From: a virus
Taxonomy: Duplodnaviria > Heunggongvirae > Uroviricota > Caudoviricetes
Length of the DNA stretch: 64,000 bases
Direction: 5' to 3' (one strand)
Virus record (IMG/VR): IMGVR_UViG_3300033692_000022
Part shown: piece after piece, positions 1 to 64,000 of the stretch
Numbering within the stretch: the first letter of the stretch is position 1
How the letters are laid out: the number at the start of each line of letters is the position of its first letter
The notes under the pieces: model-generated
Told to the model about the DNA's origin: nothing
What the model saw: only the letters and a program-made list of their open reading frames with translations
The model's database searches: none
Position numbers and translations under genes: made by a program

Positions 1-4
1 AAAC

Positions 5-2392
5 ATGAAGTTTTATTACGGATCAGACGATTCTGAGATAGGAATAAATGTTTATCCTGCACTTCCTGAACCTAGTGAGAATGAAGACCACAAACTTGTA
101 AGTCTTGCAAGAACATTTCTTCTTGGCCAACCAACAACAGATGAACCAAATATGAGTTTCTATTTATTTAACCAGACTCCGTGGGATATATTCAATAAGC
201 TGGCCCTTGCGGTAGAGGATTTCGTTGTCAGTGCACAGCCTTTTGAAATGAGAAGTACACTTTACTATGGAAAATATGATTGGCCGTTTACTTATGGATA
301 TGGATACGATGGCGACTGGGTCAGTATAAATTCCGTAAGTGATATAAATACAAACAAAATATTACCAAAAAGAAAGACATTCCAGCAAGCACACTTTATA
401 AGCAGTGATTTAGATATTATTCATAACGGAATAAAAGCAAGCTCAAAAGATGTATATACCTATGCTATTCCCACATTTAAAGATGACTCATTCTTTACAT
501 TGGGACCAGAAAGCGAATCGGCAATGAAAGTGTTTGCAGATACAGATATAGACGAGCAGTACCAGAGACTGCTAAATGTTGAAACAGGTATACTGCATAA
601 AGGGATACTTCCTTATTTTTCAACAGATAAAATAGCAGAAAATATGGCAGCCTGTTCATTGAGGGACAGTCTTAAGGATATGTATAAAGGACAGATAACA
701 ATCATTGGAGATTCAAGTATAAAACCTCACGATTATATTTATCTTAACGACAGCTATAACTTCATGAATGGCCCGGTACTTGCCGAACAGGTTGTACATC
801 ACATGAGTATAGACACAGGTTTTATAACCAATATTACTCCCGACGCAGTAAGCCACGTCTCACCGTCCTCAATCAAGCCATATACAATGCTTGACGGTAT
901 ATTCGGTGTTACAGGCGTAATGACGACAATGGCCGCCTTAAGAGCCGTTTTAAGAGTTACAGACCCGGCCAGTATAGCCGAAAGATTTAGCAGACTGAAA
1001 AAGGGACTTGGTAGTTCTGGAACAGTAAAAAGTGCACTTGGTATAACAAATAGTGTAGGACGGAAAGTCAAGGAAGCTATAGAAGCTGCCGGTGGTAAAT
1101 TAAGCGGAAGTGAGATAGTAGAATCAATAAATAAATCTTTTGCAGATGAAATACTTCAGGCCGCTGAGGAAGGAACAGACCTACACAAAGTAGGCCTCGA
1201 CCTTAAGAAAGGATTAATCAACGTTAAAGAAGCTGGAGTAAAAGTAGCAGAATTTGCAGAGGATATGGATGATCTAAGACACATAAAGAATTTCTCATAC
1301 GCGGCAGAAAATTTGTCTAAGGTTACTTCCAAGGCTGGAGATGTTGCAGATGGAGCGGCAGATGCTGCTAGAATAACAAAGAGTCTATTCAAAGGATTTA
1401 AGTCTTCGACAAAAGTCGCCAAAGCTCTTAAATATATAGGTACATTTGGAATAATGATATTGGTCGAAGGAATGCAGGACTTATTCTTTAGATGGGCTAA
1501 AAACAGACAGCGTTGTATTATAATTCCACTTAAAAAGAACGGTAAAGAATTTAGTGCGGGGATTAAAGGACATCAGGGAATGGTCTGGGGAGAACCAAAA
1601 AGTATCTGGGATAAGGCAGTAAGTATCACAGGTAAGGCGATGGCACTACCTCCATTCTTCAATTTAAAAGGTTGGACTAATGATTATTACTCCCCTGGCA
1701 ATACTGAAGATGATAAAGATATAAGCGACATGTTTGGGGCGATCAAGGAATTCTTTAGGGACGATAAAAAGACCGGCGGTTATTACGACCCACCAAAAGA
1801 AGACGGAATAGTCCCTATGAGAAGAGATAGTTATTTTGATAGCGTAAAGGAAAAACAGGACAAAGAAGCTGAAGGATTTGCATTACATGACTATGAAGAA
1901 GTCAGAACAGGCAACTTTTATCAGTTCGAAAATGTAAGCAATAAAAAGGTAACAGCAAGAATGATAGAAGTTATGGATAGATTACAATCAGAACTAAGAC
2001 ATCTAGGGATAGATGAAGTAACAATCGATGCCGTTAATACTGACGATCTCTCATCTAAAATAGGTCATGACCCCTCAGTCTCTGTTGATGATAGTGAAGA
2101 ACCAAACTATACCAGAGGAAGTATAATCGGAGAGAGACCTGCCAGTCGTAATAAAGTTAATACTCATATAATAGGACCACATAAAACAGGGCAGGCTATA
2201 GATATAAAATACAGTACCGAAGAAGAAAAAGAAAGGCTAATAAGGGCTATTGAAAATACAGGTATAGGTAGAAAAGGTAAAAAAGTAGGCTCTTATTTTA
2301 TTAACGAACAGGAAGGTTATATCCAGATAGATTCAACTGGGCTATCTGAAAAAGGTAAGATAATAAACAACGATATAATAAGCGGGGGATGA
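5..2392 (+). CDS. Tail-associated protein (possible tape-measure C-terminal region or baseplate hub) with a putative C-terminal M15-like metallopeptidase motif. It may be 5'-partial: the reading frame is open to the window edge.
   Basis: 795-aa ORF directly upstream of the baseplate genes. It has a central coiled and hydrophobic segment (IGTFGIMILVEG). Near the C-terminus, THIIGPHKTGQAIDI fits the SxHxxGxAxD zinc-binding signature of VanY/M15 peptidases. Confidence 0.4.
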   Translation: MKFYYGSDDSEIGINVYPALPEPSENEDHKLVSLARTFLLGQPTTDEPNMSFYLFNQTPWDIFNKLALAVEDFVVSAQPFEMRSTLYYGKYDWPFTYGYGYDGDWVSINSVSDINTNKILPKRKTFQQAHFISSDLDIIHNGIKASSKDVYTYAIPTFKDDSFFTLGPESESAMKVFADTDIDEQYQRLLNVETGILHKGILPYFSTDKIAENMAACSLRDSLKDMYKGQITIIGDSSIKPHDYIYLNDSYNFMNGPVLAEQVVHHMSIDTGFITNITPDAVSHVSPSSIKPYTMLDGIFGVTGVMTTMAALRAVLRVTDPASIAERFSRLKKGLGSSGTVKSALGITNSVGRKVKEAIEAAGGKLSGSEIVESINKSFADEILQAAEEGTDLHKVGLDLKKGLINVKEAGVKVAEFAEDMDDLRHIKNFSYAAENLSKVTSKAGDVADGAADAARITKSLFKGFKSSTKVAKALKYIGTFGIMILVEGMQDLFFRWAKNRQRCIIIPLKKNGKEFSAGIKGHQGMVWGEPKSIWDKAVSITGKAMALPPFFNLKGWTNDYYSPGNTEDDKDISDMFGAIKEFFRDDKKTGGYYDPPKEDGIVPMRRDSYFDSVKEKQDKEAEGFALHDYEEVRTGNFYQFENVSNKKVTARMIEVMDRLQSELRHLGIDEVTIDAVNTDDLSSKIGHDPSVSVDDSEEPNYTRGSIIGERPASRNKVNTHIIGPHKTGQAIDIKYSTEEEKERLIRAIENTGIGRKGKKVGSYFINEQEGYIQIDSTGLSEKGKIINNDIISGG

Positions 2393-2396
2393 TAAA

Positions 2397-3263
2397 ATGG
2401 CAGATAATCCTTTAAGACAGGCAGTTAGAGATGTAATACGAGAAGAAATGAATAAAAATCTTGAGCCTCAGCTTGGAGTAATAAAAGAATACGACAATGA
2501 AGAAAATACTGCTGTTGTTAGTATTAGAGATACCAAAGCTAAAGGAGTTCGAGTTGCAAAAAATGTACCAGTAAGAATAATGAATGGAGTAGTAGATTAT
2601 GATCTAAAATCTGGAGACCAGGTGTTAGTAGAGTTTCATTCTGGTTCTCCAGATGCCCCCTATGTCTCTCAGATATTTGATGAAGATTATGCAACGAACA
2701 CGAGAGAAAATAGAAAGGCACCAGAAGATGCACCCAAGACAGATAGCAGCTTAAACTCTGGCAGTTATGAAGACAAAGAAGAAAAAAGATATATGGAAAA
2801 TGGACGGGTGGGGATAATCCACCCACAGCATAAATCTACCTACAGAATAGATAATACAAGCGGAGATGCCGAGATAATAGCCTCTAAAAATATTACCGAT
2901 CAGGAAGACTCAATAGCAAGAGCTGTAATGAGAGTTATGTCTAAAGGAACAATAGAATCTATAGCAGGCAGAGTAACAAATCACACAGCAGAATATAACA
3001 TCTATACAGACGAAAATAAATTTCACATAAATGACTACCCAATCAATGAAAAGATGGCTGAGGAGAACAACAAGTTCAGAGAAAGCATACTGATAAATAG
3101 GTTAGAAATAGACAGGCTAGAGGCAGCCATACAGGAGCTTCCAGGTGCTCAAGGTATAAAACTATACTCAGAAGCTACCTACGGGAGAAAGCGTACTGGA
3201 GACCTTAGAGACCTTGCTAAAAGAGCAGAAGAAATAGTATCAAAATACTTACCAGAATTGTAG
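2397..3263 (+). CDS. Putative baseplate spike / assembly protein (gpV-like position)
   Basis: 288-aa ORF immediately 5' of the gp25-like and J-like genes, with an AGGGGGATGA ribosome-binding site context. An OB-like N-terminal stretch (VVSIRDTKAKGVRVAKNVPVRIMNG) is typical of P2 gpV-type spikes. The call rests on position and weak motif only. Confidence 0.3.
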   Translation: MADNPLRQAVRDVIREEMNKNLEPQLGVIKEYDNEENTAVVSIRDTKAKGVRVAKNVPVRIMNGVVDYDLKSGDQVLVEFHSGSPDAPYVSQIFDEDYATNTRENRKAPEDAPKTDSSLNSGSYEDKEEKRYMENGRVGIIHPQHKSTYRIDNTSGDAEIIASKNITDQEDSIARAVMRVMSKGTIESIAGRVTNHTAEYNIYTDENKFHINDYPINEKMAEENNKFRESILINRLEIDRLEAAIQELPGAQGIKLYSEATYGRKRTGDLRDLAKRAEEIVSKYLPEL

Positions 3264-3272
3264 GTGAAGTAA

Positions 3273-3707
3273 ATGGGAGAATACAACAAAAAAGATATCA
3301 AGTTAAGTAAAGCTGGCGATATAGAACTTGAGGCTACAGCAGAAGATGAAGATGGTAACCCTCTCTATGATTTTAAGATGACCTCTGATACTGAGTCTTT
3401 AGAGCAGGATATATACAATAGAATAAAAACAAACTCTCCAGACTGGGAACTACACCCAGAAATAGGTGGGAACCTTGAAGATATAATAGGAGAAAAGAAC
3501 ACACAGGAAGTAGCACAGATTGCCGAGGACCAGCTAAGAAAGACTCTAACCTATGATAACAGAATAAAAACAGATGACCTTGAGGTATATGGAATCCCAA
3601 CCGACTACGATGAAGTAACATTTTATATAAAAGTACAGGTAGATAGTGTAAGTGAGCCTATAGTTATTCCAATACCATTCAACTTTATCAGGGGAATGTT
3701 AGAATAA
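3273..3707 (+). CDS. Baseplate wedge protein, gp25 / GPW-like
   Basis: 144 aa, matching the size and conserved pattern of the GPW_gp25 family (DIYNRIKTNSPDWELHPEIGGNLEDII...DQLRKTLTYDNRIKTDDLEV). It sits between the spike-like and J-like genes. Confidence 0.55.
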   Translation: MGEYNKKDIKLSKAGDIELEATAEDEDGNPLYDFKMTSDTESLEQDIYNRIKTNSPDWELHPEIGGNLEDIIGEKNTQEVAQIAEDQLRKTLTYDNRIKTDDLEVYGIPTDYDEVTFYIKVQVDSVSEPIVIPIPFNFIRGMLE

Positions 3708-3720
3708 AAGGAGGAAGAAA

Positions 3721-4539
3721 ATGCTAGAAAAAAAGACATATAATGAATTAATGGATGAAGCCCTTTATCTTATTCCTAGAAATACTGATATTACAAATGT
3801 GAACCCGGGCGGAATAGCAAGAAGTCTTTTAGAGATACAAAATAGACAGCTTGCTAAATACTATGACACTCTTGAGGTAAATCATGCTTTGGGATTCCTT
3901 TCAGAAACTAAGGGTGAATACCTTGATCTGATAGGTCAAATGATGGACTGTCAAAGAGAGCCAGAAGAGGGCGACGAAAATTACAGGTACAGGATAAGCC
4001 AGAAGGTAAATACAGCAGCTAAAGCAAATAAGATGGCTATTAGACTTGGATGTTTAAGTGTAGATGGAGTAAGAGATATAAAGATGAAACGATGGGTGCA
4101 GGGCACGGGTTCTTTTGCAGTTTATGTAATATCTGAAGAAGGAATAGTATCAGACGAGCTATTAGAGAGAGTACAGAAAAAGATAGATGAAGTACAGGCC
4201 TATGGCAACAAGGGTATAGCCGTCAAGCCCAATGAAATAAAACTTGAGATGAAAGTGCGTATAACCTATTCTTCAGATACCACTGAGGTAGAAAAAAGAA
4301 ATGTGGCCCTAGATGCAAGAAGAAACTTAAGAAAGTATATACAGAACTTAAGTATAGGTGAGGACTTAATAATAAACGAAGCCATAGAACGTGTAATGAA
4401 CACCAGTAATCAGATTAAAAATATGAATATCTACCATTTATCACTTAGAGGTAGGCCAGTATTGCTCAGTGATCAGACAGTTTACTGGGATGAGATAATA
4501 GTAGAATCAGATAAACCCAATTCAGTATATGTAAGCTAA
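3721..4539 (+). CDS. Baseplate J-like protein
   Basis: The N-terminal region (DEALYLIPRNTDITNVNPGGIARSLLEIQNRQLAKYYDTLEVNHALGFLSETKGEYLDLIG) matches the Baseplate_J family signature. Strong ribosome-binding site AAGGAGGAAGAAAATG. Confidence 0.6.
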   Translation: MLEKKTYNELMDEALYLIPRNTDITNVNPGGIARSLLEIQNRQLAKYYDTLEVNHALGFLSETKGEYLDLIGQMMDCQREPEEGDENYRYRISQKVNTAAKANKMAIRLGCLSVDGVRDIKMKRWVQGTGSFAVYVISEEGIVSDELLERVQKKIDEVQAYGNKGIAVKPNEIKLEMKVRITYSSDTTEVEKRNVALDARRNLRKYIQNLSIGEDLIINEAIERVMNTSNQIKNMNIYHLSLRGRPVLLSDQTVYWDEIIVESDKPNSVYVS

Positions 4540-4634
4540 TTTTAGAATAGATGAAAATTATTAGGGAAATAGGGTAAATCACTGTCAAAAAGACCCTTAA
4601 AACAGGTATTATATATATAGAGGTACTTTTAATA

Positions 4635-6035
4635 GTGCGTAACTTAAAGGAGAGGTATATCTTGTCTTATAATATTAATTATCCTTATTCAGATAAAACT
4701 CAAGAGATGTTCGATTATCTACCCAGCTGGATGGAGATGGCCAAAGAAAAAGAGTCTTCCGCACAGCAATTTATGAATTTCTTTGGGTTGAAATTTGAAG
4801 AGATGGATGAAATTTTAGAAGAATTATTAAATAATAGAATACTTGTTACAAATAGCACCGAACAGCCCGACATTATATACAAGATCGACCTCCCTTCGAT
4901 ATATATTGAAAGTAGCGAGGTTGAGATAAAAGGGGCTGGAAGAATATTAGAAGAAAAGAATGAGCTCAAAGAATTTTATAATACTGACGACTCATATATT
5001 ATAGATACGGAAAAGAATATAGCATACATCAGAAATTCTTATGGCGGCGAAGATACAGGTAAAGTAAATGTAAGCATATACAATAAATCAGAACTGGTCT
5101 TTGAAGAAGAAATAGAACTGAGAGTACACCATGTATGGAACTCATTAGACGAGTTCGGATTACTGCTTAACTTACCAAGAAACCACAATGAAGATAATGT
5201 ATCCTACAAAAAGAGACTGCTAAATGTATTTAGGTACCTGCCTAATTCGACAAAAAGCGGATTAACATATGGTATTTCAAATTCACTCGAGCTTATTAAA
5301 ACTATAGAGTGGCCAAATGATGATGTTGCTATTGAGATACAGGGAACACAGATACTTAAAAGTACCATAAAAGTAAATGGCAAAAATGTAGAAGAAGAAA
5401 ATATAACTAAGCTGGATAATGATAGATACAAGATAGACCCAGTTAATACTGGTTCAGAAAGTATTGTAACATATATCTGCGGAGTAGAGCTGCATTCACT
5501 CAGTGATAAAAAAGACGAAAAGTTCCAGAACCAACTCTATAAGACAAATAAGACGGCCACAAATAAATTAAAGTATTATGTAAATAGAATTACTGATGAT
5601 ATCCCTATTATGTGGGGATCGTTCTTATGGGACAGGGGCTGGTGGGACCCAGCAGAAAAGAACCTATTCGGTATAGATTTTCTACCGTCAATCTGGGATC
5701 CAAATGTAGAGAACTGGAAATACTTCGAAGAAGATGAAAAACAGCCTCTCGACGTAGAAGGCATGGAACACTTTATGTTCTCAAGTTACTGGGACGAAAG
5801 CCAGTACAACGGCAGACTGGGATTCAATAAAGGTAAACTATATGGTATACCTGTAGGAGAATTTACTTTTTCGGACGATGGTGGAAAAACTGATTACGAT
5901 TTAACTTCTGGCTTTGACAAGGGAGAACTTACAGATACTGAAGTAGAAGAGTTTTCTTTTTCAGATGATATAGCAGAAGTCCAATACAGCATGAAAAAAG
6001 GATTTAACTATGGATACTTCAGAGAGGAGGATTAG
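4635..6035 (+). CDS. Baseplate / tail-fiber-associated protein (gpI-position)
   Basis: 466-aa ORF between baseplate J and the first giant fiber. No recognisable catalytic motif; assignment is by synteny only. Confidence 0.3.
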   Translation: MRNLKERYILSYNINYPYSDKTQEMFDYLPSWMEMAKEKESSAQQFMNFFGLKFEEMDEILEELLNNRILVTNSTEQPDIIYKIDLPSIYIESSEVEIKGAGRILEEKNELKEFYNTDDSYIIDTEKNIAYIRNSYGGEDTGKVNVSIYNKSELVFEEEIELRVHHVWNSLDEFGLLLNLPRNHNEDNVSYKKRLLNVFRYLPNSTKSGLTYGISNSLELIKTIEWPNDDVAIEIQGTQILKSTIKVNGKNVEEENITKLDNDRYKIDPVNTGSESIVTYICGVELHSLSDKKDEKFQNQLYKTNKTATNKLKYYVNRITDDIPIMWGSFLWDRGWWDPAEKNLFGIDFLPSIWDPNVENWKYFEEDEKQPLDVEGMEHFMFSSYWDESQYNGRLGFNKGKLYGIPVGEFTFSDDGGKTDYDLTSGFDKGELTDTEVEEFSFSDDIAEVQYSMKKGFNYGYFREED

Positions 6036-6040
6036 CATAG

Positions 6041-9000
6041 ATGACAAAACGACTTAAGGCTTTTCAGTCAGGAATAGGAGACAATGAAGATCTATTCCCA
6101 AAAGCACCAGAAAGCTCAAATATTGTAGAAGAATTTAGTTACTATTTAAGATTAAAAGGAACAAAAATAAATAATAGGGCAACGTTCCCTGAAGCAGAAT
6201 TCAACGCTATGCTAACTCTCCATGCAAATCAAAAACAGGCTAATCACCCAGAAGAAAGTTATAATATTTTACTTAAGGGATATCCTGTTTTTAGAGTAGA
6301 CTATGAGGTAAAAGCTAAGGCAAGGCATAATCCTGCTACTTTTAAGTATAAAATTGGAGTTAAAACTGGCCAATGGTACAGGGAAACAGGAGAAAAGACC
6401 GGGCAGACAGTAAAAGATGGTCATTTTTATAAGTCTTCTAATAGTAGGGTAGAAGATATAATAACTTCAGATTCCAATATCCCCTCTGATGTATTCGGAG
6501 GTTCTTATACCGTTAAGAGCATAGCAATTATGGAATCAGGAACCAATAATACAAGCATCATAATATTCAGCCAAGATGGTGAGAATAAAATAGATAGTTC
6601 GGACACTAACGCTATCAGAGATAGTTATGTATATTCAAAGGGAAGTGTATATACTGGAGATATATATGAGCACAAGGGCTCATTCACGAGATCAGTAACC
6701 AAAAGAGATGGCCAGATTGATCTAGGTACTATTTTAAATCACAGCTTCCCAGAGCCGCCGGCCGGACAAACAGTAGACTACGAGATAATAGATAACTCCT
6801 TCCACAGAAATCACATCAACTTAAGATTCTCAAACGGCAGCAGCCAAACAACCAACCACAACAACAATATATTACTGGATACAGATTATTACATGACTAA
6901 AAGAATAACAGGAGACGTTAAATACGGAGAGCCAGCTTCTATAAAAATAGATTCAAAAAATGGATGGAACAGGTCTATACCTAATCCTAGTGGATTAAGC
7001 AGGCCAGATAGATTTTTGATAGAAAAAGACGACCAGTCAAGTAGTGGCTATATAAAAAGTAACTTTGGATTATCATCTTCTGCTTCCATCACAAAATTTT
7101 CGACATACAACGATGACGTTGATGATAGGTTTACTGATACAGACTACAAAATAGATGACTCACTGATAATAAAATCTACTCATGAAAACTATGTAGATGG
7201 AGCCTGGGTATCTAACCCTAGATTCTTTAATGGATTTGTAAACGGAGATGGACCATTGTGGATGAGAAAACCATATAAAGCAACGATAGAAATAAGCAGA
7301 CCGAAAAAAGTCGCAGAAGAAGATAAAGAATACTATATTATCGATTACGATATAATTAGTCTTGATTATTACAATTATAGGGGCAGCTACAAAATACCGG
7401 CCAGTATATATCCTGAGACCATAAAAGTCAAGTTGGAAATTATTTCCTATGAATATGACTATGATGGGGCACTAGATGATGACGGTGTTGATATTTACTT
7501 CGATGATCTAACAACAGAAAGAGACTTAGATAACGGGATACACGAAAATATAACTGTAAAATCTCAAACCTCGATAGAGGAAAATATTGAAAGAGAATGG
7601 ATATCTCCTGCTTTAAGTTATGACAAAATAAATATCAGACAGGGCGAGTCATATGATAGAGACTTACCAGATTACGGAGAATTCAATATACCAGATGATG
7701 TTGAACCTCCTTTCGATTATATTCTTGATTATGATAATCAAAACATCAATGCTGAAATAAATAATGGCGTGGTTTCCGCTTATGTTAGGAAATCAAACAA
7801 CTGGCCACTCAATATCCATAACGGTTATTATTATTTAAACCAAAAAGAAAATTACCTATATGCTAATAAAAAAGAAGTAGAGGTAAAAGATGTTGGTACA
7901 GACGTAGAAGATAGATATGAATTCAAACTCTCTTCTACTTGCGAAAGATCATTTAATGTACCAGAAAGTAAAGTAATAGAAGTAGATAGCAAGAGTGACT
8001 TCGAAAACAACAAAATAGCATCGAATATAGATCTAAAAACAGAAGAGGGAATAGCAAAATTAGCTGTAAATCCTTCTAGTAATGTTAAATATAGTTTCGC
8101 AGATGGCATGGATATAATTGACATGGCCATAGATTATGAAAGAAGCCAGATCATAGCAGGAACAGGTTTAAGCGGTTTAATAATATATGACTATTACAAT
8201 AAGGAAAAAGTTGCTCAATTAGATCATACTAACAGTCCTTTAAAAGATAGGCCAATATCTTCAGTAGCATACAGCAACGGTAGAATAGCAGTAGGTTATG
8301 AAGAAGATGGAGTAATTGTTATAGGCTCAGAAAATTATAGCAAGCTGGCAGAATATACCGATGAATCAGAGTTGAATCTTTACTGGCGTAATGGTAACAA
8401 AATAAGAGATTTATATTTAACTGACCAGTATTTGATTATAGGTAGTGGATACGGCGGCGGAATAGCCGTAATAGACTTCTCTACTAATATGATTGAATAC
8501 TACAGGACAAATGGTTATGAGGACTATATAACATCAATAGACTTTGATGGTGAATACATCTATGCTTCTTATAGTTACAGCTCTGGATTCAATAGTGGGA
8601 TAATTAAATGGACCTTTAAAGATGTCGATCCAGATAACACAGAAGAAATATATAGAGATACATCTACCTATCCTATAGTAGTAGATATCAAAGCTAAAGA
8701 CGGCAAGATATATGCAGCAAAAAGAGACGACAAGAAAGCACTAATAATAGATGAAAACGGAGAGATAGAAGAAATAGCAAGTCCAGATGGTACTCATTTA
8801 ATATGCGTAGATGTAGACAGTGATTACCTGTATCTTGGAACAATGTCCGGTGTTTACTTATATAATTTCGAGCACCAGGTAATAGAACAGGAAATAAATA
8901 ATATAGTAGATTTCGGTCTTGGTAATAATGCAAACTCCATAATCAAAGAAAAGGACAAGCTATTCGTTGGTACTGTAAATGGTATTGCAGAGTTAGGAAA

Positions 9001-10666
9001 GAAATATGAAAGTTACGGAGAGATGTTATCAGAAATCTATGACCTAAGTAGTGATGTTGCCGATATAGATGCAATAACATTTGATTCTATAGAGGAAGGT
9101 GGCACAAGGATAGTAGTTACAGCAAGAACTTCAGATGATATGGAGAACTGGTCTAACTGGGAGCTAAAGCCCCCTAAAAATAGATACTACCAGTTTAAAG
9201 TTGAAATGTGGAGTGATGATGCTTTAGATAACAGAATAACTCCTAAGCTGGATAAAATAACTATTCAGTATTACAAATCAGAAGACCGTACAGAAATGGT
9301 TGATATAGATACTGATCCTATTAAGTTTATAATCAGGCAGGACTCAAGATACCATCAGCTATTTAATGATACAGCAGAAGAAATATTAAAAGAACACATA
9401 GAAAATAAAACTGACTACTCTATTGATAAACTCGTTATTAAAGATATTAGAGCGGAAGAAATAAGCCCAAATATAGAGGTTGAAATACAGGATAATATAA
9501 TCTATGCAAAAACAATCTTTAACCAGGACGACAGTAATATTGACTTCATATTAAATGAGGTGCCACAACAGGGTAGCCCTATAATAGTAACAGACCTTGA
9601 GACCGGTAATAAACTTAGAGCTGTAAAATTCCAGAACGAATTCGGACAGTACTCAATAATGAAAACTGAAACCCTTGAAATAACAAAAAATAGTACTGTA
9701 ATCGCCTCGTTTACTGACATAAAAGATGTTGTAGCTTACGACCTTGATGGTGATTTACTGGATGTATCTGGTGTAGATGAAAATGAAGTTACTGTATACA
9801 AGGGAAGAGACAGCCTACCAAAAGGACAAAAAATAGAGCTATCATATATCTTGAGAGATTCATTCATAGCAGATCAAAACTTCGGAGAAGAACAGACGAG
9901 GTTTACCTTTTCAAGAAAGTACGAGAATATAAAAATCGAATATGAAGGAAGTAAATTTAGTAAATTCTACAGCGCCGAAGAGGTAGAGTTAAACCCGATA
10001 TTCAGTCCTTATGTCAATGGATTTAGTTATATAAGCGAAGATAAAAAAGACCCATTCTATTTAAAGTTGGAAGTGTCTCCAGAATGGACATTCTTCGGAG
10101 TAGAAGAAAACATATCAGTATTCTGTATGATAACAGACATATTGGGTAACCCTATACAAAACCACGGCATAGAATTATTCACAAATACCGGCAGCATAGA
10201 AGTAGAAAATGAGAGTAAGACAGATCAATACGGAGTCGTTAGGGGCATATTAAAACCAGACGATGAAGCCAGACGAATTACAGTAACAGCAAGAGTAGAC
10301 GGTACAACACTAACTGAAAGCAAAAGTGTTAACGTAATCGAGGATAAGACCCCTGATTATTACTTGTTCGTAAACTCAGATACAGACCTTCTTGCTACTA
10401 CCGATGGTGATGACCTACAGGAAACACTGGTCAAGGCAAGGCTTGTTGATGAGAAATGGAACCCAGTATATGATGAAGAGATAATGTTTAATATAGTAAG
10501 CGGAAGAGGCTCAATATCTGGGAGGAAAAGAACAAATAATGCTGGAGTTGCTACTGCAGTTTACACATCGGGAAGCAATAGCGGAATATCAACTATAAAG
10601 GCAACAGCAGAAATAAACACAAAATACTATTCTGACACAAAAGAGATAGAAGTAATAGATATATAA
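6041..10666 (+). CDS. Giant tail fiber / adhesin (1541 aa) with beta-propeller-like repeats and a C-terminal bacterial Ig-like (Big_1-type) domain
   Basis: Sits in the P2 gpH position. The central region carries repeated strand motifs (IAVGYEEDGVIVIG, YLIIGSGYGGGIAVIDF, YIYASYSYSSG). The C-terminus (ARLVDEKWNPVYDEEIMFNIVSGRGSISGRKRTNNAGVATAVYTSGSNSGISTIKATAEI) resembles invasin/intimin Ig-like domains. Confidence 0.5.
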   Translation: MTKRLKAFQSGIGDNEDLFPKAPESSNIVEEFSYYLRLKGTKINNRATFPEAEFNAMLTLHANQKQANHPEESYNILLKGYPVFRVDYEVKAKARHNPATFKYKIGVKTGQWYRETGEKTGQTVKDGHFYKSSNSRVEDIITSDSNIPSDVFGGSYTVKSIAIMESGTNNTSIIIFSQDGENKIDSSDTNAIRDSYVYSKGSVYTGDIYEHKGSFTRSVTKRDGQIDLGTILNHSFPEPPAGQTVDYEIIDNSFHRNHINLRFSNGSSQTTNHNNNILLDTDYYMTKRITGDVKYGEPASIKIDSKNGWNRSIPNPSGLSRPDRFLIEKDDQSSSGYIKSNFGLSSSASITKFSTYNDDVDDRFTDTDYKIDDSLIIKSTHENYVDGAWVSNPRFFNGFVNGDGPLWMRKPYKATIEISRPKKVAEEDKEYYIIDYDIISLDYYNYRGSYKIPASIYPETIKVKLEIISYEYDYDGALDDDGVDIYFDDLTTERDLDNGIHENITVKSQTSIEENIEREWISPALSYDKINIRQGESYDRDLPDYGEFNIPDDVEPPFDYILDYDNQNINAEINNGVVSAYVRKSNNWPLNIHNGYYYLNQKENYLYANKKEVEVKDVGTDVEDRYEFKLSSTCERSFNVPESKVIEVDSKSDFENNKIASNIDLKTEEGIAKLAVNPSSNVKYSFADGMDIIDMAIDYERSQIIAGTGLSGLIIYDYYNKEKVAQLDHTNSPLKDRPISSVAYSNGRIAVGYEEDGVIVIGSENYSKLAEYTDESELNLYWRNGNKIRDLYLTDQYLIIGSGYGGGIAVIDFSTNMIEYYRTNGYEDYITSIDFDGEYIYASYSYSSGFNSGIIKWTFKDVDPDNTEEIYRDTSTYPIVVDIKAKDGKIYAAKRDDKKALIIDENGEIEEIASPDGTHLICVDVDSDYLYLGTMSGVYLYNFEHQVIEQEINNIVDFGLGNNANSIIKEKDKLFVGTVNGIAELGKKYESYGEMLSEIYDLSSDVADIDAITFDSIEEGGTRIVVTARTSDDMENWSNWELKPPKNRYYQFKVEMWSDDALDNRITPKLDKITIQYYKSEDRTEMVDIDTDPIKFIIRQDSRYHQLFNDTAEEILKEHIENKTDYSIDKLVIKDIRAEEISPNIEVEIQDNIIYAKTIFNQDDSNIDFILNEVPQQGSPIIVTDLETGNKLRAVKFQNEFGQYSIMKTETLEITKNSTVIASFTDIKDVVAYDLDGDLLDVSGVDENEVTVYKGRDSLPKGQKIELSYILRDSFIADQNFGEEQTRFTFSRKYENIKIEYEGSKFSKFYSAEEVELNPIFSPYVNGFSYISEDKKDPFYLKLEVSPEWTFFGVEENISVFCMITDILGNPIQNHGIELFTNTGSIEVENESKTDQYGVVRGILKPDDEARRITVTARVDGTTLTESKSVNVIEDKTPDYYLFVNSDTDLLATTDGDDLQETLVKARLVDEKWNPVYDEEIMFNIVSGRGSISGRKRTNNAGVATAVYTSGSNSGISTIKATAEINTKYYSDTKEIEVIDI

Positions 10667-10678
10667 GGAGGGAAGTAG

Positions 10679-11464
10679 ATGACAGAATCTTTTAAGAAAG
10701 AAATTGAAGACGGAAAATACAGATTAAAGATTGGAAAGCAGGTTCCAGAAGACGATGTTAATATATGTTATCTTGATACCCCTCCTTTAAAATCTACCGA
10801 GAATGTGTATCTTACTGATCTGTCCGAAGGGATAGCAGAAAACAGCTGGGGCGCAAGCAGCAAAGAAAGAACAATGTATTCTGGAGAAGATGGTAAGTTA
10901 TATAATGAATCATTTACAGTAGACAGTGTACCAACTGAAGATGTGCTTGTAACAGATATCTATATGGATCAAGATAACCTTAATGGCCCACTATATTATA
11001 AATACAACCTCTTATATGAACACAGAGACTACACCACAGAGGTTACAGACAATATCAACATACTAAAAGAAGATGGGTCAAAAGTAAGTAAGGAAAGATA
11101 CAAAATTGAATACACCAAAACAGCAGAGGCGACTTACGAGGTCACTCTCTTTTTGTCGTTTAACTCAGATGAAAATAACACATACAGAGTAGAGTACGAC
11201 GCCTTAAATTTCGACAAAATAGTTAAAAGAGACCATACTGAAATACTTAATGCTGAAAAGATATTTAAAGAAACATCTATCAGTGAGGTAAGAGACCATA
11301 GTAATATAGGTAAGAAAATATACGCCAAGAAGGTAGACCAGGAAACAAACGGTTATAATATTTATGTTCCAGTTAAATCTTCAGAGACAGAAGGATCACT
11401 TCACAATAAAGAGATAAATGCTGACCTTCCATTACCATTTAAGTATGAGCAGTTCATTTTGTAA
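10679..11464 (+). CDS. N-terminal segment of a split vWA-domain structural protein (continues in the −1 frame at 11449)
   Basis: 261-aa ORF ending FIL*. The downstream vWA beta-1/MIDAS motif begins in the −1 frame with no start codon (see finding). Confidence 0.5.
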   Translation: MTESFKKEIEDGKYRLKIGKQVPEDDVNICYLDTPPLKSTENVYLTDLSEGIAENSWGASSKERTMYSGEDGKLYNESFTVDSVPTEDVLVTDIYMDQDNLNGPLYYKYNLLYEHRDYTTEVTDNINILKEDGSKVSKERYKIEYTKTAEATYEVTLFLSFNSDENNTYRVEYDALNFDKIVKRDHTEILNAEKIFKETSISEVRDHSNIGKKIYAKKVDQETNGYNIYVPVKSSETEGSLHNKEINADLPLPFKYEQFIL

Positions 11465-13407
11465 TAGATAAGTCTGGTTCTATGAGAGGGGAAGACCCCT
11501 GGAACCCTATGAGAAATGCTGTCAGATACTTTAGAGATTTAGAGAATGTAGACTGTAAGTTTAATGTTACCTATTTCGATAATGATGTTCGTACTGTTTA
11601 CGGTGGTTATGTTAGCCCTTCAACAATACTAGGCTGGAATAACCCTGGTATGGGAGGATCAACAGCTTTCTATGATGCGACCAATGCTGCAGTAAGTAAG
11701 ATGATAAATTATAATAACCTACCAGAAGACCATTCCAAAACTCTTAAAGGATGGAAAAAGGTAATAATAACCATGACTGACGGTCACGACAATGCAAGCA
11801 GCTGGAGACCGCATGATGTAAAAAATAGAGCAGATAAAAACATGGACTCATTAATCTATGGAATTGCCTTTGGTGGCGGGGCGGATACAGGTGCTGTTAA
11901 TGCCATATCACACAAACACAGAAGCGACTCCTCATTGGAGCAGGCTTTTATAGAGATAAGTGAAGAAGTTAAACCGGTACCATTTTCAGACAGGATACTT
12001 GTAGGTTCTGGTCTTGTATCGGAGAACAACAGCCCACTCAAACTAAGACAGTTGATGCTCAATATAACTGATGATATGATGATCGATTCTGTAGAGATAA
12101 CAATGAATGACACCAGTAATGACGTTCACACATTCTTCATGAATGAAAATAACGGCAATAGAGTGGGTACAAGTTTTGACGGCGAGGACCACAGTAAAAT
12201 ATACGCTAAAGACCTCTTGTTTTTCAATGACTCTAAAAGTAGTTGGGAATATGACACAGACAATAGAATATATGTTTACGCCGAGACTGACAAAAAGACA
12301 AGAATATACTCAAGGCAGTATGATGTAAAGATGAAGGAAAGCAAGGGTATATATGCAAGAATGCCAGACATAGATAACATATTCAAAAACTGGTATTTAG
12401 AAGTTCATAACGGCAGGTTCAATACTGAAGTAGTATCTGGAGATGAGATATACAGCTATAATTACTACCTACCAGAATACGAAAGACAATTAAGTGTTAC
12501 CGATGGCAACAACTCTATTAGGGTAAACCAAGAGATTCCAGAAATAATTGATAGAAACCAGCTAAAGCTGGCCCATAAGCCACTTGAAGTAATATCTGAA
12601 AGAGTAGACGGAAAAAGAAATATAAAAAATATAACAGTTAAGCAGGACGAACAGGAGATAGAAATTGAAGACTTCAATGCTGAAGGCGGAATACTGTTCT
12701 TAAAAGATAATATAGATCATACCAAAGATGTCAGAGTTAGTTATTCATACACTAATGAGTGGTATACCTATAAAGGATACTACGATGAAAAGAGAGATAA
12801 ATTTGTATCACTTGACTTAAATCCATTTAATGGTCATAAATACACCAAGAAGTTAGGTAACAATACTTATGTTGAAGAAGACACAAGAGACTTATTCAAT
12901 AAAGTTATCTACCTATATTTAAGACCCGCAGATACAACCAAGAAAAGACCAGGCCGGCCTTATGAAATAGTTTTAGGTAGTAAAAATGATTACACTATAT
13001 TCCATACAATAGGACATAAGTTAAGCGAGTCTGACAGTATGTATTCTGAAAATGTAAAAGAATTAGCCATGATATATCTAAAACCAAACTCTACACAGGA
13101 AGATATATCAGTCATAGATGGCAGAAAAAGAGGCGGCGGCCTAAAGGAAACCATAAACCAGGAGATTATCGAACAGATTAATCCAGAGTCTAATTACTAT
13201 TGGGATATCGGATACTTAGACGGTAAAGCATACCCTGGCAACTCTGTAATAATAGTCAAGCTACCCAAAGAGATATTAAAAGATTATGGAGGCAAATTTG
13301 AAACACAGGAAGTAGAAGAAATAATAGATGAACACATAGCTTATGGATCTTACTTTATCATTGAATATATAGATGACGAAGACTTCATAAGTGATTACGA
13401 GCTCTAG
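11449..13407 (+). CDS. von Willebrand factor A (vWA/MIDAS) domain virion protein. The frame is open from 11449, and the ORF track starts it at ATG 11482, which lies inside the domain.
   Basis: Translation from 11449 gives AVHFVIDKSGSMRGED...GGSTAFYDATNAAVSKM...KKVIITMTDGHDNAS. This contains the DxSxS, T and D residues of a MIDAS site. No ATG/GTG/TTG precedes the DKSGSM motif in this frame. Confidence 0.6.
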   Translation, partial: AVHFVIDKSGSMRGEDPWNPMRNAVRYFRDLENVDCKFNVTYFDNDVRTVYGGYVSPSTILGWNNPGMGGSTAFYDATNAAVSKMINYNNLPEDHSKTLKGWKKVIITMTDGHDNASSWRPHDVKNRADKNMDSLIYGIAFGGGADTGAVNAISHKHRSDSSLEQAFIEISEEVKPVPFSDRILVGSGLVSENNSPLKLRQLMLNITDDMMIDSVEITMNDTSNDVHTFFMNENNGNRVGTSFDGEDHSKIYAKDLLFFNDSKSSWEYDTDNRIYVYAETDKKTRIYSRQYDVKMKESKGIYARMPDIDNIFKNWYLEVHNGRFNTEVVSGDEIYSYNYYLPEYERQLSVTDGNNSIRVNQEIPEIIDRNQLKLAHKPLEVISERVDGKRNIKNITVKQDEQEIEIEDFNAEGGILFLKDNIDHTKDVRVSYSYTNEWYTYKGYYDEKRDKFVSLDLNPFNGHKYTKKLGNNTYVEEDTRDLFNKVIYLYLRPADTTKKRPGRPYEIVLGSKNDYTIFHTIGHKLSESDSMYSENVKELAMIYLKPNSTQEDISVIDGRKRGGGLKETINQEIIEQINPESNYYWDIGYLDGKAYPGNSVIIVKLPKEILKDYGGKFETQEVEEIIDEHIAYGSYFIIEYIDDEDFISDYEL

Positions 13408-13810
13408 AAAGGAGGATTCAATGCCTAAAAGCGACTATCCAAACAATATAGATAGATTCCCTAAAGCGATAGCAAATTCTGATGGGGTGGTCGATTTAAC
13501 CCCTGAAAACTTAAATAAAATACAGGAAGCTATAATGTCAGTACAAAATGAGTTAGGGGTAGAACCAAGTAAAGATAAAGAAGATGTCAGGTCAGTGCTC
13601 GAAAATATAATAGATACTAAAGTAACTAAAGGCACTCCGATGAATCTGAATATGGAGTTAGTTGAAGATGAGAACGGAGATCAGGTTATAGATTTATCAT
13701 TTTCATACGTAGACAACAAAAATTTAGAGTATTTTATTCTGGAAGTATGGGATGAAGAACGACAAAAATACGTACCCTATGATAATAAATTAGGGGTAAT
13801 AAGAAAGTAG
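13391..13810 (+). CDS. Hypothetical virion protein
   Basis: 139-aa ORF with ribosome-binding site AAGGAGGATTCAATG. No recognisable motif. Confidence 0.3.
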   Translation: MITSSRKEDSMPKSDYPNNIDRFPKAIANSDGVVDLTPENLNKIQEAIMSVQNELGVEPSKDKEDVRSVLENIIDTKVTKGTPMNLNMELVEDENGDQVIDLSFSYVDNKNLEYFILEVWDEERQKYVPYDNKLGVIRK

Positions 13811-13818
13811 GTGCTTAC

Positions 13819-14241
13819 ATGGAAGATTTAACTATTAAAAATCTGGATGCTAAAAAAATAAGGTTAAAATTTGGTGATGAAGCTATAGTAGCAACCAGGA
13901 AAAAATTAAATACAAAGCATGTAGGTGCCAAAAGGGTACGCATAAGAGCAGTAATCAATGGAGACAAAAAAGAATTTTGTTATTTTGGGAGGTTCAAACT
14001 CCCTGTAAAGGATAAAAACAAAGTTAGAATCAAAGGCAACAATGGTCAGTGGGTTGAAGGAAAAACGATCAACCTGCTCAAACCACCTACTATATCTTCT
14101 TCTACAGTAAGAAAACCATATTCTCCAAATCTTCAAGTGGAGGTGATTAATACTCCAATAAGGCCAGACACCCTATCTGTTTATAATGAAAAAGTATTGC
14201 AGCACCCCAGAAAAATAGAAACAAGTACCAAAAAAATATAA
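13819..14241 (+). CDS. Hypothetical basic virion protein
   Basis: 140-aa ORF, Lys/Arg-rich, with a TACATGG start context. Confidence 0.3.
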   Translation: MEDLTIKNLDAKKIRLKFGDEAIVATRKKLNTKHVGAKRVRIRAVINGDKKEFCYFGRFKLPVKDKNKVRIKGNNGQWVEGKTINLLKPPTISSSTVRKPYSPNLQVEVINTPIRPDTLSVYNEKVLQHPRKIETSTKKI

Positions 14242-14253
14242 GGAGTTGGTAAT

Positions 14254-15459
14254 ATGCCAAAAAGAACAAAATTAGTATTTGATAGAAACAGTGATGACAC
14301 ACAAAAGTACAATGTCTACAGAGGCAACCAGACAGGAGTTACAAGTTCTTCTGAGCTTGTAATGGAAATTTCCCAGCCAGCAGCACAGTCTGTTATTAAA
14401 GATGTAGTTGGAGAAACTCTTAGTGCAGACGCAGAATTTTTAGTCTATACAGCTGGTCACAAAAATATAATAAACGATGGAACAAATTATCCAGTTACAG
14501 TTTATGTTAATGGGACAGAACAAACAACAGGATTCACCATTAACTATTTACTCGGTAAAGTTACATTTGATGTAGCTTTAACAGTAAATGATGTAATTAC
14601 AATGGATTACAGTTATGACGCGGTAGAGGTTTTAGATGATGACGGTACACAGACTAATGTAACATTCTTAGGAACAGTAGCACAAGACTTAGCTGCTCCA
14701 GATATTCCTGCAAACCCAGGCATAGTTGGAGACGACGCCAATAACAAAGCGATAGTATCATGGGATGGAGTATTAGCAGATAACGGAAGTCAGTACTTTT
14801 ACAAAGTAGAAGCAGAAGATGAGGTAGGAAATAAATCTACATTAACTGCAGAAGTAGCAGCAGTATTAACTGAGGGACTTCATGCAAACCCTTATGTTCT
14901 TGAGAAATCAGAAGACGGAGGAAACACCTGGAGTATAGTAGGAGAATTTAGTACTACTTCCTATGAGGAGACAGGAGTAGATACTACTGCACCAGATGGA
15001 GTGGCTTCTTTAGTATCTACAGTTACAGAAGTTGGAGATCCATTAAAACCAGCTGTTCAGCTTACATGGCAAAACCCTGCTGATGACAATGAAACAATGT
15101 CTCTGACTTATAGAGTTAAATCACAGGATGCTAATGGGAATGTTTCTAGTCCAGGAGCTGCAGTTGGACCGGTTCCAGTATCAACAGGACTTAAAAGAGT
15201 ATTCATTAAGCGTAAGGTAGATGACGGAACTTACCCAACTAATAACGATACCTCTCTTGTAGTATTCGATTCTACAGATTTCACAAATCAATCTTTTGTT
15301 GATTTAGATGTAGCAGAAGATACAATATACAACTACTCAGTTTTTGTTGAAGATAATGCAGCGAACGTATCGGTTGCGGCTACAGTTCAGGCTTCAGTTG
15401 GAGACTTCACTGCTCCTGAAACAGTAACTGGATTAGCAGCTGAGGAAGTAACTATATAA
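14254..15459 (+). CDS. FN3/Ig-like repeat structural protein, possibly an abundant tail or decoration protein
   Basis: It carries several fibronectin-III-like modules (QYFYKVEAEDEVGNKSTL; LTYRVKSQDANGNVSSPG). A strong GC hairpin terminator follows, and its N-terminus is paralogous to the next gene. Ribosome-binding site AAGGAGTTGGTAATATG. Confidence 0.4.
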   Translation: MPKRTKLVFDRNSDDTQKYNVYRGNQTGVTSSSELVMEISQPAAQSVIKDVVGETLSADAEFLVYTAGHKNIINDGTNYPVTVYVNGTEQTTGFTINYLLGKVTFDVALTVNDVITMDYSYDAVEVLDDDGTQTNVTFLGTVAQDLAAPDIPANPGIVGDDANNKAIVSWDGVLADNGSQYFYKVEAEDEVGNKSTLTAEVAAVLTEGLHANPYVLEKSEDGGNTWSIVGEFSTTSYEETGVDTTAPDGVASLVSTVTEVGDPLKPAVQLTWQNPADDNETMSLTYRVKSQDANGNVSSPGAAVGPVPVSTGLKRVFIKRKVDDGTYPTNNDTSLVVFDSTDFTNQSFVDLDVAEDTIYNYSVFVEDNAANVSVAATVQASVGDFTAPETVTGLAAEEVTI

Positions 15460-15472
15460 TACTAAATAAATA

Positions 15473-15492
15473 GGCGGGGGCTTCCCCGCCTT
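15473..15492 (+). terminator. Rho-independent-like terminator hairpin (GGCGGGG-gctt-CCCCGCC)
   Basis: A 7–8 bp all-GC stem directly after the stop of the FN3-repeat gene, followed by a short TT. Confidence 0.5.
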
Positions 15493-15515
15493 AAGATACA
15501 TAAAGGAGTGATAAA

Positions 15516-16055
15516 ATGCCACTAGGTATAAGAATTTCATGGAATAAAAACAATGATGACACAGTAGAATACGGAGTCTGGAGGAGAACAGAGTCAACAG
15601 AACTCTCAGAAATAACAAGAGTGCCTCAACCTACAGATCAAACTAGCCCATCTTATAACGATGAAAATATAGATATAGCGGATCCAACAGCGCCTGGTAT
15701 TACAATAAATAGACCAACGACCACAAGTGCAACTGTAGAGATAACAACAGTATCTACAGATGCAGCAAATCCTGTTTATTACTATTCAATAAAATCATAT
15801 GATGAGGCCGGCAACAGCTCACCATTGTGTCCAGAGGTAAGTCTGCAGCCTTCAAATGCAATAGATAGATATGAATGGACACTAATAAATGATGCAGATT
15901 CAAGCACAGTAGACAGTGGAGTAATAGACCCACTTAATCCAGTATCAGCAGAGACAACACTAACAGCTGGAGAAACTTATCATTACGAAGTTAAAGCTGT
16001 AGATCTTGACGGAAACGAAAGTACATTAACTTCATCCGAGCCATTTACAGTATAA
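15516..16055 (+). CDS. FN3-like structural protein, paralog of the 14254 gene N-terminus
   Basis: ISWNKNNDDTVEYGVWRR aligns with FDRNSDDTQKYNVYRG of the upstream gene. YYYSIKSYDEAGNSSPL is an FN3-like strand motif. Confidence 0.4.
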   Translation: MPLGIRISWNKNNDDTVEYGVWRRTESTELSEITRVPQPTDQTSPSYNDENIDIADPTAPGITINRPTTTSATVEITTVSTDAANPVYYYSIKSYDEAGNSSPLCPEVSLQPSNAIDRYEWTLINDADSSTVDSGVIDPLNPVSAETTLTAGETYHYEVKAVDLDGNESTLTSSEPFTV

Positions 16056-16069
16056 GAGAGGTGAAATAA

Positions 16070-16615
16070 TTGACTACAGAATTTGAAAGACACTATGATA
16101 ATATAGGAGAAATTATAGATGCTCAAGACGTCAATGAGCTGCAAGATGTAATAAATATCAATGAACAAAATATCCAGATGTTAAGAGATGTTGATTTCGA
16201 AGATTTTTCCCTTTGGCTACTTAAAAACAGGGAGGAATTCAATCGTTTATGGATAGATACATTCAATGACAAGACTAAGATAGATGAAGTTGAAAGCTCA
16301 AAATTAATATACCTACCTAAAGATAGAATGGTAAAAGTCAGGAGAGATCAGGATTTTGCAGAGCTTTATTCTAAAGCCTATAATGATGATGAAAATATAA
16401 ATAGAGCTATCCTGCTAACACAGACCGCGGTGCATAATAGTGAAGATTTAATAAAATTTCAAATATCTATTAATGGTATGTCTTTTGAGGATATACAACC
16501 TAACGAGTTATTCGAGCCTGATAATATAGGTAATAGTTTTAAGTTAAAAGCGCTGTTTAACAAAGATAGTGAGAAAGGACCAGAGCTCTACAGATGGGCT
16601 TTGCTCTGGGGATAA
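16070..16615 (+). CDS. Hypothetical protein (TTG start)
   Basis: 181-aa ORF with GAGGTGAAATAATTG ribosome-binding site spacing. Confidence 0.3.
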   Translation: MTTEFERHYDNIGEIIDAQDVNELQDVININEQNIQMLRDVDFEDFSLWLLKNREEFNRLWIDTFNDKTKIDEVESSKLIYLPKDRMVKVRRDQDFAELYSKAYNDDENINRAILLTQTAVHNSEDLIKFQISINGMSFEDIQPNELFEPDNIGNSFKLKALFNKDSEKGPELYRWALLWG

Positions 16616-16638
16616 TATATTAAGGAAGGAGTGAAGGA

Positions 16639-17529
16639 ATGCCTCGGATACAAAAACTTATAGATGGTACATTTAAAAAAGTTGACAATAAAAGAGAAAG
16701 AGAACTACATGAAAAAATCGACCAGGAGATATTAGAAAGAATATCTGAAGATGATCGGATAGAGGATAAATTCACTAAAATAACAAATGATTTAGAGATA
16801 GATATAGATAATGTAGAAGAAGCACTTAACCAATTTATAATTGAACAAAATAATATAAATGATGAACTTAAAGATGAAATAGATACAGAAAGAAGTCAAA
16901 GACTTGAGGCAGATGACACACTCCAGTCCAATATAGATTCTGAAGAGAATGCTCGTAAATCAGAAGATCAAGCAATAAGGAATGCGATACAGAACGAAGC
17001 AGAAGAAAGAGCCTACGAAGACCAAAAACTTCATAATAAAATAGATGATGAGATATATGACAGAGAACAGGCAGATATAGAACTCAATGAAGTTATCAAC
17101 ACTGAAAGGTCCGAAAGAATAGAAGCTATAAACGATCTCGATTCCAGGCTAAGGCAGGAGATTGTTGATAGAGAAGACGCTGATAATTCTTTAGAGAAAA
17201 AAATAGAGCGCGAGACAAACGAAAGAAAACTTGATGTTAGAATCCTTAATCATAGAACAGATGAAGATACCATTCTTACAAATATGATAATGGATCTTGA
17301 CAGTGAGCTCCAATCTGAGACTAATGCAAGAGAAGCAGAAGACCAAGCACTGCATGCTAAGATAAACCAAGAAATAGCCGATAGAGAAAGTGATGTCTCA
17401 ACTCTTACAACAAATCTCGACAATGAAATACAAACTAGAGTGTCTGAAGTTAATAGACTTGATCAGAGAATAGATGATCATACTGATTCCAACAACTCAG
17501 ATCCGACAATAATCTACAGACTCAAATAG
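16639..17529 (+). CDS. Tail fiber coiled-coil repeat protein, N-terminal part of a split gene
   Basis: Acidic heptad-like repeats (LQSNIDSEENARKSEDQAIRNAIQNEAEERAYEDQ...). The same repeat continues in the −1 frame from 17487. Confidence 0.5.
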   Translation: MPRIQKLIDGTFKKVDNKRERELHEKIDQEILERISEDDRIEDKFTKITNDLEIDIDNVEEALNQFIIEQNNINDELKDEIDTERSQRLEADDTLQSNIDSEENARKSEDQAIRNAIQNEAEERAYEDQKLHNKIDDEIYDREQADIELNEVINTERSERIEAINDLDSRLRQEIVDREDADNSLEKKIERETNERKLDVRILNHRTDEDTILTNMIMDLDSELQSETNAREAEDQALHAKINQEIADRESDVSTLTTNLDNEIQTRVSEVNRLDQRIDDHTDSNNSDPTIIYRLK

Positions 17530-19064
17530 ATGAACTTGATACTATGCTATCGGATGAAGAAACTACAAGGTTTAATGCCGATAAGGCCTTGAGGGATGAC
17601 CTTGACGCTGAAGAGGCAGCAAGAATAGCCGGGGACAACAACCTACAGAACACAATAGACCAGTCAATAGATAATCTTCTGGCCAGAGAATTCTACGGGG
17701 TCGCAGAAGAGACACTCGGAACAGTAACTACTACAACATATGACTTAAATACATCTCAGGAAATAGTACAGGATGTAAGATATTTTGTAGTAATGAATAA
17801 TGACGGCACAGAGGTTATTGGAGATAGCGGCAGTCCAGTTAGTGTTGTAGACATATCTAATAAAACTATCACTTTTAGTGAAACTCCTAATCAAGATGTT
17901 GTTGTTCAGTTCGCAATCAAAAAAACATTAGGCACACTGCCTGCGGACGCACTAATAACTTATGATACCGTAGGTACTAAATTAGATGCAGATATTACCG
18001 AAGTTATAGGGGCCGCGTATTATGATGGGCGAAAGAATGTAGCAGATAACTTCTCACTGGATGTAAGAATAGAAAACGAGATAGAAGATAGAACCAACGC
18101 TGATAATTCTCTCCAAAGCAATATAGACTCTGAAGAGGCGGCAAGAATAGCAGCTGATAATACACTGCAGGATAATATAGATGCAGAAGAGGCGGCTAGG
18201 ATAGCAGCAGATAACGCCTTAGAGCAGACTATTGAAGACGAGGTACAAACAGCAATCACTCAGCTTCAGGCAGATATAGCGGCGGAAGAACAGGCCAGAA
18301 TAGATGCCGATAATGAACTGCGTAACACTATAGAAAATGAAGTCCAAACTGCAATAACACAAATGGAAGAAGACCTTGCGGCGGAAACAGCAGCCAGACA
18401 GCAGCAGATAGCAGACCTACAGGAACAAATAGATAATGATATACAGATAGCCATTGACCAGATGCAGTCAGATCTACAGGCCGAAAAGACAGCCAGACAA
18501 AATGCCGACGACGCATTACAGGCTCAAATAGATACACTTAATACTGAAGTAGCTTCTAAGTTTGATGACCTATATGATGACTTCTATGCTCACCACCACG
18601 ATTCTCAGTACGTAAATCAAGACGGAGACGAAATGACAGGAGACTTAAGTTTCTCTGCCGGTAAAGGAATAGAGTGGTATGAGAATACTGATGGGGCTGA
18701 AATCAAGTTTAACAGTGATAGCGATAGCGCCCAACAGTCTAATCTTGAGTTTAGAGTAAGAGACAACATGGATGAAGGCTTTAAGTTTATAGCATATAAC
18801 GATGGTGTAGACGTAGACGGCATAGAGCTAATGTATATGAATAAAGATAACTTTGATTATCGCGGCCATGAAATCTGGCATGCAGGAAACGATAGCCACA
18901 ACTCAGGTTTAAATGCAGATATGGTCGACGGAGAACACAAAACAGAAGTTAAAGATAATGCTAGAAAACAAACAAATGAATTGAGATTAGAGACTAGAAC
19001 TTCTGATCCAGCAAATGCTGAGGTGGGTAGAATATGGTTAAGAACAGACTTAGTACCAGAGTAA
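17487..19064 (+). CDS. Tail fiber coiled-coil repeat protein, C-terminal part, ending in a DGDEMTGDL-type fiber tip domain. The frame is open from 17487 and the track ATG is at 17544.
   Basis: Repeats DNSLQSNIDSEEAARIAADNTLQDNIDAEEAARIAADNALEQ are followed by HHHDSQYVNQDGDEMTGDLSF, a motif recurrent in phage fiber distal domains. Confidence 0.5.
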   Translation, partial: FQQLRSDNNLQTQIDELDTMLSDEETTRFNADKALRDDLDAEEAARIAGDNNLQNTIDQSIDNLLAREFYGVAEETLGTVTTTTYDLNTSQEIVQDVRYFVVMNNDGTEVIGDSGSPVSVVDISNKTITFSETPNQDVVVQFAIKKTLGTLPADALITYDTVGTKLDADITEVIGAAYYDGRKNVADNFSLDVRIENEIEDRTNADNSLQSNIDSEEAARIAADNTLQDNIDAEEAARIAADNALEQTIEDEVQTAITQLQADIAAEEQARIDADNELRNTIENEVQTAITQMEEDLAAETAARQQQIADLQEQIDNDIQIAIDQMQSDLQAEKTARQNADDALQAQIDTLNTEVASKFDDLYDDFYAHHHDSQYVNQDGDEMTGDLSFSAGKGIEWYENTDGAEIKFNSDSDSAQQSNLEFRVRDNMDEGFKFIAYNDGVDVDGIELMYMNKDNFDYRGHEIWHAGNDSHNSGLNADMVDGEHKTEVKDNARKQTNELRLETRTSDPANAEVGRIWLRTDLVPE

Positions 19065-19080
19065 TGGAGGTGAATTATAG

Positions 19081-22000
19081 ATGGCAGGACAAAAGTTAGT
19101 ATATGATTACTATAGAGAAAGAAGAGGTAGCTGGTACTGGCTTAGCTCAAATCTAAGAGAATGGCTAAATAGCGACCAGGAAAATGTAGGATATACTAAT
19201 GAACCTCCAAATAGTAGCAACCTAGGTTCTGATAGTTATGCGGATGAAGCCGGATTTTTAACTAACTTTACAACAGCAGAAAAAAATGCTATAGCAGTAA
19301 CAAGACACAGAGGGTATACCAGAGGTGTTGATAGTTCCGTAAAGGATGGTGGGAGTACTGATTTAAACTTTTCTTCGTCTTTTGATACTCCATTTGCTAA
19401 CTATTATTGCTCGGGTGTTGAAGATAATTGGGGCTCTTTTAATTATAAAATTTCAGATGATAAAGTATTTTTATTTTCTCCAGTAGAAATTCACCATTAC
19501 TCACAAAGTAGAAATTTCAACATAAAAAAAGCGCCTTCCCAGTATATAAGAAATAAATATAATATATCTTCAAATTATATAAAGTATACCGTTCAGAATG
19601 GGGAGCACTACGACAGACTTTGCGCAATTAGCGATGAAGGAACATTCTCTTCTACTAACTCTGACTCTACAACAGGAATAGCACCTGCTATACATCTCAA
19701 ACCCGATTATACGTTGGATAGTGGGAAAAAAGTATCAAATTTAAAAGTTGGAGAAGAAGTCGTATTTGGTAATTATGGTGGACACCAAATATCGTGGATA
19801 GTAGTTAATAAAACTCCAGATGACTTTGCATTGCTCTGGTCAAAAGAAGTAATAACTTTAAAAGCATACGATTCTCCTAATGATGACTTCTCCTGGGAGT
19901 ATTCAGACCATATAAATTTCAGCAACTATGATGTAAATATAATTAACGACCTTCAAAAATGGTATCCAACAAATGATAAAACTTTACCGAGACTTTATCT
20001 TCTCAATGAAGACGATCTAAATTCAAGACAAGACGGCGGATGGACCTTAAAATTACAGGCAGAAGATACAGGGTCCGGCATAGAAAAGATAGTATTACCT
20101 GATGGTACCGAAGTTTATGATAACTACGCTGAATATTATATTACTGAAAATAAAAGATATTTCATGCACACTGTAGACAATGCTGGGAATAGAAATAATC
20201 TAACTATTCCAGTAAGTAATATAAACCCACCTTCTTCTGTGGACATCAACTCATCATCTGATGGATGGACTAATTCAGACGTAAATGTAGAGATAAAAGC
20301 ATCTAATGACGTAAATGATTATTATGCAAATGAAATAATAACAAATAGTAGAGACTGGTATGGTCCAGCTTGGCCGAATTCTATATCTTACACTGGAAAA
20401 ACCTTCAGAGTGACAGGTAATATAGAATTAATAGATCACAGCGCAGATTTAGGTAATGTAAGAGCAAATGTGGGTTTTAGATATATAAGAAGATATAATA
20501 AAAACGATGGGTACGACATATCGAATAGTTGGCCCACAATAGAACATTTTTATCTTAGGGATATTAACGGAACACAGGCTAGTTTTGATTTTGAATACAC
20601 AGTACCTGGGGATTATTATAAAGATATAAGGCCATTTTTACAGATTGGAGTAGCACATCATAATCATAATTATACAGTAAAATACACTAATGTTAAATAC
20701 GAATTACTTGATAAAAGTGACTTTGGTATAGATTACATCAAACTACCAAATGGTCAGAAAATATATCAAGACACTTATACAACCACAATCACAGAAGAGG
20801 GAACGTATACTTTTGAGGTTATGGATAATAGAGGCGTAGTTACATCAAGAACTATAGAGGTGCTGATAGAAACTAACCCTCCAGATCTAAATATAAGTCA
20901 GGAAGTAACCAAGAAAACCAATCAAAGTTATGACCTCATTGTAAATGCTTCAGATTCCGAAAGCGGAGTTAAAAGAATACTGCAGCCCAACGGCGAATGG
21001 GTTGAATCTGATTCTTTAAGGTATAATATTTATCAAAATGGAACCTATGAGTTTACAGCAGAAGATAATGCTGGTAATAGAAAAACTAAATCAATAACAG
21101 TATCAAATATAGACAAGACTAGCCCAGTAGACCCCAATATCCATGTAGTTGATAAAGGAGAAAATCACGTAACACTTAATTGGATAGCAGATGATACAGA
21201 GTCAGATATAGATTCAATCAGGTTATATTTCCAAGAATCAGACAGTGATGGTAATCATCTGAAAGATATAGATATCAACGGAGATGGAAACACAGAATAC
21301 GACGTTGATGTTACTGGCCAGGAATCATATACGATTAATGGATTAAATGATTACACATACTACAGATATTATTTAAGAGTGATAGATTCAGTAGACAATG
21401 TAAGAAATGACGGCTATCATACCGTAAGAACTCAAGACACTACGGGGCCAATAGTAGATATAACATCGCACAACGATAATACTAATATCGGATATATCGA
21501 CGGCAATCAACTCACTTTAAGCGGAACAGCAGATGACAATGGAGAGGTTGATAGAGTAATCTTAAACGCTTCGGGCGCAGTCACACTTAATGACTTAGTT
21601 ATAGACGACAGCTCACCAGAAAACTGGAGTTATACAAGATCATATCCCGAAGGTCATACAAGACTAGAAGTTAAAGCAATAGACAAAGCCGGCAACGAAT
21701 CGGATGCCAAGTATATAGAATTTGATGTAGATACTGAAGCTCCTCAGATTGTATGGAATAATCACACAGATAAGAGCTGGCGCAACACTGTACCTGATGT
21801 CCACACTAATAATATAGATATAAACTCTGGTATTAGCACCTCAAAACTAGCAGTAACCTCAAATACAACTAAACCTTCCGACTGGATTAATGACTCCTCA
21901 CCTAGTAACACATACTTCCAAAACACATTAGAAGGAAAACCAGATGGTGAATGGTACTGTCATGTTGAAGTAACAGACAACAACGGCAACAGTACTTATA

Positions 22001-22830
22001 GTTACCAGGGACCATTTAAGATAGACAGAAGTGAGCCTACACATGTGTCACATTCCATATCTGGAGCAGATTATGTAAGAGATAATAATTACTATGTTAA
22101 ACCTAATAGGGAATTTTATATAGAAGTAGAGGGAGAAGAAAACACACTCCTTTCTCATAACTACCTAAATCTAAATGGTGACAACGTTGATATAAGAGCA
22201 TATCAGGTACTATCAGACGAATCATTTAATGAGTACAGAACAGGAAACTATGCTGAGATAATATCGGCTGAGAAGGTAAATTCAACAACTACAAAATTTA
22301 AAGTAAGAATAAAAGATAATGCACCTAACGGATTTATTTTCAATGTAAACGGATGGCACAAAAACGAGGCCGGCACATTAAGCAGATTCACTACTGATAT
22401 AGATATAATAGTAGATGCTAATCCTGCTCAAATGAATGGGTGGGAGATAAAGAACGCACCCTATTTCGATGGCAACACTTATTGGGGTAAACAGGGTGAT
22501 CAGATGACTTTTAACCTCAAGGGCTATGACGACGTAAGCGGGGCAAAAAGAGGTTACATTCAATTAGTTAACAAAGAGACCGGCGACGCCGAACACGCCT
22601 CATACAATAGGGATGAGGGCTATCTCAGCGATTCTAGGGAAGAGCCTAATGTAGATGTAACAACTGGTAGACTAATAAGCAGCGATGATAAAAATATGGA
22701 GATAGAGTTTGATTTTACTCTAGGTAATCAGCCGACAAATTATGACTTATGCTGGTACTGGTACGATAATGTTAAGAACACAATGGATTATACAGATACC
22801 GGCAAAGATATAGGAATAGAAATATCATAG
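19081..22830 (+). CDS. Giant Ig-like/FN3-rich tail fiber (1249 aa), truncated by a frame break
   Basis: It carries three copies of an approximately 90-aa Ig-like module (DSGSGIEKIVLPDGTEV...VDNAGNR; DSESGVKRILQPNGEWV...AEDNAGNRKTKSITV) and an FN3 module with a DINGDG loop. Confidence 0.5.
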   Translation: MAGQKLVYDYYRERRGSWYWLSSNLREWLNSDQENVGYTNEPPNSSNLGSDSYADEAGFLTNFTTAEKNAIAVTRHRGYTRGVDSSVKDGGSTDLNFSSSFDTPFANYYCSGVEDNWGSFNYKISDDKVFLFSPVEIHHYSQSRNFNIKKAPSQYIRNKYNISSNYIKYTVQNGEHYDRLCAISDEGTFSSTNSDSTTGIAPAIHLKPDYTLDSGKKVSNLKVGEEVVFGNYGGHQISWIVVNKTPDDFALLWSKEVITLKAYDSPNDDFSWEYSDHINFSNYDVNIINDLQKWYPTNDKTLPRLYLLNEDDLNSRQDGGWTLKLQAEDTGSGIEKIVLPDGTEVYDNYAEYYITENKRYFMHTVDNAGNRNNLTIPVSNINPPSSVDINSSSDGWTNSDVNVEIKASNDVNDYYANEIITNSRDWYGPAWPNSISYTGKTFRVTGNIELIDHSADLGNVRANVGFRYIRRYNKNDGYDISNSWPTIEHFYLRDINGTQASFDFEYTVPGDYYKDIRPFLQIGVAHHNHNYTVKYTNVKYELLDKSDFGIDYIKLPNGQKIYQDTYTTTITEEGTYTFEVMDNRGVVTSRTIEVLIETNPPDLNISQEVTKKTNQSYDLIVNASDSESGVKRILQPNGEWVESDSLRYNIYQNGTYEFTAEDNAGNRKTKSITVSNIDKTSPVDPNIHVVDKGENHVTLNWIADDTESDIDSIRLYFQESDSDGNHLKDIDINGDGNTEYDVDVTGQESYTINGLNDYTYYRYYLRVIDSVDNVRNDGYHTVRTQDTTGPIVDITSHNDNTNIGYIDGNQLTLSGTADDNGEVDRVILNASGAVTLNDLVIDDSSPENWSYTRSYPEGHTRLEVKAIDKAGNESDAKYIEFDVDTEAPQIVWNNHTDKSWRNTVPDVHTNNIDINSGISTSKLAVTSNTTKPSDWINDSSPSNTYFQNTLEGKPDGEWYCHVEVTDNNGNSTYSYQGPFKIDRSEPTHVSHSISGADYVRDNNYYVKPNREFYIEVEGEENTLLSHNYLNLNGDNVDIRAYQVLSDESFNEYRTGNYAEIISAEKVNSTTTKFKVRIKDNAPNGFIFNVNGWHKNEAGTLSRFTTDIDIIVDANPAQMNGWEIKNAPYFDGNTYWGKQGDQMTFNLKGYDDVSGAKRGYIQLVNKETGDAEHASYNRDEGYLSDSREEPNVDVTTGRLISSDDKNMEIEFDFTLGNQPTNYDLCWYWYDNVKNTMDYTDTGKDIGIEIS

Positions 22831-23369
22831 AGATAGATATTAATGTCGAGGACAGTCAGTCAGGAGTAAAAAGTGTCGAATACAAATTCGACCACAGCAC
22901 TCATTACTCTGGAGACAACTTAAGAACTACTGGTACTCAGGATACCCTCTTTATAGAAGCCCACGGTGAATGGTATCTTCATATAAGAGCAGAGGACAAT
23001 GCCGGGAATGTTGTAAGACAGACATTCGGTCCTTATGTTAATTACTCGGACCCTAAAAGATATATGAAGATCCAGACACCCGGCGGCGAACAGGAAATAC
23101 CACTATATGAACTCAATCAAAGAGTAGACAACAGGCTGAGAATAAAAGCAGCAGATGAAGTGGTATGTATAGGATTAGTCCCACCAGATGATAAGAGGGC
23201 AACAGAAATAAGAGTTAAGATGCCTGAAGCAATATATGCAGTAGAAGGGAACAGAAATGTATTCAGATTCTCAGAGATCGATCCTAACTTAAGTAATGAC
23301 TTTACTCTTGGGGAAGATGAAATAACAATAGATACTCAAAGAGGATTCGACGGTGGAGAATTAGTATAA
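22776..23369 (+). CDS. C-terminal continuation of the 19081 fiber in the −1 frame. It includes a fourth Ig-like module, and there is no start codon before 23064.
   Basis: The frame is open from 22776. It encodes DINVEDSQSGVKSVEYKF...HGEWYLHIRAEDNAGNVVRQTF, the same module as in the upstream ORF, with 290 nt lacking ATG/GTG/TTG. Confidence 0.5.
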   Translation, partial: EHNGLYRYRQRYRNRNIIEIDINVEDSQSGVKSVEYKFDHSTHYSGDNLRTTGTQDTLFIEAHGEWYLHIRAEDNAGNVVRQTFGPYVNYSDPKRYMKIQTPGGEQEIPLYELNQRVDNRLRIKAADEVVCIGLVPPDDKRATEIRVKMPEAIYAVEGNRNVFRFSEIDPNLSNDFTLGEDEITIDTQRGFDGGELV

Positions 23370-23383
23370 ACTAGGAGGCAGAA

Positions 23384-23791
23384 ATGAGTATATTAAATAA
23401 CTTACCCAACTGGAATGCACAGTCAGATAGGGTTGTAGAACCAGATAACGATAAGAAAGCAGCTGGGTGGAGGCTCGGTGAAGAGCCACCTCCTGGTTAC
23501 TTTAACTGGTTCTGGAATCTCGTATCCGATTCATTAAATATTTTAGATACACATAATCACGATGATAGATATTACACCAAAGGTTACTTTGATTCTCACG
23601 ATCATGACAGTTTATATTACAGAAAAGATTACATCGATTCTCACGAGCACGACGACAGATATTACACAAAAAATGATGTTAATAGTATGCTCGGGGCCAC
23701 CTATATTGAAAGCCCAACTGTTGGTAATATATTAGTATCAGACACCGAGCCAACTAATGCAGAAGAAAACGACATATGGATAAAGTTATAA
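23384..23791 (+). CDS. Short tail fiber protein: conserved N-terminal anchor domain plus HxHD-RYY histidine repeats
   Basis: LPNWNAQSDRVVEPDNDKKAAGWRLGEEPPPGYFNWFWNLVSDSLNILDTHNHDDRYYTK is shared with five other fiber genes. It also has repeats SHDHDSLYYRK and SHEHDDRYYTK. Confidence 0.45.
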   Translation: MSILNNLPNWNAQSDRVVEPDNDKKAAGWRLGEEPPPGYFNWFWNLVSDSLNILDTHNHDDRYYTKGYFDSHDHDSLYYRKDYIDSHEHDDRYYTKNDVNSMLGATYIESPTVGNILVSDTEPTNAEENDIWIKL

Positions 23792-23804
23792 AGGAGGCAG
23801 TAAA

Positions 23805-25667
23805 TTGGGATATATAACACCAGATAAATCACCGGGTATATACATGGACCCGATTACTGTCAACTTTAGTGTTGATAGCAGGGTAGTAAATATAGCAGAA
23901 ACTCAGGATGGCAGCAACCCAACAATAGCAAAATATATAGCATATGATAATCTAAACCCACCTAATCCATTCATAGCGACCGTACAGGACGGCAGGGGTA
24001 ATGTTCTGTTCGATGGTGGATTTCCAAAATACTACAATATGAGAGTAAATTCTTCCTGGACTTCATTTTCTCAACTTAATGATACATTTAAGTATTTTCA
24101 TAATGCTTTAGATTGGATAGCAAACGATGATAAGGTATCAGAAGGTAATCGTAAGATGTTATTTCTTGGTGATTCAAACCCTGGAGAATCTTACAACATC
24201 AAACAAACAGGCGGCAGTGATTTTAAAACATCTATAGAAACAATGTGTACTACTGGTAACTGGGACCCTACCTATCTGACAAGAGAAGATTTCAGCGGCG
24301 GCCAAATCGATTTAAGTTATGCTGATTTAGAGCCTTATGTTGGCGTATTCCTGATGTCGAGTAGGCATACATCTAATAGATATATAACTCAATCAACTGT
24401 AGATAATCTATTGGCTTTTAGAGAAGCCGGTAACGGTATGTTTATCATAACAGACCATGGTTCTAGTGCAGACAACGGTTTTTATAGAACTGCTAATTTC
24501 ATAGCTGAAGAACTTGGGGCTCAATTTTTAGGATATTATAATAGATCACCTGTTAATGTTGGTTTCTTAATAGATAACTACGGTAATCATCCTTTATGGT
24601 CTGGTATGGATAGGAGTGGATATGTCCACGCTGGAAGTTCGGAGTCTGAAATAATTGTAGATGAAACACCAACTACTACAACAGCAGACTCTCTTACTGT
24701 AAGTGAACAGGGTTTTAAGACAGCAAGATTCTTAATAGAGCTCGATACAGGAGAAAAGGTATTTGAAACATATTCCTACGGATTGAATGCTGGAGACCCT
24801 ATTACTTTCAATAACGATATTCAAAATGGAGAGCTTAAAATAGGATTCGGCAGAACTATAGATTTAGATTTCGATATAAATTTAGGAATAATGGACAGCG
24901 CTTCAGGGCTAGTAAGAAGGAACAGCGATGTAATAGCTCAGTGGTCAAAAGACAGCGGCGGAATGACAACAGAATGGTTTACCGAAAGTGGTAACAGTAC
25001 CATTAAGGTAGATGATGGGGACTCAATAAAGGTAGCCTTACAGTCTCCAGTCTATTATGCAGAGTCTTTTACTATTAATGCAGCACCTCGAACTTCGACA
25101 GCCATCGACATAAACCTCGAAGATAAGACAAGTAAATACATTTCACTAAGCTGGACCTATGATAGCAGGATAGAACTAGACCATCTCGAGCTTATCTTTT
25201 TAAAAAGCGACGGATCACAGATAGATATAGATGATGACGGTACATTAGAAGATAGGTTAAACCTCAATAAAAGCCTATCATTTAGTGCAAGTAATCTTGA
25301 GCCGGCAACAGAATATAAGTTCAAACTAAGAGTATATGATGTTAACGGCGGCAGTTTAGACAGCAGCTATTATACAGCTAAAACAAACGGAGTACTTAAG
25401 ATACTTGTCGATAATACCTACAAGATACCACGCAACGCTCTAGTAAAAAAAGGAACAGGCTGGTCGAATTTTACAACTCAAATAAAGAATAACGGAGAGT
25501 TTGAGGAAATCGACATAGGGCCTACGATACAAACTTCCATGTTTACTACTGACATGTGGACAGAGTTTTCAAAAGAGGTGCGGGCAATCCACCTGTTAGA
25601 TAATGACTCTGATCTATATGGCAGCAGCCTTGATATTATAGATGTAATAGACTCCTATGGAATATAG
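23805..25667 (+). CDS. Tail protein paralog A, part 1: N-terminal hydrolase-like domain (GDS / TDHG motifs), FN3 module, beta-rich region
   Basis: TTG start after ribosome-binding site AAGGAGGCAG. It is approximately 75% identical over its N-terminal 260 aa to the 27431 ORF. It contains LFLGDSNPGES and FIITDHGSSADNGF. Confidence 0.45.
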   Translation: MGYITPDKSPGIYMDPITVNFSVDSRVVNIAETQDGSNPTIAKYIAYDNLNPPNPFIATVQDGRGNVLFDGGFPKYYNMRVNSSWTSFSQLNDTFKYFHNALDWIANDDKVSEGNRKMLFLGDSNPGESYNIKQTGGSDFKTSIETMCTTGNWDPTYLTREDFSGGQIDLSYADLEPYVGVFLMSSRHTSNRYITQSTVDNLLAFREAGNGMFIITDHGSSADNGFYRTANFIAEELGAQFLGYYNRSPVNVGFLIDNYGNHPLWSGMDRSGYVHAGSSESEIIVDETPTTTTADSLTVSEQGFKTARFLIELDTGEKVFETYSYGLNAGDPITFNNDIQNGELKIGFGRTIDLDFDINLGIMDSASGLVRRNSDVIAQWSKDSGGMTTEWFTESGNSTIKVDDGDSIKVALQSPVYYAESFTINAAPRTSTAIDINLEDKTSKYISLSWTYDSRIELDHLELIFLKSDGSQIDIDDDGTLEDRLNLNKSLSFSASNLEPATEYKFKLRVYDVNGGSLDSSYYTAKTNGVLKILVDNTYKIPRNALVKKGTGWSNFTTQIKNNGEFEEIDIGPTIQTSMFTTDMWTEFSKEVRAIHLLDNDSDLYGSSLDIIDVIDSYGI

Positions 25668-26824
25668 GACACTGCAGACTTAATATAACAGAACCACCAC
25701 CTCTTGTAGCAAACGATGACTCATTTGAGATATACGAGGGTGGATATATAAATATTTATAAATCTCAGATGTTAGACAATGATTACGATGAAAGCGGGAA
25801 CGAACCAATCGAAATCATAGGTTTCTCTGGTGTTACTGGAGGAACACTAACCGAGTACGACAACTACATTAGATTCGATGTAACAAGTCAGGTAGGAGAA
25901 CCTGCAGAGTTTAAATATACAATAACTAACGCAGTAGGCATAGAAACTACAGCCTATGTAAAGTTAATTATTAAAAAGGGACTTATTGCAGGAATAGATA
26001 ATACTGATTCATATAAAGATATCGAAAAGACCATTCCTATTTCAACCCTCGACATAACAGACATTTCAGAAAACCCACCAATTAAGTTAATAGGTGTTAC
26101 AGATCCAAGCGGCGGAACAGTAACCTTTGACGATTATAACATCTATCTTACCTCAACAGCTGCGGCTGGCAGTAATATTTCATTCAATTATACAGTGCGA
26201 AATGATATTAATCTTACAGATACAGGAACTGTTAATGTGAAAGTTATGCCTACTCCTCAGATACAAACAGCTGATGATACATTCGAAGTTACCCAGGGTA
26301 ATCAGATATTGATTTCTAAATCTGGACTCACCAATAATGATACAGATGAAGGAGGATATTACCCACTAACAGTAACCAATGTATACAACGTAACAGGTGG
26401 AACACTTGATGTAAGCGGAGATACTATTACATTTACTTCTACAAGTCTTGCGGGAGAAGCCGCAGGTTTTAAGTATGATGTAGAAAACACTCAGGGCGTA
26501 ACTCAGACAGGAAATGTATATATCACTGTTAATCCACTTCCAGCCGTAGACTCCTTAATTTTTAGCGACGCACAAACAACCCAGGATAAGCTAAACGAAT
26601 ATACTCCTGATAGTATGCAGGACGTATTTACAAGCTGGTATAGATTCTCTCATCAAGGCGGGAATATACAGGTCAACCCTCTTACTATGTATGACGGCAC
26701 TACTCAATACGATTTATATAGCGAAAATATATGGAAGTACCACGCCGATGAAGATAGAATAGCCTGTCAGCAGAATACTCCTCAGCATGTTGGCTTTCTT
26801 CGCCGGGTGGAGATGATGACATGA
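25634..26824 (+). CDS. Tail protein paralog A, part 2, continuing part 1 in the −1 frame. The track ATG is at 25769.
   Basis: The frame is open from 25634 and encodes NIGHCRLNITEPPPLVANDDSFEIYEGG. This aligns to YIGHCEIKTSQTPNLVAMDDSFEVYEGG of the 28206 ORF, with no start codon upstream of 25769. Cadherin-like or Ig-like repeats follow. Confidence 0.45.
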   Translation, partial: YYRCNRLLWNIGHCRLNITEPPPLVANDDSFEIYEGGYINIYKSQMLDNDYDESGNEPIEIIGFSGVTGGTLTEYDNYIRFDVTSQVGEPAEFKYTITNAVGIETTAYVKLIIKKGLIAGIDNTDSYKDIEKTIPISTLDITDISENPPIKLIGVTDPSGGTVTFDDYNIYLTSTAAAGSNISFNYTVRNDINLTDTGTVNVKVMPTPQIQTADDTFEVTQGNQILISKSGLTNNDTDEGGYYPLTVTNVYNVTGGTLDVSGDTITFTSTSLAGEAAGFKYDVENTQGVTQTGNVYITVNPLPAVDSLIFSDAQTTQDKLNEYTPDSMQDVFTSWYRFSHQGGNIQVNPLTMYDGTTQYDLYSENIWKYHADEDRIACQQNTPQHVGFLRRVEMMT

Positions 26825-27411
26825 TCGGTATAGTTTTAGCCTATACTGAAACTTCTAATCCTTATGATGAACATACACTCATAGCTCAAAGAACTCACGG
26901 GGGGATAGGCGGAGGCGAATGGGCTATAATTTATAATAAATCAAAATCTGGGGATAGTGTGATAATAAACGATAGCATATCTGGTGATGATATAAGTGGG
27001 GGTTGGAGTGGAGATCGCACAAGAGTAAGAGCTGAGAGAGAAGGAAATATCATAAAAGTATATGCTTCTCCAATGAATTCAACTACTCTTGATCCAAATT
27101 CAATGTTCGAAATAGATTTAAGCTCAGATAGTAGACTCCACAAATTTATGGACGGAGGATCATACGGGTATTGTTGTTTATCACAGGACAGATCAACATT
27201 TACCGATATACAGTTCGAAGGTGGATTAGACAAATCCATAATCTTAGATATTGAAAATAATATAGTCTGGGAATATAGCTTCGAACAAAGCCAATGGATA
27301 GATACAGGAAGAACTATTCAGGACGAAATAGGATATGTAAGAGAGGTATATAATCCAAACACTGGTGATAGATACCTTGTTAAAGAAAACGAAATAATCA
27401 AAATGACTTAA
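26758..27411 (+). CDS. Tail protein paralog A, part 3, continuing part 2 in the −1 frame. The track ATG is at 26821.
   Basis: Upstream in the same frame, SPGGDDDMIGIVLAYTE aligns with SSNGDNDVIGLVIAFDRD of the 28206 ORF. The C-terminal YVREVYNPNTGDRYLVKENEIIKMT is nearly identical to the paralog B C-terminus. Confidence 0.45.
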   Translation, partial: NSLSAEYSSACWLSSPGGDDDMIGIVLAYTETSNPYDEHTLIAQRTHGGIGGGEWAIIYNKSKSGDSVIINDSISGDDISGGWSGDRTRVRAEREGNIIKVYASPMNSTTLDPNSMFEIDLSSDSRLHKFMDGGSYGYCCLSQDRSTFTDIQFEGGLDKSIILDIENNIVWEYSFEQSQWIDTGRTIQDEIGYVREVYNPNTGDRYLVKENEIIKMT

Positions 27412-27430
27412 GGAAAAGGAGGGGAATTTT

Positions 27431-28228
27431 ATGGGATACGTAATACCAGATAAACAACCTGGAATATATAAAGAACCATTTACTGTAGATTTTAATGTAG
27501 ATAGTAGTGTATCAAATGTAGTAGACACTCAAGATGGAAGCAATCCGACCATAGCAAAGTATATAGCATATGACAATTTAAACCCGCCAAATCCATTTAT
27601 AGCAACAGTTCAAGATGGTAAGGGTAATGTATTATTCGATGGTGGCTTCCCTAAGTACTATAATCACAAATGTGATACATCTTGGAGTTCGTTTTCCGAC
27701 CTTAATAACACCTTTAAGTATTTTTATAATGCTTTGAATTGGATAGCAAATGAAGAAAAAGTAGCTGAAGGGAATCGCAAAATACTTTTTATAGGAGATG
27801 CTATTCCAGGCGAGCCTTACAATATAAAAGAAACTGGCGGTAGTGATTTTAAAACATCAATAGAAACAATATGTAGAGTTGGGAATTGGAACCCTACTTA
27901 TAAGATAAGGACTGATTTTCCTAATAATCAAATAGATTTAAGCTATACAGACTTAGAACCTTATGTAGCGGTATTTCTAATGTCAAGTAGACACACTAGC
28001 ACTAAACATATCACAGATAGTACAGTAAATAACATGCTTGCCTTTAGAGAAGCAGGCAACGGTATATTCATGATTACCGATCATGGATCAAGTGCAGATA
28101 ATGGTTTTTATAAAACTGCTAATTACATTGCAGAAGAACTTGGTGCACACTTCATTGGTGATTATGATAGAACTCCAGTTAACGTAGGCTACCTTATCGA
28201 TAATTATGGCAACCATCCATTGTGGTGA
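27431..28228 (+). CDS. Tail protein paralog B, part 1 (hydrolase-like N-terminal domain)
   Basis: Ribosome-binding site AAGGAGGGGAATTTTATG. It matches paralog A residues 1–265 closely (IAKYIAYDNLNPPNPFIATVQDG identical). It ends at NYGNHPLW*, where paralog A continues. Confidence 0.45.
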   Translation: MGYVIPDKQPGIYKEPFTVDFNVDSSVSNVVDTQDGSNPTIAKYIAYDNLNPPNPFIATVQDGKGNVLFDGGFPKYYNHKCDTSWSSFSDLNNTFKYFYNALNWIANEEKVAEGNRKILFIGDAIPGEPYNIKETGGSDFKTSIETICRVGNWNPTYKIRTDFPNNQIDLSYTDLEPYVAVFLMSSRHTSTKHITDSTVNNMLAFREAGNGIFMITDHGSSADNGFYKTANYIAEELGAHFIGDYDRTPVNVGYLIDNYGNHPLW

Positions 28229-31200
28229 GACTCCTATATCTACCAGCACAGACCCTCTGGTAGTTGATCAGTCAGGCTATAAAACAGCAAGGTTTTTGAT
28301 AGAGCTAGACAATGGAGAAACTAAATTCGAAAGTTATTCTTATGGGTTAAATACTGAAGAGCCGATTGTATTTAATCACAGCCTAATAGATAATAAATTG
28401 GATTTAGGACTTAAGCGAGATTTCAATTTAGATTTCAGTATAGTACTAGGAGTGATGGACAGCGCCAACGGGTTTATTAAAAGAAATAACGAAGTAGTTG
28501 GCCAGTGGTCGAAAGACCAGACTTCTTTTGATAAGACCTGGTTTACCGATAGCGGCACCAACAATATTAAAGTAGAACTAGGAGATTTAATAGAAATAAC
28601 ATTAGAAGATCCTTTGTATTACAGTAAATCAATGACAATAGATGGTAAAGAGCCTATCTTAAATACGTCTCCGCAATCTAGTGGTAACTATGTGGCTCTT
28701 GAATGGGATGTTAGTGATGGCTCACAGGATTTCACATATATGCTTCACAAAAAGAAGTCCTCAGATAGTGTATTCCAAACTATACCAGCTAAAGAAAACC
28801 TTAAGATACTTAATGTATATCCAGAAAATGGGGTAAGTGAAACAATAACCTTCACAAACTGGAAAGGAGAAACTACGACAACCTTAAAATCTGCCTCCCT
28901 AAAGAAATGGATGGAAGAACCAAATAACACACATTCAAAAGGATGGGGTAAAGGCCTTATAGATGTCGATATAGTTTCATTACTGGACTTTAATAATTCA
29001 CCAGACAGTTATCTTAAGACTAATGGCAGTTATGACTATGATGTTGTAGTATTTGGAACCTGGGATTGTAATGGAGATTGCTCAAGCGGTGGAGATACTA
29101 GCGCAGCTGCGGCAGCAAGCATAGAAACTTTCATCAAGACGGGCAGGGGTGTTCTACTCGGTCATGATACATTACACAAAAACCATCCTAATTTCAATAG
29201 TCTTGTTAGTTATTTTAATGTTACTTTAGATACAACGGGTATAGGATATACAGAACTTGAAATAACTAAAAAAGGATTACTCACCAACTATCCCTGGTAT
29301 ATAGGAGATATCGGAGATAAACTATCTATTCCCATGGCACATGTAACCAATCAGATGGCGCATGGAGATGTATGGTTTAAATTTACCGATGACACCTGGG
29401 GTGGTTATGACTATGTTGCTAATGACCTAACAAGAAATTTTTATCTTACTACATGGAATAATACTGCCTTAATTCAGACCGGTCACAGTGATGCTCAGGC
29501 GACTTCTGATGAACAGAAACTACTTGCTAACACACTATTTTATCTAGGTCAGGTTACAACCGCAACTAGCTGGAATGATATGTCCGGGCAGGATCTCGCC
29601 GGGCCAGAAAAACCAGTCATAAATAACGTAAAAATAAACCAAGACACTAAGAAAATAGAAATAGATTACAGTTCTCCAAATGATAATGGAACCACATATG
29701 ACTACTACGTTACTGCAAAAGGTAGTGAAGGATTAACAACCCAAACCAACACTTCTACTTGTACTATAAAAACAAATATTGCCGGTTATTCAATATTGGT
29801 AGATGACAGTCCAAGTAGTGTGCCCAATAACGATATAAACACTACAGAAACTTCATATGATTTGGAACATGAAAAATATGATAATTTCTATGTCCATATT
29901 GCAGCAGTAGATAATGCAGGAAACATATCAAAAACCTCACACTATCATTATACAGACAATACCGCTCCTGATTTAGATTTAACACAAAAAATATCAGAGT
30001 GGACACCTACAGAAGAAACTATAGTTGCTGAAGCTACTGATATAGGGTCTGGGGTTAGCAGAATACAACTCCCTAACGGTGAGTGGGTTAATCAATCAAA
30101 AGTAGAATTTAAAGCCACATCAAATGGTGATTATACTTTCACTGCAGAAGATTATACCGGCAACAGAACAACAAAGACTATTACCGTATACGGAGTTGGA
30201 CCAGAAAGTAATCCATTAATAAATTTAAAAATAACAGAAGTTACAAGTAGTACCATAGACCTTAGATGGGAAATATCAGAAACCATAGATGTAGACTATA
30301 TAAATTTAATGTTCCTCAAAAAAGACGGAGAAGAGTTTAAAAATATAGATATTAATGGTGACGGCTCTATAGATGATTATCTAAATATAAACGATGCAAC
30401 TTCATACAGTGTTAATAAACTCGAGCCCAGAACAGAATATTACTTTAAAATAATAGTCTATGACAATGACCAAACTCAGATGAGCAGTGCTTTATTGTCG
30501 GCAAAAACAAAAGGGCTAATAAAGGTAAATAAGAATGGCAGTTTCAAAATAGCAAAAGATGTACTCGTTAAAAAGAATAATGACTGGGAGTCCTTTAGCG
30601 GTAAAATAAAGAAGGACGGTAAACAGGTTAAGGTAGATATAGGTACTACAATTAAAACAAATCTATACGAAGAAGATGTCTGGCCGGGCTTCGAAAAAGA
30701 AATAAGGGCCATTCACTTATTAGAAGATGATAGTGATATATATGGAGATACTGATCTTAATATTGTCGATATCAAAAACGTATACGGAGGGGATGCCGAA
30801 TTCGTAGGAAGCGATTCTCTGGTAGAAACATCAGTAAACTTTAGAAATAATGCTGAGATAGGAGAAACTGCTGGTTTTACTTATGTAGTAGAAAACTCCA
30901 GAGGTAGAAGATATATCGGGCATTGTGAAATAAAGACATCTCAAACTCCAAACTTAGTAGCAATGGATGACTCGTTTGAAGTTTATGAAGGCGGATTTGT
31001 TGATATATATAAGTCGCAAATACTAGCCAATGATTATGATACAGAAAATAATACTCCAATAGAAATAGTAGATGTATTCGATGCAAAAGGTGGGACTCCT
31101 ACTGTATATGATAATTATATTAGATTCCAGGTGAATGATGAAATTGGAGATCCTGCTCAATTTAGATATACAATCAGAAACTCAATAGGTCAAGAAACAA

Positions 31201-32696
31201 CTGCATACGTAAAATTACTAATCAAAAGAGGATTAAAAGCTGAAGATCAAACTCTAACTGGTTATAAAGGAAAGGAAAAATTAATTCCTCTATCGCAGTT
31301 AAATATTACAGACCTATCAGAGTCGCCTCCATTCGAAATCACAGAGATTAAAGATACAGCAAATGGCAGCTTGATAAGTTATAACAAAGATGAAATAAGA
31401 TTTGTACCAACTGGAGAGATCGGCGAGGAAGCTAGTTTCGTATATCAAGTCAAAAATCAAACAGAATTAATTGATGAAGCCAAAATTACTCTAACCATAG
31501 AAGAGCCACCACAGATAACCTGTAATGACGATTTATTTGAAGTCACTCAAGGAAAAGAACTTATAATATCAAAATCAAATTTAAGCGATAATGATACAGA
31601 CTCGAAGGGGTTATACCCTTTAAGTGTAACTTCAGTTAAAGAACCTATTGGATGTAGTTTGAGCACTGATGGAGATACCATAATAGTAACACCAATAGTA
31701 AATGCAATGGAAGAATGTGGGTTCAAATATGAAGTAGAAAATACCGAAGGGATAAAAGGTAGTGGTAATGTGTTTATTAATGTTAAGCCATTACCAGAAA
31801 TAGAAGCTCTAATTTACGAGAATCAAAACGAAATAGATAATGAAATCGAGAATATCGTACCTCCTACAATGAAAAATATATTTAATCAGTGGGATAGATT
31901 CGATGGGGATAATTTATACACAGCAGGCTCTAGTTATGATGGCAACGCCTCATCCTGGCAATTTAGTGAAAACCCGGACAGAGTGATACAACCCGTAAAT
32001 GTGGCGCCCTATAATGGGTTTTTAAGCAACAAAGAAGTAGACTTTTATAGTCACGAAGCAACGCTAACTTCTAGCAATGGGGATAATGATGTTATTGGTC
32101 TTGTTATAGCTTTTGATAGAGATAACAATAAAAATCATACGTTAAGTGTAATAATATCAAAAGGTGATCCTATACCTAAAAGCGGTTACGGTATTGTATA
32201 TGACTATGATTATACTCATGGTGGAAGAATTCATGATAGAGATTGGATTGTTGAAGAAAAAAATGTTATATCTACCGCTGCTGGGTGGAGTGGTAACAAA
32301 ATCAGAGTAAGAGTAGATAGAGATAAAGATATAATAAAGGTATATTGCTCTGGTTGGAATAATTTGTCAAGCTATAAGATAGAGTCAGAGATAGTTATAG
32401 ATTTAAATAGTGATCCAAGACTAGAACGGTTTAAAGGAAAAAAGAAATATGGCTACGGGAACTACTCTCAAGCCAATACCACATATTTAGATATAGATTT
32501 CAAAGGTGGTATTAACTACACTAAGATGTATAACTTCGAAACAGAAACTGTATATAAATATAATATAGATAGCAATTCTTGGGAGGCGACGAATACTACT
32601 ATCCAGGATGAATTAGGGTATGTAAGAGAAGTGGTTAACCCGAAAACAGGAGAAAGATATCTTATCAAAGAAAACGAAATAATTAAAATGACATAG
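28206..32696 (+). CDS. Tail protein paralog B, part 2 (1496 aa): beta-rich region, a ThuA/GATase1-like domain, Ig-like and FN3 modules, cadherin-like repeats and a C-terminal lectin-like domain
   Basis: Contains YDVVVFGTWDC...GRGVLLGHDTLH (GATase1/ThuA-like), EATDIGSGVSRIQLPNGEWV...AEDYTGNRTTKTITV (Ig-like module) and an FN3 module with DINGDGSIDD. The C-terminus matches the 26821 ORF. Confidence 0.5.
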   Translation: MATIHCGETPISTSTDPLVVDQSGYKTARFLIELDNGETKFESYSYGLNTEEPIVFNHSLIDNKLDLGLKRDFNLDFSIVLGVMDSANGFIKRNNEVVGQWSKDQTSFDKTWFTDSGTNNIKVELGDLIEITLEDPLYYSKSMTIDGKEPILNTSPQSSGNYVALEWDVSDGSQDFTYMLHKKKSSDSVFQTIPAKENLKILNVYPENGVSETITFTNWKGETTTTLKSASLKKWMEEPNNTHSKGWGKGLIDVDIVSLLDFNNSPDSYLKTNGSYDYDVVVFGTWDCNGDCSSGGDTSAAAAASIETFIKTGRGVLLGHDTLHKNHPNFNSLVSYFNVTLDTTGIGYTELEITKKGLLTNYPWYIGDIGDKLSIPMAHVTNQMAHGDVWFKFTDDTWGGYDYVANDLTRNFYLTTWNNTALIQTGHSDAQATSDEQKLLANTLFYLGQVTTATSWNDMSGQDLAGPEKPVINNVKINQDTKKIEIDYSSPNDNGTTYDYYVTAKGSEGLTTQTNTSTCTIKTNIAGYSILVDDSPSSVPNNDINTTETSYDLEHEKYDNFYVHIAAVDNAGNISKTSHYHYTDNTAPDLDLTQKISEWTPTEETIVAEATDIGSGVSRIQLPNGEWVNQSKVEFKATSNGDYTFTAEDYTGNRTTKTITVYGVGPESNPLINLKITEVTSSTIDLRWEISETIDVDYINLMFLKKDGEEFKNIDINGDGSIDDYLNINDATSYSVNKLEPRTEYYFKIIVYDNDQTQMSSALLSAKTKGLIKVNKNGSFKIAKDVLVKKNNDWESFSGKIKKDGKQVKVDIGTTIKTNLYEEDVWPGFEKEIRAIHLLEDDSDIYGDTDLNIVDIKNVYGGDAEFVGSDSLVETSVNFRNNAEIGETAGFTYVVENSRGRRYIGHCEIKTSQTPNLVAMDDSFEVYEGGFVDIYKSQILANDYDTENNTPIEIVDVFDAKGGTPTVYDNYIRFQVNDEIGDPAQFRYTIRNSIGQETTAYVKLLIKRGLKAEDQTLTGYKGKEKLIPLSQLNITDLSESPPFEITEIKDTANGSLISYNKDEIRFVPTGEIGEEASFVYQVKNQTELIDEAKITLTIEEPPQITCNDDLFEVTQGKELIISKSNLSDNDTDSKGLYPLSVTSVKEPIGCSLSTDGDTIIVTPIVNAMEECGFKYEVENTEGIKGSGNVFINVKPLPEIEALIYENQNEIDNEIENIVPPTMKNIFNQWDRFDGDNLYTAGSSYDGNASSWQFSENPDRVIQPVNVAPYNGFLSNKEVDFYSHEATLTSSNGDNDVIGLVIAFDRDNNKNHTLSVIISKGDPIPKSGYGIVYDYDYTHGGRIHDRDWIVEEKNVISTAAGWSGNKIRVRVDRDKDIIKVYCSGWNNLSSYKIESEIVIDLNSDPRLERFKGKKKYGYGNYSQANTTYLDIDFKGGINYTKMYNFETETVYKYNIDSNSWEATNTTIQDELGYVREVVNPKTGERYLIKENEIIKMT

Positions 32697-32707
32697 GAGG
32701 TTATTAA

Positions 32708-33325
32708 ATGTCGATACTAGGAGAATTACCAGATTGGGATGCGCCGTCTAATAAAATAATAGAACCAGATATAACTAAAAAAACTAGTGGCTGGAATCCA
32801 GGGGAAAGGCCTCCAGCCTACTATTTTAATTGGTTCTGGACGAGAGTATCAAACGCTCTAAAAATTTTAGACGCACACAATCACGATAGTTTGTATTATA
32901 AAAAATCCGAGATAGACAGCAAAATACAGCAATCAGTAGCAAGCAATGAAGACTTGGTAGAATCAATGTACCCAATAGGATCAATTTATATTAATGCAAC
33001 AAACAATACCAATCCTGGCACTTTATTAGGCTTTGGAACTTGGGAAAGATTTGGTGAAGGTAGAGTATTAGTCAGCCAAGATAGCACAGATGCGGATTTT
33101 GATGCAATTGGCGAAACAGGCGGAGAAAAAACACATCAATTAACTGAATCAGAAATGCCATCGCATAATCACAATTATACCAGAGTATCGGGAGGTTATG
33201 GAGGTGGTGGTCTTAATGTAGATGGCAGCACAAGTACAGTACCTACTAGTCTAGCTGGCGGCGATTCTCCCCATAACAACCTTCAACCATACATCACAGT
33301 TTATATGTGGGTAAGAATATCATAA
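32708..33325 (+). CDS. Tail fiber with conserved N-terminal anchor and a C-terminal phage tail-collar-like domain
   Basis: N-terminal LPDWDAPSNKIIEPD...GWNPGERPPAYYFNWFWTRVSNALKILDAHNHDSLYY. The C-terminal PIGSIYINATNNTNPGTLLGFGTWERFGEGRVLV...GGEKTHQLTESEMPSHNHNY...PHNNLQPYITVYMWVRI fits the Collar (PF07484-like) pattern. Confidence 0.55.
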   Translation: MSILGELPDWDAPSNKIIEPDITKKTSGWNPGERPPAYYFNWFWTRVSNALKILDAHNHDSLYYKKSEIDSKIQQSVASNEDLVESMYPIGSIYINATNNTNPGTLLGFGTWERFGEGRVLVSQDSTDADFDAIGETGGEKTHQLTESEMPSHNHNYTRVSGGYGGGGLNVDGSTSTVPTSLAGGDSPHNNLQPYITVYMWVRIS

Positions 33326-33355
33326 AAACTAAATTAAGAAAGAGGAAGTGATAAA

Positions 33356-34129
33356 ATGGATAGCTTTTATCTTCCAGAATGGACCCCACCAGCCAATATG
33401 CTGGTGGAACCAGAGATTGAAAGAAGAAACCTAGGATGGGGCGCTGGAGAATCACCACCTGCAGGTGTGTTTAACTGGTTTTGGAATAAGACATATAATG
33501 CTTTAAAAGTAATAAGAGACCACGATCATGATGCAAGATATTATACTAGAATGGAAATGGGAAATATTATTTCCAATATGGCCCCAAAGGAACATGAACA
33601 CGAAGGTTCAGATATTATATCTAAAGTATCAGAGGCAGCAAATGCAGACGAGGCAACAAACTCACAAACACTTCAGGGCAGACCACCAGAACAGTTTGCC
33701 GACAATGTACACTACCACGATGATAGATACTACACAGAAGACGAGATCGATCAAAAGCTAGGCTTCAAATCCAACACTGGCCACACTCACAACTACGCGC
33801 CAGCAGAACACATCCATGATGATATATATAAAACTGAATCAGAGATAATTAATCTTGCCAAAGCAGTTAGCGTAGAAGATATATCAATAATCCAGGGGAC
33901 AATAGAAGACGGAGAGAAACTACCATTACCAAACGGCTACACTGAAAGTCAATGCAGTTGGGTAGTATCACCAAGACAGGTGGCCACAACCGGTAGAACT
34001 GACGGATATGACGATGGTAAGGGAATAAGATTCTATGCAGATAATGATCGTAACGTTATTGCTAGATTCGATGGGCTTGGTGAAGTTTCTGGTACTGCTA
34101 ACTTTATAGTTATAGGAGTTAAAAAATAA
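33356..34129 (+). CDS. Tail fiber with conserved N-terminal anchor and His-rich HxHD-RYY repeats
   Basis: N-terminal LPEWTPPANMLVEPE...GWGAGESPPAGVFNWFWNKTYNALKVIRDHDHDARYYTR. Further repeats KEHEHEGSD, VHYHDDRYYTEDEIDQKL, GHTHNYAPAEHIHDDIYKTESEI. Confidence 0.5.
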   Translation: MDSFYLPEWTPPANMLVEPEIERRNLGWGAGESPPAGVFNWFWNKTYNALKVIRDHDHDARYYTRMEMGNIISNMAPKEHEHEGSDIISKVSEAANADEATNSQTLQGRPPEQFADNVHYHDDRYYTEDEIDQKLGFKSNTGHTHNYAPAEHIHDDIYKTESEIINLAKAVSVEDISIIQGTIEDGEKLPLPNGYTESQCSWVVSPRQVATTGRTDGYDDGKGIRFYADNDRNVIARFDGLGEVSGTANFIVIGVKK

Positions 34130-34144
34130 ATAGGGGGAATTAGA

Positions 34145-34582
34145 ATGTATGTACTAATTAATTTAGATAAAAAATCTATATATGGCTTTTCTTCTAGTAA
34201 GCCAAACATAAAAGATCTTATTTCAATCAATAGAACAGCCGTAGAATATACTGGAGAACTCAGTTATGACTCGCTAAGGCCAGTTATTGATAATGGTGAC
34301 GTAATATCGGTAAAAGAAAAGACTAAATATCAGTTAAGTGCGTCTACAACTCAAATAAATGCTGGCGGCGAAGATAGAACATTTGTAAACATCAAAGTAG
34401 ATGATGGAGACGAAGATCAGGTAATGTTTAAAGTAAATGATGAAAAAGTAGGTACTGTATATACTGAGGGAGGCACAACCGAACTCGAATTTACAGCTGA
34501 TAGTCCCGGTATCTACACAATAACAGCAGAAAGTATTAATAAAAGGTATATCAGTAACTCAATAGACATAGAGGTGATATAA
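34145..34582 (+). CDS. Small Ig-like (Big_2-type) domain protein
   Basis: TFVNIKVDDGDEDQVMFKVNDEKVGTVYTEGGTTELEFTADSPGIYTITAES is a Big_2-like beta-sandwich pattern. Confidence 0.35.
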   Translation: MYVLINLDKKSIYGFSSSKPNIKDLISINRTAVEYTGELSYDSLRPVIDNGDVISVKEKTKYQLSASTTQINAGGEDRTFVNIKVDDGDEDQVMFKVNDEKVGTVYTEGGTTELEFTADSPGIYTITAESINKRYISNSIDIEVI

Positions 34583-34704
34583 TGAGCGGCCTTAAATTTA
34601 ATGGCAAGAATCCTAAAGAAAAGACCGACAAAGAAAGAATAACTGAACTCGAAGAAAAGATAGCAAAATTGGAAAAAATCATAGAAGAAAATACAACTAA
34701 TTAG
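34582..34704 (+). CDS. Small coiled-coil protein (40 aa), absent from the ORF track
   Basis: The ATG overlaps the upstream stop (TAATG) and is preceded by GAGGTGA. The product is MSGLKFNGKNPKEKTDKERITELEEKIAKLEKIIEENTTN. Confidence 0.25.
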   Translation: MSGLKFNGKNPKEKTDKERITELEEKIAKLEKIIEENTTN

Positions 34705-34715
34705 GAGGTTTTTAG

Positions 34716-35543
34716 ATGTCTTTTTTAGACCAACTACCAGAATGGAATGCACCAACAATGAAAATTCACACCCCAACTCCCAAGAAACAGGAAGAGGGTT
34801 GGAATATAGATGAAAGACCTCCTGCCGGTTATTTTAACTGGTTTTGGACAACTGTGTCTGACGCATTAAGAATCTTAGATACTCACAATCATGACTACAA
34901 GTATGTAATTAGAGGGGAAGACAATGTAATATCTTCTGAGATGATACAAAAAAACATCATCAATGAAGAACATTTTAGAGAAAATATAGACTTTAAACAG
35001 TTTATACCAGAAATAGACAGCCACCAGCATGATAACTATTTACAAAAAGACGGAGACACCATGAGTGGCCCTCTAAGACTTGGCGATAATTCAACACTAG
35101 TTAAAGAAACACCAAATGGAGATCACATTATAATAGATGAAAACGGTAGAGTATGGAACTCTGTTTACAATGATATCGCAGAACTTTATGAAGCTGACCC
35201 AAAAGTCAAAGAAGGCCAGGTACTAATCTGGGACGGAGAAAAAGTAAGAACAACATTTAAAGCAGAAGACGAGAGAGTTATAGGAGTATATTCAAATACA
35301 TTTGGATACTGTCTTGGAGGACAGCCAACTACTATTAATAAAGTTCCTATAGGTATTAGCGGTAAAGTCAAGACAAAGGTTAAAGGCCCAGTTAGACCAG
35401 GAGACCTCCTGACTACTTCAGAAATACCCGGGGTTGCTAAAAAGTCCGAGAATAAAAAACTTGGAACAATATTTGGTAAAGCCATGGAAGACATAGAAAA
35501 AGATAAGATTAAGACAATCTGGGTATTCATTGCGGTGATATAA
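34716..35543 (+). CDS. Tail fiber with conserved N-terminal anchor and a DGDTMSGPL fiber motif
   Basis: N-terminal LPEWNAPTMKIHTP...GWNIDERPPAGYFNWFWTTVSDALRILDTHNHDYKY. SHQHDNYLQKDGDTMSGPLRLGD is a recurrent phage fiber motif. Confidence 0.5.
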   Translation: MSFLDQLPEWNAPTMKIHTPTPKKQEEGWNIDERPPAGYFNWFWTTVSDALRILDTHNHDYKYVIRGEDNVISSEMIQKNIINEEHFRENIDFKQFIPEIDSHQHDNYLQKDGDTMSGPLRLGDNSTLVKETPNGDHIIIDENGRVWNSVYNDIAELYEADPKVKEGQVLIWDGEKVRTTFKAEDERVIGVYSNTFGYCLGGQPTTINKVPIGISGKVKTKVKGPVRPGDLLTTSEIPGVAKKSENKKLGTIFGKAMEDIEKDKIKTIWVFIAVI

Positions 35544-36374
35544 ATGGGATTATTAAATAATATACCGGGCTGGAATGCCCCAGAAGAAAAAGTAGTAGAG
35601 CCAAAACAGGTAAAAAAAGATAGCGGCTGGAATCCAGGAGAAAGACCACCCGCATATGTATTTAACTGGATGTGGAACATGGTATCAAATGCCCTAGAAA
35701 CACTGAGCAATCACTTACATGATGATAGGTACTCAAAGAAAGACCACACTCACAGCGTGACTGAAGTATCTGGTAAGATAGATAATGCAGCTTATGCTGA
35801 TAACGCAGACAAGTTAGATGGTAGAGACGCCTCGGATTTTGCCTCAAGTTCACACTCCCACCCCTACTCTCCAGAAAACCACACCCATGATGGAAGATAC
35901 TATAAAGAATCTGAAGTCAACAACCTTATAAATAACCTACAAAATGAAGTAAACAATCTTAAAAACCAATCTATGGATCTTGAAAATGTTTATCCAGTAG
36001 GATCGCTATATTTTAATGCAGTCAGCGGTCAAAACCCTGAAACTCTTTTAGGTTTTGGTAAGTGGCAGCGCTTTTCTAAAGGTAGAGTATTAGTAGGATT
36101 AGATGAAAGTGATGGTAATTTTAACGGGTTACAGGAAAGAGGAGGAGCAAAAACACACAGACTTACCGATGCAGAAATGCCAAAACACAAACATATCTCG
36201 CCTTATGGTGATACTTGGAACACTCCATGGGGGACATATGGTAACTGGAAAACAGGTTCTGGGGATTCAGATAGTGACAACCACTACCACTGGACAAGTC
36301 CAGCAGGAGGAGATAAGCCACACAACAACCTGCAGCCTTATATCACGGTCTATATTTGGCGCAGAACACAGTAA
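35544..36374 (+). CDS. Tail fiber with conserved N-terminal anchor, HxH repeats and a tail-collar-like C-terminal domain
   Basis: N-terminal IPGWNAPEEKVVEPK...GWNPGERPPAYVFNWMWNMVSNALETLSNHLHDDRYSKKDHTH. The C-terminal PVGSLYFNAVSGQNPETLLGFGKWQRFSKGRVLV...GGAKTHRLTDAEMPKHKHI...PHNNLQPYITVYIWRRT is paralogous to the 32708 C-terminus. Confidence 0.55.
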   Translation: MGLLNNIPGWNAPEEKVVEPKQVKKDSGWNPGERPPAYVFNWMWNMVSNALETLSNHLHDDRYSKKDHTHSVTEVSGKIDNAAYADNADKLDGRDASDFASSSHSHPYSPENHTHDGRYYKESEVNNLINNLQNEVNNLKNQSMDLENVYPVGSLYFNAVSGQNPETLLGFGKWQRFSKGRVLVGLDESDGNFNGLQERGGAKTHRLTDAEMPKHKHISPYGDTWNTPWGTYGNWKTGSGDSDSDNHYHWTSPAGGDKPHNNLQPYITVYIWRRTQ

Positions 36375-36387
36375 AGGAGGTGCTTAG

Positions 36388-38367
36388 ATGCCACTAACAG
36401 AAACAGAAGTAGAAAATAGGATTATAGAGTTAGAGTCGGCTCTCGACTTACACAATCATATAACATCGTTTAGTGATGGTAGTGGTGGCAATCCGATACA
36501 AAGTAACGCATTAGATTCTGAGCTTAAAACAGAGATAGAAACTAATATCTCTCACAGAGATGTAGTCGACGCAAATCCACATCAAACAAAAGCCCACCAG
36601 ATACAGATAACAGCAGGAGATTATGCTTCACATAATATCCAACAGGCACTAGATATAATAAAGTCTAAAAGCAAAAATGACTATAGCGAGTTAGAAGAGT
36701 TAAGCAATGCCCTTGCTAATACGATTAAGACTGGCGATGCAGTAACTGATTGGACAATAGAAGAGTCATCTATTAAAAACAACAGAGCTTTATTTAATAA
36801 GATAGAATCTCATAATCATGATTCAAGATATACGAAACCATTTGAGCTAGAAAATGAGATTAACAGTCACTCTGAAAGCAACGCTCATGATGAAAGATAT
36901 TACACTAAAAACTATTTAGACAGTGAATTTGGAACAAAATCTGATAAGACACATCTTCATGATGCAATCTATCTTAGAAGACCAGAACTTGATGACTTAT
37001 ATTTTAATGTAGCCGATGACGAATTAAATATCGACCTAGAAATCAATAAGACATCTCCTAAGCTGACATTAAATGATGAATCAACCAATGGTAAGCTGGT
37101 AGAGATAACCTCCACAGATGAAAGATTCCTGCTTAAGATGAACGGCAATAATAAGCTGGACCTTCAAAATGATTTAGTAGTGGATATACCTGGTAATATA
37201 ATTCTTAGAGACACTCCAGTATCACTCGAAGGACACGTGCATGATAATAGATATTATCAAAAATATCAGGTAGAAGACTTACTATCAACTAAATCGGAAC
37301 AAGGCCATATTCATGATCATATATATTACAGACAGTCAAAGGTTCATAGCCTATTGGATGAGAAGACAGATTTAGATCATAAACACGAAGATATTTATTA
37401 CAATAAAACAGCAGCAGATAATAGGTTTGTTAATAATACCGTAGACACAATAGATGAATTAACAGTAAATGACAAACTGAACCTTAACGACAGGGCATAT
37501 TTTGATGAAAGTGGTTTGATTTTTAAAAGCTACAATTCAACAATAAGTATCGATAATGATAGTGATAATAATTTAGGTCTCAATATTAGGTCTGGAAACT
37601 TAGATCAAATATATCTCAATACGGATAAAGTAAAAGTAAGAAGTAATCTTGAAGTTGTAGGAGATATTCATCTAGGCCATAAAATAAATGGAGTCAAAAT
37701 AGAAGATTTTAAAGCAGAATATGATTTCCACGCATCAAAAGATGATGCTCACCATGAAAAATATACTGACCGAGAAGCAAGGGTCGCAATATATAATGAT
37801 GGCAACCATTATGAAATGGCAGACCATGTGCATAATCACAACACCCTTTATTATAAAAAAGAGTATATAAATTCAGCTCTATCCCAGAAGGCCGATAAAG
37901 ATCATGACCATGATTCAATGTATATGAGAATAGAAGAGGTAATAGAAAGACTAGATAATAAATCAGACAAGGGTCATCTCCACGATACAAGATACTATAC
38001 TAAAGATGAGATGAATCAACAGATAACCCTAATCGGAGATGAACTCCAGCTTAAGTCTGATAAGGGTCATGATCATAATGAAACATATTATACTCAGGCT
38101 GAAGTGGACCAGGAGATAAAAGATAAGACAGGTAATAGTGCCTATGTTGTAAGTGGTGAAATAATAACAGACATCAATGGTAGAGCAAAATTACCAATAC
38201 CATCCGGCTTTGATAGGCACGAGTGCCATTATATGGCCTCTGCTGGCCAGAATACTTTAGTTCCTTATTCCAGCTCTGGCGTGGAGATAAACAGAAATAC
38301 TGGAGATATACAAGTAAGTCCAAGTAGTGTAGATGCAGTAAACTATATGGTAATTGGAATCAGGTAG
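36388..38367 (+). CDS. Long fiber protein (659 aa) built from approximately 12 HxHD-x-RYY-TK histidine repeats
   Basis: Repeats include SHNHDSRYTK, AHDERYYTKNY, THLHDAIYLRR, GHVHDNRYYQKY, GHIHDHIYYRQS, DHKHEDIYYNK, HVHNHNTLYYKKEY, DHDHDSMYMRIEE, GHLHDTRYYTKDE, GHDHNETYYTQAE. Confidence 0.5.
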   Translation: MPLTETEVENRIIELESALDLHNHITSFSDGSGGNPIQSNALDSELKTEIETNISHRDVVDANPHQTKAHQIQITAGDYASHNIQQALDIIKSKSKNDYSELEELSNALANTIKTGDAVTDWTIEESSIKNNRALFNKIESHNHDSRYTKPFELENEINSHSESNAHDERYYTKNYLDSEFGTKSDKTHLHDAIYLRRPELDDLYFNVADDELNIDLEINKTSPKLTLNDESTNGKLVEITSTDERFLLKMNGNNKLDLQNDLVVDIPGNIILRDTPVSLEGHVHDNRYYQKYQVEDLLSTKSEQGHIHDHIYYRQSKVHSLLDEKTDLDHKHEDIYYNKTAADNRFVNNTVDTIDELTVNDKLNLNDRAYFDESGLIFKSYNSTISIDNDSDNNLGLNIRSGNLDQIYLNTDKVKVRSNLEVVGDIHLGHKINGVKIEDFKAEYDFHASKDDAHHEKYTDREARVAIYNDGNHYEMADHVHNHNTLYYKKEYINSALSQKADKDHDHDSMYMRIEEVIERLDNKSDKGHLHDTRYYTKDEMNQQITLIGDELQLKSDKGHDHNETYYTQAEVDQEIKDKTGNSAYVVSGEIITDINGRAKLPIPSGFDRHECHYMASAGQNTLVPYSSSGVEINRNTGDIQVSPSSVDAVNYMVIGIR

Positions 38368-38385
38368 GAGGAAAGGAGGATTAAT

Positions 38386-38844
38386 ATGTATTACTTATTA
38401 GACAAAGACACATTAGAAATTAAAGCCTCCTTAAGAGGTAAACCAAACATGGAGGAGATTGAAAAAAATAATATAACAGCAATTAATTCATCATATCAAT
38501 ATTCTCCTAGAAAACTTAAGGCCATTGAAAAAGATGGAGAAATAAATATAGAGTTCAGACCAGAAATCAAAGCAAAAATAAAAAATACAGGAAACTATAT
38601 AAAAGTAGATGCAATGGTTAGAAGAGAAGACGGAACGGTTAATCAAGAAATAAATGATGAACTTACTATTACAGTAGAAAAATATGAAGACAAGGAGATA
38701 ATTACAGAAAAAACACTAATCATAAATTCTGGAGAGGGTTTCAAAAACTTTAACATTGGAGAAACTGGAAGATTTGTGGTTAGAGTTAAGCACGATAAGT
38801 TTAGTGAAGCCTCTGATTATATATCTGTTAAGGAGGTTATGTAA
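38386..38844 (+). CDS. Hypothetical virion protein
   Basis: 152-aa ORF with ribosome-binding site GGAGGAAAGGAGGATTAATATG. Confidence 0.3.
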   Translation: MYYLLDKDTLEIKASLRGKPNMEEIEKNNITAINSSYQYSPRKLKAIEKDGEINIEFRPEIKAKIKNTGNYIKVDAMVRREDGTVNQEINDELTITVEKYEDKEIITEKTLIINSGEGFKNFNIGETGRFVVRVKHDKFSEASDYISVKEVM

Positions 38845-39452
38845 TGCCAAAAATAGTAAAAAAAGCAGATGGAACATATGAAATAAGAAAAACTGAATTC
38901 GAGATAGAAGTTGAAAATAATATAAAAAATCTATGGGAAACTGTTGAACTAAATAATGAGGAATCAATAAAAAGAGATGAAGAACTTGAAGAGTTAATAA
39001 TAAAAAACACAGATGAATTAAGAAGCTCATTAGATAAAGAAATAGCAGATAGAGAAGAAGACATATCTGAAATAAATAATAAAATAGATAATCAAACAAA
39101 TACTATAAATGCCGAGATAAACAGAATAGGAATAAAACTTGATAATGAAATAAGAAATAGCCTATCTGAAGCTGAAAGGTTAGACCAAAGGATAACTGAT
39201 GAAGCAAATAAAAGATACAATAGAGACTTAGAGATAGAAGAAAGTATAAATAACTTCAAAAGTCAGTTTGATTATGAAATAGACCGTCTAGATGGAGACA
39301 TAGAAAATATAGATAGGATAAATTCTTCTTTAAATCAAGTTCTCAATGAAAAAATGGAAATAATGGTAGTATCAGAACAAATGAGAAATATAATAGTTTC
39401 ACTAGAAGAACCAGTAGATGCAGAAGAGAATGACCTATGGGTTATAGCTTAA
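38844..39452 (+). CDS. Coiled-coil protein
   Basis: 202 aa, highly charged with heptad periodicity (EELEELIIKNTDELRSSLDKEIADREEDISEINNKIDNQ). Confidence 0.3.
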   Translation: MPKIVKKADGTYEIRKTEFEIEVENNIKNLWETVELNNEESIKRDEELEELIIKNTDELRSSLDKEIADREEDISEINNKIDNQTNTINAEINRIGIKLDNEIRNSLSEAERLDQRITDEANKRYNRDLEIEESINNFKSQFDYEIDRLDGDIENIDRINSSLNQVLNEKMEIMVVSEQMRNIIVSLEEPVDAEENDLWVIA

Positions 39453-39469
39453 AATAAAGGGGCGGTAAA

Positions 39470-39835
39470 GTGAAAAATATCGCCCTAAAAGGAGGTTCCA
39501 ATAATATGTACGAATACAAAGCAGTAGTTACAAGAATCATAGATGGTGACACATTCGAAGCCAACATAGATTTAGGCTTTAAAACCTACCAGCAGCAAAC
39601 ATTTAGGTTAAAAGGAGTAGATACTCCAGAAGTCTACGGCGCAGAAAAGGCAAGAGGGCTTAAGGCTTCAGATGTTGTAGAAAGAATGATACTTGGTAAA
39701 GAAGTAATAATCAGATCAGAAAAGTCTGGCAGCTTCGGCCGCTGGATAGCAGATGTAGATATAGAAACAGACAGAGGAAAAGTAAACTTAAACCAGTTTC
39801 TTTTGGATAATGGGTTAGCAAATAAATATGAATAG
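39470..39835 (+). CDS. Staphylococcal-nuclease (SNase/thermonuclease)-like protein
   Basis: YKAVVTRIIDGDTFEANIDLGFKTYQQQTFRLKGVDTPEVYG...GKEVIIRSEKSGSFGRWIADV matches the SNase core (V.DGDT....RL.G.D.PE...GR). Confidence 0.55.
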   Translation: MKNIALKGGSNNMYEYKAVVTRIIDGDTFEANIDLGFKTYQQQTFRLKGVDTPEVYGAEKARGLKASDVVERMILGKEVIIRSEKSGSFGRWIADVDIETDRGKVNLNQFLLDNGLANKYE

Positions 39836-39847
39836 AGGTGCATAATA

Positions 39848-42334
39848 GTGGCCAATGATTATATAGAAGATTTCATGAGCACACTTCCAAAGTACCAGAG
39901 AAAAGAAATGCACAAGATACTCGGGGAAGAGGAAGAACTCGACCTAATAAAGAGCAAAGAAGAATATGAGTCAGAGCTTGAGAAACTTATAAGTAAGATA
40001 AATGAAGAGTCTCCAGAACCCCTGATGAAGACCAGGGAGCAGAAAAACAAAACCAACTCTGAAGATTTCAACGAAACTTTTAGCGAAGTAAATATAGACC
40101 TCAATTCATTATTTCACCAATCGACAGGTCTCGACAATATAATTTCTAAACATCATCAGCTAAATAAATCGGGACTTATGATGATAAAAGACAATATCAA
40201 ACAAATTGAAAATGAAGTGGAAAGATACATGATGCTGCTTGGGAACAATGAAGGTTTTGTCGATTCCTTCTATGAAACATTTTTGACATCTTCCAATGTT
40301 GAAAAAGACAGCAAGTACTACACGGATCCTGCAAGTGGTGGCATTATAGAAAATGACAGGCGAGCAGAGATAGACCAGACAGGAGAGTCTTTAAAGCTGG
40401 CCACTACAGAAAGCATTGATGCTATCACAAACGATAACGGCTCTAAGATGGCCAAAGTTAATATCTTAAGGCAACCCGGCAGTGGATTTATAGGCGAAGC
40501 CAACAAAACATACGACATAGAAAAAGCGATAGATACTGACCTTGAGAGCTTCTGGGGAGAAGTAATACTATCAGACAAAGAAATGAGAATAGACTTTAGT
40601 GATTTTAATATAACTGAAGGTGCCTTCTGTGAGTTCGAGGTAGTATTTAACTCGTTATCTGTTATATCCGAGATAACAATGGCCCCTTTTACAGAGTTCC
40701 CAATAGATGTGCTTGGCATTAGATCATATGACGGCCTTGAGGATTCTGCAGAGATAACAGAAATAATAACTCCAGATAATTCGATACCAATCGACGAACC
40801 AGAAACTATACAGTTTGAAGCTATAGAGTCGCGAAGATTAGTATTTGTAGTAAACCAGAAACACTACCGAGAAAACAACTATCTTATCAAAAAATCAGAG
40901 AGAAATAATATAGAGATGTGGCAGAAAATAAGCAACAAGGAAAAAGAAGTAACTCTTTCTGGTAACTGGGAGGATGAGGAGAGAGAGAACATCAACCCTA
41001 CAGTAAGTCAGGATTTTCTCAATACAATAAGCGGCTGGGACCTATACGAAAGAAAACTTAAAGAGTTTAATAGAATGGTCGCTAAAAACAGAAGTTCTTC
41101 TAATACCTGGGGTCTTATCGGAGGCATACTAACAGCAGGAGCTGTAGTAATGACCGGCGGCGCACTATCACCAGCATTAACACTGGGAGCATTAGGTGCC
41201 GGGATAGGAGTAGGTAACGCGATCAAAGAAGGACTCTTAGAAGATTACGACTTCAGAAAAGATAAACTTGTAGAAGTAGATAAAAAAGAATACATCTACG
41301 GCCTCTATGACCTTGATATAAGAGGTAATAAATACCTAAACAGTTCGATATATGTATCAAAACCGATCAGTACACCACCAAATCTAGCTCAGGTGGCACT
41401 TGATACAACTGAAGTGCACCCAGATGTTGATGGTAAAGAAGTAACAGATATAGAATTTTATGTTACTAATATGGATGAACCTACAGATGATGACTGGTAT
41501 CCCATACTTCCTAACAATAAAAAAATAATAAAGTCTGAAAGATTATTTTTAGATGCCAGAACAAGTAAGGCCAGGCTTAAATTTGAAGTAGAGAAAATGA
41601 ACAGCATAGAGATATATAAGAATAGCGAAAAACTTCCAGCTTCTAAGTATGATATTAGTAATATCTCAGAGAATGGAAGAGTAATAACAGAAGTTACATT
41701 CCACGACTTCGAGATAAACGCTATCTATTCTGCCTCCTACAGACCTAAAAGTAGTGCACATCTGATTGATTTTACAAGCTCTGAAGACACAACCAAACTC
41801 ACAGCAACAGAGAAGTTCAAGAATGGAGCTGGCAGAAACGGCAGCATAAACTTAAAACACTATCCATATATAGACTACGAGAAAATAAATATGGCCGAGA
41901 AAGCAGAGGAAGATGGTTATGATCCAAATACTAACAATTATCGCCCGATAGAAGTAAAACTTAACGGCGAGTTCGAGGGTATAAACACATCTGTAATTCA
42001 ACCATATCATAAGAATACAGCCGGGCCAGCAACCAAAAACACTACTGATTATACAAGTAAGATACAGACTACTCTTAGAGGTTATGATAAAGATAGCAAT
42101 CCTTATTTCGAGTACAGACAGGATGGCAATAAACTATTTTTTAATGACACATTTAATGAATACGACAATGTAGACAGCATAAGGGCTAATGCAGAAATAG
42201 AGGTAAAGTATTCCTACCTTATCTCAAAGCTAAGAGTAAAAGCCGTAATGAGAAGAAATGTTCCCGGCAATGAATCTGTAACTCCAATACTTGAAGATTA
42301 CACCCTTAAGTTTAAGACAGTTAATATAGGGTAG
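39848..42334 (+). CDS. Large virion-associated protein, paralog family member 1, with discoidin/F5-8-type-C-like domain and a glycine-zipper hydrophobic segment
   Basis: N-terminal coiled region with EDFNETFSEVNIDL. IDTDLESFWGEVIL is an FA58C-like motif. WGLIGGILTAGAVVMTGGALSPALTLGALGAGIGVGNAI is a Gly-zipper TM-like segment. Confidence 0.4.
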   Translation: MANDYIEDFMSTLPKYQRKEMHKILGEEEELDLIKSKEEYESELEKLISKINEESPEPLMKTREQKNKTNSEDFNETFSEVNIDLNSLFHQSTGLDNIISKHHQLNKSGLMMIKDNIKQIENEVERYMMLLGNNEGFVDSFYETFLTSSNVEKDSKYYTDPASGGIIENDRRAEIDQTGESLKLATTESIDAITNDNGSKMAKVNILRQPGSGFIGEANKTYDIEKAIDTDLESFWGEVILSDKEMRIDFSDFNITEGAFCEFEVVFNSLSVISEITMAPFTEFPIDVLGIRSYDGLEDSAEITEIITPDNSIPIDEPETIQFEAIESRRLVFVVNQKHYRENNYLIKKSERNNIEMWQKISNKEKEVTLSGNWEDEERENINPTVSQDFLNTISGWDLYERKLKEFNRMVAKNRSSSNTWGLIGGILTAGAVVMTGGALSPALTLGALGAGIGVGNAIKEGLLEDYDFRKDKLVEVDKKEYIYGLYDLDIRGNKYLNSSIYVSKPISTPPNLAQVALDTTEVHPDVDGKEVTDIEFYVTNMDEPTDDDWYPILPNNKKIIKSERLFLDARTSKARLKFEVEKMNSIEIYKNSEKLPASKYDISNISENGRVITEVTFHDFEINAIYSASYRPKSSAHLIDFTSSEDTTKLTATEKFKNGAGRNGSINLKHYPYIDYEKINMAEKAEEDGYDPNTNNYRPIEVKLNGEFEGINTSVIQPYHKNTAGPATKNTTDYTSKIQTTLRGYDKDSNPYFEYRQDGNKLFFNDTFNEYDNVDSIRANAEIEVKYSYLISKLRVKAVMRRNVPGNESVTPILEDYTLKFKTVNIG

Positions 42335-42344
42335 GAGGTATAAA

Positions 42345-44369
42345 ATGGCGGATAAATATAGAATAAAAAAACACAGCAATATCCTAATCAAGCAAGCTAA
42401 AGACATCATAGATAAGATAGGAAATAAGATAAGAGATAATAACCTATCAGAAGCCTCTAAAGTAACAAGAGAAATGCTTGAAGGATTAAAAGATATGTTT
42501 ACTAATATAGGTAAACCCGTAATGAAAAAGAGATATGCACCGGTTGATGGACCACCTTGGTCTGAGGATTACAATAAGACCATGGAAGAAATTAATGAGG
42601 ATTTATGGACTGCCTATAATGAAATGGAATCACTACAGGACGGAGTTAAAACTGACTTTAACTTTAACAGCACACAGAGAGAGAACCTGAAAAATAGAAT
42701 AAAAGTACTTGAAGAAAGATTAGAAGATTTTGTACTATTTACAAATATAGATAATGACTTAGTGCACGCTAAGGATACTTTTAAAAACTTAAGTAAAGTT
42801 GATGTTCGAGGTACGAGGCTCAAATCAGCAGATGTAGAAACCGAAACAGGTCTTGTTACGCTAGAAAAGTCAGGATCAGAAAACCTATCTAGCAGCTGCA
42901 AGGTAAATATAGTAAGAAGCGACTCCAATGGTTTTCCTGGAAACTTACATCAAGTTAAAAATATAGCTTATGATGGAGCGACTCGTTTTAAACCTATAAA
43001 AAGAAAAGAACCAGAATGGAAGTTCTATGGCGAAGAAGATATGCACATCGTACCCGAGTACATGATAGATGAAAATCCAGATACCTGGTTTGAATATGAA
43101 ACTTGTGACATCCCAGTAGGCAAAAAAAGGCAACAGAAATTTTACGGTTTTGACTATAAGGGAGGAGAACAGTGGAGCAGAGACCCAGTAGAGCCTTACA
43201 AAAGAAGTGGAAACTATCAGGATACAAACAAACCAAACACTGAAAAACCATTAAGGCTTAGTATAGAACTTTCTTTAGAAGAAGCTCAAGTAATAAACTG
43301 GATAAATGTAAATCCTTATATACCGGCATTCGATGGTTCTGCTCCTCCTAAGATAATTGATATCTTAGTGTCAGACGGAGCAGGTTACGAGACTTCAGTA
43401 CTTGATTCAAATCATAAAAACCTAACACTATCAGAAGAACTCAATGAAACAAATCAGACTTATGAAAAAGATGAGGTAACGGGCAACAAAAACTTCGCTG
43501 GACAAGCAGTGTTCACATTCCCACCCACTAAAGCTAAAGTAATATCAATAATAATAGAACAGGAATCGCCTTATAACTGTAGGATAGGACATATTTACTA
43601 TCAGAGAGTAGATAAAATAAAGATTGAAGAAAGCGGCGCCTTTGGAGGTCTATTTGGAGGGGATGAGACCTCATACGAAACTAAAAGAACATATATTGAA
43701 GGGCCGAAAGTAGGATTATCACAATTGTATACAGAATGGGATGATAACTTAGGTATTACAGATTTGGGTGAAGATACATTCTTAGAGCCTATAACAGACA
43801 TATTGGGAGGGATATCAGGGTTCTTATTTGGCAGCACTGAAAAATCTCTTGTTAGCTCAAAGATAGAGTCTGGAATACATGGCTTCGAGGGATGGCGATG
43901 GGCTATAGGCGTTAAAGGAATAAACGTTTATGCTTTTGAGTATGCAGAACAGGGCGAGCTTTTATCAAAGACCCATATAGTTGGAGATAAAATAAAAAGA
44001 GTATCTCTTAATGTAAATGAAGAAATACCTGATATATTCGTCAATAACGAAAACTATGATAGAAGAAATGACTGGATTAAATACTATATATCTATTGACG
44101 GTAATACCTGGCACCGCATAAGCCCAGAAGGGCACGATGAAACAATAGAAAACGATGAGCTGGTACCAGAAGTATACATTATAAATAGTGAGGTTTCAGA
44201 AGAGAATAGAAACCCAAATGCAGGATACATCGAAACCGAAACTGATCCAGTAAACATCAAATTCAAGGCCATACTATCAAGGCCAACTAATATAGAGCAG
44301 GCAGAACATTTTACTCCAGTACTAAGAGGATATGCTCTAAAAATGCAAACTGAAGGTGAGAATGTATGA
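42345..44369 (+). CDS. Large virion-associated protein, paralog family member 2 (discoidin-like domain)
   Basis: The N-terminal block SEDYNKTMEEINEDLWTAYNEMESL is shared. MIDENPDTWFEYETCDIPV is the FA58C-like motif. ILGGISGFLFG is a Gly-rich hydrophobic patch. Confidence 0.4.
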   Translation: MADKYRIKKHSNILIKQAKDIIDKIGNKIRDNNLSEASKVTREMLEGLKDMFTNIGKPVMKKRYAPVDGPPWSEDYNKTMEEINEDLWTAYNEMESLQDGVKTDFNFNSTQRENLKNRIKVLEERLEDFVLFTNIDNDLVHAKDTFKNLSKVDVRGTRLKSADVETETGLVTLEKSGSENLSSSCKVNIVRSDSNGFPGNLHQVKNIAYDGATRFKPIKRKEPEWKFYGEEDMHIVPEYMIDENPDTWFEYETCDIPVGKKRQQKFYGFDYKGGEQWSRDPVEPYKRSGNYQDTNKPNTEKPLRLSIELSLEEAQVINWINVNPYIPAFDGSAPPKIIDILVSDGAGYETSVLDSNHKNLTLSEELNETNQTYEKDEVTGNKNFAGQAVFTFPPTKAKVISIIIEQESPYNCRIGHIYYQRVDKIKIEESGAFGGLFGGDETSYETKRTYIEGPKVGLSQLYTEWDDNLGITDLGEDTFLEPITDILGGISGFLFGSTEKSLVSSKIESGIHGFEGWRWAIGVKGINVYAFEYAEQGELLSKTHIVGDKIKRVSLNVNEEIPDIFVNNENYDRRNDWIKYYISIDGNTWHRISPEGHDETIENDELVPEVYIINSEVSEENRNPNAGYIETETDPVNIKFKAILSRPTNIEQAEHFTPVLRGYALKMQTEGENV

Positions 44370-46393
44370 GCATAAAAAGAAGACACATCAGAGAAAAACT
44401 TGAGAAAGTAATCAAGGAAGAGATACAAAAAGGGAAATATCCGAGCACAGAAACCATAAATAAGAGAATGAGCGATGAATTTGATAAGCATACTCCTGGA
44501 CTACCAAAGTTTAAACCTATAGAGGCCCCCAAAAACGGAGTCTCCGATCCTCACGACTATAACGAAATGATAGATAATATCTATGACGATCTGCATATGG
44601 TATTTTCAGAGACATCATCTCAGGCAAAACGGCTCTTAAAGAACTTCGACTACGGGGAGGTCGAAAGAAATAAGATACTAAAGAGACTCGAGAGATTAAG
44701 TGATAATATAGATAACCTGCTTCTTTTAGCCGAAAACACCGAAGGCTATTTGGAAAGTCTTTATGATAACTTCCACGACTACTCTAAGGTTAATATGGAA
44801 AACACTACAGCAAATGTTGATCTTAGCAGCAGGGAAGTTACTTTAAGCCAGATAAAAAGCGATGGTAAAAAATATTCACTCAGAAACAGAAGGTACAGTA
44901 TAAACACTTTAGATGATGGCAGCAGCATAGAAAATATAGAATCATTTAATAATGCACTCGATGATTATCTCAATACAGCCTGGCTATCTAAGGTAACTAA
45001 GAAAGAAAAGGGGCCAGCCTCAATAGAGGTAGTAATAAACCTAACAGAACTCGATAACGATAAGGATAATCCGCTGGCAGATGAGATACCAGTAAGCTCA
45101 ATAAGTTTTGTAGATTCAAGTCCAGATATCACAAACCTATCTGTTATGTGGTCTAATGATGACATAAATTACTTCTATATAGACGATAACAAAAGAAGTG
45201 TTGATGTAATAGAAAAAGAGACATTTACCTGTGAAGAAACATATATGCAGTACATCAAACTAATCTTAACCAAAGATAAACCAGACGAACAGTTAAGCGA
45301 TGGCCGCTATATATACAGGTTCGGCGCCAAAGGAATAGATGTTAAAAAGGTAGGGTTTAAGGAAGCAGGTAGATTTGAGTCTAAGTATCTTACAATAGAA
45401 AACACAGATGAAACCAATCCTATTAATCAGGTAGCTTTAAATGTTGAAGATGAGACTCCTAAATTCACTTCGATAGATTACTTCCTCCGCTTTCCACAAA
45501 GTAACGGCTTCATTCCAATCAGTCCGATAGATGATCCTAATCCTAAACACCAGAAGGTAATAAACCTCGAAAACATCTCCACACCTAACCCTGTAAATAT
45601 ATCGGGCGGCAAAAACAACTATTTAACCCACAACGGTATAGACTTCTATAAACTTAAGACACTTGAACATACCCCAAGAAAAAATAGCGTAGAGCTATTC
45701 AGGGGTAAAAACATGTGGAAGAAGGAAGAATTTAATACCTCGACTTATGAGGGAATGGATACAAGGCATAACCCGATAGGAAAAGACTGGCTTAACCTAC
45801 CAGAAGATGTATCAGAAAAGGATATTAAAAAGAGCTTCATTAATGCAACTGGCAACCTGAGCAAAGATAGCAGCAAGGGTACGATGACCAGATGGACTAC
45901 TTACCTTTACTGCAGTTCAACTAAGGTAGTAAAAGAAACAATGACAACTGCAGGAGATATAAACTCTAATATTATTCTAAATGGAAGTACTATCAGCATA
46001 GATGAAAACGGAAAGTATGTTTTAAGAATACCAGAAGGCTGGAATAAGATAGAAGTCCTAAATTACAATATAAATGGTCACAGCGGCAACTTAAACATTA
46101 ATTTCAATCCAAAGACTGTAGGGAAGATGATAGCAGAAAATGCTCCACTCCAAGAAGTTAGTCTATATGACTTAAAGAATAATGTTTTGATGAATGACAA
46201 CAATAAGTTTGCTATGGACGAAGATAAAATCATATTAAATTATAATCCAGACGGTATTGGATACGAGGTAAGCTATTCTTACGGGATAGCAAATAACTTC
46301 AATGAAATAAAGTTTGCTGCAGAGTTAAAGAGAGAAAAAGATATAGCAGATCTTACTCCGAGACTCAAAAAGTACAACATAAGGATATCTTAG
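44366..46393 (+). CDS. Large virion-associated protein, paralog family member 3 (discoidin-like domain)
   Basis: PHDYNEMIDNIYDDLHMVFSETSSQ and ALDDYLNTAWLSKV motifs. The start overlaps the upstream stop (ATGA). Confidence 0.4.
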   Translation: MSIKRRHIREKLEKVIKEEIQKGKYPSTETINKRMSDEFDKHTPGLPKFKPIEAPKNGVSDPHDYNEMIDNIYDDLHMVFSETSSQAKRLLKNFDYGEVERNKILKRLERLSDNIDNLLLLAENTEGYLESLYDNFHDYSKVNMENTTANVDLSSREVTLSQIKSDGKKYSLRNRRYSINTLDDGSSIENIESFNNALDDYLNTAWLSKVTKKEKGPASIEVVINLTELDNDKDNPLADEIPVSSISFVDSSPDITNLSVMWSNDDINYFYIDDNKRSVDVIEKETFTCEETYMQYIKLILTKDKPDEQLSDGRYIYRFGAKGIDVKKVGFKEAGRFESKYLTIENTDETNPINQVALNVEDETPKFTSIDYFLRFPQSNGFIPISPIDDPNPKHQKVINLENISTPNPVNISGGKNNYLTHNGIDFYKLKTLEHTPRKNSVELFRGKNMWKKEEFNTSTYEGMDTRHNPIGKDWLNLPEDVSEKDIKKSFINATGNLSKDSSKGTMTRWTTYLYCSSTKVVKETMTTAGDINSNIILNGSTISIDENGKYVLRIPEGWNKIEVLNYNINGHSGNLNINFNPKTVGKMIAENAPLQEVSLYDLKNNVLMNDNNKFAMDEDKIILNYNPDGIGYEVSYSYGIANNFNEIKFAAELKREKDIADLTPRLKKYNIRIS

Positions 46394-46403
46394 GGGGGAT
46401 ATA

Positions 46404-46649
46404 ATGAGCAATTATAATATAGAGATGAAAAAGAGAAATGCCCGTTATCGCGGAGCAACTGAAAGTTATAAGTATTTAATAGATGCTCATGAAAGAATAG
46501 CCGACTTTCAAAACGCCTATGAAAATATAGAAAACACCAGAGAAAGTCTGGGAGATAGGAATAACTTAAGGCAGGAAAAAGATGAAAATGCCGCGCGGAT
46601 TACAGTAGTCAAAAAAGAATTAGATGCAATAATAAAGGAGGTAAGTTAA
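46404..46649 (+). CDS. Small hypothetical protein
   Basis: 81-aa ORF with ribosome-binding site TAGGGGGGATATAATG. Confidence 0.3.
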   Translation: MSNYNIEMKKRNARYRGATESYKYLIDAHERIADFQNAYENIENTRESLGDRNNLRQEKDENAARITVVKKELDAIIKEVS

Positions 46650-47897
46650 ATGGATAACGAGTTTACTCCAAGTTTAAAGAAACCCAATGTGAGATACAGA
46701 GGTAAAACCTCCAGTGAAGAATATAACCAGATGACAGAAGATCTATACTACGATCTGAGCAACATCTTCACTGAGACAAACAAAAACTCAAAGTATGCAA
46801 CCGAGCTAGTAGAACAACTTACACTAGAAAACAATATCTTAAGTAACCAGATAGATGAACTGGAAAGCAAGCTCGAAAACGTAAAGAATCTATTAGTAGA
46901 AATTCAAAAGCGGAATAACCAGTTTAATAAATCGGTATTTGTTGGTGATTTCATAGAGGATCAGGAGCAAAATAACATCAACAAAGCCTTTATAGATAAA
47001 GAACACAGGGTAACTACTCTCCCCATAAGCGGGAAAGGAATAAGTAAGACACATATTTATGATTCATTTAAGGAGGAGGTGTTTATACCAGATGAGCTAA
47101 AGATATATTTCGACAAAGAGATCAACAGCTATCCAGACGCTGAAGAGAACGACCCTAAGAACGCATTTGATGGCCAGGACGAATCAGTGTGGATTAGACA
47201 GATAAGGTATCCAGAAGACGAGCCAAGATCAGAAGAAGAACTGACAATGTATGTCAAACTTCCTGAGAACATCATCAATAATAGACTAATGAATACTATA
47301 GTCGTCCATCCATTTCCTATTAATGGCTTAGATATCTTAAGTATAGAGTACTCAAAAGATGTAACCAATGATATGTCAAAGGCTAACTGGCAGATGATAC
47401 CAGGCTGGCCAAGAGACGAAAAACAGGACCTTACTACAGTTAATGATTCTGGCCCGGTCAAGTTCTGCTTTGAAGATATTAAAGCAAGCTGGATCAAGGT
47501 TAAATTAAGGCAGAAAAACAGTATAGTTAAGGGTAACATGAAGATATTTAACATAGGCTTAAAGCAGTTTGATATCAAATACAACAACTATACTTCAGAA
47601 AAGGCTTCATTTATAGTACCTGTAGACCTAACTGCACCAGAATCAGTACTTTATACAGTAAAAGACATACAAGCTGTAATAGATAATCAAAGCACTATTT
47701 CTAAAGATTATAGGCCTCTAACCTATGAGATATACGGAGTCAACCAGTTCGGAGAATTAGAATACATTGGGGATAACTTACCAATCAAAAACATTAAGTT
47801 TGAGAGGATTCAGATTAAAGCCACGATACATGCAGATAAAAACAAGGAATCAACTCCTGCGGTATCAGCCTTTAAGGTATTTTATGAGTCCATTTAA
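46650..47897 (+). CDS. Virion-associated protein, paralog family member 4 (discoidin-like domain)
   Basis: SEEYNQMTEDLYYDLSNIFTETNKN shared block. NAFDGQDESVWIRQI...VKFCFEDIKASWIKVKL is a galactose-binding-like / FA58C pattern. Confidence 0.4.
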   Translation: MDNEFTPSLKKPNVRYRGKTSSEEYNQMTEDLYYDLSNIFTETNKNSKYATELVEQLTLENNILSNQIDELESKLENVKNLLVEIQKRNNQFNKSVFVGDFIEDQEQNNINKAFIDKEHRVTTLPISGKGISKTHIYDSFKEEVFIPDELKIYFDKEINSYPDAEENDPKNAFDGQDESVWIRQIRYPEDEPRSEEELTMYVKLPENIINNRLMNTIVVHPFPINGLDILSIEYSKDVTNDMSKANWQMIPGWPRDEKQDLTTVNDSGPVKFCFEDIKASWIKVKLRQKNSIVKGNMKIFNIGLKQFDIKYNNYTSEKASFIVPVDLTAPESVLYTVKDIQAVIDNQSTISKDYRPLTYEIYGVNQFGELEYIGDNLPIKNIKFERIQIKATIHADKNKESTPAVSAFKVFYESI

Positions 47898-47924
47898 AAT
47901 CTAACAGTAAAGGAGGAACTAAAT

Positions 47925-48440
47925 GTGGCGATCCCCCAGCGCATCATGCAGGCAGTCTTTGAATTTCTATATGGAAGTATAAATCATACCCTGTCTGCAT
48001 TCTTCCTATTTTCTGTAATAGCAATCATAGTCGCGTATTTCGCAGGAAAGGCAGAAGAGGTCAAGGAACAGTTAAAATTCATAGGGGTATACAACATACT
48101 TATTATAATAGCACACCATATAGATTTAATAATGATAAATAATCTAGCACCAGCTGAAGACACCACACGGATATTAGTTATCATACTGATGTCTGGAAGA
48201 GTATTAAACGAGATCTTTGCTTACCTTAAAGCGGGTGGTATATCAGTTCCCAAAATACTAACACTAAGTGTTGAAAAAATGGAAGAAGTAGACAATCCAA
48301 AAGAAAAAGAGAAAGAATGGGACGAAGAAAAAATTAGCAGACAGATTGAGTATGTCAGCGAGAAGATAAGGAACTTCGAGGAGCTGGAAAAAGAGATATA
48401 CGATAAACTCGATCTGAAGGGAGGCGACGATAAAGAATGA
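47925..48440 (+). CDS. Membrane protein, holin candidate (GTG start)
   Basis: Two or three predicted TM helices (LSAFFLFSVIAIIVAYFAG; IGVYNILIIIAHHIDLIMI) with a charged C-terminal tail. It lies immediately upstream of the endolysin. Confidence 0.3.
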   Translation: MAIPQRIMQAVFEFLYGSINHTLSAFFLFSVIAIIVAYFAGKAEEVKEQLKFIGVYNILIIIAHHIDLIMINNLAPAEDTTRILVIILMSGRVLNEIFAYLKAGGISVPKILTLSVEKMEEVDNPKEKEKEWDEEKISRQIEYVSEKIRNFEELEKEIYDKLDLKGGDDKE

Positions 48441-49162
48441 CATTTGTAAGAATAGCAACTACAATCTTCCTTGAGCTATGTGTCGGATTATTTATCGGTT
48501 TACTAATTAAAGACGGCAAGCAAGAGGAAACAATTCAAGAGATTAAGATTTCAACACTTTTATTTATAGTAGTAATAATTACATGGTATTTTGGGTCTAA
48601 GATACACATTATAGAAACAGTTTATGAGGTAAGCTATCTTTGGGTAGCACTTGTTTTCGGAGTATTTGTGGGGGATTACTTAAAGGGCAGATTCTTCGAG
48701 AAAATAGTGTTTGTTCTAAAGAAAAAAGACGTACAGCTTGCTATCACCGAGTTTGAGATAGTGGCTAATCAGGTTGCAATAATGGATAACCTAAGCAGTC
48801 AGGAGAAGATGTATGCAAAACTCGATGAGATTAACGAATTAATTATAGGATTAGAGGCCTATAAAAAGTATCAGACAGAACAATGGATGGAACATTTAAA
48901 AGAGATAACTCTATTATGCCATGAATATGCTGCTTTAAGTAAATCAATAGGAGAGAAGGAAAGCGACAGAGAACTGAGAGATAAGCTAATGGAAACCGGC
49001 GAGGATCTTTCAGAGATAGTCTATCATACACTAAACCATACTGAAAGAGAGCTTAACACAATAGGACTAATAATAAATAGAGGTGGTCATAATGCGAAAA
49101 GAAGAAGGAAAAAGCCTAAAAGAAAACCTAAACCTGAAAGGAGCTCAAAAGATGAACAATAA
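48437..49162 (+). CDS. Membrane protein with a basic C-terminal tail (lysis-associated candidate)
   Basis: N-terminal TM helices (TIFLELCVGLFIGLLI; LLFIVVIITWYFG; VALVFGVFVGDYL). The C-terminus is RGGHNAKRRRKKPKRKPKPERSS. Overlaps neighbours by 4 nt. Confidence 0.3.
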   Translation: MTFVRIATTIFLELCVGLFIGLLIKDGKQEETIQEIKISTLLFIVVIITWYFGSKIHIIETVYEVSYLWVALVFGVFVGDYLKGRFFEKIVFVLKKKDVQLAITEFEIVANQVAIMDNLSSQEKMYAKLDEINELIIGLEAYKKYQTEQWMEHLKEITLLCHEYAALSKSIGEKESDRELRDKLMETGEDLSEIVYHTLNHTERELNTIGLIINRGGHNAKRRRKKPKRKPKPERSSKDEQ

Positions 49163-49712
49163 GATATTAGAAGGTAAGAAGTTTATAGTGGATGCCGGTC
49201 ACGGCGGAAAAGATCCTGGAGCTGTTGGAGTCAACGGTCTAACCGAATCAGAAACAACTCTTAAAATGGCTTATCTAATAGGATTTAAACTAAAAGAGAT
49301 GGGCGCAGAGGTCGTATTAACCAGACCTACTGAAGAGTTTGTAACATTAAAAGGCAGAGTAATAACTGCTAAAGAGCACAGAGATGCTGATGCCTTCATC
49401 TCGATCCACTGCAATGCCGTAGGCAATAGAGAAGTAGAAGGAATAGAAACTTACTACTACAGAAACAGTACAATAAGCCCAGAGCTTGCAGAAAAGATAC
49501 AGAAATCAATGATGGCAGAGTTTGATGAACACAACGATAGAGGAACAAAAGGAGCAGGCTATTACGTAACAAAGTACACACCAATGGCTGCCGCTTTAGT
49601 CGAAATGGAGTTCATCTCTAACCCAGACATAGAGGAGCAATTAAAAAACCCTACTATTATATATAGGTACGTAAACAGTATCGTAAACGGTATTGTCGAT
49701 TACGTCAACTAG
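49152..49712 (+). CDS. N-acetylmuramoyl-L-alanine amidase (Amidase_3 family) endolysin. The track start 49083 is probably upstream of the true start.
   Basis: FIVDAGHGGKDPGAVG...ADAFISIHCNA...GAGYYV are Amidase_3 (CwlD-like) zinc-ligand motifs. The ribosome-binding site AAGGAGCTCAAAAGATG favours ATG 49152. Confidence 0.7.
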   Translation: MNNKILEGKKFIVDAGHGGKDPGAVGVNGLTESETTLKMAYLIGFKLKEMGAEVVLTRPTEEFVTLKGRVITAKEHRDADAFISIHCNAVGNREVEGIETYYYRNSTISPELAEKIQKSMMAEFDEHNDRGTKGAGYYVTKYTPMAAALVEMEFISNPDIEEQLKNPTIIYRYVNSIVNGIVDYVN

Positions 49713-49723
49713 GAGGTGAAAAG

Positions 49724-50032
49724 ATGTTGGAATTCTTAGGTTTTCTCGGATTACCAGAGATAGGCATTATAGGCTTTATACTCGGGGCAGCTGCTGGGAG
49801 GTACTTTAAGACAGAAGATACAGATACTCTCGTAGAAACTGTATTTAAACTGGCTGAGATTGCTGTCCGTAGCACTGAACAGCAACGAGGTGATGAACCC
49901 GGTGTTACCAAGAAAGAAGTTGCAAAGATGAAACTTAAAACTGAAATGCAGGAAATGGGCTTAAATATAGCTTCTGGCGTGATAGAAGAGGCTATTGAAG
50001 GTGCAGTACAGAAGATGAACTCAGACAAATAA
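49724..50032 (+). CDS. Small single-TM membrane protein (holin- or spanin-like candidate)
   Basis: N-terminal TM (FLGFLGLPEIGIIGFILGAAAG) with a charged helical tail. Ribosome-binding site AGGAGGTGAAAAGATG. Confidence 0.3.
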   Translation: MLEFLGFLGLPEIGIIGFILGAAAGRYFKTEDTDTLVETVFKLAEIAVRSTEQQRGDEPGVTKKEVAKMKLKTEMQEMGLNIASGVIEEAIEGAVQKMNSDK

Positions 50033-50042
50033 TTTTTATTAG

Positions 50043-50098
50043 TCCCCTATTTAACGGCGACCACAAATGGTCATAACCCCGCTAGATAGGGGATTTCT
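50043..50098 (+). terminator. Structured terminator-like element: 8-bp stem TCCCCTAT/ATAGGGGA enclosing an inner GACC-acaaat-GGTC hairpin
   Basis: Inverted repeat directly after the stop of the last late gene, followed by TTTCTAT. It separates the structural and lysis unit from the early promoter. Confidence 0.35.
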
Positions 50099-50162
50099 AT
50101 ACTCTGTTTGTAGTCTCAACTAATTTTATTCTTGCATTTCGCAGTTTTAGCACATTTTTATA

Positions 50163-50191
50163 TTGACAGTGTTTCATCTCTATGGTATAAT
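50163..50191 (+). promoter_or_regulatory. Consensus sigma-70-type promoter (TTGACA–17 nt–TATAAT) for the replication and recombination module
   Basis: ttgacaGTGTTTCATCTCTATGGtataat, with a perfect −35 and −10 and a 17-nt spacer, 65 nt upstream of the Rad52-like gene ribosome-binding site. Confidence 0.6.
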
Positions 50192-50255
50192 TAATTTGCA
50201 GTCGAAAGAAGTCGGCGTTACGCAGTTTATTAGTCAAAACTAAAAGGAGGTAGCG

Positions 50256-51080
50256 TTGATGAATATTAAAGAAGTTATGATGGCAGAACAGCCAGAAAAC
50301 GCAAAAGAGGTTATTGAGAGGAAATTGGACCCGAATTGGATTAAGCAAAGAAAGGGTAGAGGCGGAATTATGCTCGACTACCTAGAGGGGCACAGAGTAA
50401 TTGCTATTTTAAATGAGGCCTTTGATTACAAGTGGAGTTTCCAAGTTTTAAAAAAAGAAACAATCTCCCCGGGCAAAGGTAAAGAATTTGTAGAAGTCAT
50501 GGGTAGACTTACAATTCCAGGTGTCGGTGTTAAAGAGGCATACGGAACAAAAGAGCTTTACGGTGATCAGTCACAAGCGGCTAAAGCAGCAGCAACTGAC
50601 GCACTGAAAAAAGCAGCCAGTATGGCAGGAATTGGACTAGAACTTTGGAACGATGATGACGATTATAACTCCAACAATAGTTATGGTGGTAATAACAGTT
50701 ATGGAAATAATAACAGCTATAATAACAATAACTACAATAATAATAATGGTGGCAGTACTAATACTGGTACTAATACCAATACTGGTACTAATACTGGTAC
50801 CAAAAATGGTGGTAATAATGGTGGTAATAGTCAGCAGTCTAGTCAGGCCAACAACTCTAGAGGCGGAAAAACATGGGCGCAACCAGAAATAGTACAGGCG
50901 GCCAACAACCTAAAGACTAATAAACAGGCTTTAGGAGTCAAAAAGAACGAAGAGTTAAATGAGTACGTTAAGGAATGGTCTAATAACGACCTGAACTCAT
51001 GGCAGGATATTACTCCAGATAACATTCAAGATTTCAACAGCTGGCTACAGAACAATAAAATAGCAAAGCTATCAGCATAA
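50256..51080 (+). CDS. Rad52-family single-strand annealing protein with a low-complexity N/G/T/S-rich C-terminal tail
   Basis: GHRVIAILNEAFDYKWSFQV...VMGRLTIPGVGVKEAYG...AAKAAATDALKKAASMAGIGLELW matches the Rad52/Rad22/Sak N-terminal annealing domain. The tail is NNSYGGNNSYGNNNSYNN...TNTGTNTNTGTNTGT. Confidence 0.6.
   Translation: MMNIKEVMMAEQPENAKEVIERKLDPNWIKQRKGRGGIMLDYLEGHRVIAILNEAFDYKWSFQVLKKETISPGKGKEFVEVMGRLTIPGVGVKEAYGTKELYGDQSQAAKAAATDALKKAASMAGIGLELWNDDDDYNSNNSYGGNNSYGNNNSYNNNNYNNNNGGSTNTGTNTNTGTNTGTKNGGNNGGNSQQSSQANNSRGGKTWAQPEIVQAANNLKTNKQALGVKKNEELNEYVKEWSNNDLNSWQDITPDNIQDFNSWLQNNKIAKLSA
50690..50860 (+). repeat. Short tandem codon repeats (AAT-AAC-AGT-TAT-GGT; ACT-AAT-ACT-GGT) encoding the low-complexity tail of the Rad52-like protein
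   Basis: aatagttatggtggtaataacagttatggaaataataacagctat... and actaatactggtactaataccaatactggtactaatactggtacc. Confidence 0.6.
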
Positions 51081-51162
51081 AAAGTTCACTGAAGTCCCTG
51101 TCGGTATAAAACCCGATGGGGACTAAACTCTTGAAAAGCACAAAAAGAATGGAGGTAATCCT

Positions 51163-51840
51163 ATGGGTTCAAGAATAGATTTAATGGTTTATTATGTAAA
51201 GAAGATGTATACAAAAAAGCCCAACGATGTTCAGAGGAATCAAATAATTACTACTATTACTAATGCACTAGACAATGGGTATTCAGAAAGAGATATAAAG
51301 CTGATAATAGATAAGCACGGAAGAAATTACGGTAGAGAAACTGATATAACAAAAGTAATCCAGATGGAAGGTAAGAAACCTACCGATGATGTAAACTTAC
51401 TCAAGCAGGATAAGTTCTATTATCACTCCGAGCTTAGAATAGTCCCTGGTCCTCCAGTAACAAAGTATAATCCAGAGACTAAAGACTTCACAAGAAAGCA
51501 GGAGGATTATTACTTAGAGCTTAAAGCAAGTTTCACTATGAGTGAATTAATAGATTACTACTGTGACACTATGAAAATAAAAAAGAATGACGCTAATATA
51601 AAAAGGTTTGAGGCAGTATTTAAGAGTCTCTTGGGTTCTTACAAGCTGGATCTTATACTATTTACGATAGATGCAGCTGCTGATATAAGAACAGAAAACC
51701 ACTTAAATCCCCTAATAAATCCGTTTAATCTTACAGACTATATGAATGTTGGAGAACAAAACTTTAATTTAAAAGTTAGCTTAAGTAAGCAGGAAGGTGT
51801 TGATCAAATTGTCTACAAAAAAAGAGAAGCTCTTTTCTAA
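51163..51840 (+). CDS. Hypothetical replication-associated protein
   Basis: 225-aa ORF between the annealing protein and primase genes. No recognisable motif. Confidence 0.3.
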   Translation: MGSRIDLMVYYVKKMYTKKPNDVQRNQIITTITNALDNGYSERDIKLIIDKHGRNYGRETDITKVIQMEGKKPTDDVNLLKQDKFYYHSELRIVPGPPVTKYNPETKDFTRKQEDYYLELKASFTMSELIDYYCDTMKIKKNDANIKRFEAVFKSLLGSYKLDLILFTIDAAADIRTENHLNPLINPFNLTDYMNVGEQNFNLKVSLSKQEGVDQIVYKKREALF

Positions 51841-52855
51841 AATAGAATTTGGTTGCCACTTACCTAATGGATACTTTAAAAGGGGAATGTTTATTGACGA
51901 AGGTGATTTACTTGAAAAGAGAAAAGAATTTTCAAACACTGGAATCTATAAAACAATATATTCTTACCAGAGTAAAGAGGTTGAGGGTAATCCAATCTAC
52001 GGTCCCTTTTATTTAGATTTTGATGCTGAGATGTGGGATGTTGACCCCAAAACAGCAGCCAAAAACTTAAAGAAAGTACAGGAAGATTTTAAGCAGGCGA
52101 TAACTTTCTTTGAGGTAATCTACAATATACCAAGAGAATATGCAAGAACATATTACTCAGGCAAAAAGGGCCTACATCTTATCTATCCGCCAGAGCTTTT
52201 TGCGATAGAACCCAGAGAAGACCTAAACAGAATCTTTAAATTAATCAAAGATGATGTCTGTAAGTATACAAAGAATGATACAGTAGACCAGAGAATTTAT
52301 GATAATAAGAGATTATTTCGAGTCACAAACTCGAGACACCAGGATACAGGATTATATAAGGTGCCGGCAGAGCCAGAGTTCTTACTTAATGCAACAGTTA
52401 AGGAATTACATGAGTATGCTAAAACACCAAAGGTAGTCGAATTTAAAGAGCCAAGAACGATAAGGAAAACCGCAAAGCATTATCGATCAGTAGTTGATAA
52501 ATTCGAATACAAAAAGAAGGAGCGGCAAAAGAGGTTGGAAAGATACAAGGACAAACCTCTAAAACACACTCCACCCTGTATAGACCACTTATTAAAAGAA
52601 GGGGCCAGAAAAGGATACAGAAATAACTCAATGGCCGCACTCACAAGTTTCTTAAAACAAAAAGGCTTAACAGAAGATGAGGTATTCATGAAGATTAAAA
52701 AATGGGGTAAAGAACAGTGCGTCCCACCAATACCTACCAATGAGATAAGGGCAACGGTGCCTTCTGTATATAGCAGTAATAAAAACTATGGATGTGCAGC
52801 ACTAAAAGAGTTATCAGAATGCGATATAGATAATTGCAAACTGGTTAAGAATTAA
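51797..52855 (+). CDS. Archaeo-eukaryotic-type primase (AEP / PrimPol-like) domain protein
   Basis: YLDFDAE (DxD metal site), SGKKGLHLIY (motif II) and LFRVTNSRHQDTGLYK (motif III-like) occur in the expected order and spacing. Confidence 0.5.
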   Translation: MLIKLSTKKEKLFSKIEFGCHLPNGYFKRGMFIDEGDLLEKRKEFSNTGIYKTIYSYQSKEVEGNPIYGPFYLDFDAEMWDVDPKTAAKNLKKVQEDFKQAITFFEVIYNIPREYARTYYSGKKGLHLIYPPELFAIEPREDLNRIFKLIKDDVCKYTKNDTVDQRIYDNKRLFRVTNSRHQDTGLYKVPAEPEFLLNATVKELHEYAKTPKVVEFKEPRTIRKTAKHYRSVVDKFEYKKKERQKRLERYKDKPLKHTPPCIDHLLKEGARKGYRNNSMAALTSFLKQKGLTEDEVFMKIKKWGKEQCVPPIPTNEIRATVPSVYSSNKNYGCAALKELSECDIDNCKLVKN

Positions 52856-53762
52856 AGGGGTCTTTTTCATTAACTTCCTTTTCTAAGACAGAATCAACAA
52901 CATGAGTATATATCTCAGTAGTGCCAAGATTAGAGTGGCCAAGTAACTGCTGAAGATGTCTAATATCCATCCCGGCTGAATGATAGAGCGTAGCGAATGT
53001 ATGTCGCAATGTGTGGCTAGAAACTTTCTTATTTAAGTCTAAATTTTTAACTAACTTTTTAACTATCCAGTGGATAGTATGTCGGGATATACGATTCTTT
53101 TTCTTAGAAACGAAGAGAGCATCAAGTTTAGTTCTAGGACGCTTATCGAGATAATCTGTTAACAGCGAATATGAGACACTATTTAGATAAGCATAGCGTT
53201 CCTTATTACCCTTACCCAAGAGTTTTATTCGTTTCTCTTTTAAGTTCAAATCCTGAATATCAATTCCAGTAACTTCGCTTACACGAAGTCCGGCCATTGC
53301 CATCAGAGCAAGCATAGCCTTGTTTCTCGCATAAAATTCTGTAAAGGTATTATCTACGCCGTCCAAAATTAGCTTAACTTGATCAGAACCCAAGTAAAGA
53401 GGTAACTTTTTGCTTCTAGGGGCATCGTAGTCAATCTTTTCCATAGGATTAAAATTTATCATGCCCTTATTGGCAACGAAGTTAAAGAAGGAATTGAGAG
53501 AAGAAACCTTCCTCGATACTGTTGTGGCGGCGTTCTCTCTGTCATCACTACAGTAATGAAGAAAGGATCTGACATGTTCTGGTGTAATTTCATCGAAAGT
53601 TTTAGGACCCGAATCGAGCTTTAATTCAAAGAAAAAAAGCAAAACTTCGATATCTCGAAGGTATTCTTCGATAGTTGTAAGGGATTTGTTCTTTTCGATT
53701 CTAAGATGATTACGCCAGGAGTTGAGTATTTCTTTTTCATTTTTCACAGTAGATTCCTCCAA
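52845..53762 (-). CDS. Tyrosine site-specific recombinase (phage integrase / XerC-D family)
   Basis: MAGLRVSEVTGIDIQDL...SHTLRHTFATLYHSAGMDIRHLQQLLGHSNLGTTEIYTHV gives the R..H..R..Y catalytic tetrad and LGH motif. It is the only sizeable minus-strand gene. Confidence 0.8.
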   Translation of the reverse strand: MEESTVKNEKEILNSWRNHLRIEKNKSLTTIEEYLRDIEVLLFFFELKLDSGPKTFDEITPEHVRSFLHYCSDDRENAATTVSRKVSSLNSFFNFVANKGMINFNPMEKIDYDAPRSKKLPLYLGSDQVKLILDGVDNTFTEFYARNKAMLALMAMAGLRVSEVTGIDIQDLNLKEKRIKLLGKGNKERYAYLNSVSYSLLTDYLDKRPRTKLDALFVSKKKNRISRHTIHWIVKKLVKNLDLNKKVSSHTLRHTFATLYHSAGMDIRHLQQLLGHSNLGTTEIYTHVVDSVLEKEVNEKDPFNS

Positions 53763-53910
53763 TTCAACAAAATGTGTATTTTGTTTAGTTAGACCTTATA
53801 TTATATATTATTGTACATTTATCATGAAAATCCTTTATTTATATAGATAATCCCATTCTGCCAAGTTACCTTTGGATTTTGGGACAGAAGAAAAAATTAG
53901 GAGGCAGACT

Positions 53911-55047
53911 ATGAGCGCAAATCCTCAGACTGAATATCATCCACTGGCTGAAGATGATATCGACGAAATAAATAATAATAGCGATTCTGACGCAATGGCG
54001 CCACCACCAATGGTGGAAAACTATGATGACCCAAACGCGGGTAGTAACTTACCGCCTATTCAATCAATGACTCAGGATCAGTTAGACAGCATGCCAGAGT
54101 ATATGAGGAATACGGCAATGCTGATAGAAGAATTTGATAGATATTGTAAAGAAAATCCCGACGGCGGGTATATGACAGGTATGGAGCAGTTAGACGACGC
54201 GATAATCGGATTCCAGCCGGGACTTCACTTTGTTGCTGGAATGAGTAATGCAGGTAAATCCTCCTTTCTTTTAAATCTAGCGTGGAAAGTAGCACATAAT
54301 AACGATGACGCCTATGCTCTTTACATCACTCTTGATGATGGTACTAATGACCTTCTACCCCGTATAGTCGCTATGGAGCAGCAGGTTCCAATTAATACTG
54401 CTCGTTATCCTGGTCGTTATACAGATTTTGATGACTTAATAGAAACTCGTGAGGAAGGTATTAGAATACTCTACGACAATGTAGATAAATTTGGAATAAT
54501 GAATAAAGATTACGGCTGGCCGGCAGAAAATTTAGAAGAACTCGTAAAAGAGTACAGAATGCAGTTAGCCGCAAGTGGATCAGACAGAGACCTTTGTATC
54601 TTTATTGATAACTTTCACGACCTCTCCTCTGAAAAAGTCTCAATCGGTACCGACCAGAATGCTAGATTTGAGCAGGCAGGTGGAGCACTAAAGAATATTT
54701 CAGAAACATACGACGTACCAATAATCGCAACAGCAGAATACAAAAAGCTCGAAGGTAAATCAAGGCCCGTTATCTCTGATATTAAGCAGACTGGTAAAAC
54801 AATCTATCAGGCTAAAACAGTTATGCTCTGCTATAACGAAGTTGGAGTTAAAGACGAAATGGCCAAAGTATATTTTGCCCGAGAAGAAAGAGACAGAAAA
54901 AGCCCAATATTTGAAGTACACATCGCAAAAAATAAGAGTTCAGACATGAAGTCTCGTCTCTTCTACGAATTCTATGAGGAAATGGCAAGGTTCGAAGAAG
55001 TACCAAAGACTCAATCTGGACACTATCTCAATATGCTAGGAGGTTAA
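53911..55047 (+). CDS. DnaB-like / RecA-fold replicative helicase. The track start 53872 is probably spurious; a ribosome-binding site supports ATG 53911.
   Basis: Walker A GMSNAGKSSFLLNLAWKVA, followed by YITLDD and FIDNFHDL (Walker B-like), and a C-terminal TGKTIYQAKTVMLCY typical of DnaB C-terminal domain helicases. AGGAGGCAGACTATG. Confidence 0.55.
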   Translation: MSANPQTEYHPLAEDDIDEINNNSDSDAMAPPPMVENYDDPNAGSNLPPIQSMTQDQLDSMPEYMRNTAMLIEEFDRYCKENPDGGYMTGMEQLDDAIIGFQPGLHFVAGMSNAGKSSFLLNLAWKVAHNNDDAYALYITLDDGTNDLLPRIVAMEQQVPINTARYPGRYTDFDDLIETREEGIRILYDNVDKFGIMNKDYGWPAENLEELVKEYRMQLAASGSDRDLCIFIDNFHDLSSEKVSIGTDQNARFEQAGGALKNISETYDVPIIATAEYKKLEGKSRPVISDIKQTGKTIYQAKTVMLCYNEVGVKDEMAKVYFAREERDRKSPIFEVHIAKNKSSDMKSRLFYEFYEEMARFEEVPKTQSGHYLNMLGG

Positions 55048-55049
55048 TT

Positions 55050-55439
55050 ATGAACGATCAAGTTATTATAGGCAGTATGCTTCACTCTAAAATGGAGCAG
55101 CTGCTGATACCATATAAGACAGTTAAAATGATATCCGATAAAGTAACACTACCCAAACAGGTGGTTAAGGATAAGGAAAATGAATATATTAAAAAGAATA
55201 TGAAAAAGTGGAATATGTTTTCTAAAGAAGAAAAATCATATATGAGAGAAACCTGGTATGAAGAAGCTGCCGTATTAGATTACCTAAGAGAAAAAGGAGT
55301 CATTGATAAAACACCTCCCGGTGATGTTGAGATGCTCTGGCAGGAAGATCAGGACGGTAACATAATCAGCTGTGACATTAGACTCTATTATAACAGCACC
55401 GGGCAGTTAGGAGGCACCAGACAAAATGTTCAAAAGTAA
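55050..55439 (+). CDS. Hypothetical protein
   Basis: 129-aa ORF with ribosome-binding site GGAGGTTAATTATG. Confidence 0.3.
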   Translation: MNDQVIIGSMLHSKMEQLLIPYKTVKMISDKVTLPKQVVKDKENEYIKKNMKKWNMFSKEEKSYMRETWYEEAAVLDYLREKGVIDKTPPGDVEMLWQEDQDGNIISCDIRLYYNSTGQLGGTRQNVQK

Positions 55440-55674
55440 TAAAAAGATACTGAAGAAAAAAGCTAAATGTGACGAATACTTCCCCTGCCCTCTCTGCTAT
55501 CGCTGTATGGCAGAAAGCTCTCACAATCCTAAATGTAAGGACTGCAAAGCCGGTAACTGCAAGCATAATGACGAGCAGCGGGCAAAGCTAATTAAAAGAG
55601 AAAACTTTAGACTAAATGTTAACGATGATGTTAAAGAAGCTATCAAAAATATGGAGGGTGAGCAATGTACGTAA
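55426..55674 (+). CDS. Cys-rich zinc-ribbon-like small protein
   Basis: CDEYFPCPLCYRCMAESSHNPKCKDCKAGNCKHND has 8 Cys in 35 residues. Confidence 0.3.
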   Translation: MFKSNKKILKKKAKCDEYFPCPLCYRCMAESSHNPKCKDCKAGNCKHNDEQRAKLIKRENFRLNVNDDVKEAIKNMEGEQCT

Positions 55675-56222
55675 GAAATTTAGGAACTAAAGGAAACTGG
55701 CGTGAAGTAGCAGATGCCGCAAGGACTACAATAGGTATGGAAGCAGGTTCTGGTGAACCGTCTTCTGAATGGAAAAGAAGGATTTTAAAAGCAGAACACT
55801 CTCCTATTCGCTTACTTAAATTTAAGTGGCAGTGGGTAGACCTAAAAAGCTGGATCTCTGTTCACTTTGTCAGACATAAGTTTGGCATAGAACACTTCGT
55901 AAGAAGTCAGCGCAATGACAGACAGGATGAATATGACAGGGACTCTGCTCCTCAATCGACTCTTATAACACACGAGGCCGAAGCTAATGCTCAGGCTATT
56001 ATAAACATCTCTCGTAAAAGACTCTGCGGGCAAAGCCATGCAGAAACAGCTAGCGCCTGGATAGAATTTTTAGAGACAGTTATTAAACCAAATGAGCCAG
56101 AGCTATATGATGTTTGTGTTAGGGAATGTATATACCGTGGAACATGTACTGAAATGGAATCTTGTGGTTATGATATGAGTACTGATTATTTAAGGGAAGT
56201 CGAAAGATATCAAATGTATTAA
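55665..56222 (+). CDS. thyX: Flavin-dependent thymidylate synthase ThyX-like (short form)
   Basis: EHSPIRLLKFKWQWVDLKSWISVHFVRHKFGIEHFVRSQR gives the ThyX H-E-S and RHR-x7-8-S-x-R signature with K replacing the third R. At 185 aa it is shorter than typical ThyX (approximately 220 aa). Confidence 0.5.
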   Translation: MYVRNLGTKGNWREVADAARTTIGMEAGSGEPSSEWKRRILKAEHSPIRLLKFKWQWVDLKSWISVHFVRHKFGIEHFVRSQRNDRQDEYDRDSAPQSTLITHEAEANAQAIINISRKRLCGQSHAETASAWIEFLETVIKPNEPELYDVCVRECIYRGTCTEMESCGYDMSTDYLREVERYQMY

Positions 56223-56256
56223 ATAATAGGAGTTGAACTAATTGGAAGACAAGAAA

Positions 56257-56421
56257 ATGATTGTTAAGACTTATGATTATAAACGAGTTAAGGAAAATGC
56301 TGAAAAGTATCATGATGCCAGAGATCTCTTAACTGAGATTAAGGAATATATAGATGCAGGAACTATTGAAATAGAACAGGATAGAATAGTTTCCGAAATA
56401 GACAGATTAATCAAAAATTAA
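56257..56421 (+). CDS. Small hypothetical protein (54 aa), absent from the ORF track
   Basis: Ribosome-binding site AGGAG upstream. MIVKTYDYKRVKENAEKYHDARDLLTEIKEYIDAGTIEIEQDRIVSEIDRLIKN. Alternative TTG start at 56243. Confidence 0.25.
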   Translation: MIVKTYDYKRVKENAEKYHDARDLLTEIKEYIDAGTIEIEQDRIVSEIDRLIKN

Positions 56422-56439
56422 AGGAGGAATTTATTAATT

Positions 56440-56655
56440 ATGACATTAGAAGATATTGTAGGAAAGAAAGTTGAGACTATTACTAAGGGACAAAACGGTG
56501 GATACTGGGTTGTATTAGAAGACGGAAGTGCAGTAGGCTTCTCCCCTTCTATGCGTCAGATCGACAATAACACATTTAATCTAGCTTTAGATATTAACTC
56601 TCTGCCTGCAAAAGGTACTACTCCAGATGCTAATGCAGAAAAAGCTGATATCTAA
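56440..56655 (+). CDS. Small hypothetical protein
   Basis: 71-aa ORF with ribosome-binding site AAGGAGGAATTTATTAATTATG. Confidence 0.3.
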   Translation: MTLEDIVGKKVETITKGQNGGYWVVLEDGSAVGFSPSMRQIDNNTFNLALDINSLPAKGTTPDANAEKADI

Positions 56656-57062
56656 TGAGAATACTACATGTTAAGGTTGACAGCAACCTGCCCTCGGACA
56701 TCAAAGAAACAGTAAGGTCCGGGGTGCAGGAAATGTTTAATGGTAAGAATGTAAAGTCAATGATAACTCAGGATGATGATGTTGAGATCTCTTTTTTAGA
56801 TACCAACGTCCTCTCCGAGATTAAATCAGAGCTCGAGGAAATAAAGGAGCTCTTAAAATATCCACCTATTGTCGTAAACGATAACCCTAACCGCAAAGAT
56901 GATTTTCCGCCTGATTTCAGCAAGGAATTACAGAGGCAGCTTAAAGAACTTGAAAAATTGGATGAAGGTGAGGTTCCAGTTGATCCTCTTCCCAGGCAAC
57001 CTTTTAAGGAAAACGACATGATGTATTTCCATAATGAAGTAACAAGTGATGGAGGTGAGTAA
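56655..57062 (+). CDS. Hypothetical acidic protein
   Basis: 135-aa ORF whose start overlaps the upstream stop (TAATG). Confidence 0.3.
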   Translation: MRILHVKVDSNLPSDIKETVRSGVQEMFNGKNVKSMITQDDDVEISFLDTNVLSEIKSELEEIKELLKYPPIVVNDNPNRKDDFPPDFSKELQRQLKELEKLDEGEVPVDPLPRQPFKENDMMYFHNEVTSDGGE

Positions 57063-57326
57063 ATGAAAAAATTCGAAGATGTAGTTGGCAAATCAGTACA
57101 GACTAAATTAGATAGAGATGCAGCTTACGGAGAAAGCGATTTAAAACCAACACAGGGTAACCTTGAGGAAGGCCCACTACCGCCAAGCGGTGCTATTAAA
57201 TGCAGGTTATGTGGGGAGCCTATTTATATTAAACCGAAAGCACCTGTTTATAGATGGGAAGTAGCAAACGCTGCTCATGTTACATGTGCTAAGAAGTATG
57301 CTGATGAACAAAATAAAGGGGACTAA
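57063..57326 (+). CDS. Small Cys-containing (zinc-ribbon-like) protein
   Basis: KCRLCGEPIYIKPKAPVYRWEVANAAHVTCAKKY. Ribosome-binding site GGAGGTGAGTAAATG. Confidence 0.3.
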   Translation: MKKFEDVVGKSVQTKLDRDAAYGESDLKPTQGNLEEGPLPPSGAIKCRLCGEPIYIKPKAPVYRWEVANAAHVTCAKKYADEQNKGD

Positions 57327-57356
57327 GAGGCAATGCCTCTCCCCTTTTAAGGGGGA
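57327..57356 (+). terminator. Tandem hairpins GAGGC-aat-GCCTC and CCCCtttaGGGG after the zinc-ribbon gene (terminator candidate)
   Basis: Perfect 5-bp GC stem immediately after the stop, then a CCCCTTTTAAGGGG stem-loop with a T tract. Confidence 0.4.
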
Positions 57357-57361
57357 ATTAC

Positions 57362-57754
57362 ATGAAGGAACTAGTTTATAAATACCTAAAAGAGGTAGAG
57401 GAATATACGAAGACAATGGCCAGATTTGGTTTTAATAGCTTAAATGTTTTAAACTTACCGGGTCTACATAATCATCCCGGCCCTCTTGATAATCAGGGTA
57501 GTTATGAAGTCTTTTATTTGAGAAGAAGAGCAGGCAAACTCGAGGCAATAGCTTTCGTAAGTGATAAAAAAATTAAATACAATATAGAAGATATTTATGT
57601 TATTGATATTATGGCTCAGGATAAAGGGATACATGTAGTCTCTGGACTTATAGATCAGTACAACGACCCGTCAGTTTTAGGAAACAGTATTCATTTTGAT
57701 GTGGTAAGTGATAGAGATACTCTGGAGGAATTATTTGATATAGAGATAGTATAG
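57362..57754 (+). CDS. Hypothetical early protein, KYLxEVE N-terminal family member
   Basis: MKELVYKYLKEVEEYTK shares the N-terminal motif with the 57754, 58415 and 61747 genes. Confidence 0.3.
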   Translation: MKELVYKYLKEVEEYTKTMARFGFNSLNVLNLPGLHNHPGPLDNQGSYEVFYLRRRAGKLEAIAFVSDKKIKYNIEDIYVIDIMAQDKGIHVVSGLIDQYNDPSVLGNSIHFDVVSDRDTLEELFDIEIV

Positions 57755-58434
57755 TGGGGGTGTATGTTATGGATAAAGATTTAATAAAAAAATATTTAGA
57801 AGAAGTAGAAGGATTAGATTACGAAAATGTTAAGGCTGATAGGTACTTTATTTTCCACGATAAGAGATTTAAGCTCAGAGAAATAGAAACAGTAACTACA
57901 GATAACAGGCGACAACGGGCAGAATATAACGCTCTATTCGGTACTATGGGGTACCACGAACCAATGGTGAGTTTTACCATGAACTTTACCTTTACCGAAG
58001 AAGGCACAAGGGATAGATACGAAATAGAAGTCTCTTTTGATAATGAAAGACTATACGAGAGAGTAATGAATATCTTAAACGAGTATTATGCTGGTGAGAT
58101 TACAAAGTTAGGTAGCGACATAGACCTAAGTCCATATGTAAGACAGATTAATGTAGCACCTTATTGCACTGTTGATACAATCTGGACTACTCCTTCTATT
58201 GATGATAGCTCAGTTCATACGGGAGAAATAAGTGTCGGTGAACCATTAACACGAGAAAACATAATGGCACATACACATATAGACGAAGATAACTTCAATC
58301 CCGATGTCTATGTTGCTGGTGGTGCTAATGTAAGTATGGAAGCCCCAATAGAGGAAGATTTAAGAGTGGATTTAGAAGAGTTTCAACGACAGATAATGGG
58401 GTCTTTTACAGTGCGTGGTGATAATATTGAATAG
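57754..58434 (+). CDS. Hypothetical early protein, KYLxEVE N-terminal family member
   Basis: DLIKKYLEEVEGLDYENV. 226 aa. Confidence 0.3.
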   Translation: MGVYVMDKDLIKKYLEEVEGLDYENVKADRYFIFHDKRFKLREIETVTTDNRRQRAEYNALFGTMGYHEPMVSFTMNFTFTEEGTRDRYEIEVSFDNERLYERVMNILNEYYAGEITKLGSDIDLSPYVRQINVAPYCTVDTIWTTPSIDDSSVHTGEISVGEPLTRENIMAHTHIDEDNFNPDVYVAGGANVSMEAPIEEDLRVDLEEFQRQIMGSFTVRGDNIE

Positions 58435-58876
58435 CTTAATAGATAAATACTTAATAGAAGTAGAAAAAAAGAACCCCGGTAAAGTTTATGCTCAAATGAA
58501 TATGCCGCTTAAAGCAAGAGATGTAAGATTCAGTCCTGGAGATATAAAAGAGATATATGCTAACTTTGATTGCGATATAAGTGGGATGGCCCAGATAGAA
58601 TTTGAGGTAGTCAGGGATAGTAAAAAGTACAACATATTACTTCAAATTAGCCAGCCACCTATAGAAAACGAGGAACTGGTAATACAGGAATTAACAAACA
58701 GAAAATTCTTCGACCAGCCGACAATGGAATTAAGTATTGAAGTAGTTTTAGATAACTATGTAACTCAGATATATGAATCCGAAGTAGAAACAAATGAAAA
58801 ACAAGAAAATATAACAGAAAAAACTATCAGAGAGATAGTAGAGGAAATTTTCGATGAGGCAAGGGAGCAATTATAA
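58415..58876 (+). CDS. Hypothetical early protein, KYLxEVE N-terminal family member
   Basis: LIDKYLIEVEKKNPGKVY. 153 aa. Confidence 0.3.
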   Translation: MVIILNSLIDKYLIEVEKKNPGKVYAQMNMPLKARDVRFSPGDIKEIYANFDCDISGMAQIEFEVVRDSKKYNILLQISQPPIENEELVIQELTNRKFFDQPTMELSIEVVLDNYVTQIYESEVETNEKQENITEKTIREIVEEIFDEAREQL

Positions 58877-59370
58877 TGAAAAGATCTCTTATAAAAGCCT
58901 ACAAAGAAGTATTCAATGAGGACGAAGGAGTATTTATCGACGATATCTTTTATAAATATGAGGATATGCACATCGATTCTTATGAACTTGTTTTAATAAG
59001 AAATCCAAAGGAAATAAAACACCACATAGACCTTGCTATTTATAGAGGTGGCAACGAATACTTTGTGGTTGAGCTCTTACTTAAAACTGTTAAGTTTATC
59101 AAACTTTTAGACAGACTGGAAAATACAGATGAACTCTTAAATAATATAGCTTACGAACTTGAGCACACTGGCCGCAGCTTGTATTCAGAAAGAAACTATA
59201 CAAGAACGGTAGACAGGATTTATGATAAATGTTTGAAACAAGAAATAGACTTCAGTATCAGGTTCAATCAGGATGAAATCAGAGATAGAAACTTAATACA
59301 CCAGCTTAATATTAAATTCGATATGGAATACTCAACAGACAATCAAAATTACTATACTTACACATACTAA
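58876..59370 (+). CDS. Hypothetical early protein
   Basis: 164-aa ORF overlapping the upstream stop by 1 nt (TAATG). LIKAYKEVFNEDEG is a weak family match. Confidence 0.3.
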   Translation: MKRSLIKAYKEVFNEDEGVFIDDIFYKYEDMHIDSYELVLIRNPKEIKHHIDLAIYRGGNEYFVVELLLKTVKFIKLLDRLENTDELLNNIAYELEHTGRSLYSERNYTRTVDRIYDKCLKQEIDFSIRFNQDEIRDRNLIHQLNIKFDMEYSTDNQNYYTYTY

Positions 59371-59382
59371 AGAGGTGCAGAT

Positions 59383-60144
59383 ATGGAGTTTACAGTCAAA
59401 CAATTACAGGAATTTGGAAGATGCCCGTTAAAATATAAGTTCGGATTTGCTGATGATTTAAGATACCGCAAAGACAGAGATGAAGAACTTGCCGACTCTC
59501 TAAAATCAGCCACTACCTGGTTTTTCGATAAGGTAGAGATGGGAGTACCGCCCACAAAGAGAATGCTCAGACAAAAGTGGGGGAAGATATGGCATGACGG
59601 GAAGAATGTATACGACATATTATTTGACACCTCTTATAAATATGAAAGGCGCCGCAACATCAAGGGTATTAAAGTATTAGACAAGTTTTATGACAGATTC
59701 ATAGAAGATCCCGGGATAATAATCCTCAACAACTATCCCTTTGAGGTCCCAATAAAAGGGGGACATATCCTAAAGGGTAGGTTTGATGTGGTTAGAGAGA
59801 TAGATGACGGGACAAATAAGAAGTTAGAACTAATGAACTTCAGAAGTGATAAATATGCCCCACAGCTTAGAGTTAAAGAAAGAGATTTACTGCTTACAAT
59901 GCACGATTATGCCTTTAGGAAGACATTCGAACAAATCCCCGATCAACTAGCTTATTATGCTTTTAAAAACGACAGGCTCGAAGCGATAAGCCCAATGGAT
60001 GAAAAAAGATTCGCTCGTATGGAGGCTATGGTTAACAACATTGCTTCTATTGTAGAGCAGGAACTCTACTATCCGCGCTTCGACGAAAAACACTACATGT
60101 GCCGGCACTGTGATTATTCAACACTGTGCTCAAGATGGCGCTAA
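59383..60144 (+). CDS. Cas4-like PD-(D/E)XK nuclease with Fe-S-type Cys cluster (phage exonuclease)
   Basis: N-terminal Cys (EFGRCPLKYKF), core GRFDVVREIDDG...LELMNFRSDK (D-x-n-E-x-K), and C-terminal CRHCDYSTLC. One N-terminal plus three C-terminal Cys is the Cas4/RecB-family arrangement. Confidence 0.5.
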   Translation: MEFTVKQLQEFGRCPLKYKFGFADDLRYRKDRDEELADSLKSATTWFFDKVEMGVPPTKRMLRQKWGKIWHDGKNVYDILFDTSYKYERRRNIKGIKVLDKFYDRFIEDPGIIILNNYPFEVPIKGGHILKGRFDVVREIDDGTNKKLELMNFRSDKYAPQLRVKERDLLLTMHDYAFRKTFEQIPDQLAYYAFKNDRLEAISPMDEKRFARMEAMVNNIASIVEQELYYPRFDEKHYMCRHCDYSTLCSRWR

Positions 60145-60159
60145 TACGGAGGTGACACA

Positions 60160-60324
60160 ATGATTGAATTTAAGAATCCAGATGGTAAGAAAGTCATGGA
60201 AATGAATGATGAAGGCGAGAACAAAATTGTTGACCCAGAATACTTTAATGAAATAAGCGAAGAAAATGAAGGAAAATACAGAGTTGATGAAAGCGGGGAA
60301 ATCAAAGAAGTAGAATCTGAATAA
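60160..60324 (+). CDS. Small acidic protein (54 aa), absent from the ORF track
   Basis: Ribosome-binding site GGAGGTGACACAATG. MIEFKNPDGKKVMEMNDEGENKIVDPEYFNEISEENEGKYRVDESGEIKEVESE. Confidence 0.3.
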   Translation: MIEFKNPDGKKVMEMNDEGENKIVDPEYFNEISEENEGKYRVDESGEIKEVESE

Positions 60325-60337
60325 GGAGCTGAACTAA

Positions 60338-60850
60338 TTGATTATACTAGGGATTGACCCATCTACAGTCGCAACAGGATACTCAGTAATGGAGATAGAG
60401 GATCCAGGGGATCACTTCTCTCCTCTGGTCTTTTCTCCTACTGTTATTGAATACGGAGCTATTAAAACAAAAAGAAGTAACAGAATGTCTGATAGAATCA
60501 CAAAGATATACGATAACCTAGAGGATTTAATAGAGAAATACGAACCAGATATCGTAGTCTCTGAAGATCAGTACGGAGGCCGCGTAAACGCAGTAAAAGC
60601 CCTAAGTCACGTAAGAGGAGCAATCATGGTCTTATGTTCTAAGAGAGAACTTCCCCTCTATTTACTGGCACCAAGCCGCGTTAAAAAGACTATGACCGGC
60701 AAGGGTAACTGCAACAAACAGAAAGTAATAGAACATGTAAGCAGCAAATTTGGAATAGACGAAGATGATTTAACAAGCGATATGGCAGACGCTATAGCAA
60801 TAGCATATACCTACCTCTTTTTCGAAGACGATAAGCTACGCACCGCATAA
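60338..60850 (+). CDS. ruvC: RuvC-family Holliday junction resolvase
   Basis: MIILGIDPSTVATGYSVMEIED...DIVVSEDQYGG...DAIAIAYT matches the RuvC catalytic acidic residues and N-terminal signature. TTG start with AGGAGCTGAACTAATTG. Confidence 0.7.
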   Translation: MIILGIDPSTVATGYSVMEIEDPGDHFSPLVFSPTVIEYGAIKTKRSNRMSDRITKIYDNLEDLIEKYEPDIVVSEDQYGGRVNAVKALSHVRGAIMVLCSKRELPLYLLAPSRVKKTMTGKGNCNKQKVIEHVSSKFGIDEDDLTSDMADAIAIAYTYLFFEDDKLRTA

Positions 60851-60878
60851 CACAATACTCAAGGAGGCATATTTTAAA

Positions 60879-61670
60879 TTGGACGACAAAACATACACTT
60901 CAGAAGAAATCGAAGAACTAGTCTTTAATTATAAAGAGAGTGGGGAAAAGCAGAAGGCAGCTAAGGAGCTGCTGGACGCCTTCTTTCCTCTTCATAATAA
61001 ATACGTCAAGATACTAAAGAAAGGTACATGTAATGTTACAGACTCAGACACCAGAGGATTTCTGCACTTATGGATTGAAGATACTACAGAAAAGTACAAA
61101 TTCTTAAATAACTATAATACAGACTGGGCCAGAAGCTACGGAGCTAACATAGCCTCTTTCCTTACTGACCTATGTAAAACATTAAGTTATGATGACTTGT
61201 ACCAGGAACTCAGACTGATCACCCTAAAACTAGCAGATAGATATGAAGATATGGGTAAGTCTTTTCTTGCCTACATCAGTAAATCTTTTAAGTATGAGCT
61301 AAGAAGGAGCCTTAAGACTTTAATCGAGGACCCAGTTATTTATCTTCAAAACTATAATATGTATTATGATGATGAAGATGTTGAGTCTGGATTAAACGAT
61401 AGCTTTAACTCGGATACAAGACTTCAGTATAACGAGAAAGCATTCAGTATGGAATATAAACATCTGGGCCCTATGTGGCTGAAAGGTAAAACCTGCTCTG
61501 AAAAGTTTAAAGAACTCACTTTAGTGGAACGCAAGATTATTAAAATGTATTATTTAGATGGATTGCCAGATAAAGATATTGCAGAGGAGCTGGGCTATAG
61601 CCGCTCTTGGGTTAACTCTCTTCGCAAAGATATCGTAGAGAAATTAGAAGATGAAGAAAAAGTTTCTTAA
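60879..61670 (+). CDS. Phage-encoded sigma-70-family sigma factor
   Basis: Region 2-like LYQELRLITLKLADRYEDMGKSFLAYISKSFKYELRR and a region 4 HTH DKDIAEELGYSRSWVNSLRKDIVEKL. Confidence 0.5.
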   Translation: MDDKTYTSEEIEELVFNYKESGEKQKAAKELLDAFFPLHNKYVKILKKGTCNVTDSDTRGFLHLWIEDTTEKYKFLNNYNTDWARSYGANIASFLTDLCKTLSYDDLYQELRLITLKLADRYEDMGKSFLAYISKSFKYELRRSLKTLIEDPVIYLQNYNMYYDDEDVESGLNDSFNSDTRLQYNEKAFSMEYKHLGPMWLKGKTCSEKFKELTLVERKIIKMYYLDGLPDKDIAEELGYSRSWVNSLRKDIVEKLEDEEKVS

Positions 61671-61706
61671 TTTAGTAAATGAAATATAAAAATGTAATAA
61701 AAACGT

Positions 61707-61735
61707 TTGACATCTATGTTTCATTATGCTATAAT
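61707..61735 (+). promoter_or_regulatory. Second consensus sigma-70-type promoter (TTGACA–17 nt–TATAAT)
   Basis: ttgacaTCTATGTTTCATTATGCtataat, sharing the GTTTCAT spacer core with the 50163 promoter, 12 nt upstream of the nuclease gene ribosome-binding site region. Confidence 0.6.
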
Positions 61736-61746
61736 AAATATATCAG

Positions 61747-62472
61747 ATGGAAGGGGGAGACAAAATGCCTACAGAATTAGTTAGAGGTTATCTTGAAAAA
61801 GTAGAAGGATACGGCGAAGATTACAGTCTTGCTGATTTAATAAATAATAAACTCAGACAGGAAGAAATCTTTTCAGAACGCGATATGACGGTTTTCCACC
61901 CCTCTTCTGTTGGGTACTGCGCGAGAAAGGTGGCTGCCGACATGATCGGTACCTACCCTAAAGAACAGATTGAAGAAAGAATCTTAAGGGTATTTCAAAA
62001 CGGCCACTCTTCTCACGAAAGAATACAGAACTGGTTTAATGAGATGGGAATCATGGTCGAGGAAGAAAAGCGACTTACTGATGACGAACTCAATATAAAG
62101 GGTAACTGCGATGGGGTGCTTGAACTTGGTGATGATGGCCTATTTGTCTTAGAAATTAAGACTATAAGTGCCAAAGGCTATAGATACATTAAGGAGCCAA
62201 AACCAAAGCACTACGCACAGATACAGCTTTATATGCACCTTGCAGAAATCCATAAGGGGATTCTCTTTTACGAGTGCAAGGATGACCAGAGAATAAAAGA
62301 ATTTAAAGTCGAATATGACGAAGAATTTGTTGAAGAACTGATAGAAAAGATAAAATATATAAATGAATGTGTGGCTAACCGAGAGCTACCAGAAAGACAG
62401 TATGAGAAAAACAGCTTTGACTGCCGCTATTGTGAATACAGAGAAACAATATGCTGGCCAGACGAAGACTAA
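61747..62472 (+). CDS. Second Cas4-like PD-(D/E)XK nuclease with C-terminal Cys cluster. It also carries the YLEKVEG N-terminal motif.
   Basis: Core GNCDGVLELGDDGLFVLEIKTIS (D..E.K) with Q-h-x-x-Y (HYAQIQLYMH), CARKVAAD N-terminal Cys, and a C-terminal CRYCEYRETICW. Confidence 0.5.
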   Translation: MEGGDKMPTELVRGYLEKVEGYGEDYSLADLINNKLRQEEIFSERDMTVFHPSSVGYCARKVAADMIGTYPKEQIEERILRVFQNGHSSHERIQNWFNEMGIMVEEEKRLTDDELNIKGNCDGVLELGDDGLFVLEIKTISAKGYRYIKEPKPKHYAQIQLYMHLAEIHKGILFYECKDDQRIKEFKVEYDEEFVEELIEKIKYINECVANRELPERQYEKNSFDCRYCEYRETICWPDED

Positions 62473-62795
62473 CAAATTTACCAACACACATACCATGACA
62501 ATAAATCCTCGAAATAGGGAGTACCGACAATTAGCTTACCAGCTGGGTACTCCAAAAACTTAGCCGGGTCAACAATTAAATGGCTCAATGTTTGGTAAGC
62601 ACAAAGCCAGCCCGGTATTTTGTCGAAGAAGTTAGTAAGTCCACAGAACAAGTGGCATTGCTCAGAGAGCTATGGGGTTTACAATCGACTAAATATCGTA
62701 TCCTGCATATTGGGTTTTATTTAATTTTCCCCTCTATGCAGGACGATATAATACTTTCTTTATTCGTTATTGAATAAATTAGTTTGTTTCATATT

Positions 62796-63137
62796 GGGAA
62801 GGTGTGATGAGCCTTCCCTCTCCTTTCAAAATGGGATTAAGTAGTAGGAGGAGGTCTTGAAGGGTCCTCCTCCCTACGTAAACAACAGACTATACCAGTC
62901 TGCTGACATAGATTTATTGAATATATTTACTTATCCATTATTAGGGGAGGTCTATCCTCCCCACTCCTTAAGAAATCAACGGGCCTTGTAGTCCGATGAT
63001 ATAGATTTTCCTGAAAAGTTATTTTATATATGGGGGGGGGAGCTAATCTCTCCCTTCCTACAACAGCCACAGACCTTATGGTCTGTTGACATACATCTCC
63101 TAATTCCGCCCCTGAAATATTGGGGCGGTAATTTTAT
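62796..63137. repeat. GC-hairpin-rich intergenic region: five purine/pyrimidine (SD/anti-SD-like) hairpins plus two copies of a approximately 35-nt element containing a CAGAC-loop-GTCTG hairpin and TGACATA
   Basis: Hairpins at 62796–62818 (GGGAAGG/CCTTCCC), 62847–62873 (GGAGGAGG/CCTCCTCC), 62944–62962 (GGGGAGG/CCTCCCC), 63038–63054 (GGGAG/CTCCC) and 63106–63128 (CCGCCCC/GGGGCGG + TAATTTTAT). Repeat copies at 62882–62913 and 63062–63096. Confidence 0.5.
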
Positions 63138-63165
63138 CCCTAAAATATGAGAAAGAGGTGATTTA

Positions 63166-63372
63166 ATGGGATGGGGCGCAATGTTCATCTTCTTTATCTT
63201 ACTTATAATAATTGCAATATTACTACTTCTATTTGGCATAATGCCTAAGATCGGTGCAAAGTTTACTAAATATTTTAAGTGGGAAGAAGAGGATGTCGAT
63301 TACAACAAAGAACCAGACAATGCTGAGAAACCAGACACAGAAAAAGAAAATATCAAGGGGGAAACAATTTAA
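63166..63372 (+). CDS. Small membrane protein with an acidic C-terminal tail
   Basis: WGAMFIFFILLIIIAILLLLFGIM is a TM helix. Ribosome-binding site AGAGGTGATTTAATG. It lies directly upstream of, and abuts, the SPFH gene. Confidence 0.4.
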   Translation: MGWGAMFIFFILLIIIAILLLLFGIMPKIGAKFTKYFKWEEEDVDYNKEPDNAEKPDTEKENIKGETI

Positions 63373-64000
63373 ATGACAAACAAAGAAAAAGGAATTTTAG
63401 GACTAGTTATAGCAGGAGCAGTACTACTGTTAGCACTAATCGGTTTTTTCATGATTACGGAAAATATCGAACCAGGGTTTGTAGGATACGTCTATGATAG
63501 AACAATCGATCCAGACAGTCCCGAAGATAATGTAGTACCAGTATTACAAGGTACTTCTGTAATCGATAAGCCAAGATATGGTCTTGTATTTTTAAATCCA
63601 TTCACTCAGGAAATGTATATCTCTCCTACTACAGTGGTAAGTCGAAGCTGGACCAGGACAACCCAAGAAGGATCTAACCAAGATGATTCTATAGCAGCAG
63701 GAACAATCGAATCAAAAAATGTACCAGTAGATATTTATTTATCAGTACAGCCTTCAGATGTAGGTAAGATTATTAAAAACTGGGGTGTTGATAGAAGTTT
63801 CGAATCTATTGTTGATGATGAACTTTACGGAGTTATGAAGGGTGAGGTTAAGAAAGTAACCAGAAAAGTATCTGTTTATAACTTCCAGGCTAAAGTAGAA
63901 GAAATGCAGAAAGAAATATTTGAGAACTTAGACAAAGTACTCCAAACAAGATATGGTATTAAACTTGTTAGATTTGAGTTTGGTAATGTTCATATTCCAC
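63373..64000 (+). CDS. SPFH / band-7 (prohibitin-HflKC-like) membrane protein, 3'-partial at the window edge
   Basis: N-terminal TM (GILGLVIAGAVLLLALIGFFMI) followed by GFVGYVYDRT...VPVLQGTSVIDKPRYGLVFLNPFTQEMYISPTTV...DIYLSVQPSDV, typical of the SPFH domain start. No stop codon before the window end. Confidence 0.5.
   Translation, partial: MTNKEKGILGLVIAGAVLLLALIGFFMITENIEPGFVGYVYDRTIDPDSPEDNVVPVLQGTSVIDKPRYGLVFLNPFTQEMYISPTTVVSRSWTRTTQEGSNQDDSIAAGTIESKNVPVDIYLSVQPSDVGKIIKNWGVDRSFESIVDDELYGVMKGEVKKVTRKVSVYNFQAKVEEMQKEIFENLDKVLQTRYGIKLVRFEFGNVHIP

What the first reader, a model, noticed from the sequence alone, without database searches (positions are those of the whole stretch)
39848..47897. 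Four-member paralogous family of large late proteins with discoidin/F5-8-type-C-like domains and glycine-zipper hydrophobic segments
**What the sequence shows**
- ORFs of 828, 674, 675 and 415 aa share an N-terminal block:
 - EDFNETFSEVNIDL;
 - EDYNKTMEEINEDLW;
 - HDYNEMIDNIYDDLH;
 - EEYNQMTEDLYYDLS.
- Each contains a galactose-binding-like motif:
 - DTDLESFWGE;
 - DENPDTWFEY;
 - DDYLNTAWLS;
 - NAFDGQDESVWIRQI.
- Two contain long Gly/Ala-rich TM-like stretches, for example WGLIGGILTAGAVVMTGGALSPALTLGALGAGIGVGNAI.
- They lie between the fibers and the lysis cassette.

**Interpretation**
- They could be additional receptor-binding or depolymerase-like proteins, capsid or neck decoration, or a membrane-interacting set.
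- The four-fold paralogy suggests host-range diversification.
Basis: partly seen in the sequence, partly recalled or inferred. Interest (0 to 1): 0.6.

Follow-up and report, generated by a model that had tools for sequence, protein, structure and literature searches.

The report
Conserved jumbo-phage virion lectin-like protein set
These genes are this phage's copies of a conserved five-protein set already detected in particles of Bacillus jumbo phage 0305phi8-36; each protein has a long helix and a sugar-binding-type domain, so the set is real and tidy but not a new kind of system.

Summary

The shared plan is:
- an N-terminal coiled-coil helix of about 65 aa;
- a divergent F5/8-type-C (CBM32-like) β-sandwich;
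- a second β-sandwich that ends in a conserved C-terminal strand.

The set is orthologous and syntenic to Bacillus phage 0305phi8-36 gp171-gp175, which that record annotates as found in virions by mass spectrometry, function unknown. The fixed gene order recurs in all 11 distinct relatives examined.

This is an ancient fixed set, not recent host-range diversification. Close strains differ mostly by synonymous changes here, while a fibre-adaptor gene varies far more. No depolymerase domain was found. The long hydrophobic Gly/Ala stretch is a clade-specific insert in one protein.

Most likely role: glycan-binding appendage proteins at the tail or baseplate periphery. This is inferred, not shown.

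The parts
39848..42334 (+). Paralogue A (828 aa), orthologue of 0305phi8-36 gp171. Layout: N-terminal helical region with the shared motif around N75; a CBM32-like domain around W236; a clade-specific hydrophobic Gly/Ala insert at residues 420-456; a junction strand at G485; a C-terminal domain ending in the 'TPILEDY' strand (P813).
   Evidence: phrog_20243, E=2.7e-132. tblastn to gp171. hhalign to B, C and D. Motif register. Insert analysis. The AF2 model was poor (pLDDT 43), so domain folds here rest on alignment to D.
42345..44369 (+). Paralogue B (674 aa), orthologue of gp172. It has the same plan (N77, W248, G522, P658), with short Gly-rich inserts at 431-439 and 486-498.
   Evidence: phrog_21108, E=6e-104. 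hhalign 99-99.5% to A and C. Weak Pfam F5_F8_type_C hit: 15.2 bits, below the 28.2-bit cut-off. Inserts are absent from distant orthologues.
44366..46393 (+). Paralogue C (675 aa), orthologue of gp173. It has the same plan (N66, W206, G320, P665). Its start overlaps the end of B by 4 nt.
   Evidence: phrog_19683, E=6.5e-79. The C-family profile hits CBM32 structures 2jd9 (E=4.4e-5) and 2j1a (E=2.6e-4). Two of 10 orthologues hit Pfam F5_F8_type_C, best E=3.9e-9. gp173 is a structural match to the D model in BFVD, E=3e-12.
46404..46649 (+). Small fifth paralogue (81 aa), orthologue of gp174. It consists only of the N-terminal helix module, and its stop codon abuts the start codon of D.
   Evidence: BLASTP to D E=1.4e-4 and to B E=2e-3. 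hhalign to the D N-terminus 87.8% over 79 columns. It holds the same position in every related locus, 81-86 aa in close relatives and 253-265 aa in the KLEB27-3/WH1 group.
46650..47897 (+). Paralogue D (415 aa), orthologue of gp175, the minimal full version of the shared plan. Layout: helix 23-89, then a CBM32-like β-sandwich carrying 'NAFDGQDESVW' (171-181), then a second β-sandwich ending in the conserved P403 strand.

Best explanation
**What it is.** The region encodes this jumbo phage's copy of the conserved gp171-gp175 virion module of the 0305phi8-36 lineage. It is five co-transcribed paralogous structural proteins.

**Shared build.**
- Each protein starts with an amphipathic coiled-coil helix of about 65 residues that carries a conserved polar motif, S-E-[DE]-[YF]-N...D-L.
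- The four large proteins then have a divergent F5/8-type-C / CBM32-like β-sandwich and a second β-sandwich closed by a conserved C-terminal strand.
- A, B and C add further C-terminal β-rich material.

**Proposed mechanism (inferred).**
- The helices oligomerise and dock the proteins onto the periphery of the baseplate or tail tip.
- The docking would be either as coiled-coil oligomers on equivalent sites or as one mixed bundle.
- The CBM32-like domains point outward and bind cell-envelope glycans of the Gram-positive host, helping adsorption or orientation.

**Shown:** paralogy, fold, orthology, synteny, purifying selection.
**Taken from the public record:** virion association of the orthologues.
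**Inferred:** location on the tail, oligomeric state, glycan binding.
For: - **Orthology and synteny.** The module matches gp171-175, which the 0305phi8-36 record annotates as detected in virions by mass spectrometry.
- **Constant order.** The same A-B-C-small-D order is found in KLEB27-3, WH1, Moorella MTATph1, a digester metagenome contig and six distinct IMG/VR loci, five of which were analysed ORF by ORF.
- **Constant position.** In every annotated isolate genome the module follows a giant tail-fibre or structural gene and precedes lysis or replication genes. In this window it closes a baseplate and fibre gene block of about 35 kb.
- **Paralogy** over 250-472 columns.
- **Coiled coil.** Conserved hydrophobic positions in the D-family helix follow a 3-4-3-4 spacing. 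Hardies et al. 2007 (PMC2147016) predicted coiled coils in gp171-175.
- **Exposure.** Relatives fuse the module to adhesin-type repeats (Flg_new, InlB-B, Big_4) or to an extra F5_F8_type_C domain.
- **Non-covalent assembly.** The A orthologue is split into two or three genes (helix, CBM-like domain, C-terminal domain) in several relatives. A helix-only protein is always kept.
- **Tight gene packing.** Intergenic gaps within the module are 10, -4, 10 and 0 nt.
Against: - No direct evidence places these proteins on the tail as opposed to the neck or head. PHROGs only calls them 'virion structural protein'.
- None of the four window proteins reaches Pfam's F5_F8_type_C cut-off. Ligand-binding residues could not be assessed.
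- The A828 model failed (pLDDT 43). About half of A, B and C therefore has no fold assignment.
- Oligomeric state was not modelled.
Confidence: 0.55

Rival explanations
1. The set is a purely architectural baseplate or tail-tip scaffold. The five paralogues would form a structural sub-complex in which the β-sandwiches mediate protein-protein contacts, for example holding the giant fibres. They would have no ligand-binding role.
For: - The set is strictly fixed in composition and order across a deep lineage. Evolution between strains is mostly synonymous. Identity to the nearest clade is 39-54%, in the upper part of the range of the flanking genes (26-66%) and above the fibre and lysis genes (26-51%).
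- The conserved N-terminal motif and C-terminal strand shared by the paralogues suggest common packing interfaces.
Against: - The best sequence-level relatives are carbohydrate-binding CBM32 modules, not protein-binding members of the fold.
- Fusion to adhesin-type repeats in relatives argues for exposure to the outside.
Confidence: 0.22
2. The proteins are neck, collar or head appendages, like fibritin whiskers or head fibres. Coiled-coil stalks would carry lectin-like heads that decorate the capsid or neck and mediate environmental sensing or aggregation.
For: - The architecture is an N-terminal coiled coil followed by globular β domains.
- PHROGs files the four families under 'head and packaging', though only with the generic label 'virion structural protein'.
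- 0305phi8-36 virions are reported to aggregate (PMC2222632 abstract).
Against: - In every relative the genes sit at the distal end of the tail, baseplate and fibre block, directly after the giant tail-fibre gene and far from head genes.
- Hardies et al. assign this region to baseplate, fibre or appendage genes by gene order.
Confidence: 0.1
3. The paralogues are alternative receptor-binding proteins or depolymerases kept for host-range breadth.
For: - The CBM32-like domains and the position next to fibre genes fit.
- C675 has a small cluster of amino-acid substitutions between strains at residues 564-585.
Against: - The set is ancient and fixed, with no copy-number variation or mosaicism across 11 distinct loci.
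- A and B are identical between strains that differ in the Gp10_C fibre adaptor.
- No enzymatic domain was detected.
- The C-terminal ends are conserved among paralogues, whereas receptor-binding proteins would be expected to vary there.
Confidence: 0.08
4. The set acts on membranes or in genome ejection. The Gly/Ala hydrophobic segments would insert into the host membrane during infection.
For: - A828 residues 420-456 are 37 uncharged residues with a Kyte-Doolittle maximum of 1.70 and a central Ser-Pro.
- The segment is 76% identical to the nearest clade, against 53% for the whole protein.
- B has short Gly-rich inserts at the same topological position.
Against: - The inserts exist only in the window's clade. 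They are missing from all Bacillus and Moorella phage orthologues and from the IMG/VR loci, so they cannot define the module's function.
- No Pfam glycine-zipper hit appears at E<=1.
- B's pieces are too short to span a membrane.
Confidence: 0.05

Closest known systems
Bacillus phage 0305phi8-36 gp171-gp175 (PHROGs 20243, 21108, 19683, 19670)
   Same: - The five genes correspond one-to-one, with the same order and similar sizes (755/591/686/82/398 aa against 828/674/675/81/415 aa).
- Identity is 27-30% over 80-96% of the length where measured, for A and D.
- The position is the same: after the fibre genes and just upstream of small ORFs and the replication genes there, or of the lysis cassette here.
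- All five are annotated there as virion proteins from mass spectrometry.
   Different: - The window's A and B carry clade-specific Gly/Ala hydrophobic inserts that gp171 and gp172 lack.
- The function of gp171-175 is itself unknown. The 2007 paper only notes coiled coils.
CBM32 / F5/8 type C (discoidin) domains, galactose-binding-like fold
   Same: - The opening signature 'NAxDG...T.W' is present.
- The C-family profile and some orthologues hit CBM32 or PF00754 by sequence.
   Different: - None of the four window proteins reaches Pfam's cut-off.
- The domain is embedded between a long coiled-coil helix and a second β-sandwich in a virion protein. It is not appended to a glycoside hydrolase.
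- Ligand binding is untested.
Tripod and other peripheral baseplate complexes of Staphylococcus phage 812 / Kayvirus (PMC13433997)
   Same: - By the published description, tripod proteins combine helical 'spine' elements with CBM-like β-sandwich domains thought to bind wall glycans, and they dock as oligomers on the baseplate periphery.
   Different: - The superposition is poor (rmsd 22 Å).
- I could not establish which phi812 protein that chain is.
- There is no sequence similarity. The CBM families differ: 16 and 61 in the tripod, 32-like here.
- This is a working analogy, not membership.
T4 gp9/gp10-type trimeric peripheral baseplate proteins (recalled from memory)
   Same: Both have an N-terminal coiled coil followed by two β-sandwich or jelly-roll domains. 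Both are encoded beside fibre genes. Two neighbouring genes in the window carry the Gp10_C domain.

Membership tests
0305phi8-36 gp171-175 virion module | Each of the four large proteins matches the corresponding family profile over its full length. | tested here: met
   PHROG E-values run from 7e-62 to 2.7e-132 over essentially the full length. tblastn to gp171 and gp175 covers 80-96%.
0305phi8-36 gp171-175 virion module | Conserved gene order A-B-C-small-D at the end of the tail and fibre gene block. | tested here: met
   The same order is found in L001, L002, L003, L005, L006 and in L007, L008, L010, L011 and L012, which were analysed ORF by ORF.
0305phi8-36 gp171-175 virion module | Physical presence in purified virions. 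| not testable with these tools
   This is known only from the GenBank notes on 0305phi8-36: mass spectrometry, with gp172 and gp173 supported by single peptides. There are no data for this phage.
F5/8 type C / CBM32 (PF00754) | Score above Pfam's gathering cut-off (28.2 bits). | tested here: not met
   The only hit among the window proteins is B674 at 15.2 bits, E=0.024. A, C and D have no hit. Some orthologues do better: 2 of 10 C-family members, best E=3.9e-9, and 7 of 110 D-family members at E<=0.01.
F5/8 type C / CBM32 (PF00754) | Galactose-binding-like β-sandwich fold. | tested here: met
   [not shown]
F5/8 type C / CBM32 (PF00754) | Profile-level sequence homology, including the 'NAxDG...T.W' opening motif. 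| tested here: met
   The C-family profile hits 2jd9 at E=4.4e-5 and 2j1a at 2.6e-4. The D-family profile's best hit is the CBM32 4lks_A at E=0.024, with the motif aligned. The motif is the consensus of 125 family members.
F5/8 type C / CBM32 (PF00754) | Carbohydrate or other ligand binding at the loop face. | not testable with these tools
Transmembrane / glycine-zipper proteins | A hydrophobic segment of transmembrane length that is conserved across the family. | tested here: not met
   Only A828 has such a segment (420-456, Kyte-Doolittle maximum 1.70). B reaches only 1.10. The segment is absent from all orthologues outside the window's clade. No Pfam glycine-zipper family hits at E<=1.
Phage depolymerase / tailspike | A recognisable catalytic domain (β-helix lyase or hydrolase, glycosidase, esterase). 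| tested here: inconclusive
   No such hit appears in Pfam or in profile searches of PDB sequences for the A, B, C or D families. The C-terminal halves of A, B and C still lack a confident structure.

The most novel reading that the evidence does not exclude
The five paralogues may not act separately. They could assemble through their in-register N-terminal helices, including the helix-only 81-aa subunit, into one heteromeric coiled-coil stalk that displays several different CBM32-like heads. That would be a multivalent lectin appendage specific to the 0305phi8-36 lineage. In this clade, two of its subunits (A and B) would additionally have acquired fusion-peptide-like Gly/Ala hydrophobic inserts at the same topological site, for contact with the host membrane or with each other.
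Probability: 0.15. Interest if true: 0.6.

Novelty: new member of a known kind. Interest (0 to 1): 0.35.

Why it matters
- The 0305phi8-36-type jumbo phages are poorly understood, and gp171-175 have sat as 'virion structural protein, function unknown' since 2007.
- This work shows that the five proteins are one paralogous family with a common plan: coiled coil, CBM32-like domain, second β-sandwich. The module is also widespread in metagenomes: 413 clusters at 50% identity for the D type alone.
- That gives a concrete, testable hypothesis for a conserved part of these virions: a glycan-binding appendage.
- It also improves annotation of many metagenomic jumbo-phage contigs.
- It does not reveal a new kind of biological system.

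Tried and rejected
- **Megablast of the region against phages:** no match.
- **Single-protein scans of IMG/VR with D and A:** no relatives.
- **Broad alignments:** too divergent to seed contig scans.
- **Single-sequence PDB searches for A and D:** nothing useful.
- **Profile searches of PDB sequences for B and for the A C-terminal half:** only noise.
- **AlphaFold of A828 with a 6-sequence alignment:** failed (mean pLDDT 43). I did not run a fold search on it, and I drew no conclusion about the hydrophobic insert's conformation.
- **Foldseek against the PDB with the D model:** only generic tandem β-sandwich matches, TM below 0.25. I reject any specific reading of the PHM, IBDV VP2, Cry toxin or Anabaena CIS hits.
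- **The phi812 DUF4815 match:** kept only as an analogy.
- **Literature:** Thomas et al. 2007 (PMC2171028) is not held. No papers were found on KLEB27-3 or MTATph1. The deletion-mutant paper and the BpSp proteomics paper do not cover these genes. The text of Hardies 2007 does not discuss a paralogue family for gp171-175; its Figure 2 could not be seen.
- **Rejected readings:** recent duplication for host range, depolymerase, and a general membrane role, for the reasons given under rival explanations.


Full report
**1. The observation**

The four ORFs are present exactly as described: A 39848-42334 (828 aa), B 42345-44369 (674 aa), C 44366-46393 (675 aa) and D 46650-47897 (415 aa), all on the + strand.

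The genes are tightly packed. The gaps between successive genes of the module are 10, -4, 10 and 0 nt.

- Upstream are fibre-type genes: two proteins ending in the T4 Gp10_C domain, a 1496-aa Big_9/fn3/cadherin-like protein, a 659-aa protein with nine HxH-type repeats, and an SNase homologue.
- Downstream are a holin-like ORF, a 241-aa ORF, an Amidase_3 endolysin and a Phage_holin_6_1.

**2. Is the paralogy real?**

Pairwise BLASTP shows only weak N-terminal similarity, with E from 4e-9 to 0.07. That alone would be marginal.

I collected orthologues from five phage or metagenome loci and compared family profiles. All six pairs among A, B, C and D then give 97.2-99.5% hhalign probability over 251-472 aligned columns.

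- the Asn of the N-terminal block: A75/B77/C66/D26;
- the Trp of the 'galactose-binding-like' motif: A236/B248/C206/D181.

Two further shared landmarks came out of the same alignments:
- a junction strand around a conserved Gly (A485/B522/C320/D303), which aligns in all six pairs, in three of them only in a secondary hit;
- a C-terminal 'TP.L..Y' strand (P813/P658/P665), which aligns among A, B and C. The corresponding Pro in D (P403) is more than 90% conserved across the D family, although it was not aligned to the others.

It is a fifth member made of the N-terminal helix only: BLASTP to D gives E=1.4e-4, and hhalign to the D N-terminus gives 87.8% over 79 columns.

**3. What the proteins look like**

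*The D415 model.* An AlphaFold2 model built on a 12-sequence alignment has mean pLDDT 81.4. It shows one long helix (residues 23-89) followed by β-rich domains.

*The helix.* Conserved hydrophobic positions in the helix of 110 family members follow a 3-4-3-4 spacing, as in a coiled coil.

*Sequence evidence agrees with the fold:*
- The consensus of 125 D-family members keeps 'NAFDGxxxxxWxR'.
- The D-family profile's best PDB hit is a CBM32 that aligns this motif, at E=0.024.
- The C-family profile hits CBM32 structures significantly: 2jd9 at E=4.4e-5 and 2j1a at E=2.6e-4.
- F5_F8_type_C is the only recurrent Pfam family among orthologues: 7 of 110 D-type members and 2 of 10 C-type members, best E=3.9e-9.

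*Limit of the claim.* None of the four window proteins reaches the Pfam cut-off themselves. 'F5/8-type-C-like' is therefore right at the level of fold and remote homology, but not as formal Pfam membership.

*No full-length homologue.* Foldseek against the PDB gives only generic tandem β-sandwich matches with TM below 0.25. BFVD returns the family itself: gp175 at TM 0.67, and the C-type gp173 at E=3e-12.

*Gaps.* The A828 model failed (pLDDT 43). The C-terminal halves of A, B and C therefore have no fold assignment. Profile searches found no enzymatic domain in them.

**4. What the module is**

*Database matches.* PHROGs matches the four proteins end to end to four 'virion structural protein' families, with E from 7e-62 to 2.7e-132. 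tblastn finds only the 0305phi8-36 group among 50,697 phage records: 0305phi8-36, KLEB27-3, WH1, Edson and Moorella MTATph1.

*The 0305phi8-36 counterpart.* There the counterpart is the syntenic run gp171-gp175 (755, 591, 686, 82 and 398 aa). All five are annotated as found in virions by mass spectrometry, two of them from single peptides.

*Conserved order.* The order A-B-C-small-D recurs in every relative examined, including IMG/VR contigs of 150-264 kb. In several relatives A is split into two or three genes that correspond to the helix module, the CBM-like domain and the C-terminal domain.

*Breadth.* The exhaustive profile search finds 413 clusters at 50% identity for the D type. The module is therefore common in uncultured phages.

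*Literature.* Hardies et al. 2007 (PMC2147016) note only coiled coils in gp171-175. [quoted passage not shown] I found no later functional work.

*Source.* The window itself is identical over the region compared (window 29850-51840) to a 202,621-bp ENA metagenome contig.

**5. How it evolves**

*The set is ancient and fixed.* Orthologues are recognisable at 23-55% identity across hosts as far apart as Bacillus and Moorella. Paralogues within one genome are alignable only by profiles.

*Strain comparison.* Two near-identical strain variants were compared with the window:

| Gene | Identity to window | Amino-acid changes | Synonymous codon changes |
|---|---|---|---|
| A | 100% | 0 | not counted |
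| B | 100% | 0 | not counted |
| C | 98.2% | 12 | 23 |
| D | 99.3% | 3 | 20 |
| Gp10_C fibre adaptor (32708-33325) | 72%, with an indel | not counted | not counted |

*Nearest clade.* Against the nearest clade the module is 39-54% identical and collinear. That is higher than the fibre and lysis genes around it, which run 26-51%.

This is the pattern of core structural proteins, not of fast-evolving receptor-binding tips. The one hint of local variability is a cluster of 7 substitutions at C675 residues 564-585.

**6. The hydrophobic Gly/Ala segments**

- A828 residues 420-456 form a 37-residue uncharged stretch with a Kyte-Doolittle maximum of 1.70 and a central Ser-Pro.
- B674 has only short Gly-rich pieces, at 431-439 and 486-498.
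- Both lie in insertions found only in the window's clade. Both sit at the same topological place, the linker between the CBM-like domain and the junction strand.
- The A insert is 76% identical to the nearest clade, against 53% for the whole protein, so it is constrained.
- No Pfam glycine-zipper family matches.

The inserts cannot explain the function of the module as a whole. Their role is unexplained.

**7. Most likely mechanism and its status**

*Shown:* five paralogous proteins, a coiled-coil helix followed by a CBM32-like domain and a second β-sandwich, orthology to gp171-175, fixed synteny and purifying selection.

*From the public record:* the orthologues are virion proteins.

*Inferred:*
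- The helices oligomerise and dock the proteins on the baseplate or tail-tip periphery.
- The CBM32-like domains bind host envelope glycans.

*Support for exposure.* Relatives fuse the module to Listeria-Bacteroides repeats, InlB B-repeats, Big_4, or an additional bona fide F5_F8_type_C domain.

*Rivals.* The alternatives are a purely architectural role, neck or head appendages, alternative receptor-binding proteins, and a membrane role. They are weighed in the report sections.

**8. Verdict**

The region is a new member of an already catalogued, though functionally uncharacterised, virion protein module.

The added value lies in four points:
- unifying the four PHROG families and the small protein into one paralogous family;
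- assigning the fold;
- showing that the set is fixed rather than diversifying;
- flagging the clade-specific hydrophobic inserts.

Noticed in passing
window 36388-38367 (also 35544-36374 and 33356-34129): The 659-aa protein carries nine copies of an H-x-H-[DNE]-x-x-Y-Y type repeat. The two neighbouring fibre proteins carry two copies each. From memory, this resembles the metal-binding HxH repeats of T4 fibre proteins. That was not tested.
   Followed up: partly
window 32708-33325 and 35544-36374: Two proteins end in the T4 Gp10_C domain (PF21939). The first is the most variable gene between near-identical strains: 72% identity with an indel in L015. That makes it a better host-range candidate than the paralogue set.
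   Followed up: partly
window 39470-39835: A staphylococcal-nuclease homologue (PF00565, E=6e-10) sits inside the late structural operon, 12 nt upstream of the first paralogue. At the same position the nearest clade (L003) has a 96-aa ORF with no Pfam hit on record.
   Followed up: no
window 41105-41215 (A828 residues 420-456) and 43635-43838 (B674 residues 431-498): Clade-specific Gly/Ala hydrophobic inserts lie at the same topological position in two paralogues. The A insert is more conserved than the rest of the protein (76% against 53%). Their role is unexplained.
   Followed up: partly
window 46055-46120 (C675 residues 564-585): Seven of the 12 amino-acid differences between near-identical strains cluster in this 22-residue stretch of the C-terminal region. 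It may be a variable surface loop.
   Followed up: no
L002 11998-15471; L006 4906-7286; L007, L008, L012: The A orthologue is split into two or three separate genes (helix module, CBM-like domain, C-terminal domain) in KLEB27-3, WH1 and several IMG/VR contigs. In the same genomes the small helix-only protein is enlarged to 253-265 aa.
   Followed up: partly
window 50256-51080: This protein aligns (66% identity over its first 134 residues) with the ORF that carries Rad52_Rad22 (PF04098) in L003. It has a long Asn/Gly/Ser/Tyr low-complexity linker in the middle. The window ORF was not scanned against Pfam.
   Followed up: no
window 5-2392 and 3721-4539: The window opens in the baseplate: a hub or tail-lysin-like protein that matches an endolysin PHROG, and a baseplate wedge subunit (phrog_6). 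About 35 kb of baseplate, fibre and other virion-protein genes therefore precede the module.
   Followed up: partly

What the first reader, a model, noticed from the sequence alone, without database searches (positions are those of the whole stretch)
50256..62472. Recombination-dependent replication toolkit: Rad52-like annealase, two Cas4-like Fe-S nucleases, RuvC, AEP primase and DnaB-like helicase, with an integrase embedded antisense
**What the sequence shows**
- Rad52-family single-strand annealing protein, a PrimPol-like AEP, a RecA-fold helicase, ThyX and RuvC co-occur with two separate Cas4-like PD-(D/E)XK nucleases (59383 and 61747), each with the 1+3 Cys arrangement.
- A tyrosine integrase is the only minus-strand gene, convergent with and overlapping the primase 3' end by 11 nt.

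**Interpretation**
- This is a coherent but unusual combination.
- One Cas4-like protein may be the annealase partner exonuclease; the second is unexplained.
- The 61747 nuclease also shares its N-terminal KYLxEVE motif with three small early proteins.
Basis: partly seen in the sequence, partly recalled or inferred. Interest (0 to 1): 0.5.

Follow-up and report, generated by a model that had tools for sequence, protein, structure and literature searches.

The report
Jumbo-phage replication and recombination gene block
This stretch is the early DNA replication and recombination gene block of a large Bacillus-type phage lineage known since 2007, so the gene set is ordinary for that lineage, but this phage adds a Xer-type recombinase, and one of its two "nucleases" lacks the usual catalytic motif.

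Summary
Window 50256-62472 encodes these proteins:
- a Rad52-type annealing protein
- an AEP primase with a PriCT-1 domain
- a DnaB-type helicase
- a remote ThyX-fold protein
- two Fe-S PD-(D/E)XK proteins, each with a 1+3 cysteine pattern
- RuvC
- one minus-strand tyrosine recombinase that overlaps the primase 3' end by 11 nt

The combination is not unusual. The same gene order is found in Bacillus phage 0305phi8-36, KLEB27-3 and WH1, in Moorella phage MTATph1, and in 140-260 kb plasmid-prophages such as pBtic235 and pCBJ.

Three things are specific to this phage or its close relatives.
1. The recombinase is Xer-type, with XerA and XerD as best matches and all catalytic residues present. None of the relatives I examined has it between primase and helicase, a junction that carries other accessory genes in those relatives.
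2. The 59383 protein has an AdnA/AddB/Cas4 fold and four invariant cysteines, but its motif III reads N-F-R. Only about 20% of its family keep (D/E)xK. The 61765 Cas4 is canonical and has its own conserved consensus promoter.
3. An N-terminal motif, ELIxxYLxxVE, marks a fast-changing set of small proteins and also Cas4.

I found no attP or dif site. I judge this a new member of a known kind, of modest interest.

The parts
50163..50191 (+). Exact sigma-A-type promoter (TTGACA, 17 nt, TG-TATAAT) at the head of the block
   Evidence: This is one of only two matches in 64 kb, both with zero mismatches and both intergenic and correctly oriented.
50256..51080 (+). Rad52/Sak-type single-strand annealing protein. 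It has an N-terminal Rad52 domain, an N/G/S/T-rich linker and a roughly 70-aa C-terminal domain. The likely start is ATG 50259.
   Evidence: PF04098 E 1.6e-12. Human RAD52 E 2e-8. Homologues sit at the same position in relatives.
51163..51840 (+). Homologue of 0305phi8-36 gp180. It is a conserved protein of unknown function whose 3' end overlaps the primase start, so it is a probable primase partner.
   Evidence: tblastn hits in L001, L002, L004-L009 and L033, always directly upstream of the primase. Alignment A7. No hit in any family library.
51797..52855 (+). Archaeo-eukaryotic (AEP) primase fused to a PriCT-1/PriL-like helical domain with four conserved C-terminal cysteines
   Evidence: phrog_16345 E 4e-51, PriCT_1 E 2.6e-6, DNA_primase_lrg E 3.3e-7. 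Invariant D74, D76, H127, D169, C261, C333, C342 and C347.
52845..53762 (-). Xer-type tyrosine recombinase. It is the only minus-strand gene, it converges on the primase with an 11-nt overlap, and it is specific to this phage lineage at this position.
   Evidence: XerD 227 bits, XerC 226 bits and XerA 202 bits, all below the equivalog cut-offs. XerA 5hxy E 1.5e-33 with R, K, HxxR, H and Y all present. Absent from this junction in all relatives examined. The nearest homologues, at 35-39% identity, are chromosomal Xer genes of Clostridia.
53763..53910 (.). AT-rich spacer between the recombinase start and the helicase start. It holds short palindromes and a 17-nt direct repeat (53817-53833 and 53837-53853). 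No recombination site was demonstrated.
53911..55047 (+). DnaB-type replicative helicase. Only the RecA-like C-terminal domain is present. The N-terminus is acidic and proline-rich, and there is no DnaB N-domain. An alternative TTG start lies at 53872.
   Evidence: DnaB_C E 1.6e-20, phrog_243 E 1.5e-31. RBS AGGAGG lies before ATG 53911. The public gene call is 378 aa.
55426..55674 (+). Small protein with 8 cysteines (zinc-finger-like), conserved across the phage family
   Evidence: phrog_34434 E 5e-8. tblastn hits in L002, L007, L008, L009, L033 and L034.
55665..56222 (+). Short ThyX-fold protein of 185 aa with five invariant cysteines and RHK-x8-SQR in place of the ThyX motif
   Evidence: 2286 homologues, the best 120 at about 56-79% identity. 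Alignment A5. 22 of 25 members touch PF02511. AF2 pLDDT 86.7. All of the top 50 Foldseek matches are ThyX.
57362..59370 (+). Four consecutive acidic small ORFs: 57362-57754, 57769-58434, 58415-58876 and 58876-59370. The first three begin with (D/E)L(I/V)xKYLxEVE and the fourth with a weaker version. This region changes rapidly between relatives.
   Evidence: No family hits.
59383..60144 (+). Homologue of 0305phi8-36 gp190 ("RecB"). It has the Fe-S AdnA/AddB/Cas4 fold with four invariant cysteines, but motif III reads N-F-R instead of (D/E)xK.
   Evidence: PDDEXK_1 E 7.5e-9. Alignment A3. P0122 and P0123 keep NxR. Family statistics. Model and fold search.
60160..60324 (+). Small acidic ORF conserved between the RecB-like gene and RuvC in close relatives
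   Evidence: blastp at 57-67% identity to ORFs in L028 and L031.
60338..60850 (+). RuvC-type Holliday junction resolvase
   Evidence: PF02075 E 2.1e-24, phrog_159 E 3.9e-37.
60879..61670 (+). Sigma-70-family factor with regions 2 and 4, the homologue of 0305phi8-36 gp193
   Evidence: Sigma70_r4 E 8.9e-8. TIGR02937 scores 46.5 bits against a cut-off of 42.9. Conserved after RuvC in relatives.
61707..61735 (+). Second exact sigma-A-type promoter, dedicated to the Cas4 gene
   Evidence: A near-consensus promoter with an extended -10 sits at the same place in L028-L031.
61765..62472 (+). Canonical Cas4-family Fe-S exonuclease with D...EIK...QxxxY and 1+3 cysteines. Its N-terminal helix carries the shared motif. 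The likely start is ATG 61765, after RBS GGGGGAG.
   Evidence: phrog_1706 E 1.9e-41. TIGR00372 scores 60.2 bits against a cut-off of 65. Alignment to SSO0001, PDB 4ic1. Invariant D, ExK and QxxxY in alignment A2.

Best explanation
Window 50163-62472 is the early replication and recombination block of a large tailed phage, or phage-plasmid, of the 0305phi8-36 lineage. The host is a low-GC Bacillota bacterium.

What is shown:
- the identity of the genes
- their conserved order
- two exact host-type promoters

What I infer about how it works:
1. Host sigma-A RNA polymerase starts at the consensus promoter at 50163 and reads the whole co-oriented block.
2. The AEP primase, together with the translationally coupled gp180-like protein, and the DnaB-type helicase form the priming and unwinding core.
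3. The Rad52-type protein anneals single strands that are exposed by the canonical Cas4-family 5'-3' exonuclease. That exonuclease is transcribed from its own consensus promoter at 61707. Annealing joins or restarts replicating genomes into concatemers.
4. RuvC removes branches before packaging.
5. The sigma factor switches transcription to later genes.

The gp190-like Fe-S protein keeps the nuclease fold and its cluster cysteines but has lost the canonical (D/E)xK. It most likely acts as a DNA-end-binding or partner subunit rather than as a standard nuclease.

The Xer-type recombinase is an accessory gene that sits at a junction which varies between family members. Relatives of this phage live as circular plasmid-prophages and also carry tyrosine recombinases. 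For that reason its most likely job is to resolve circular multimers, as Cre and Xer do. Integration into a chromosome is the main alternative.
For: Gene identities.

Synteny with 0305phi8-36, KLEB27-3, WH1, Moorella MTATph1, IMG/VR contigs, pCBJ, pBtic235, a Paenibacillus plasmid and a Bacillota MAG.

Prior descriptions:
- PMC2147016 describes orf180, primase, helicase and recB as the conserved left-arm set.
- PMC2896510 notes that 0305phi8-36 has both a Rad52-like and a Rad51-like gene.

Promoters:
- They are the only two TTGACA-17-TATAAT matches in 64 kb, both exact and both at block boundaries.
- The Cas4 promoter is conserved in four close relatives.

The two Fe-S proteins:
- The Cas4 catalytic motifs are intact.
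- The gp190-like motif III is N-F-R here and NxR in relatives at 65% and 54% identity.
- Only 27 of 134 family representatives have (D/E)xK, while 129-133 of 134 keep each cysteine.
- The fold was confirmed.

The recombinase:
- It is Xer-type with all catalytic residues.
- It is absent between primase and helicase in every relative examined. That junction holds a dUTPase in L008, a 3.2-kb ORF in pCBJ and two small ORFs in KLEB27-3.
- The family includes 23 circular plasmids of 140-260 kb.
- pBtic235 is a circular jumbo prophage (PMC9700832) that is reported to encode its own XerC (PMC8116677).
- pCBJ and MTATph1 carry unrelated tyrosine recombinases close to this block.
Against: - No DNA polymerase, SSB, clamp or strand-invasion recombinase lies in the window, so replication driven by recombination is inferred from gene content only.
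- Early timing rests on promoter sequence alone.
- The annealase and the Cas4 gene are 10.7 kb apart, whereas known annealase-exonuclease pairs are usually adjacent.
- 0305phi8-36 was not among the five Bacillus records that matched the Cas4 protein in the tblastn search, so it may lack a detectable homologue. The pairing is therefore probably not universal in the family.
- Loss of (D/E)xK does not prove loss of activity, because some PD-(D/E)XK enzymes relocate their catalytic residues.
- For the recombinase, I found no dif-like or attP-like site. I found no strong minus-strand promoter. No partition or repressor genes lie in the window.
- Only 64 kb of a contig of at least 134 kb was available.
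Confidence: 0.8

Rival explanations
1. The recombinase is a true lysogeny integrase. Its attP lies in the 148-bp spacer at 53763-53910, and the phage integrates into a host chromosome.
For: - Small tyrosine integrases that lack an arm-binding domain exist. The mycobacteriophage Brujita-type Gp33 (PDB 5vfz) is hit at E 1.5e-14.
- Moorella phage MTATph1, of the same family, has a 305-aa integrase next to tRNA-Phe.
- The spacer is AT-rich with short palindromes and a 17-nt direct repeat.
Against: - The best matches are Xer proteins, not phage integrases.
- The nearest homologues are housekeeping chromosomal Xer genes.
- No tRNA gene or tRNA fragment is nearby.
- No repressor or excisionase is adjacent.
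- No repeat links the spacer to any other place in the window.
- The characterised relatives pBtic235 and pCBJ are extrachromosomal circles (PMC9700832).
Confidence: 0.25
2. The recombinase is passenger cargo, a moron or a selfish insertion at a permissive junction, and plays no part in replication or maintenance of this phage.
For: - The primase-helicase junction carries unrelated accessory genes in other family members.
- It is the only reversed gene.
- No strong promoter was found for it.
- It is absent from all relatives examined at this position.
Against: - All catalytic residues are intact.
- Its composition matches its neighbours, with GC 0.368 and GC3 0.35.
- The insertion left the primase C-terminus, including the conserved NCKL cysteine, untouched.
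- An identical copy is present on another contig, from a JGI metagenome sample.
Confidence: 0.25
3. Both Fe-S proteins are active nucleases with different jobs. The 59383 protein would use a non-canonical catalytic set, such as D135, E149 and R154, for a task like host DNA degradation or flap processing. The Cas4 would serve recombination.
For: - The motif II acidic residue is kept in 115 of 134 family representatives. A conserved E, Q or D lies three residues before motif III in 115 of 134. R138 is kept in 106 of 134.
- N and R at motif III are conserved among close relatives, which suggests selection on those positions.
- The fold is confidently that of AdnA, AddB and Cas4.
Against: - Across the family the motif III positions are highly variable. 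D occurs in 44 and K in 39 of 134, with many hydrophobic replacements. That is not expected for a catalytic site.
- 0305phi8-36 gp190 has E-F-I and L008 has K-F-I.
Confidence: 0.35
4. The shared N-terminal ELIxxYLxxVE helix is only a remnant of recent duplication or gene conversion between the Cas4 5' end and neighbouring ORFs, and has no function of its own.
For: - The 5' ends of the 57769 ORF and of Cas4 share 72% DNA identity over 46 nt (D12).
- blastp between Cas4 and the 57754 ORF gives E 8.5e-4 over about 100 aa.
Against: - The motif is kept at the protein level through synonymous codon changes.
- It recurs on otherwise unalignable ORFs, and on Cas4, in relatives whose Cas4 is 69-74% identical.
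- One copy occurs in the distant relative L008.
- It always sits at the extreme N-terminus.
Confidence: 0.3

Closest known systems
Left-arm replication genes of Bacillus phage 0305phi8-36 (orf179-orf193) and its relatives KLEB27-3 and WH1
   Same: The gene order is the same: lysis genes, Rad52-like, gp180, AEP primase, DnaB helicase, small ORFs including a Cys-rich protein, RecB-like gp190, RuvC gp192 and sigma-like gp193. Protein identities are 25-40%.
   Different: - The window has a Xer-type recombinase between primase and helicase.
- It has a ThyX-fold gene.
- It has a set of small ORFs tagged with the N-terminal motif.
- It has a Cas4 gene directly after sigma, on the same strand and with its own promoter.
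- 0305phi8-36 itself was not among the records matching the Cas4 protein.
Circular jumbo plasmid-prophages pBtic235 (B. thuringiensis israelensis) and pCBJ (C. baratii)
   Same: - They share the gp180-like, primase and DnaB core, PD-(D/E)XK proteins and RuvC.
- They carry tyrosine or Xer-type recombinases (PMC8116677).
- pBtic235 is an inducible circular prophage (PMC9700832).
   Different: - The pCBJ recombinase is not orthologous (24% identity) and lies elsewhere.
- I did not locate or compare the XerC reported for pBtic235.
- No plasmid maintenance genes are visible in the 64-kb window.
Moorella phage MTATph1
   Same: It has the order primase, DnaB, further genes, RuvC, sigma-like regulator and Cas4, all on one strand. 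It also has a 305-aa tyrosine integrase on the opposite strand.
   Different: - A DNA polymerase follows Cas4 there, whereas a 700-nt structured non-coding region follows Cas4 here.
- Its integrase is only 23% identical and sits next to tRNA-Phe.
Phage annealase-exonuclease pairs (lambda Red-beta/Exo, RecT/RecE, Sak with a RecE-like exonuclease)
   Same: A Rad52-superfamily annealing protein occurs together with a PD-(D/E)XK 5'-3' exonuclease in a phage replication module. This comparison rests on established knowledge and on PMC2896510.
   Different: - The two genes are 10.7 kb apart and under separate promoters.
- The exonuclease is a Cas4-family Fe-S enzyme.
- A second, probably non-catalytic, Fe-S paralogue is present.
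Single-recombinase Xer systems (XerA, XerH, XerS) and P1 Cre
   Same: The architecture is the same two domains, a SAM-like domain and a catalytic domain. All catalytic residues are present. XerA and XerD are the best structural-sequence matches.
   Different: - It scores below every Xer equivalog cut-off.
- No dif-like site was found next to the gene, whereas XerS and XerH sites lie beside their genes (from my own knowledge).

Membership tests
Rad52/Rad22 single-strand annealing proteins (PF04098) | Sequence match to the family model above its curated cut-off | tested here: met
   48.1 bits against a cut-off of 20.3, E 1.6e-12. Human RAD52 N-terminal domain E 2e-8.
Rad52/Rad22 single-strand annealing proteins (PF04098) | Ring-forming protein with ssDNA annealing activity | not testable with these tools
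   Needs biochemistry.
Cas4-family Fe-S PD-(D/E)XK exonuclease: protein 61765-62472 | Four cluster cysteines in the pattern C...CxxC...C | tested here: met
   C52, C220, C223 and C230 are invariant in alignment A2.
Cas4-family Fe-S PD-(D/E)XK exonuclease: protein 61765-62472 | Catalytic D, (D/E)xK and QxxxY motifs | tested here: met
   D116, E130, K132 and Q152...Y156 are invariant. They align to the motifs of SSO0001, PDB 4ic1.
Cas4-family Fe-S PD-(D/E)XK exonuclease: protein 61765-62472 | CRISPR-associated Cas4 equivalog score and cas/CRISPR context | tested here: not met
   TIGR00372 scores 60.2 bits against a cut-off of 65. No cas genes appeared among the proteins I scanned, and I did not search the window for a CRISPR array. 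It belongs to the phage group phrog_1706, E 1.9e-41.
Cas4/AddB/AdnA-type Fe-S nuclease domain: protein 59383-60144 | Fold of the Fe-S PD-(D/E)XK nuclease domain | tested here: met
   AF2 pLDDT 92.8. Foldseek matches to AdnA (TM 0.70-0.71), ACE1, AddB, Exo5, SSO0001 and Dna2. PDDEXK_1 scores 36.3 bits against a cut-off of 22.
Cas4/AddB/AdnA-type Fe-S nuclease domain: protein 59383-60144 | Four cluster cysteines | tested here: met
   C14, C240, C243 and C249 are invariant in 50 sequences and present in 129-133 of 134.
Cas4/AddB/AdnA-type Fe-S nuclease domain: protein 59383-60144 | Motif III (D/E)xK catalytic pair | tested here: not met
   The motif is N152-F-R154 here and NxR in P0122 and P0123. 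Only 27 of 134 family representatives have (D/E)xK at this position.
XerC/XerD/XerA tyrosine recombinases | SAM-like N-domain plus catalytic domain with R, K, HxxR, H and Y | tested here: met
   PF02899 and PF00589. Residue-by-residue alignment to XerA 5hxy.
XerC/XerD/XerA tyrosine recombinases | Score above the curated equivalog cut-offs | tested here: not met
   XerD 227.3 against 329.6. XerC 226.3 against 335.2. XerA 201.6 against 220.
XerC/XerD/XerA tyrosine recombinases | A cognate site of about 28 bp, dif-like, with two inverted arms | tested here: inconclusive
   No dif-like match above chance in the window. Only short AT palindromes lie in 53763-53910. The rest of the contig was not available.
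0305phi8-36-lineage replication block | Conserved order gp180-like, AEP primase, DnaB, then further genes, gp190-like, RuvC, sigma-like | tested here: met
ThyX (flavin-dependent thymidylate synthase, PF02511) | ThyX fold | tested here: met
   All of the top 50 Foldseek matches are ThyX. Best E 1.7e-6, TM about 0.6, 12-14% identity.
ThyX (flavin-dependent thymidylate synthase, PF02511) | Family model score and the RHR-x7-S ThyX motif | tested here: not met
   This copy has no Pfam hit. The motif reads RHK-x8-SQR. The canonical motif is from my own knowledge. The protein is 185 aa and has five invariant cysteines that I do not know from canonical ThyX.
AEP primase with PriCT-1 (PrimPol-PV1 supergroup; PMC5862659) | AEP catalytic residues plus a fused PriCT-1/PriL-like helical domain | tested here: met
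   DxD, H and D are invariant. PriCT_1 scores 27.3 bits against a cut-off of 21.1, and DNA_primase_lrg scores 30.3 against 22.4.
RuvC resolvase (PF02075) | Family model above its cut-off | tested here: met
   86.5 bits against a cut-off of 22.2.

The most novel reading that the evidence does not exclude
The N-terminal helix (D/E)L(I/V)xxYLxxV(E/Q) may be a portable address tag. It would send the active Cas4 nuclease and a rapidly changing set of small acidic proteins to one common destination. Candidates for that destination are the primase-helicase-annealase assembly or the capsid interior, by analogy with the capsid-targeting sequences on phage T4 internal proteins. The gp180-like protein has a loosely similar N-terminus and might use the same tag. 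In the same reading, the gp190-like Fe-S protein would be a catalytically dead Cas4-fold partner subunit. Together these would make a previously undescribed organising principle for recombination and anti-host functions in this jumbo-phage lineage.
Probability: 0.12. Interest if true: 0.65.

Novelty: new member of a known kind. Interest (0 to 1): 0.32.

Why it matters
The "unusual toolkit" is the standard replication and recombination block of the 0305phi8-36 lineage. That lineage includes circular jumbo plasmid-prophages such as pBtic235.

Three smaller points could be followed up.
1. A widespread family of Cas4/AddB-fold Fe-S proteins (552 hits) keeps its cluster cysteines almost perfectly, while about three quarters of its members have lost the canonical catalytic (D/E)xK. 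This suggests a non-nuclease role for a domain that is routinely annotated as "RecB/Cas4 exonuclease".
2. A Xer-type recombinase sits inside the replication block of one phage of this lineage. It offers a handle on how such large phage genomes resolve multimers or establish carriage.
3. An N-terminal motif is shared by Cas4 and by fast-changing small proteins. It could mark a common interaction or targeting signal.

Tried and rejected
- Near-identical DNA search of the region against GenBank phages found no match.
- A single-protein scan of IMG/VR with the primase found nothing. It worked only with an alignment.
- The metagenome scan returned only a second copy of the same phage, so I could not test presence or absence of the recombinase among close relatives. 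The closest related contigs, L028-L031, start downstream of the junction.
- attP or dif search:
  - Repeats within 53700-53960.
  - Repeats across the whole window.
  - A Firmicutes dif-like pattern, which gave 3 hits against 3.2 expected and none intergenic near the gene.
  - An apparent resemblance of TATATATTATTGTACATT to the B. subtilis dif XerD arm, seen by eye. I dropped it as unsupported.
- The closest recombinase homologues turned out to be chromosomal housekeeping Xer genes, not phage genes.
- tRNA and Rfam scans of the window found nothing.
- Sequence-only searches for the ThyX call failed for this copy. Only the family-wide scan and the structure prediction resolved it.
- Paralogy among the four small ORFs beyond the N-terminal motif was not significant.
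- An inverted match between the 50172 promoter and 46410-46430 lies inside a small coding ORF, so I dismissed it.
- Composition gave no sign that the recombinase was acquired recently.
- The gp180-like protein had no hit in Pfam, PHROGs or NCBIfam. I built alignment A7 for it but did not search it against PDB.

Full report
**What the window is**

All long ORFs run on the plus strand and GC is about 36%. Upstream of the finding lie virion, tail and lysis genes. One virion protein resembles proteins of Salicola phage SCTP-2 and of phiKZ-like jumbo phages. The region has no near-identical DNA among GenBank phages. An identical copy of part of it sits on a 13-kb contig from a JGI metagenome. The recombinase's exact-sequence cluster reports a contig of 134,508 bp. 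The window is therefore part of a large phage genome.

**Checking the observation**

Profile searches confirm almost every gene call.
- Rad52_Rad22: E 1.6e-12, and a direct hit to human RAD52 at E 2e-8.
- AEP primase: phrog_16345 E 4e-51, with PriCT-1 and PriL-like matches and invariant catalytic residues.
- DnaB C-terminal helicase domain: E 1.6e-20.
- RuvC: E 2e-24.
- A two-domain tyrosine recombinase: E 1.8e-42.
- Two PD-(D/E)XK proteins, each with one N-terminal and three C-terminal cysteines.

The recombinase is the only credible minus-strand gene, and its 3' end overlaps the primase 3' end by 11 nt.

- A sigma-70-family gene at 60879-61670.
- A conserved gene at 51163-51840 that overlaps the primase start.
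- An exact TTGACA-17-TATAAT promoter with an extended -10 TG at 50163.
- A second such promoter at 61707.

These two promoters are the only matches in 64 kb. Both are intergenic and correctly oriented. The likely true starts are ATG 53911 for the helicase and ATG 61765 for Cas4, because each follows a good ribosome-binding site. For the helicase this also matches the public gene call of 378 aa.

**The ThyX call**

This copy has no hit in Pfam, PHROGs, NCBIfam or PDB sequences. It nevertheless belongs to a very large and well conserved family.
- There are 2286 homologues, and the best 120 are about 56-79% identical to it.
- 22 of 25 sampled members touch PF02511.
- An AlphaFold model with pLDDT 86.7 matches only ThyX structures, with E down to 1.7e-6 and TM about 0.6.

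So the fold is ThyX. The protein is short, at 185 aa. It has RHK-x8-SQR where ThyX has its RHR motif, and it carries five invariant cysteines. I would call it "ThyX-fold protein, function untested".

**Is the combination unusual?**

It is not. tblastn of every protein in the block against related loci shows one conserved order. That order is Rad52-like, gp180-like, AEP primase, DnaB, a Cys-rich small protein, the RecB-like protein, RuvC and a sigma-like protein. It appears in these places:
- Bacillus phages 0305phi8-36 and KLEB27-3
- five IMG/VR contigs of 14-264 kb
- a 206-kb Paenibacillus plasmid
- a Bacillota MAG

Cas4 is linked to RuvC and sigma in KLEB27-3 and WH1. In Moorella phage MTATph1 the order RuvC, sigma-like, Cas4 is the same as here.

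Hardies et al. described orf180, primase, helicase and recB as the conserved left-arm set in 2007 (PMC2147016). Lopes et al. noted in 2010 that 0305phi8-36 has both a Rad52-like and a Rad51-like recombinase (PMC2896510).

The primase also hits 23 circular plasmids of 140-260 kb in Bacillus, Paenibacillus and Clostridium. These include C. baratii pCBJ and B. thuringiensis israelensis pBtic235. pBtic235 is an inducible circular jumbo prophage (PMC9700832).

**The recombinase**

NCBIfam places it with XerD, XerC and XerA at 227, 226 and 202 bits, all below the equivalog cut-offs. The best solved relatives are XerA (E 1.5e-33) and XerD (E 9e-30). The catalytic R, K, HxxR, H and Y are all present.

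Apart from its own cluster, the nearest homologues are 35-39% identical chromosomal Xer genes in housekeeping contexts of Clostridia-type genomes.

No relative has a recombinase between primase and helicase. That junction holds a dUTPase in L008, a 3.2-kb ORF in pCBJ and two small ORFs in KLEB27-3. In 0305phi8-36 it is only 12 nt long. The recombinase is therefore an accessory gene at a permissive junction. Its composition is like that of its neighbours.

Family members often carry some tyrosine recombinase.
- pCBJ has one on the minus strand just after the sigma-like gene, at 24% identity.
- MTATph1 has one beside tRNA-Phe, at 23% identity.
- pBtic235 is reported to encode its own XerC (PMC8116677).

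I found no site for it. There are no repeats linking 53763-53910 to anywhere else, and no dif-like pattern above chance. Given the circular plasmid-prophage relatives, I favour multimer resolution at roughly 0.45. Chromosomal integration and passenger cargo each stand at about 0.25.

**The two Fe-S proteins are not equivalent**

The 61765 protein is a canonical phage Cas4.
- It scores phrog_1706 E 1.9e-41.
- It has invariant D, ExK and QxxxY that align to SSO0001.
- It falls just below the CRISPR Cas4 cut-off.

Its dedicated promoter is conserved in four close relatives.

The 59383 protein is the gp190 homologue. Its AlphaFold model has pLDDT 92.8 and best matches the AdnA nuclease domain at TM 0.70-0.71. 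The next matches are ACE1, AddB, Exo5, Cas4 and Dna2. However, motif III reads N152-F-R154.
- Relatives at 65% and 54% identity have N-L-R and N-W-R.
- 0305phi8-36 gp190 has E-F-I, and L008 has K-F-I.
- An exhaustive HMMER search found 552 family members.
- Among 134 full-length representatives, each cysteine is present in 129-133.
- Only 27 of those have (D/E)xK at the aligned position, and only 34 have it anywhere within eight residues.

The family therefore conserves its cluster but not the classical active site. I infer a DNA-end-binding or partner role for this protein, but this is not shown.

**The N-terminal motif**

YLxEVE occurs four times in all six reading frames of the window, and YLEKVE occurs once. 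All five lie within 56187-61789. Three are at residues 8-15 of consecutive ORFs and one is at the N-terminus of Cas4. The codons differ synonymously, so the conservation is at the protein level.

A relaxed pattern hits only these four N-termini among 258 ORFs in the window. In close relatives the same helix heads three to five otherwise unalignable ORFs just upstream of the RecB-like gene, and again heads Cas4. The distant relative L008 has one copy. Cas4 proteins of KLEB27-3, WH1 and MTATph1 lack it.

The tagged proteins are acidic, with pI 4.4-5.2. The function is unknown. A shared docking helix, a targeting signal and a duplication remnant all remain possible.

**How the block most likely works (inferred)**

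1. Host RNA polymerase starts at 50163.
2. The primase, with its coupled gp180-like partner, and the helicase prime and unwind DNA.
3. Cas4 resects DNA ends and the Rad52-type protein anneals the exposed strands, giving concatemers.
4. RuvC debranches the DNA.
5. The sigma factor redirects transcription.

No polymerase, SSB or strand-invasion recombinase lies in the window, and timing is inferred from sequence only.

**Verdict**

This is a new member of a known module that carries a few lineage-specific features, and its interest is modest.

Noticed in passing
window 62780-63140: The 700-nt non-coding stretch after Cas4 holds three units of about 90 nt. Each unit has a GC-rich hairpin (GGGAGG...CCTCCC), a second hairpin whose stem changes while keeping its pairing (CAGACT/AGTCTG, CGGGC/GTCCG, ACAGACC/GGTCTGT), and a box like GTCTGCTGACATAGATTT that occurs nowhere else in the window. 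The RNA fold z-score is -4.6. There is no tRNA and no Rfam match. It could be small RNAs, a promoter-terminator array or a replication origin.
   Followed up: partly
window 55665-56222: The short ThyX-fold protein belongs to a very large, well conserved family of 2286 hits (the best 120 are about 56-79% identical to it), mostly unnamed, with five invariant cysteines (C121, C151, C155, C161, C167) and an altered ThyX motif. Its chemistry may differ from thymidylate synthesis.
   Followed up: partly
window 51797-52855: The primase C-terminus has four invariant cysteines (C261, C333, C342, C347) and a Pfam match to the primase large subunit. It may therefore carry a metal or Fe-S site like PriL.
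   Followed up: partly
window 51163-51840: The gp180-like protein is conserved across the whole family and always overlaps the primase start. It has no detectable family. Its N-terminus (DLMVYYVKKM here, DIVYDYMDLF and DLAVDYIELY in relatives) loosely resembles the ELIxxYLxxV motif.
   Followed up: partly
window 50145-50164 and 61683-61702: A 12-nt AT-rich element (ACATTTTTATAT and ATATAAAAATGT) lies just upstream of both consensus promoters, in opposite orientations. Both promoters also share GTTTCAT in the spacer. It may be an operator or an UP element.
   Followed up: no
window 23806-24105 and 27432-27731; 23453-23540, 32777-32864, 34785-34872 and 35613-35700: The virion and tail genes contain paralogous segments. 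One is a 300-nt repeat at 76% identity at the 5' ends of two genes. Another is an 88-nt motif, encoding about GW..GE.PP..YFNWFW, in four ORFs. This suggests duplicated fibre or receptor-binding modules.
   Followed up: no
window 23805-25667: This virion protein is 33-40% identical to proteins of Salicola phage SCTP-2 and of phiKZ-like and Ralstonia jumbo phages, whereas the replication block points to the 0305phi8-36 lineage. The ancestry looks mosaic.
   Followed up: no
window 53872-54160: The helicase has an N-terminal extension of about 95 residues that is acidic and proline-rich, in place of the DnaB N-terminal domain. In relative L008 the helicase carries a much longer N-terminal domain and is 560 aa in total.
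   Followed up: no
L038 (pBtic235, 175008-175868 and 193017-193925); L037 (206212-207015): pBtic235 also has two PD-(D/E)XK proteins near its primase-helicase core, plus a DUF1071 protein, RecA and SSB. Two nuclease-fold genes therefore recur in the family.
   Followed up: no
L031 5270-5298: A close relative has another exact TTGACA-17-TATAAT promoter after Cas4, in front of an AbrB/SpoVT-like regulator gene. The window has the structured repeat region at that position.
   Followed up: no

Follow-up and report, generated by a model that had tools for sequence, protein, structure and literature searches.

The promoter-early stem-loops (PeSLs) of T4-type phages are cassettes that join a promoter to a polyG/polyC stem-loop terminator, and they serve as hot spots of genome shuffling (Arbiol et al. 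2010, PMC2839356; Comeau et al. 2014, PMC4122927). We describe here a non-coding locus that resembles these cassettes in part; it lies in an uncultivated phage of about 200 kb (202 kb), of which 68 kb were inspected, namely a 64-kb window (the whole stretch of DNA that was analysed) and a 4.4-kb extension. At the boundaries of operons, GC-rich stem-loops form intrinsic and tandem terminators and the 3' and 5' stabiliser hairpins of Gram-positive mRNAs. CsrB-type sponges, ToxI antitoxin arrays, and RNA anti-CRISPRs act as decoy or modular RNAs, and the units of ToxI are near-identical and 34–45 nt long.

The gap under study (62473-63165, 693 bp) is the largest non-coding stretch in the window, and its right half holds a block of hairpins (62796-63128). 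The initial annotation had delimited a 350-bp intergenic block, but the non-coding DNA is longer than this and its left half (62473-62790, + strand) is also strongly structured (fold z-score -3.7), with hairpins at 62518-62553 and 62563-62616 and a long hairpin d at 62693-62749 (-23 kcal/mol, z -7) that ends in a U-rich tail at about 62750. A perfect TATAAT hexamer with a poor -35 (62747-62752, + strand) overlaps the 3' arm of hairpin d; read from the sequence, it might be a weak promoter that serves the block and the operon downstream, and it was not accepted by the promoter scan. The description of the block as a GC-rich region in an AT-rich genome holds weakly, with 40–43.5% GC against about 36.5% for the window.

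The neighbours of the gap are RuvC, sigma, Cas4-like, membrane protein, SPFH, Tad2-like, and RNR genes, and a primase/DnaB/nuclease/RuvC module is found immediately upstream of the block. All genes of the window except one are carried on the + strand. A sigma-70-family gene (60879-61670; TIGR02937, 46.5 bits, region 4 clear) is located 1.2 kb upstream, and a TG-extended consensus sigma-70 promoter, TTGACA-17-TATAAT, stands at 61707-61735 on the + strand. This promoter matches at 12/12 positions, is one of only two such matches in 44-64 kb, and lies 740 bp upstream of the gap on the same strand. It precedes the Cas4-like PD-(D/E)XK nuclease gene (61747-62472, + strand; PHROG, Pfam, and PADLOC Cas4 matches), whose true start is probably the ATG at 61765, after the Shine-Dalgarno sequence GGAGGGAGGTGA. 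On the other side of the gap, a gene for a 68-aa membrane protein (63166-63372, + strand; Shine-Dalgarno AGAGGTGAT at 63154-63162) is the first of a membrane-protein/SPFH/Tad2-like operon. The nearest cultured relatives of the phage infect Firmicutes, and the phage itself probably infects a Firmicute rather than a proteobacterium.

Two short reading frames in the gap were rejected as genes: a 17-aa frame from 62806 is frameshifted in three of the near-identical contigs described below (L002-L004), and a 65-aa frame at 62580-62777 is broken in a relative (L294). A 44-aa frame with a TTG start (62857-62991) is intact in all variants and has only two substitutions inside; we assume it to be non-coding. 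A tblastx comparison of the gap with relatives revealed no gene remnants, and blastn against the rest of the inspected genome revealed no paralogues of the gap. The tRNA and tmRNA search yielded none. No Rfam family, with nut/put-type elements, riboswitches, GOLLD/ROOL, and 6S among those covered, reached its gathering score in the window, and at E<=10 the best matches in the gap scored 14–20 bits against thresholds of 33–72, which is nothing credible.

The block is composed of eight stable stem-loops, H0, H1A-C, H2A-C, and H3, all described on the + strand. H0 (62796-62818, -13.9 kcal/mol) pairs GGGAAGG with CCTTCCC, has a TCTCCTTTC tail, is terminator-like, and is followed by neither an H2 hairpin nor a box of the kind described below. 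H1A (62847-62873, -18.2 kcal/mol) is formed by GGAGGAGG and CCTCCTCC, and H1B (62944-62962, -15.1 kcal/mol) by GGGGAGG and CCTCCCC. H1C (63032-63058, -18.1 kcal/mol) contains a G9 tract and a GGGAG/CTCCC core, and its RNA stem reaches 11 bp only when G.U pairs, three in number, are allowed. The H3 element (63106-63137; hairpin 63106-63128, -15.4 kcal/mol) pairs CCGCCCC with GGGGCGG, continues with TAATTTTAT, resembles a terminator or attenuator, and stops some 25 nt before the Shine-Dalgarno sequence of the next gene. The five hairpins that had been reported with a polypurine arm are all present, but only four of them are polypurine-first, as the polarity of H3 is reversed.

The dense packing of GC hairpins was borne out. 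When perfect hairpins of at least 5 bp with at least 4 GC are counted, the block holds six, against a mean of 0.62 and a maximum of 4 in 500 dinucleotide shuffles; among 364 sliding 351-nt windows, three or more occur only in those overlapping the block. Perfect hairpins of at least 6 bp number seven in the 64 kb, four of which lie in the block. Individual block hairpins range from -6 to -18 kcal/mol with z-scores of -1.9 to -4.2. Overall folding is approximately equal on the two strands (z-score -5.0 on + and -5.8 on -), while the hairpin energies add up to -164.4 kcal/mol on the + strand compared with -148.6 on the - strand, and the + strand is better for 8 of 11 hairpins. H0 and H3 alone pass a lenient terminator scan. 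H1A-C and H2A-C contain no T-run and, lacking a U-tract, are not canonical intrinsic terminators.

Three tandem units of about 92 nt, with a period of 94/90 nt, lie between H0 and H3. In each, a G-rich/C-rich hairpin H1 is followed by a 5-bp hairpin H2, the box YTGAYATA(G/C)AT, and an AT-rich tail. Unit A (62843-62939) contains H1A, H2A (62886-62902), the box TGACATAGAT (62904-62913), and its tail; unit B (62940-63029) contains H1B, H2B (CGGGC/GTCCG, 62980-62995), the box TGATATAGAT (62997-63006), and its tail; and unit C (63030-63105) contains H1C, H2C (63070-63085), and the box TGACATACAT (63087-63096), which includes a perfect TTGACA. Two copies of CAGAC-loop-GTCTG with TGACATA had been recognised, and both are exact, at 62886-62913 and 63070-63096. 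They had been taken as a twice-repeated unit, a direct repeat of about 60 nt that includes the preceding GC hairpin; the repeat is real, but the longer unit occurs three times, and the middle copy, which reads CGGGC-cttgta-GTCCG-A-TGATATAGAT (62980-63006), had been missed. The 19-nt repeat family is 79–84% identical at a spacing of 93/90 bp, repeat identity ranges from 68 to 84%, and whole units are approximately 70% alike; TRF reported no array at the block. Within the unit, conservation is highest in the single-stranded box that follows H2.

Variation could be followed among four near-identical contigs (92–100% identical here) and among the paralogous unit copies, and counts are small. H2 is paired in 100% of cells across 8 unit copies, and in unit B one pair has changed from AU to GC (a compensatory change) and another from AU to G.U. 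Five stems are of the H1 type (H0, A, B, C, and the replacement in contig L003); each differs from the others in sequence and loop length, and all pair. Approximately 12 variant events separate the four contigs, and only 2 strike core stems; both are A-to-G substitutions in 5' arms that give G.U on the + strand, and overall about 5 G.U pairs stand against 1 A.C. In L002 and L004, a change in the H0 loop lengthens the stem by one base pair, and the H3 loop is replaced with the outer 5 bp kept and two inner pairs offset by a T bulge. Judged from these sequence comparisons, structure has been kept rather than sequence. The block also bears marks of exchange: the length of the G-tract varies between contigs, the allele pattern switches at least 4 times inside the block, and L003 carries a non-homologous replacement at 63004-63073 that again includes hairpins and TTGACAT.

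Neither the H2+TGAYATA unit nor the CAGAC-hairpin-TGACATA motif has a further copy in the 64-kb window and its 4.4-kb extension. TGAYATASAT has 6 matches, 3 in the gap and the other 3 inside genes (two on the + strand and one on the - strand), and CAAC-N16/17-TGAYAT is confined to the gap within the 68 kb; neither H2+TGAYATA nor CAAC-N16/17-TGAYAT was found in relatives with a homologous sigma. A distant blastn search of INPHARED phages gave no match to the block, and a search for the H2+box pattern in IMG/VR, JGI metagenomes, and GTDB gave scattered single matches in unrelated taxa. The sole true database match is a JGI contig (L218, identical to L004), one of the four near-identical contigs. 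The block was not found next to nucleases of 93%, 74%, and 62% identity (L294, L005, and L006-L015, respectively), L294 being about 88% identical in the left half of the gap and informative for that half only, as it ends inside hairpin d. It is also absent next to SPFH genes of 70% and 66% identity (L106 and L107), in which the membrane-protein/SPFH pair is preceded by unrelated DNA. By these comparisons the block is lineage-specific, occurring in the four near-identical contigs only and absent from relatives that share the flanking genes. Single inter-gene hairpins of the same style are found in this phage after the Tad2-like gene (L001 13204-13226) and in a relative (L006 2717-2735). A look-alike of a hairpin with TGATATAA at L006 1640-1660 lies within a coding region and was dismissed as a chance match.

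We tentatively read the block as an RNA-level stack of attenuator and stability hairpins that descended from PeSL-like terminator-promoter cassettes, placed at a recombination junction between genome modules, with the gap forming a long spacer that separates two early transcription units. This reading as a whole is plausible, at a probability somewhat short of even. The promoter at 61707 would drive the nuclease gene and, unless terminated, the gap, with transcription crossing the nuclease gene into the spacer; the resulting + strand transcript would hold H0, the three units, and H3 in that order. H0 and H3, with their U- or pyrimidine-rich tails, may attenuate read-through, and the hairpins that lack a tail may protect 3' and 5' ends or take part in their processing. 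In this manner, the level of nuclease mRNA would be uncoupled from that of the downstream membrane-protein, SPFH, and Tad2-like operon. It is also possible that read-through from 61707 could be stopped earlier, at hairpin d. With regard to ancestry, we infer that the unit is a decayed terminator-promoter cassette, in which a G-rich/C-rich stem-loop precedes a -35-like TTGACA, CTGACA, or ATGATA, with a weak -10-like hexamer 17–18 bp further on in units A and B. The block arose largely by triplication of this unit, which probably now serves in addition as a recombination junction between genome modules. A pure hairpin-barrier model does not explain the conserved box.

That the block is functionless, the debris of duplication and recombination of terminator-promoter cassettes in which only d, H0, and H3, the outer hairpins, do ordinary terminator work, seems to us fairly unlikely. 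Its occurrence in only four near-identical contigs, its absence from all relatives with the same flanking genes, its mosaic and variable content (the L003 replacement, the G-tract length), and its degenerate promoter-like boxes would all suit debris. However, substitutions spare or repair the stems, the replacement segment of L003 again encodes hairpins, and eight hairpins are still perfect or near-perfect despite units that have diverged to approximately 70% identity. Alternatively, the three units may be active tandem promoters that are used by the phage sigma (60879-61670), or weakly by host sigma-A, to drive the membrane-protein/SPFH/Tad2-like operon, with H2 as a regulator-binding palindrome. 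The -35-like hexamers CTGACA, ATGATA, and TTGACA, the -10-like TTTACT of unit A and TATTTT of unit B, the CAAC that precedes TGAYAT by 16–17 nt in units A and B, the sigma-70-family gene nearby, and a downstream operon with no acceptable sigma-70 promoter of its own argue for such a role, and by eye unit A reads CTGACA-17-TTTACT (9/12, with no -11 A) and unit B reads ATGATA-18-TATTTT (8/12). Against this, the promoter scan found no + strand sigma-70 promoter of at least 9/12 inside 62473-63165, whereas genuine promoters of this genome have perfect consensus. The box, H2+box, and CAAC-N16/17-TGAYAT are upstream of no other gene in the 68 kb, and the motifs were not found in relatives with a homologous sigma, which weakens the phage-sigma promoters that had been proposed. 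In addition, unit C differs in spacing and H3 occupies its -10 position, transcripts from units A and B would need to cross the next strong hairpins, and the half-sites of H2B have changed complementarily, so that a hairpin rather than a protein-binding site is preserved. We regard tandem promoters as unlikely.

Lactococcal and streptococcal phage origins are non-coding, rich in direct and inverted repeats, and located after replication genes. The block could be such an origin, with the 19-nt elements as iterons and with AT-rich tails and extrudable hairpins beside the replication/recombination module. It directly follows the module with primase, DnaB, nuclease, and RuvC, in the largest non-coding region of the window, and it has three direct repeats with AT-rich spacers. 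The repeats, however, are only 79–84% identical and 90–94 bp apart, compared with the near-identical 17–22-bp repeats of iterons, which are closely and regularly spaced, and H1 stems that vary in both sequence and loop length are a misfit to one initiator protein. DnaA-box-like sites are at chance (20 observed and 20.1 expected) and absent from the gap, the cumulative GC skew shows a monotonic rise with no inflection, the block is missing in relatives with the same replication genes, and compensatory and G.U changes and the + strand bias also speak against an origin, which we deem quite unlikely. It is very unlikely that the array forms a modular non-coding RNA that works in trans, as a decoy or sponge or after processing to units, and binds a host or phage protein via H2+UGAYAUAGAU. 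Three structured modules with a conserved single-stranded box, a possible -10 at 62747 that together with terminator-like H3 would give an RNA of about 375 nt, and a Cas4-like gene upstream and Tad2-like gene downstream as anti-defence neighbours are consistent with such an RNA. On the other side, there is no Rfam match even at E<=10, no convincing promoter, and no ToxN/AbiQ-like or other PADLOC match downstream; the units are only about 70% alike as opposed to the near-identical repeats of ToxI and CRISPR, and the array is limited to one lineage. In a highly improbable version, the three H1-H2-UGAYAUAGAU modules would form a phage non-coding RNA, cut from the nuclease transcript or transcribed from the TATAAT at 62747 as far as H3, that titrates or misleads a host RNA-binding or defence protein.

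Among the four candidates of the initial annotation, an sRNA or antitermination locus fits best in view of the upstream same-strand promoter, stem changes that are compatible with G.U pairing on the + strand only, and greater hairpin stability on the + strand; it has no Rfam family match and stands as a candidate predicted from sequence. The readings as phage-sigma promoters, origin, and packaging site are not supported, with no terminase PHROG match among 18 window proteins scanned, including those of the genes that flank the gap. The block is not a widespread promoter, origin, or packaging signal.

An element limited to one lineage opens no long-standing question. If the preferred reading of attenuator and stability hairpins is right, a large uncultivated phage related to Firmicutes phages makes an inter-operon insulator by multiplying a terminator-promoter-like cassette, and stem-loop cassettes mark recombination junctions beyond the T4-type phages in which they were first described. 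This would help to annotate regulatory RNA structure and the borders between modules in jumbo-phage genomes from metagenomes. If the decoy were true instead, an RNA between a Cas4-like gene and a Tad2-like operon would represent a new class of anti-defence or regulatory phage RNA.

Several resemblances to known systems were considered and set aside. A ToxIN-like type III toxin-antitoxin was rejected in view of the diverged repeats and of the downstream 68-aa and SPFH proteins, which have no PADLOC match and are not ToxN-like, and a CRISPR array or solitary repeat unit in view of a period of 90–94 nt and identity of 68–84% against near-identical 24–40-nt repeats. By eye only, a Cas12a or type I-F repeat, lambda nut boxA/boxB, a MazF UACAU site, the AR9 late promoter AACA-N6-TW, a B. 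subtilis dif arm, and a sporulation-sigma -10 (CATACA-T) or ECF -35 (AAC) each fit at most one unit or fail in spacing or loop conservation. The block is like ToxI, CsrB, and RNA anti-CRISPR arrays in that tandem structured repeats and a terminator-like hairpin are followed by protein genes, but it differs in its 92-nt repeats of approximately 70% likeness, with neither GGA-loop motifs nor CRISPR-repeat architecture. In general features, it is like lactococcal/streptococcal and iteron origins (lambda ori) in being a non-coding region beside replication genes, with direct and inverted repeats and AT-rich stretches; unlike them, its repeats are too diverged and distant, its hairpins covary, and it is not conserved with the replication module. 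Like the terminators and stabilisers of operon boundaries, the block has GC-rich stem-loops, H0 and H3 carry pyrimidine- or U-rich tails, and similar hairpins are found at the ends of other gene clusters of this phage and a relative; unlike them, most block hairpins have no U-tract, eight stand in series, and three are part of a repeating unit of two hairpins and a conserved box. In PeSLs the sigma-70 promoters match the consensus, and the cassettes are dispersed and flank small ORFs, whereas the boxes of the block are degenerate, none reaching 9/12 in the scan, and its copies are tandem with no ORF between. The block further differs from PeSLs in a second hairpin (H2) in each unit, in having no dispersed copies in 68 kb, and in a host that is probably a Firmicute rather than a proteobacterium. 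Like PeSLs, it is a short intergenic cassette in a large phage that joins AT-rich DNA and promoter boxes to a polyG...polyC stem-loop containing G.T pairs, which in PeSLs works as a terminator or attenuator. H0, H1A, H1B, and H1C are G-rich and then C-rich at -14 to -18 kcal/mol, as in PeSL stem-loops, and the block is located, as PeSLs are, at a site of insertion, deletion, or replacement between close relatives, here through the L003 segment and the allele switches.

The hairpin array at 62796-63128 is genuine and exceptional by statistical test, and it is more ordered than the initial annotation had it. It forms the right half of a non-coding gap (62473-63165) between the Cas4-like nuclease gene and the gene for a 68-aa membrane protein, which an SPFH gene follows; this gap is the longest non-coding stretch of the window, the runners-up measuring 233 and 223 bp. 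The placement between these genes of a 350-bp, GC-rich intergenic block stands, but the whole gap measures 693 bp and the GC content is raised only modestly, to 40-43.5% versus about 36.5%. The hairpins first noticed here were confirmed, and those of the block fold stably as RNA (-6.4 to -18.2 kcal/mol). Upstream of the repeats lies H0 (-13.9 kcal/mol), an extra hairpin of the type of H1A (-18.2), H1B (-15.1) and H1C (-18.1, with 11 pairs only if three G.U are counted). The H2 hairpins reach -7.5 (H2A), -6.4 (H2B) and -10.9 (H2C), and H3 (-15.4), of reversed polarity, carries the tail TAATTTTAT and ends about 25 nt upstream of the next gene's Shine-Dalgarno sequence. Six perfect GC hairpins occur in the block, whereas 500 dinucleotide shuffles average 0.62 and never exceed 4; only sliding windows overlapping the block reach at least three, and of the seven such hairpins in the 64 kb with stems of 6 bp or more, four fall within it. 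The 5' arm of H1C is a G9 homopolymer tract (63032-63040; G6 in the near-identical contigs L002 and L004), which is slippage-prone and alters stem length.

The hairpin plus TGACATA element thought to occur twice is a genuine repeat, of three units rather than two: A (62843-62939), B (62940-63029) and C (63030-63105). The repeat finder returned two three-member families in register, spaced 94/90 and 93/90 nt. In each unit an H1 hairpin is separated by a short spacer, its end reading (A/T)CAAC or CCAC, from the 5-bp hairpin H2; after a single base come the box TGAYATA(G/C)AT and a tail rich in AT.

Comparison of eight unit copies, the three paralogues of the window and their variants, suggests that structure, not sequence, is preserved. 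H2 pairing holds in 40 of 40 cells, with one position changing from AU to GC and another from AU to G.U. The H1-type stems differ in sequence, length and loop, and each is still complementary, including the hairpin that replaces H1C in the variant contig L003. Only two of about 12 variant events counted among four contigs strike core stems, H1A (L002-L004) and H2C (L003); in both, A becomes G in the 5' arm, which creates a G.U pair on the + strand. In H0, one loop change adds one pair to the stem. The H3 loop (63114-63123) separates the window and L003 from L002 and L004 by five substitutions and one insertion within 10 nt, which looks like patch replacement rather than point mutation; the outer five pairs remain intact, and a T bulge shifts the two inner ones out of register. 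Hairpin energies sum to -164.4 kcal/mol for the + strand versus -148.6 for the - strand, with 8 of 11 hairpins better on the + strand; this choice of strand agrees with the direction of the genes and of the consensus promoter at 61707, which points towards the gap. Because counts are low and folds of the whole region come out equally good for either strand, the preference for the + strand is only suggestive.

The left half of the gap (62473-62790) is also non-coding and strongly structured (z -3.7); possible roles are a structured 3' UTR, a terminator and an RNA of its own. It contains hairpin d (62693-62749; 57 nt, -23 kcal/mol, z -7), and a perfect TATAAT (62747-62752) overlaps the 3' arm of this hairpin. 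The left half is about 88% conserved in L294, a contig with a 93% identical nuclease. Small ORFs in the gap are broken in variants and are taken as non-coding.

The window belongs to a large phage genome of ~200 kb and, with a single exception, its long ORFs lie on the + strand. Virion proteins occupy the first ~50 kb, where in-frame tandem repeats of 54 nt (2.1 copies, 18099-18214) and 45 nt (2.5 copies, 23558-23671) lie inside ORFs 17544-19064, which has a weak tail-fibre PHROG match, and 23384-23791. The early/replication region, starting at ~50.2 kb, encodes a PriCT primase, a minus-strand tyrosine recombinase, DnaB, two PD-(D/E)XK nucleases, RuvC, a sigma-70-family protein and the Cas4-like nuclease. 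The recombinase gene (Phage_integrase; 52845-53762), the sole minus-strand gene, lies between those for primase and DnaB, and its product may serve integration or multimer resolution. Since most genes are preceded by GGAGG and two perfect TG-extended TTGACA-17-TATAAT promoters are present (50163-50191 and 61707-61735, the sole 12/12 matches in 44-64 kb), the host machinery appears to be of Firmicutes type. The first promoter stands at the head of the early/replication region, downstream of a hairpin at ~50041-50100, and the second is the Cas4-like nuclease gene's own; the spacers of both contain TGTTTCAT, an 8-mer also found at 62786-62793, immediately upstream of H0. Because GGAGGGAGGTGA at 61750-61761 resembles a Shine-Dalgarno sequence for the ATG at 61765, the nuclease is probably 6 residues shorter than the ORF listed from 61747. 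On L001, a contig reaching 4.4 kb past the window end, the membrane-protein/SPFH operon ends with a Tad2-like (anti-Thoeris) gene (12923-13226 region), followed by a AGGGAGGG/CCCTCTCT hairpin (13204-13226); further on, a ribonucleotide reductase gene (14075-16642) is seemingly interrupted by an ORF for a NUMOD4/HNH endonuclease, which probably marks an intron or intein.

Judging from the sequences compared, the block occurs in a single phage lineage, and any function assigned to it is by inference. The identical nuclease protein occurs on four metagenomic contigs, one of 202,621 bp. Deposited phages include no close relative, the top matches, Bacillus and Moorella phages, reaching 32-35% identity at the protein level; Moorella phage MTATph1 keeps the RuvC/sigma-like/Cas4-like triad, with DNA polymerase next and no gap. 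No further copy of the unit was found in the rest of the window, in the 4.4-kb extension or among deposited phages, and IMG/VR, JGI metagenomes and GTDB genomes gave only scattered single chance matches and one near-identical contig of the same lineage. The unit is absent from relatives with the nuclease at 74% and 62% identity or the SPFH protein at 70% and 66%. Behind the nuclease, the contig L005 has a single hairpin and the consensus promoter of an AbrB-like gene, and the L006 group has an HD-domain gene. The membrane protein (MGWG.MFIFF...) and SPFH/Band-7 pair is a portable two-gene cassette behind unrelated DNA (window 63166-64000; L106 7836-9101; L107 535-1930). Lone G-rich/C-rich hairpins with a pyrimidine tail end other gene clusters (L001 13204-13226; L006 2717-2735). 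Strong hairpins without U-tracts also stand at gene-cluster ends (15472-15491, 50041-50100 and 51093-51134); two of them start AGTCCC, and in the one at 51093 G.U pairs form on the + strand. Across the window the terminator scan matches about as often as expected by chance, which suggests that the phage does not depend on canonical intrinsic terminators.

Within the block the allele pattern changes at least four times. The window and L003 differ from L002 and L004 at 62811, the window differs from the other three at 62827-62988, L003 is unique at 63004-63073, the first grouping returns at 63114-63148, and from 63234 the window again stands apart from the other three. A non-homologous replacement in L003 brings in a new hairpin, a further TTGACAT and a different H1C. 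These switches and this replacement make the block a recombination junction, and neighbouring genes show comparable allele switching.

Several functions had been proposed for the block initially. Promoters for the phage sigma factor would be expected to recur, and the visible 68 kb held neither the motif again nor, in the recommended search, further units; this sigma factor is too divergent for site prediction. The unit boxes look like decayed sigma-70 promoters, reading CTGACA-17-TTTACT in A and ATGATA-18-TATTTT in B, with a perfect TTGACA in C where H3 occupies the -10 position; the promoter scan found no acceptable sigma-70 promoter within the block. Against an iteron origin speak the divergence and spacing of the repeats and the covarying hairpins; DnaA boxes and a skew change are both absent, and relatives carrying the same replication genes are missing the block. 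A packaging site found no supporting evidence, and the block belongs to no Rfam family, CRISPR array or ToxI-type array. That it is a modular decoy RNA between the Cas4-like and Tad2-like genes seems to us very improbable.

We tentatively favour, as a possibility we would put at somewhat under even, a stack of hairpins acting at the RNA level, as attenuators and as stability or processing elements, in the spacer that separates the nuclease unit from the membrane-protein/SPFH/Tad2-like operon. The array would have arisen by triplication of a terminator-promoter-like cassette. This hairpin stack leaves unexplained the conserved single-stranded box after H2, perhaps the remnant of a promoter or a site bound by protein.

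The closest published analogue is the PeSLs of T4-type phages, intergenic elements that link a polyG/polyC stem-loop terminator with an early promoter and an AT-rich stretch and serve as sites of modular shuffling (PMC2839356, PMC4122927). Unlike these, the block has no consensus promoter and, in the 68 kb covered, no dispersed ORF-flanking copies, and it is therefore not classifiable as a PeSL; because it shares with them both the stem-loop and the association with variation, it appears PeSL-like in its working.
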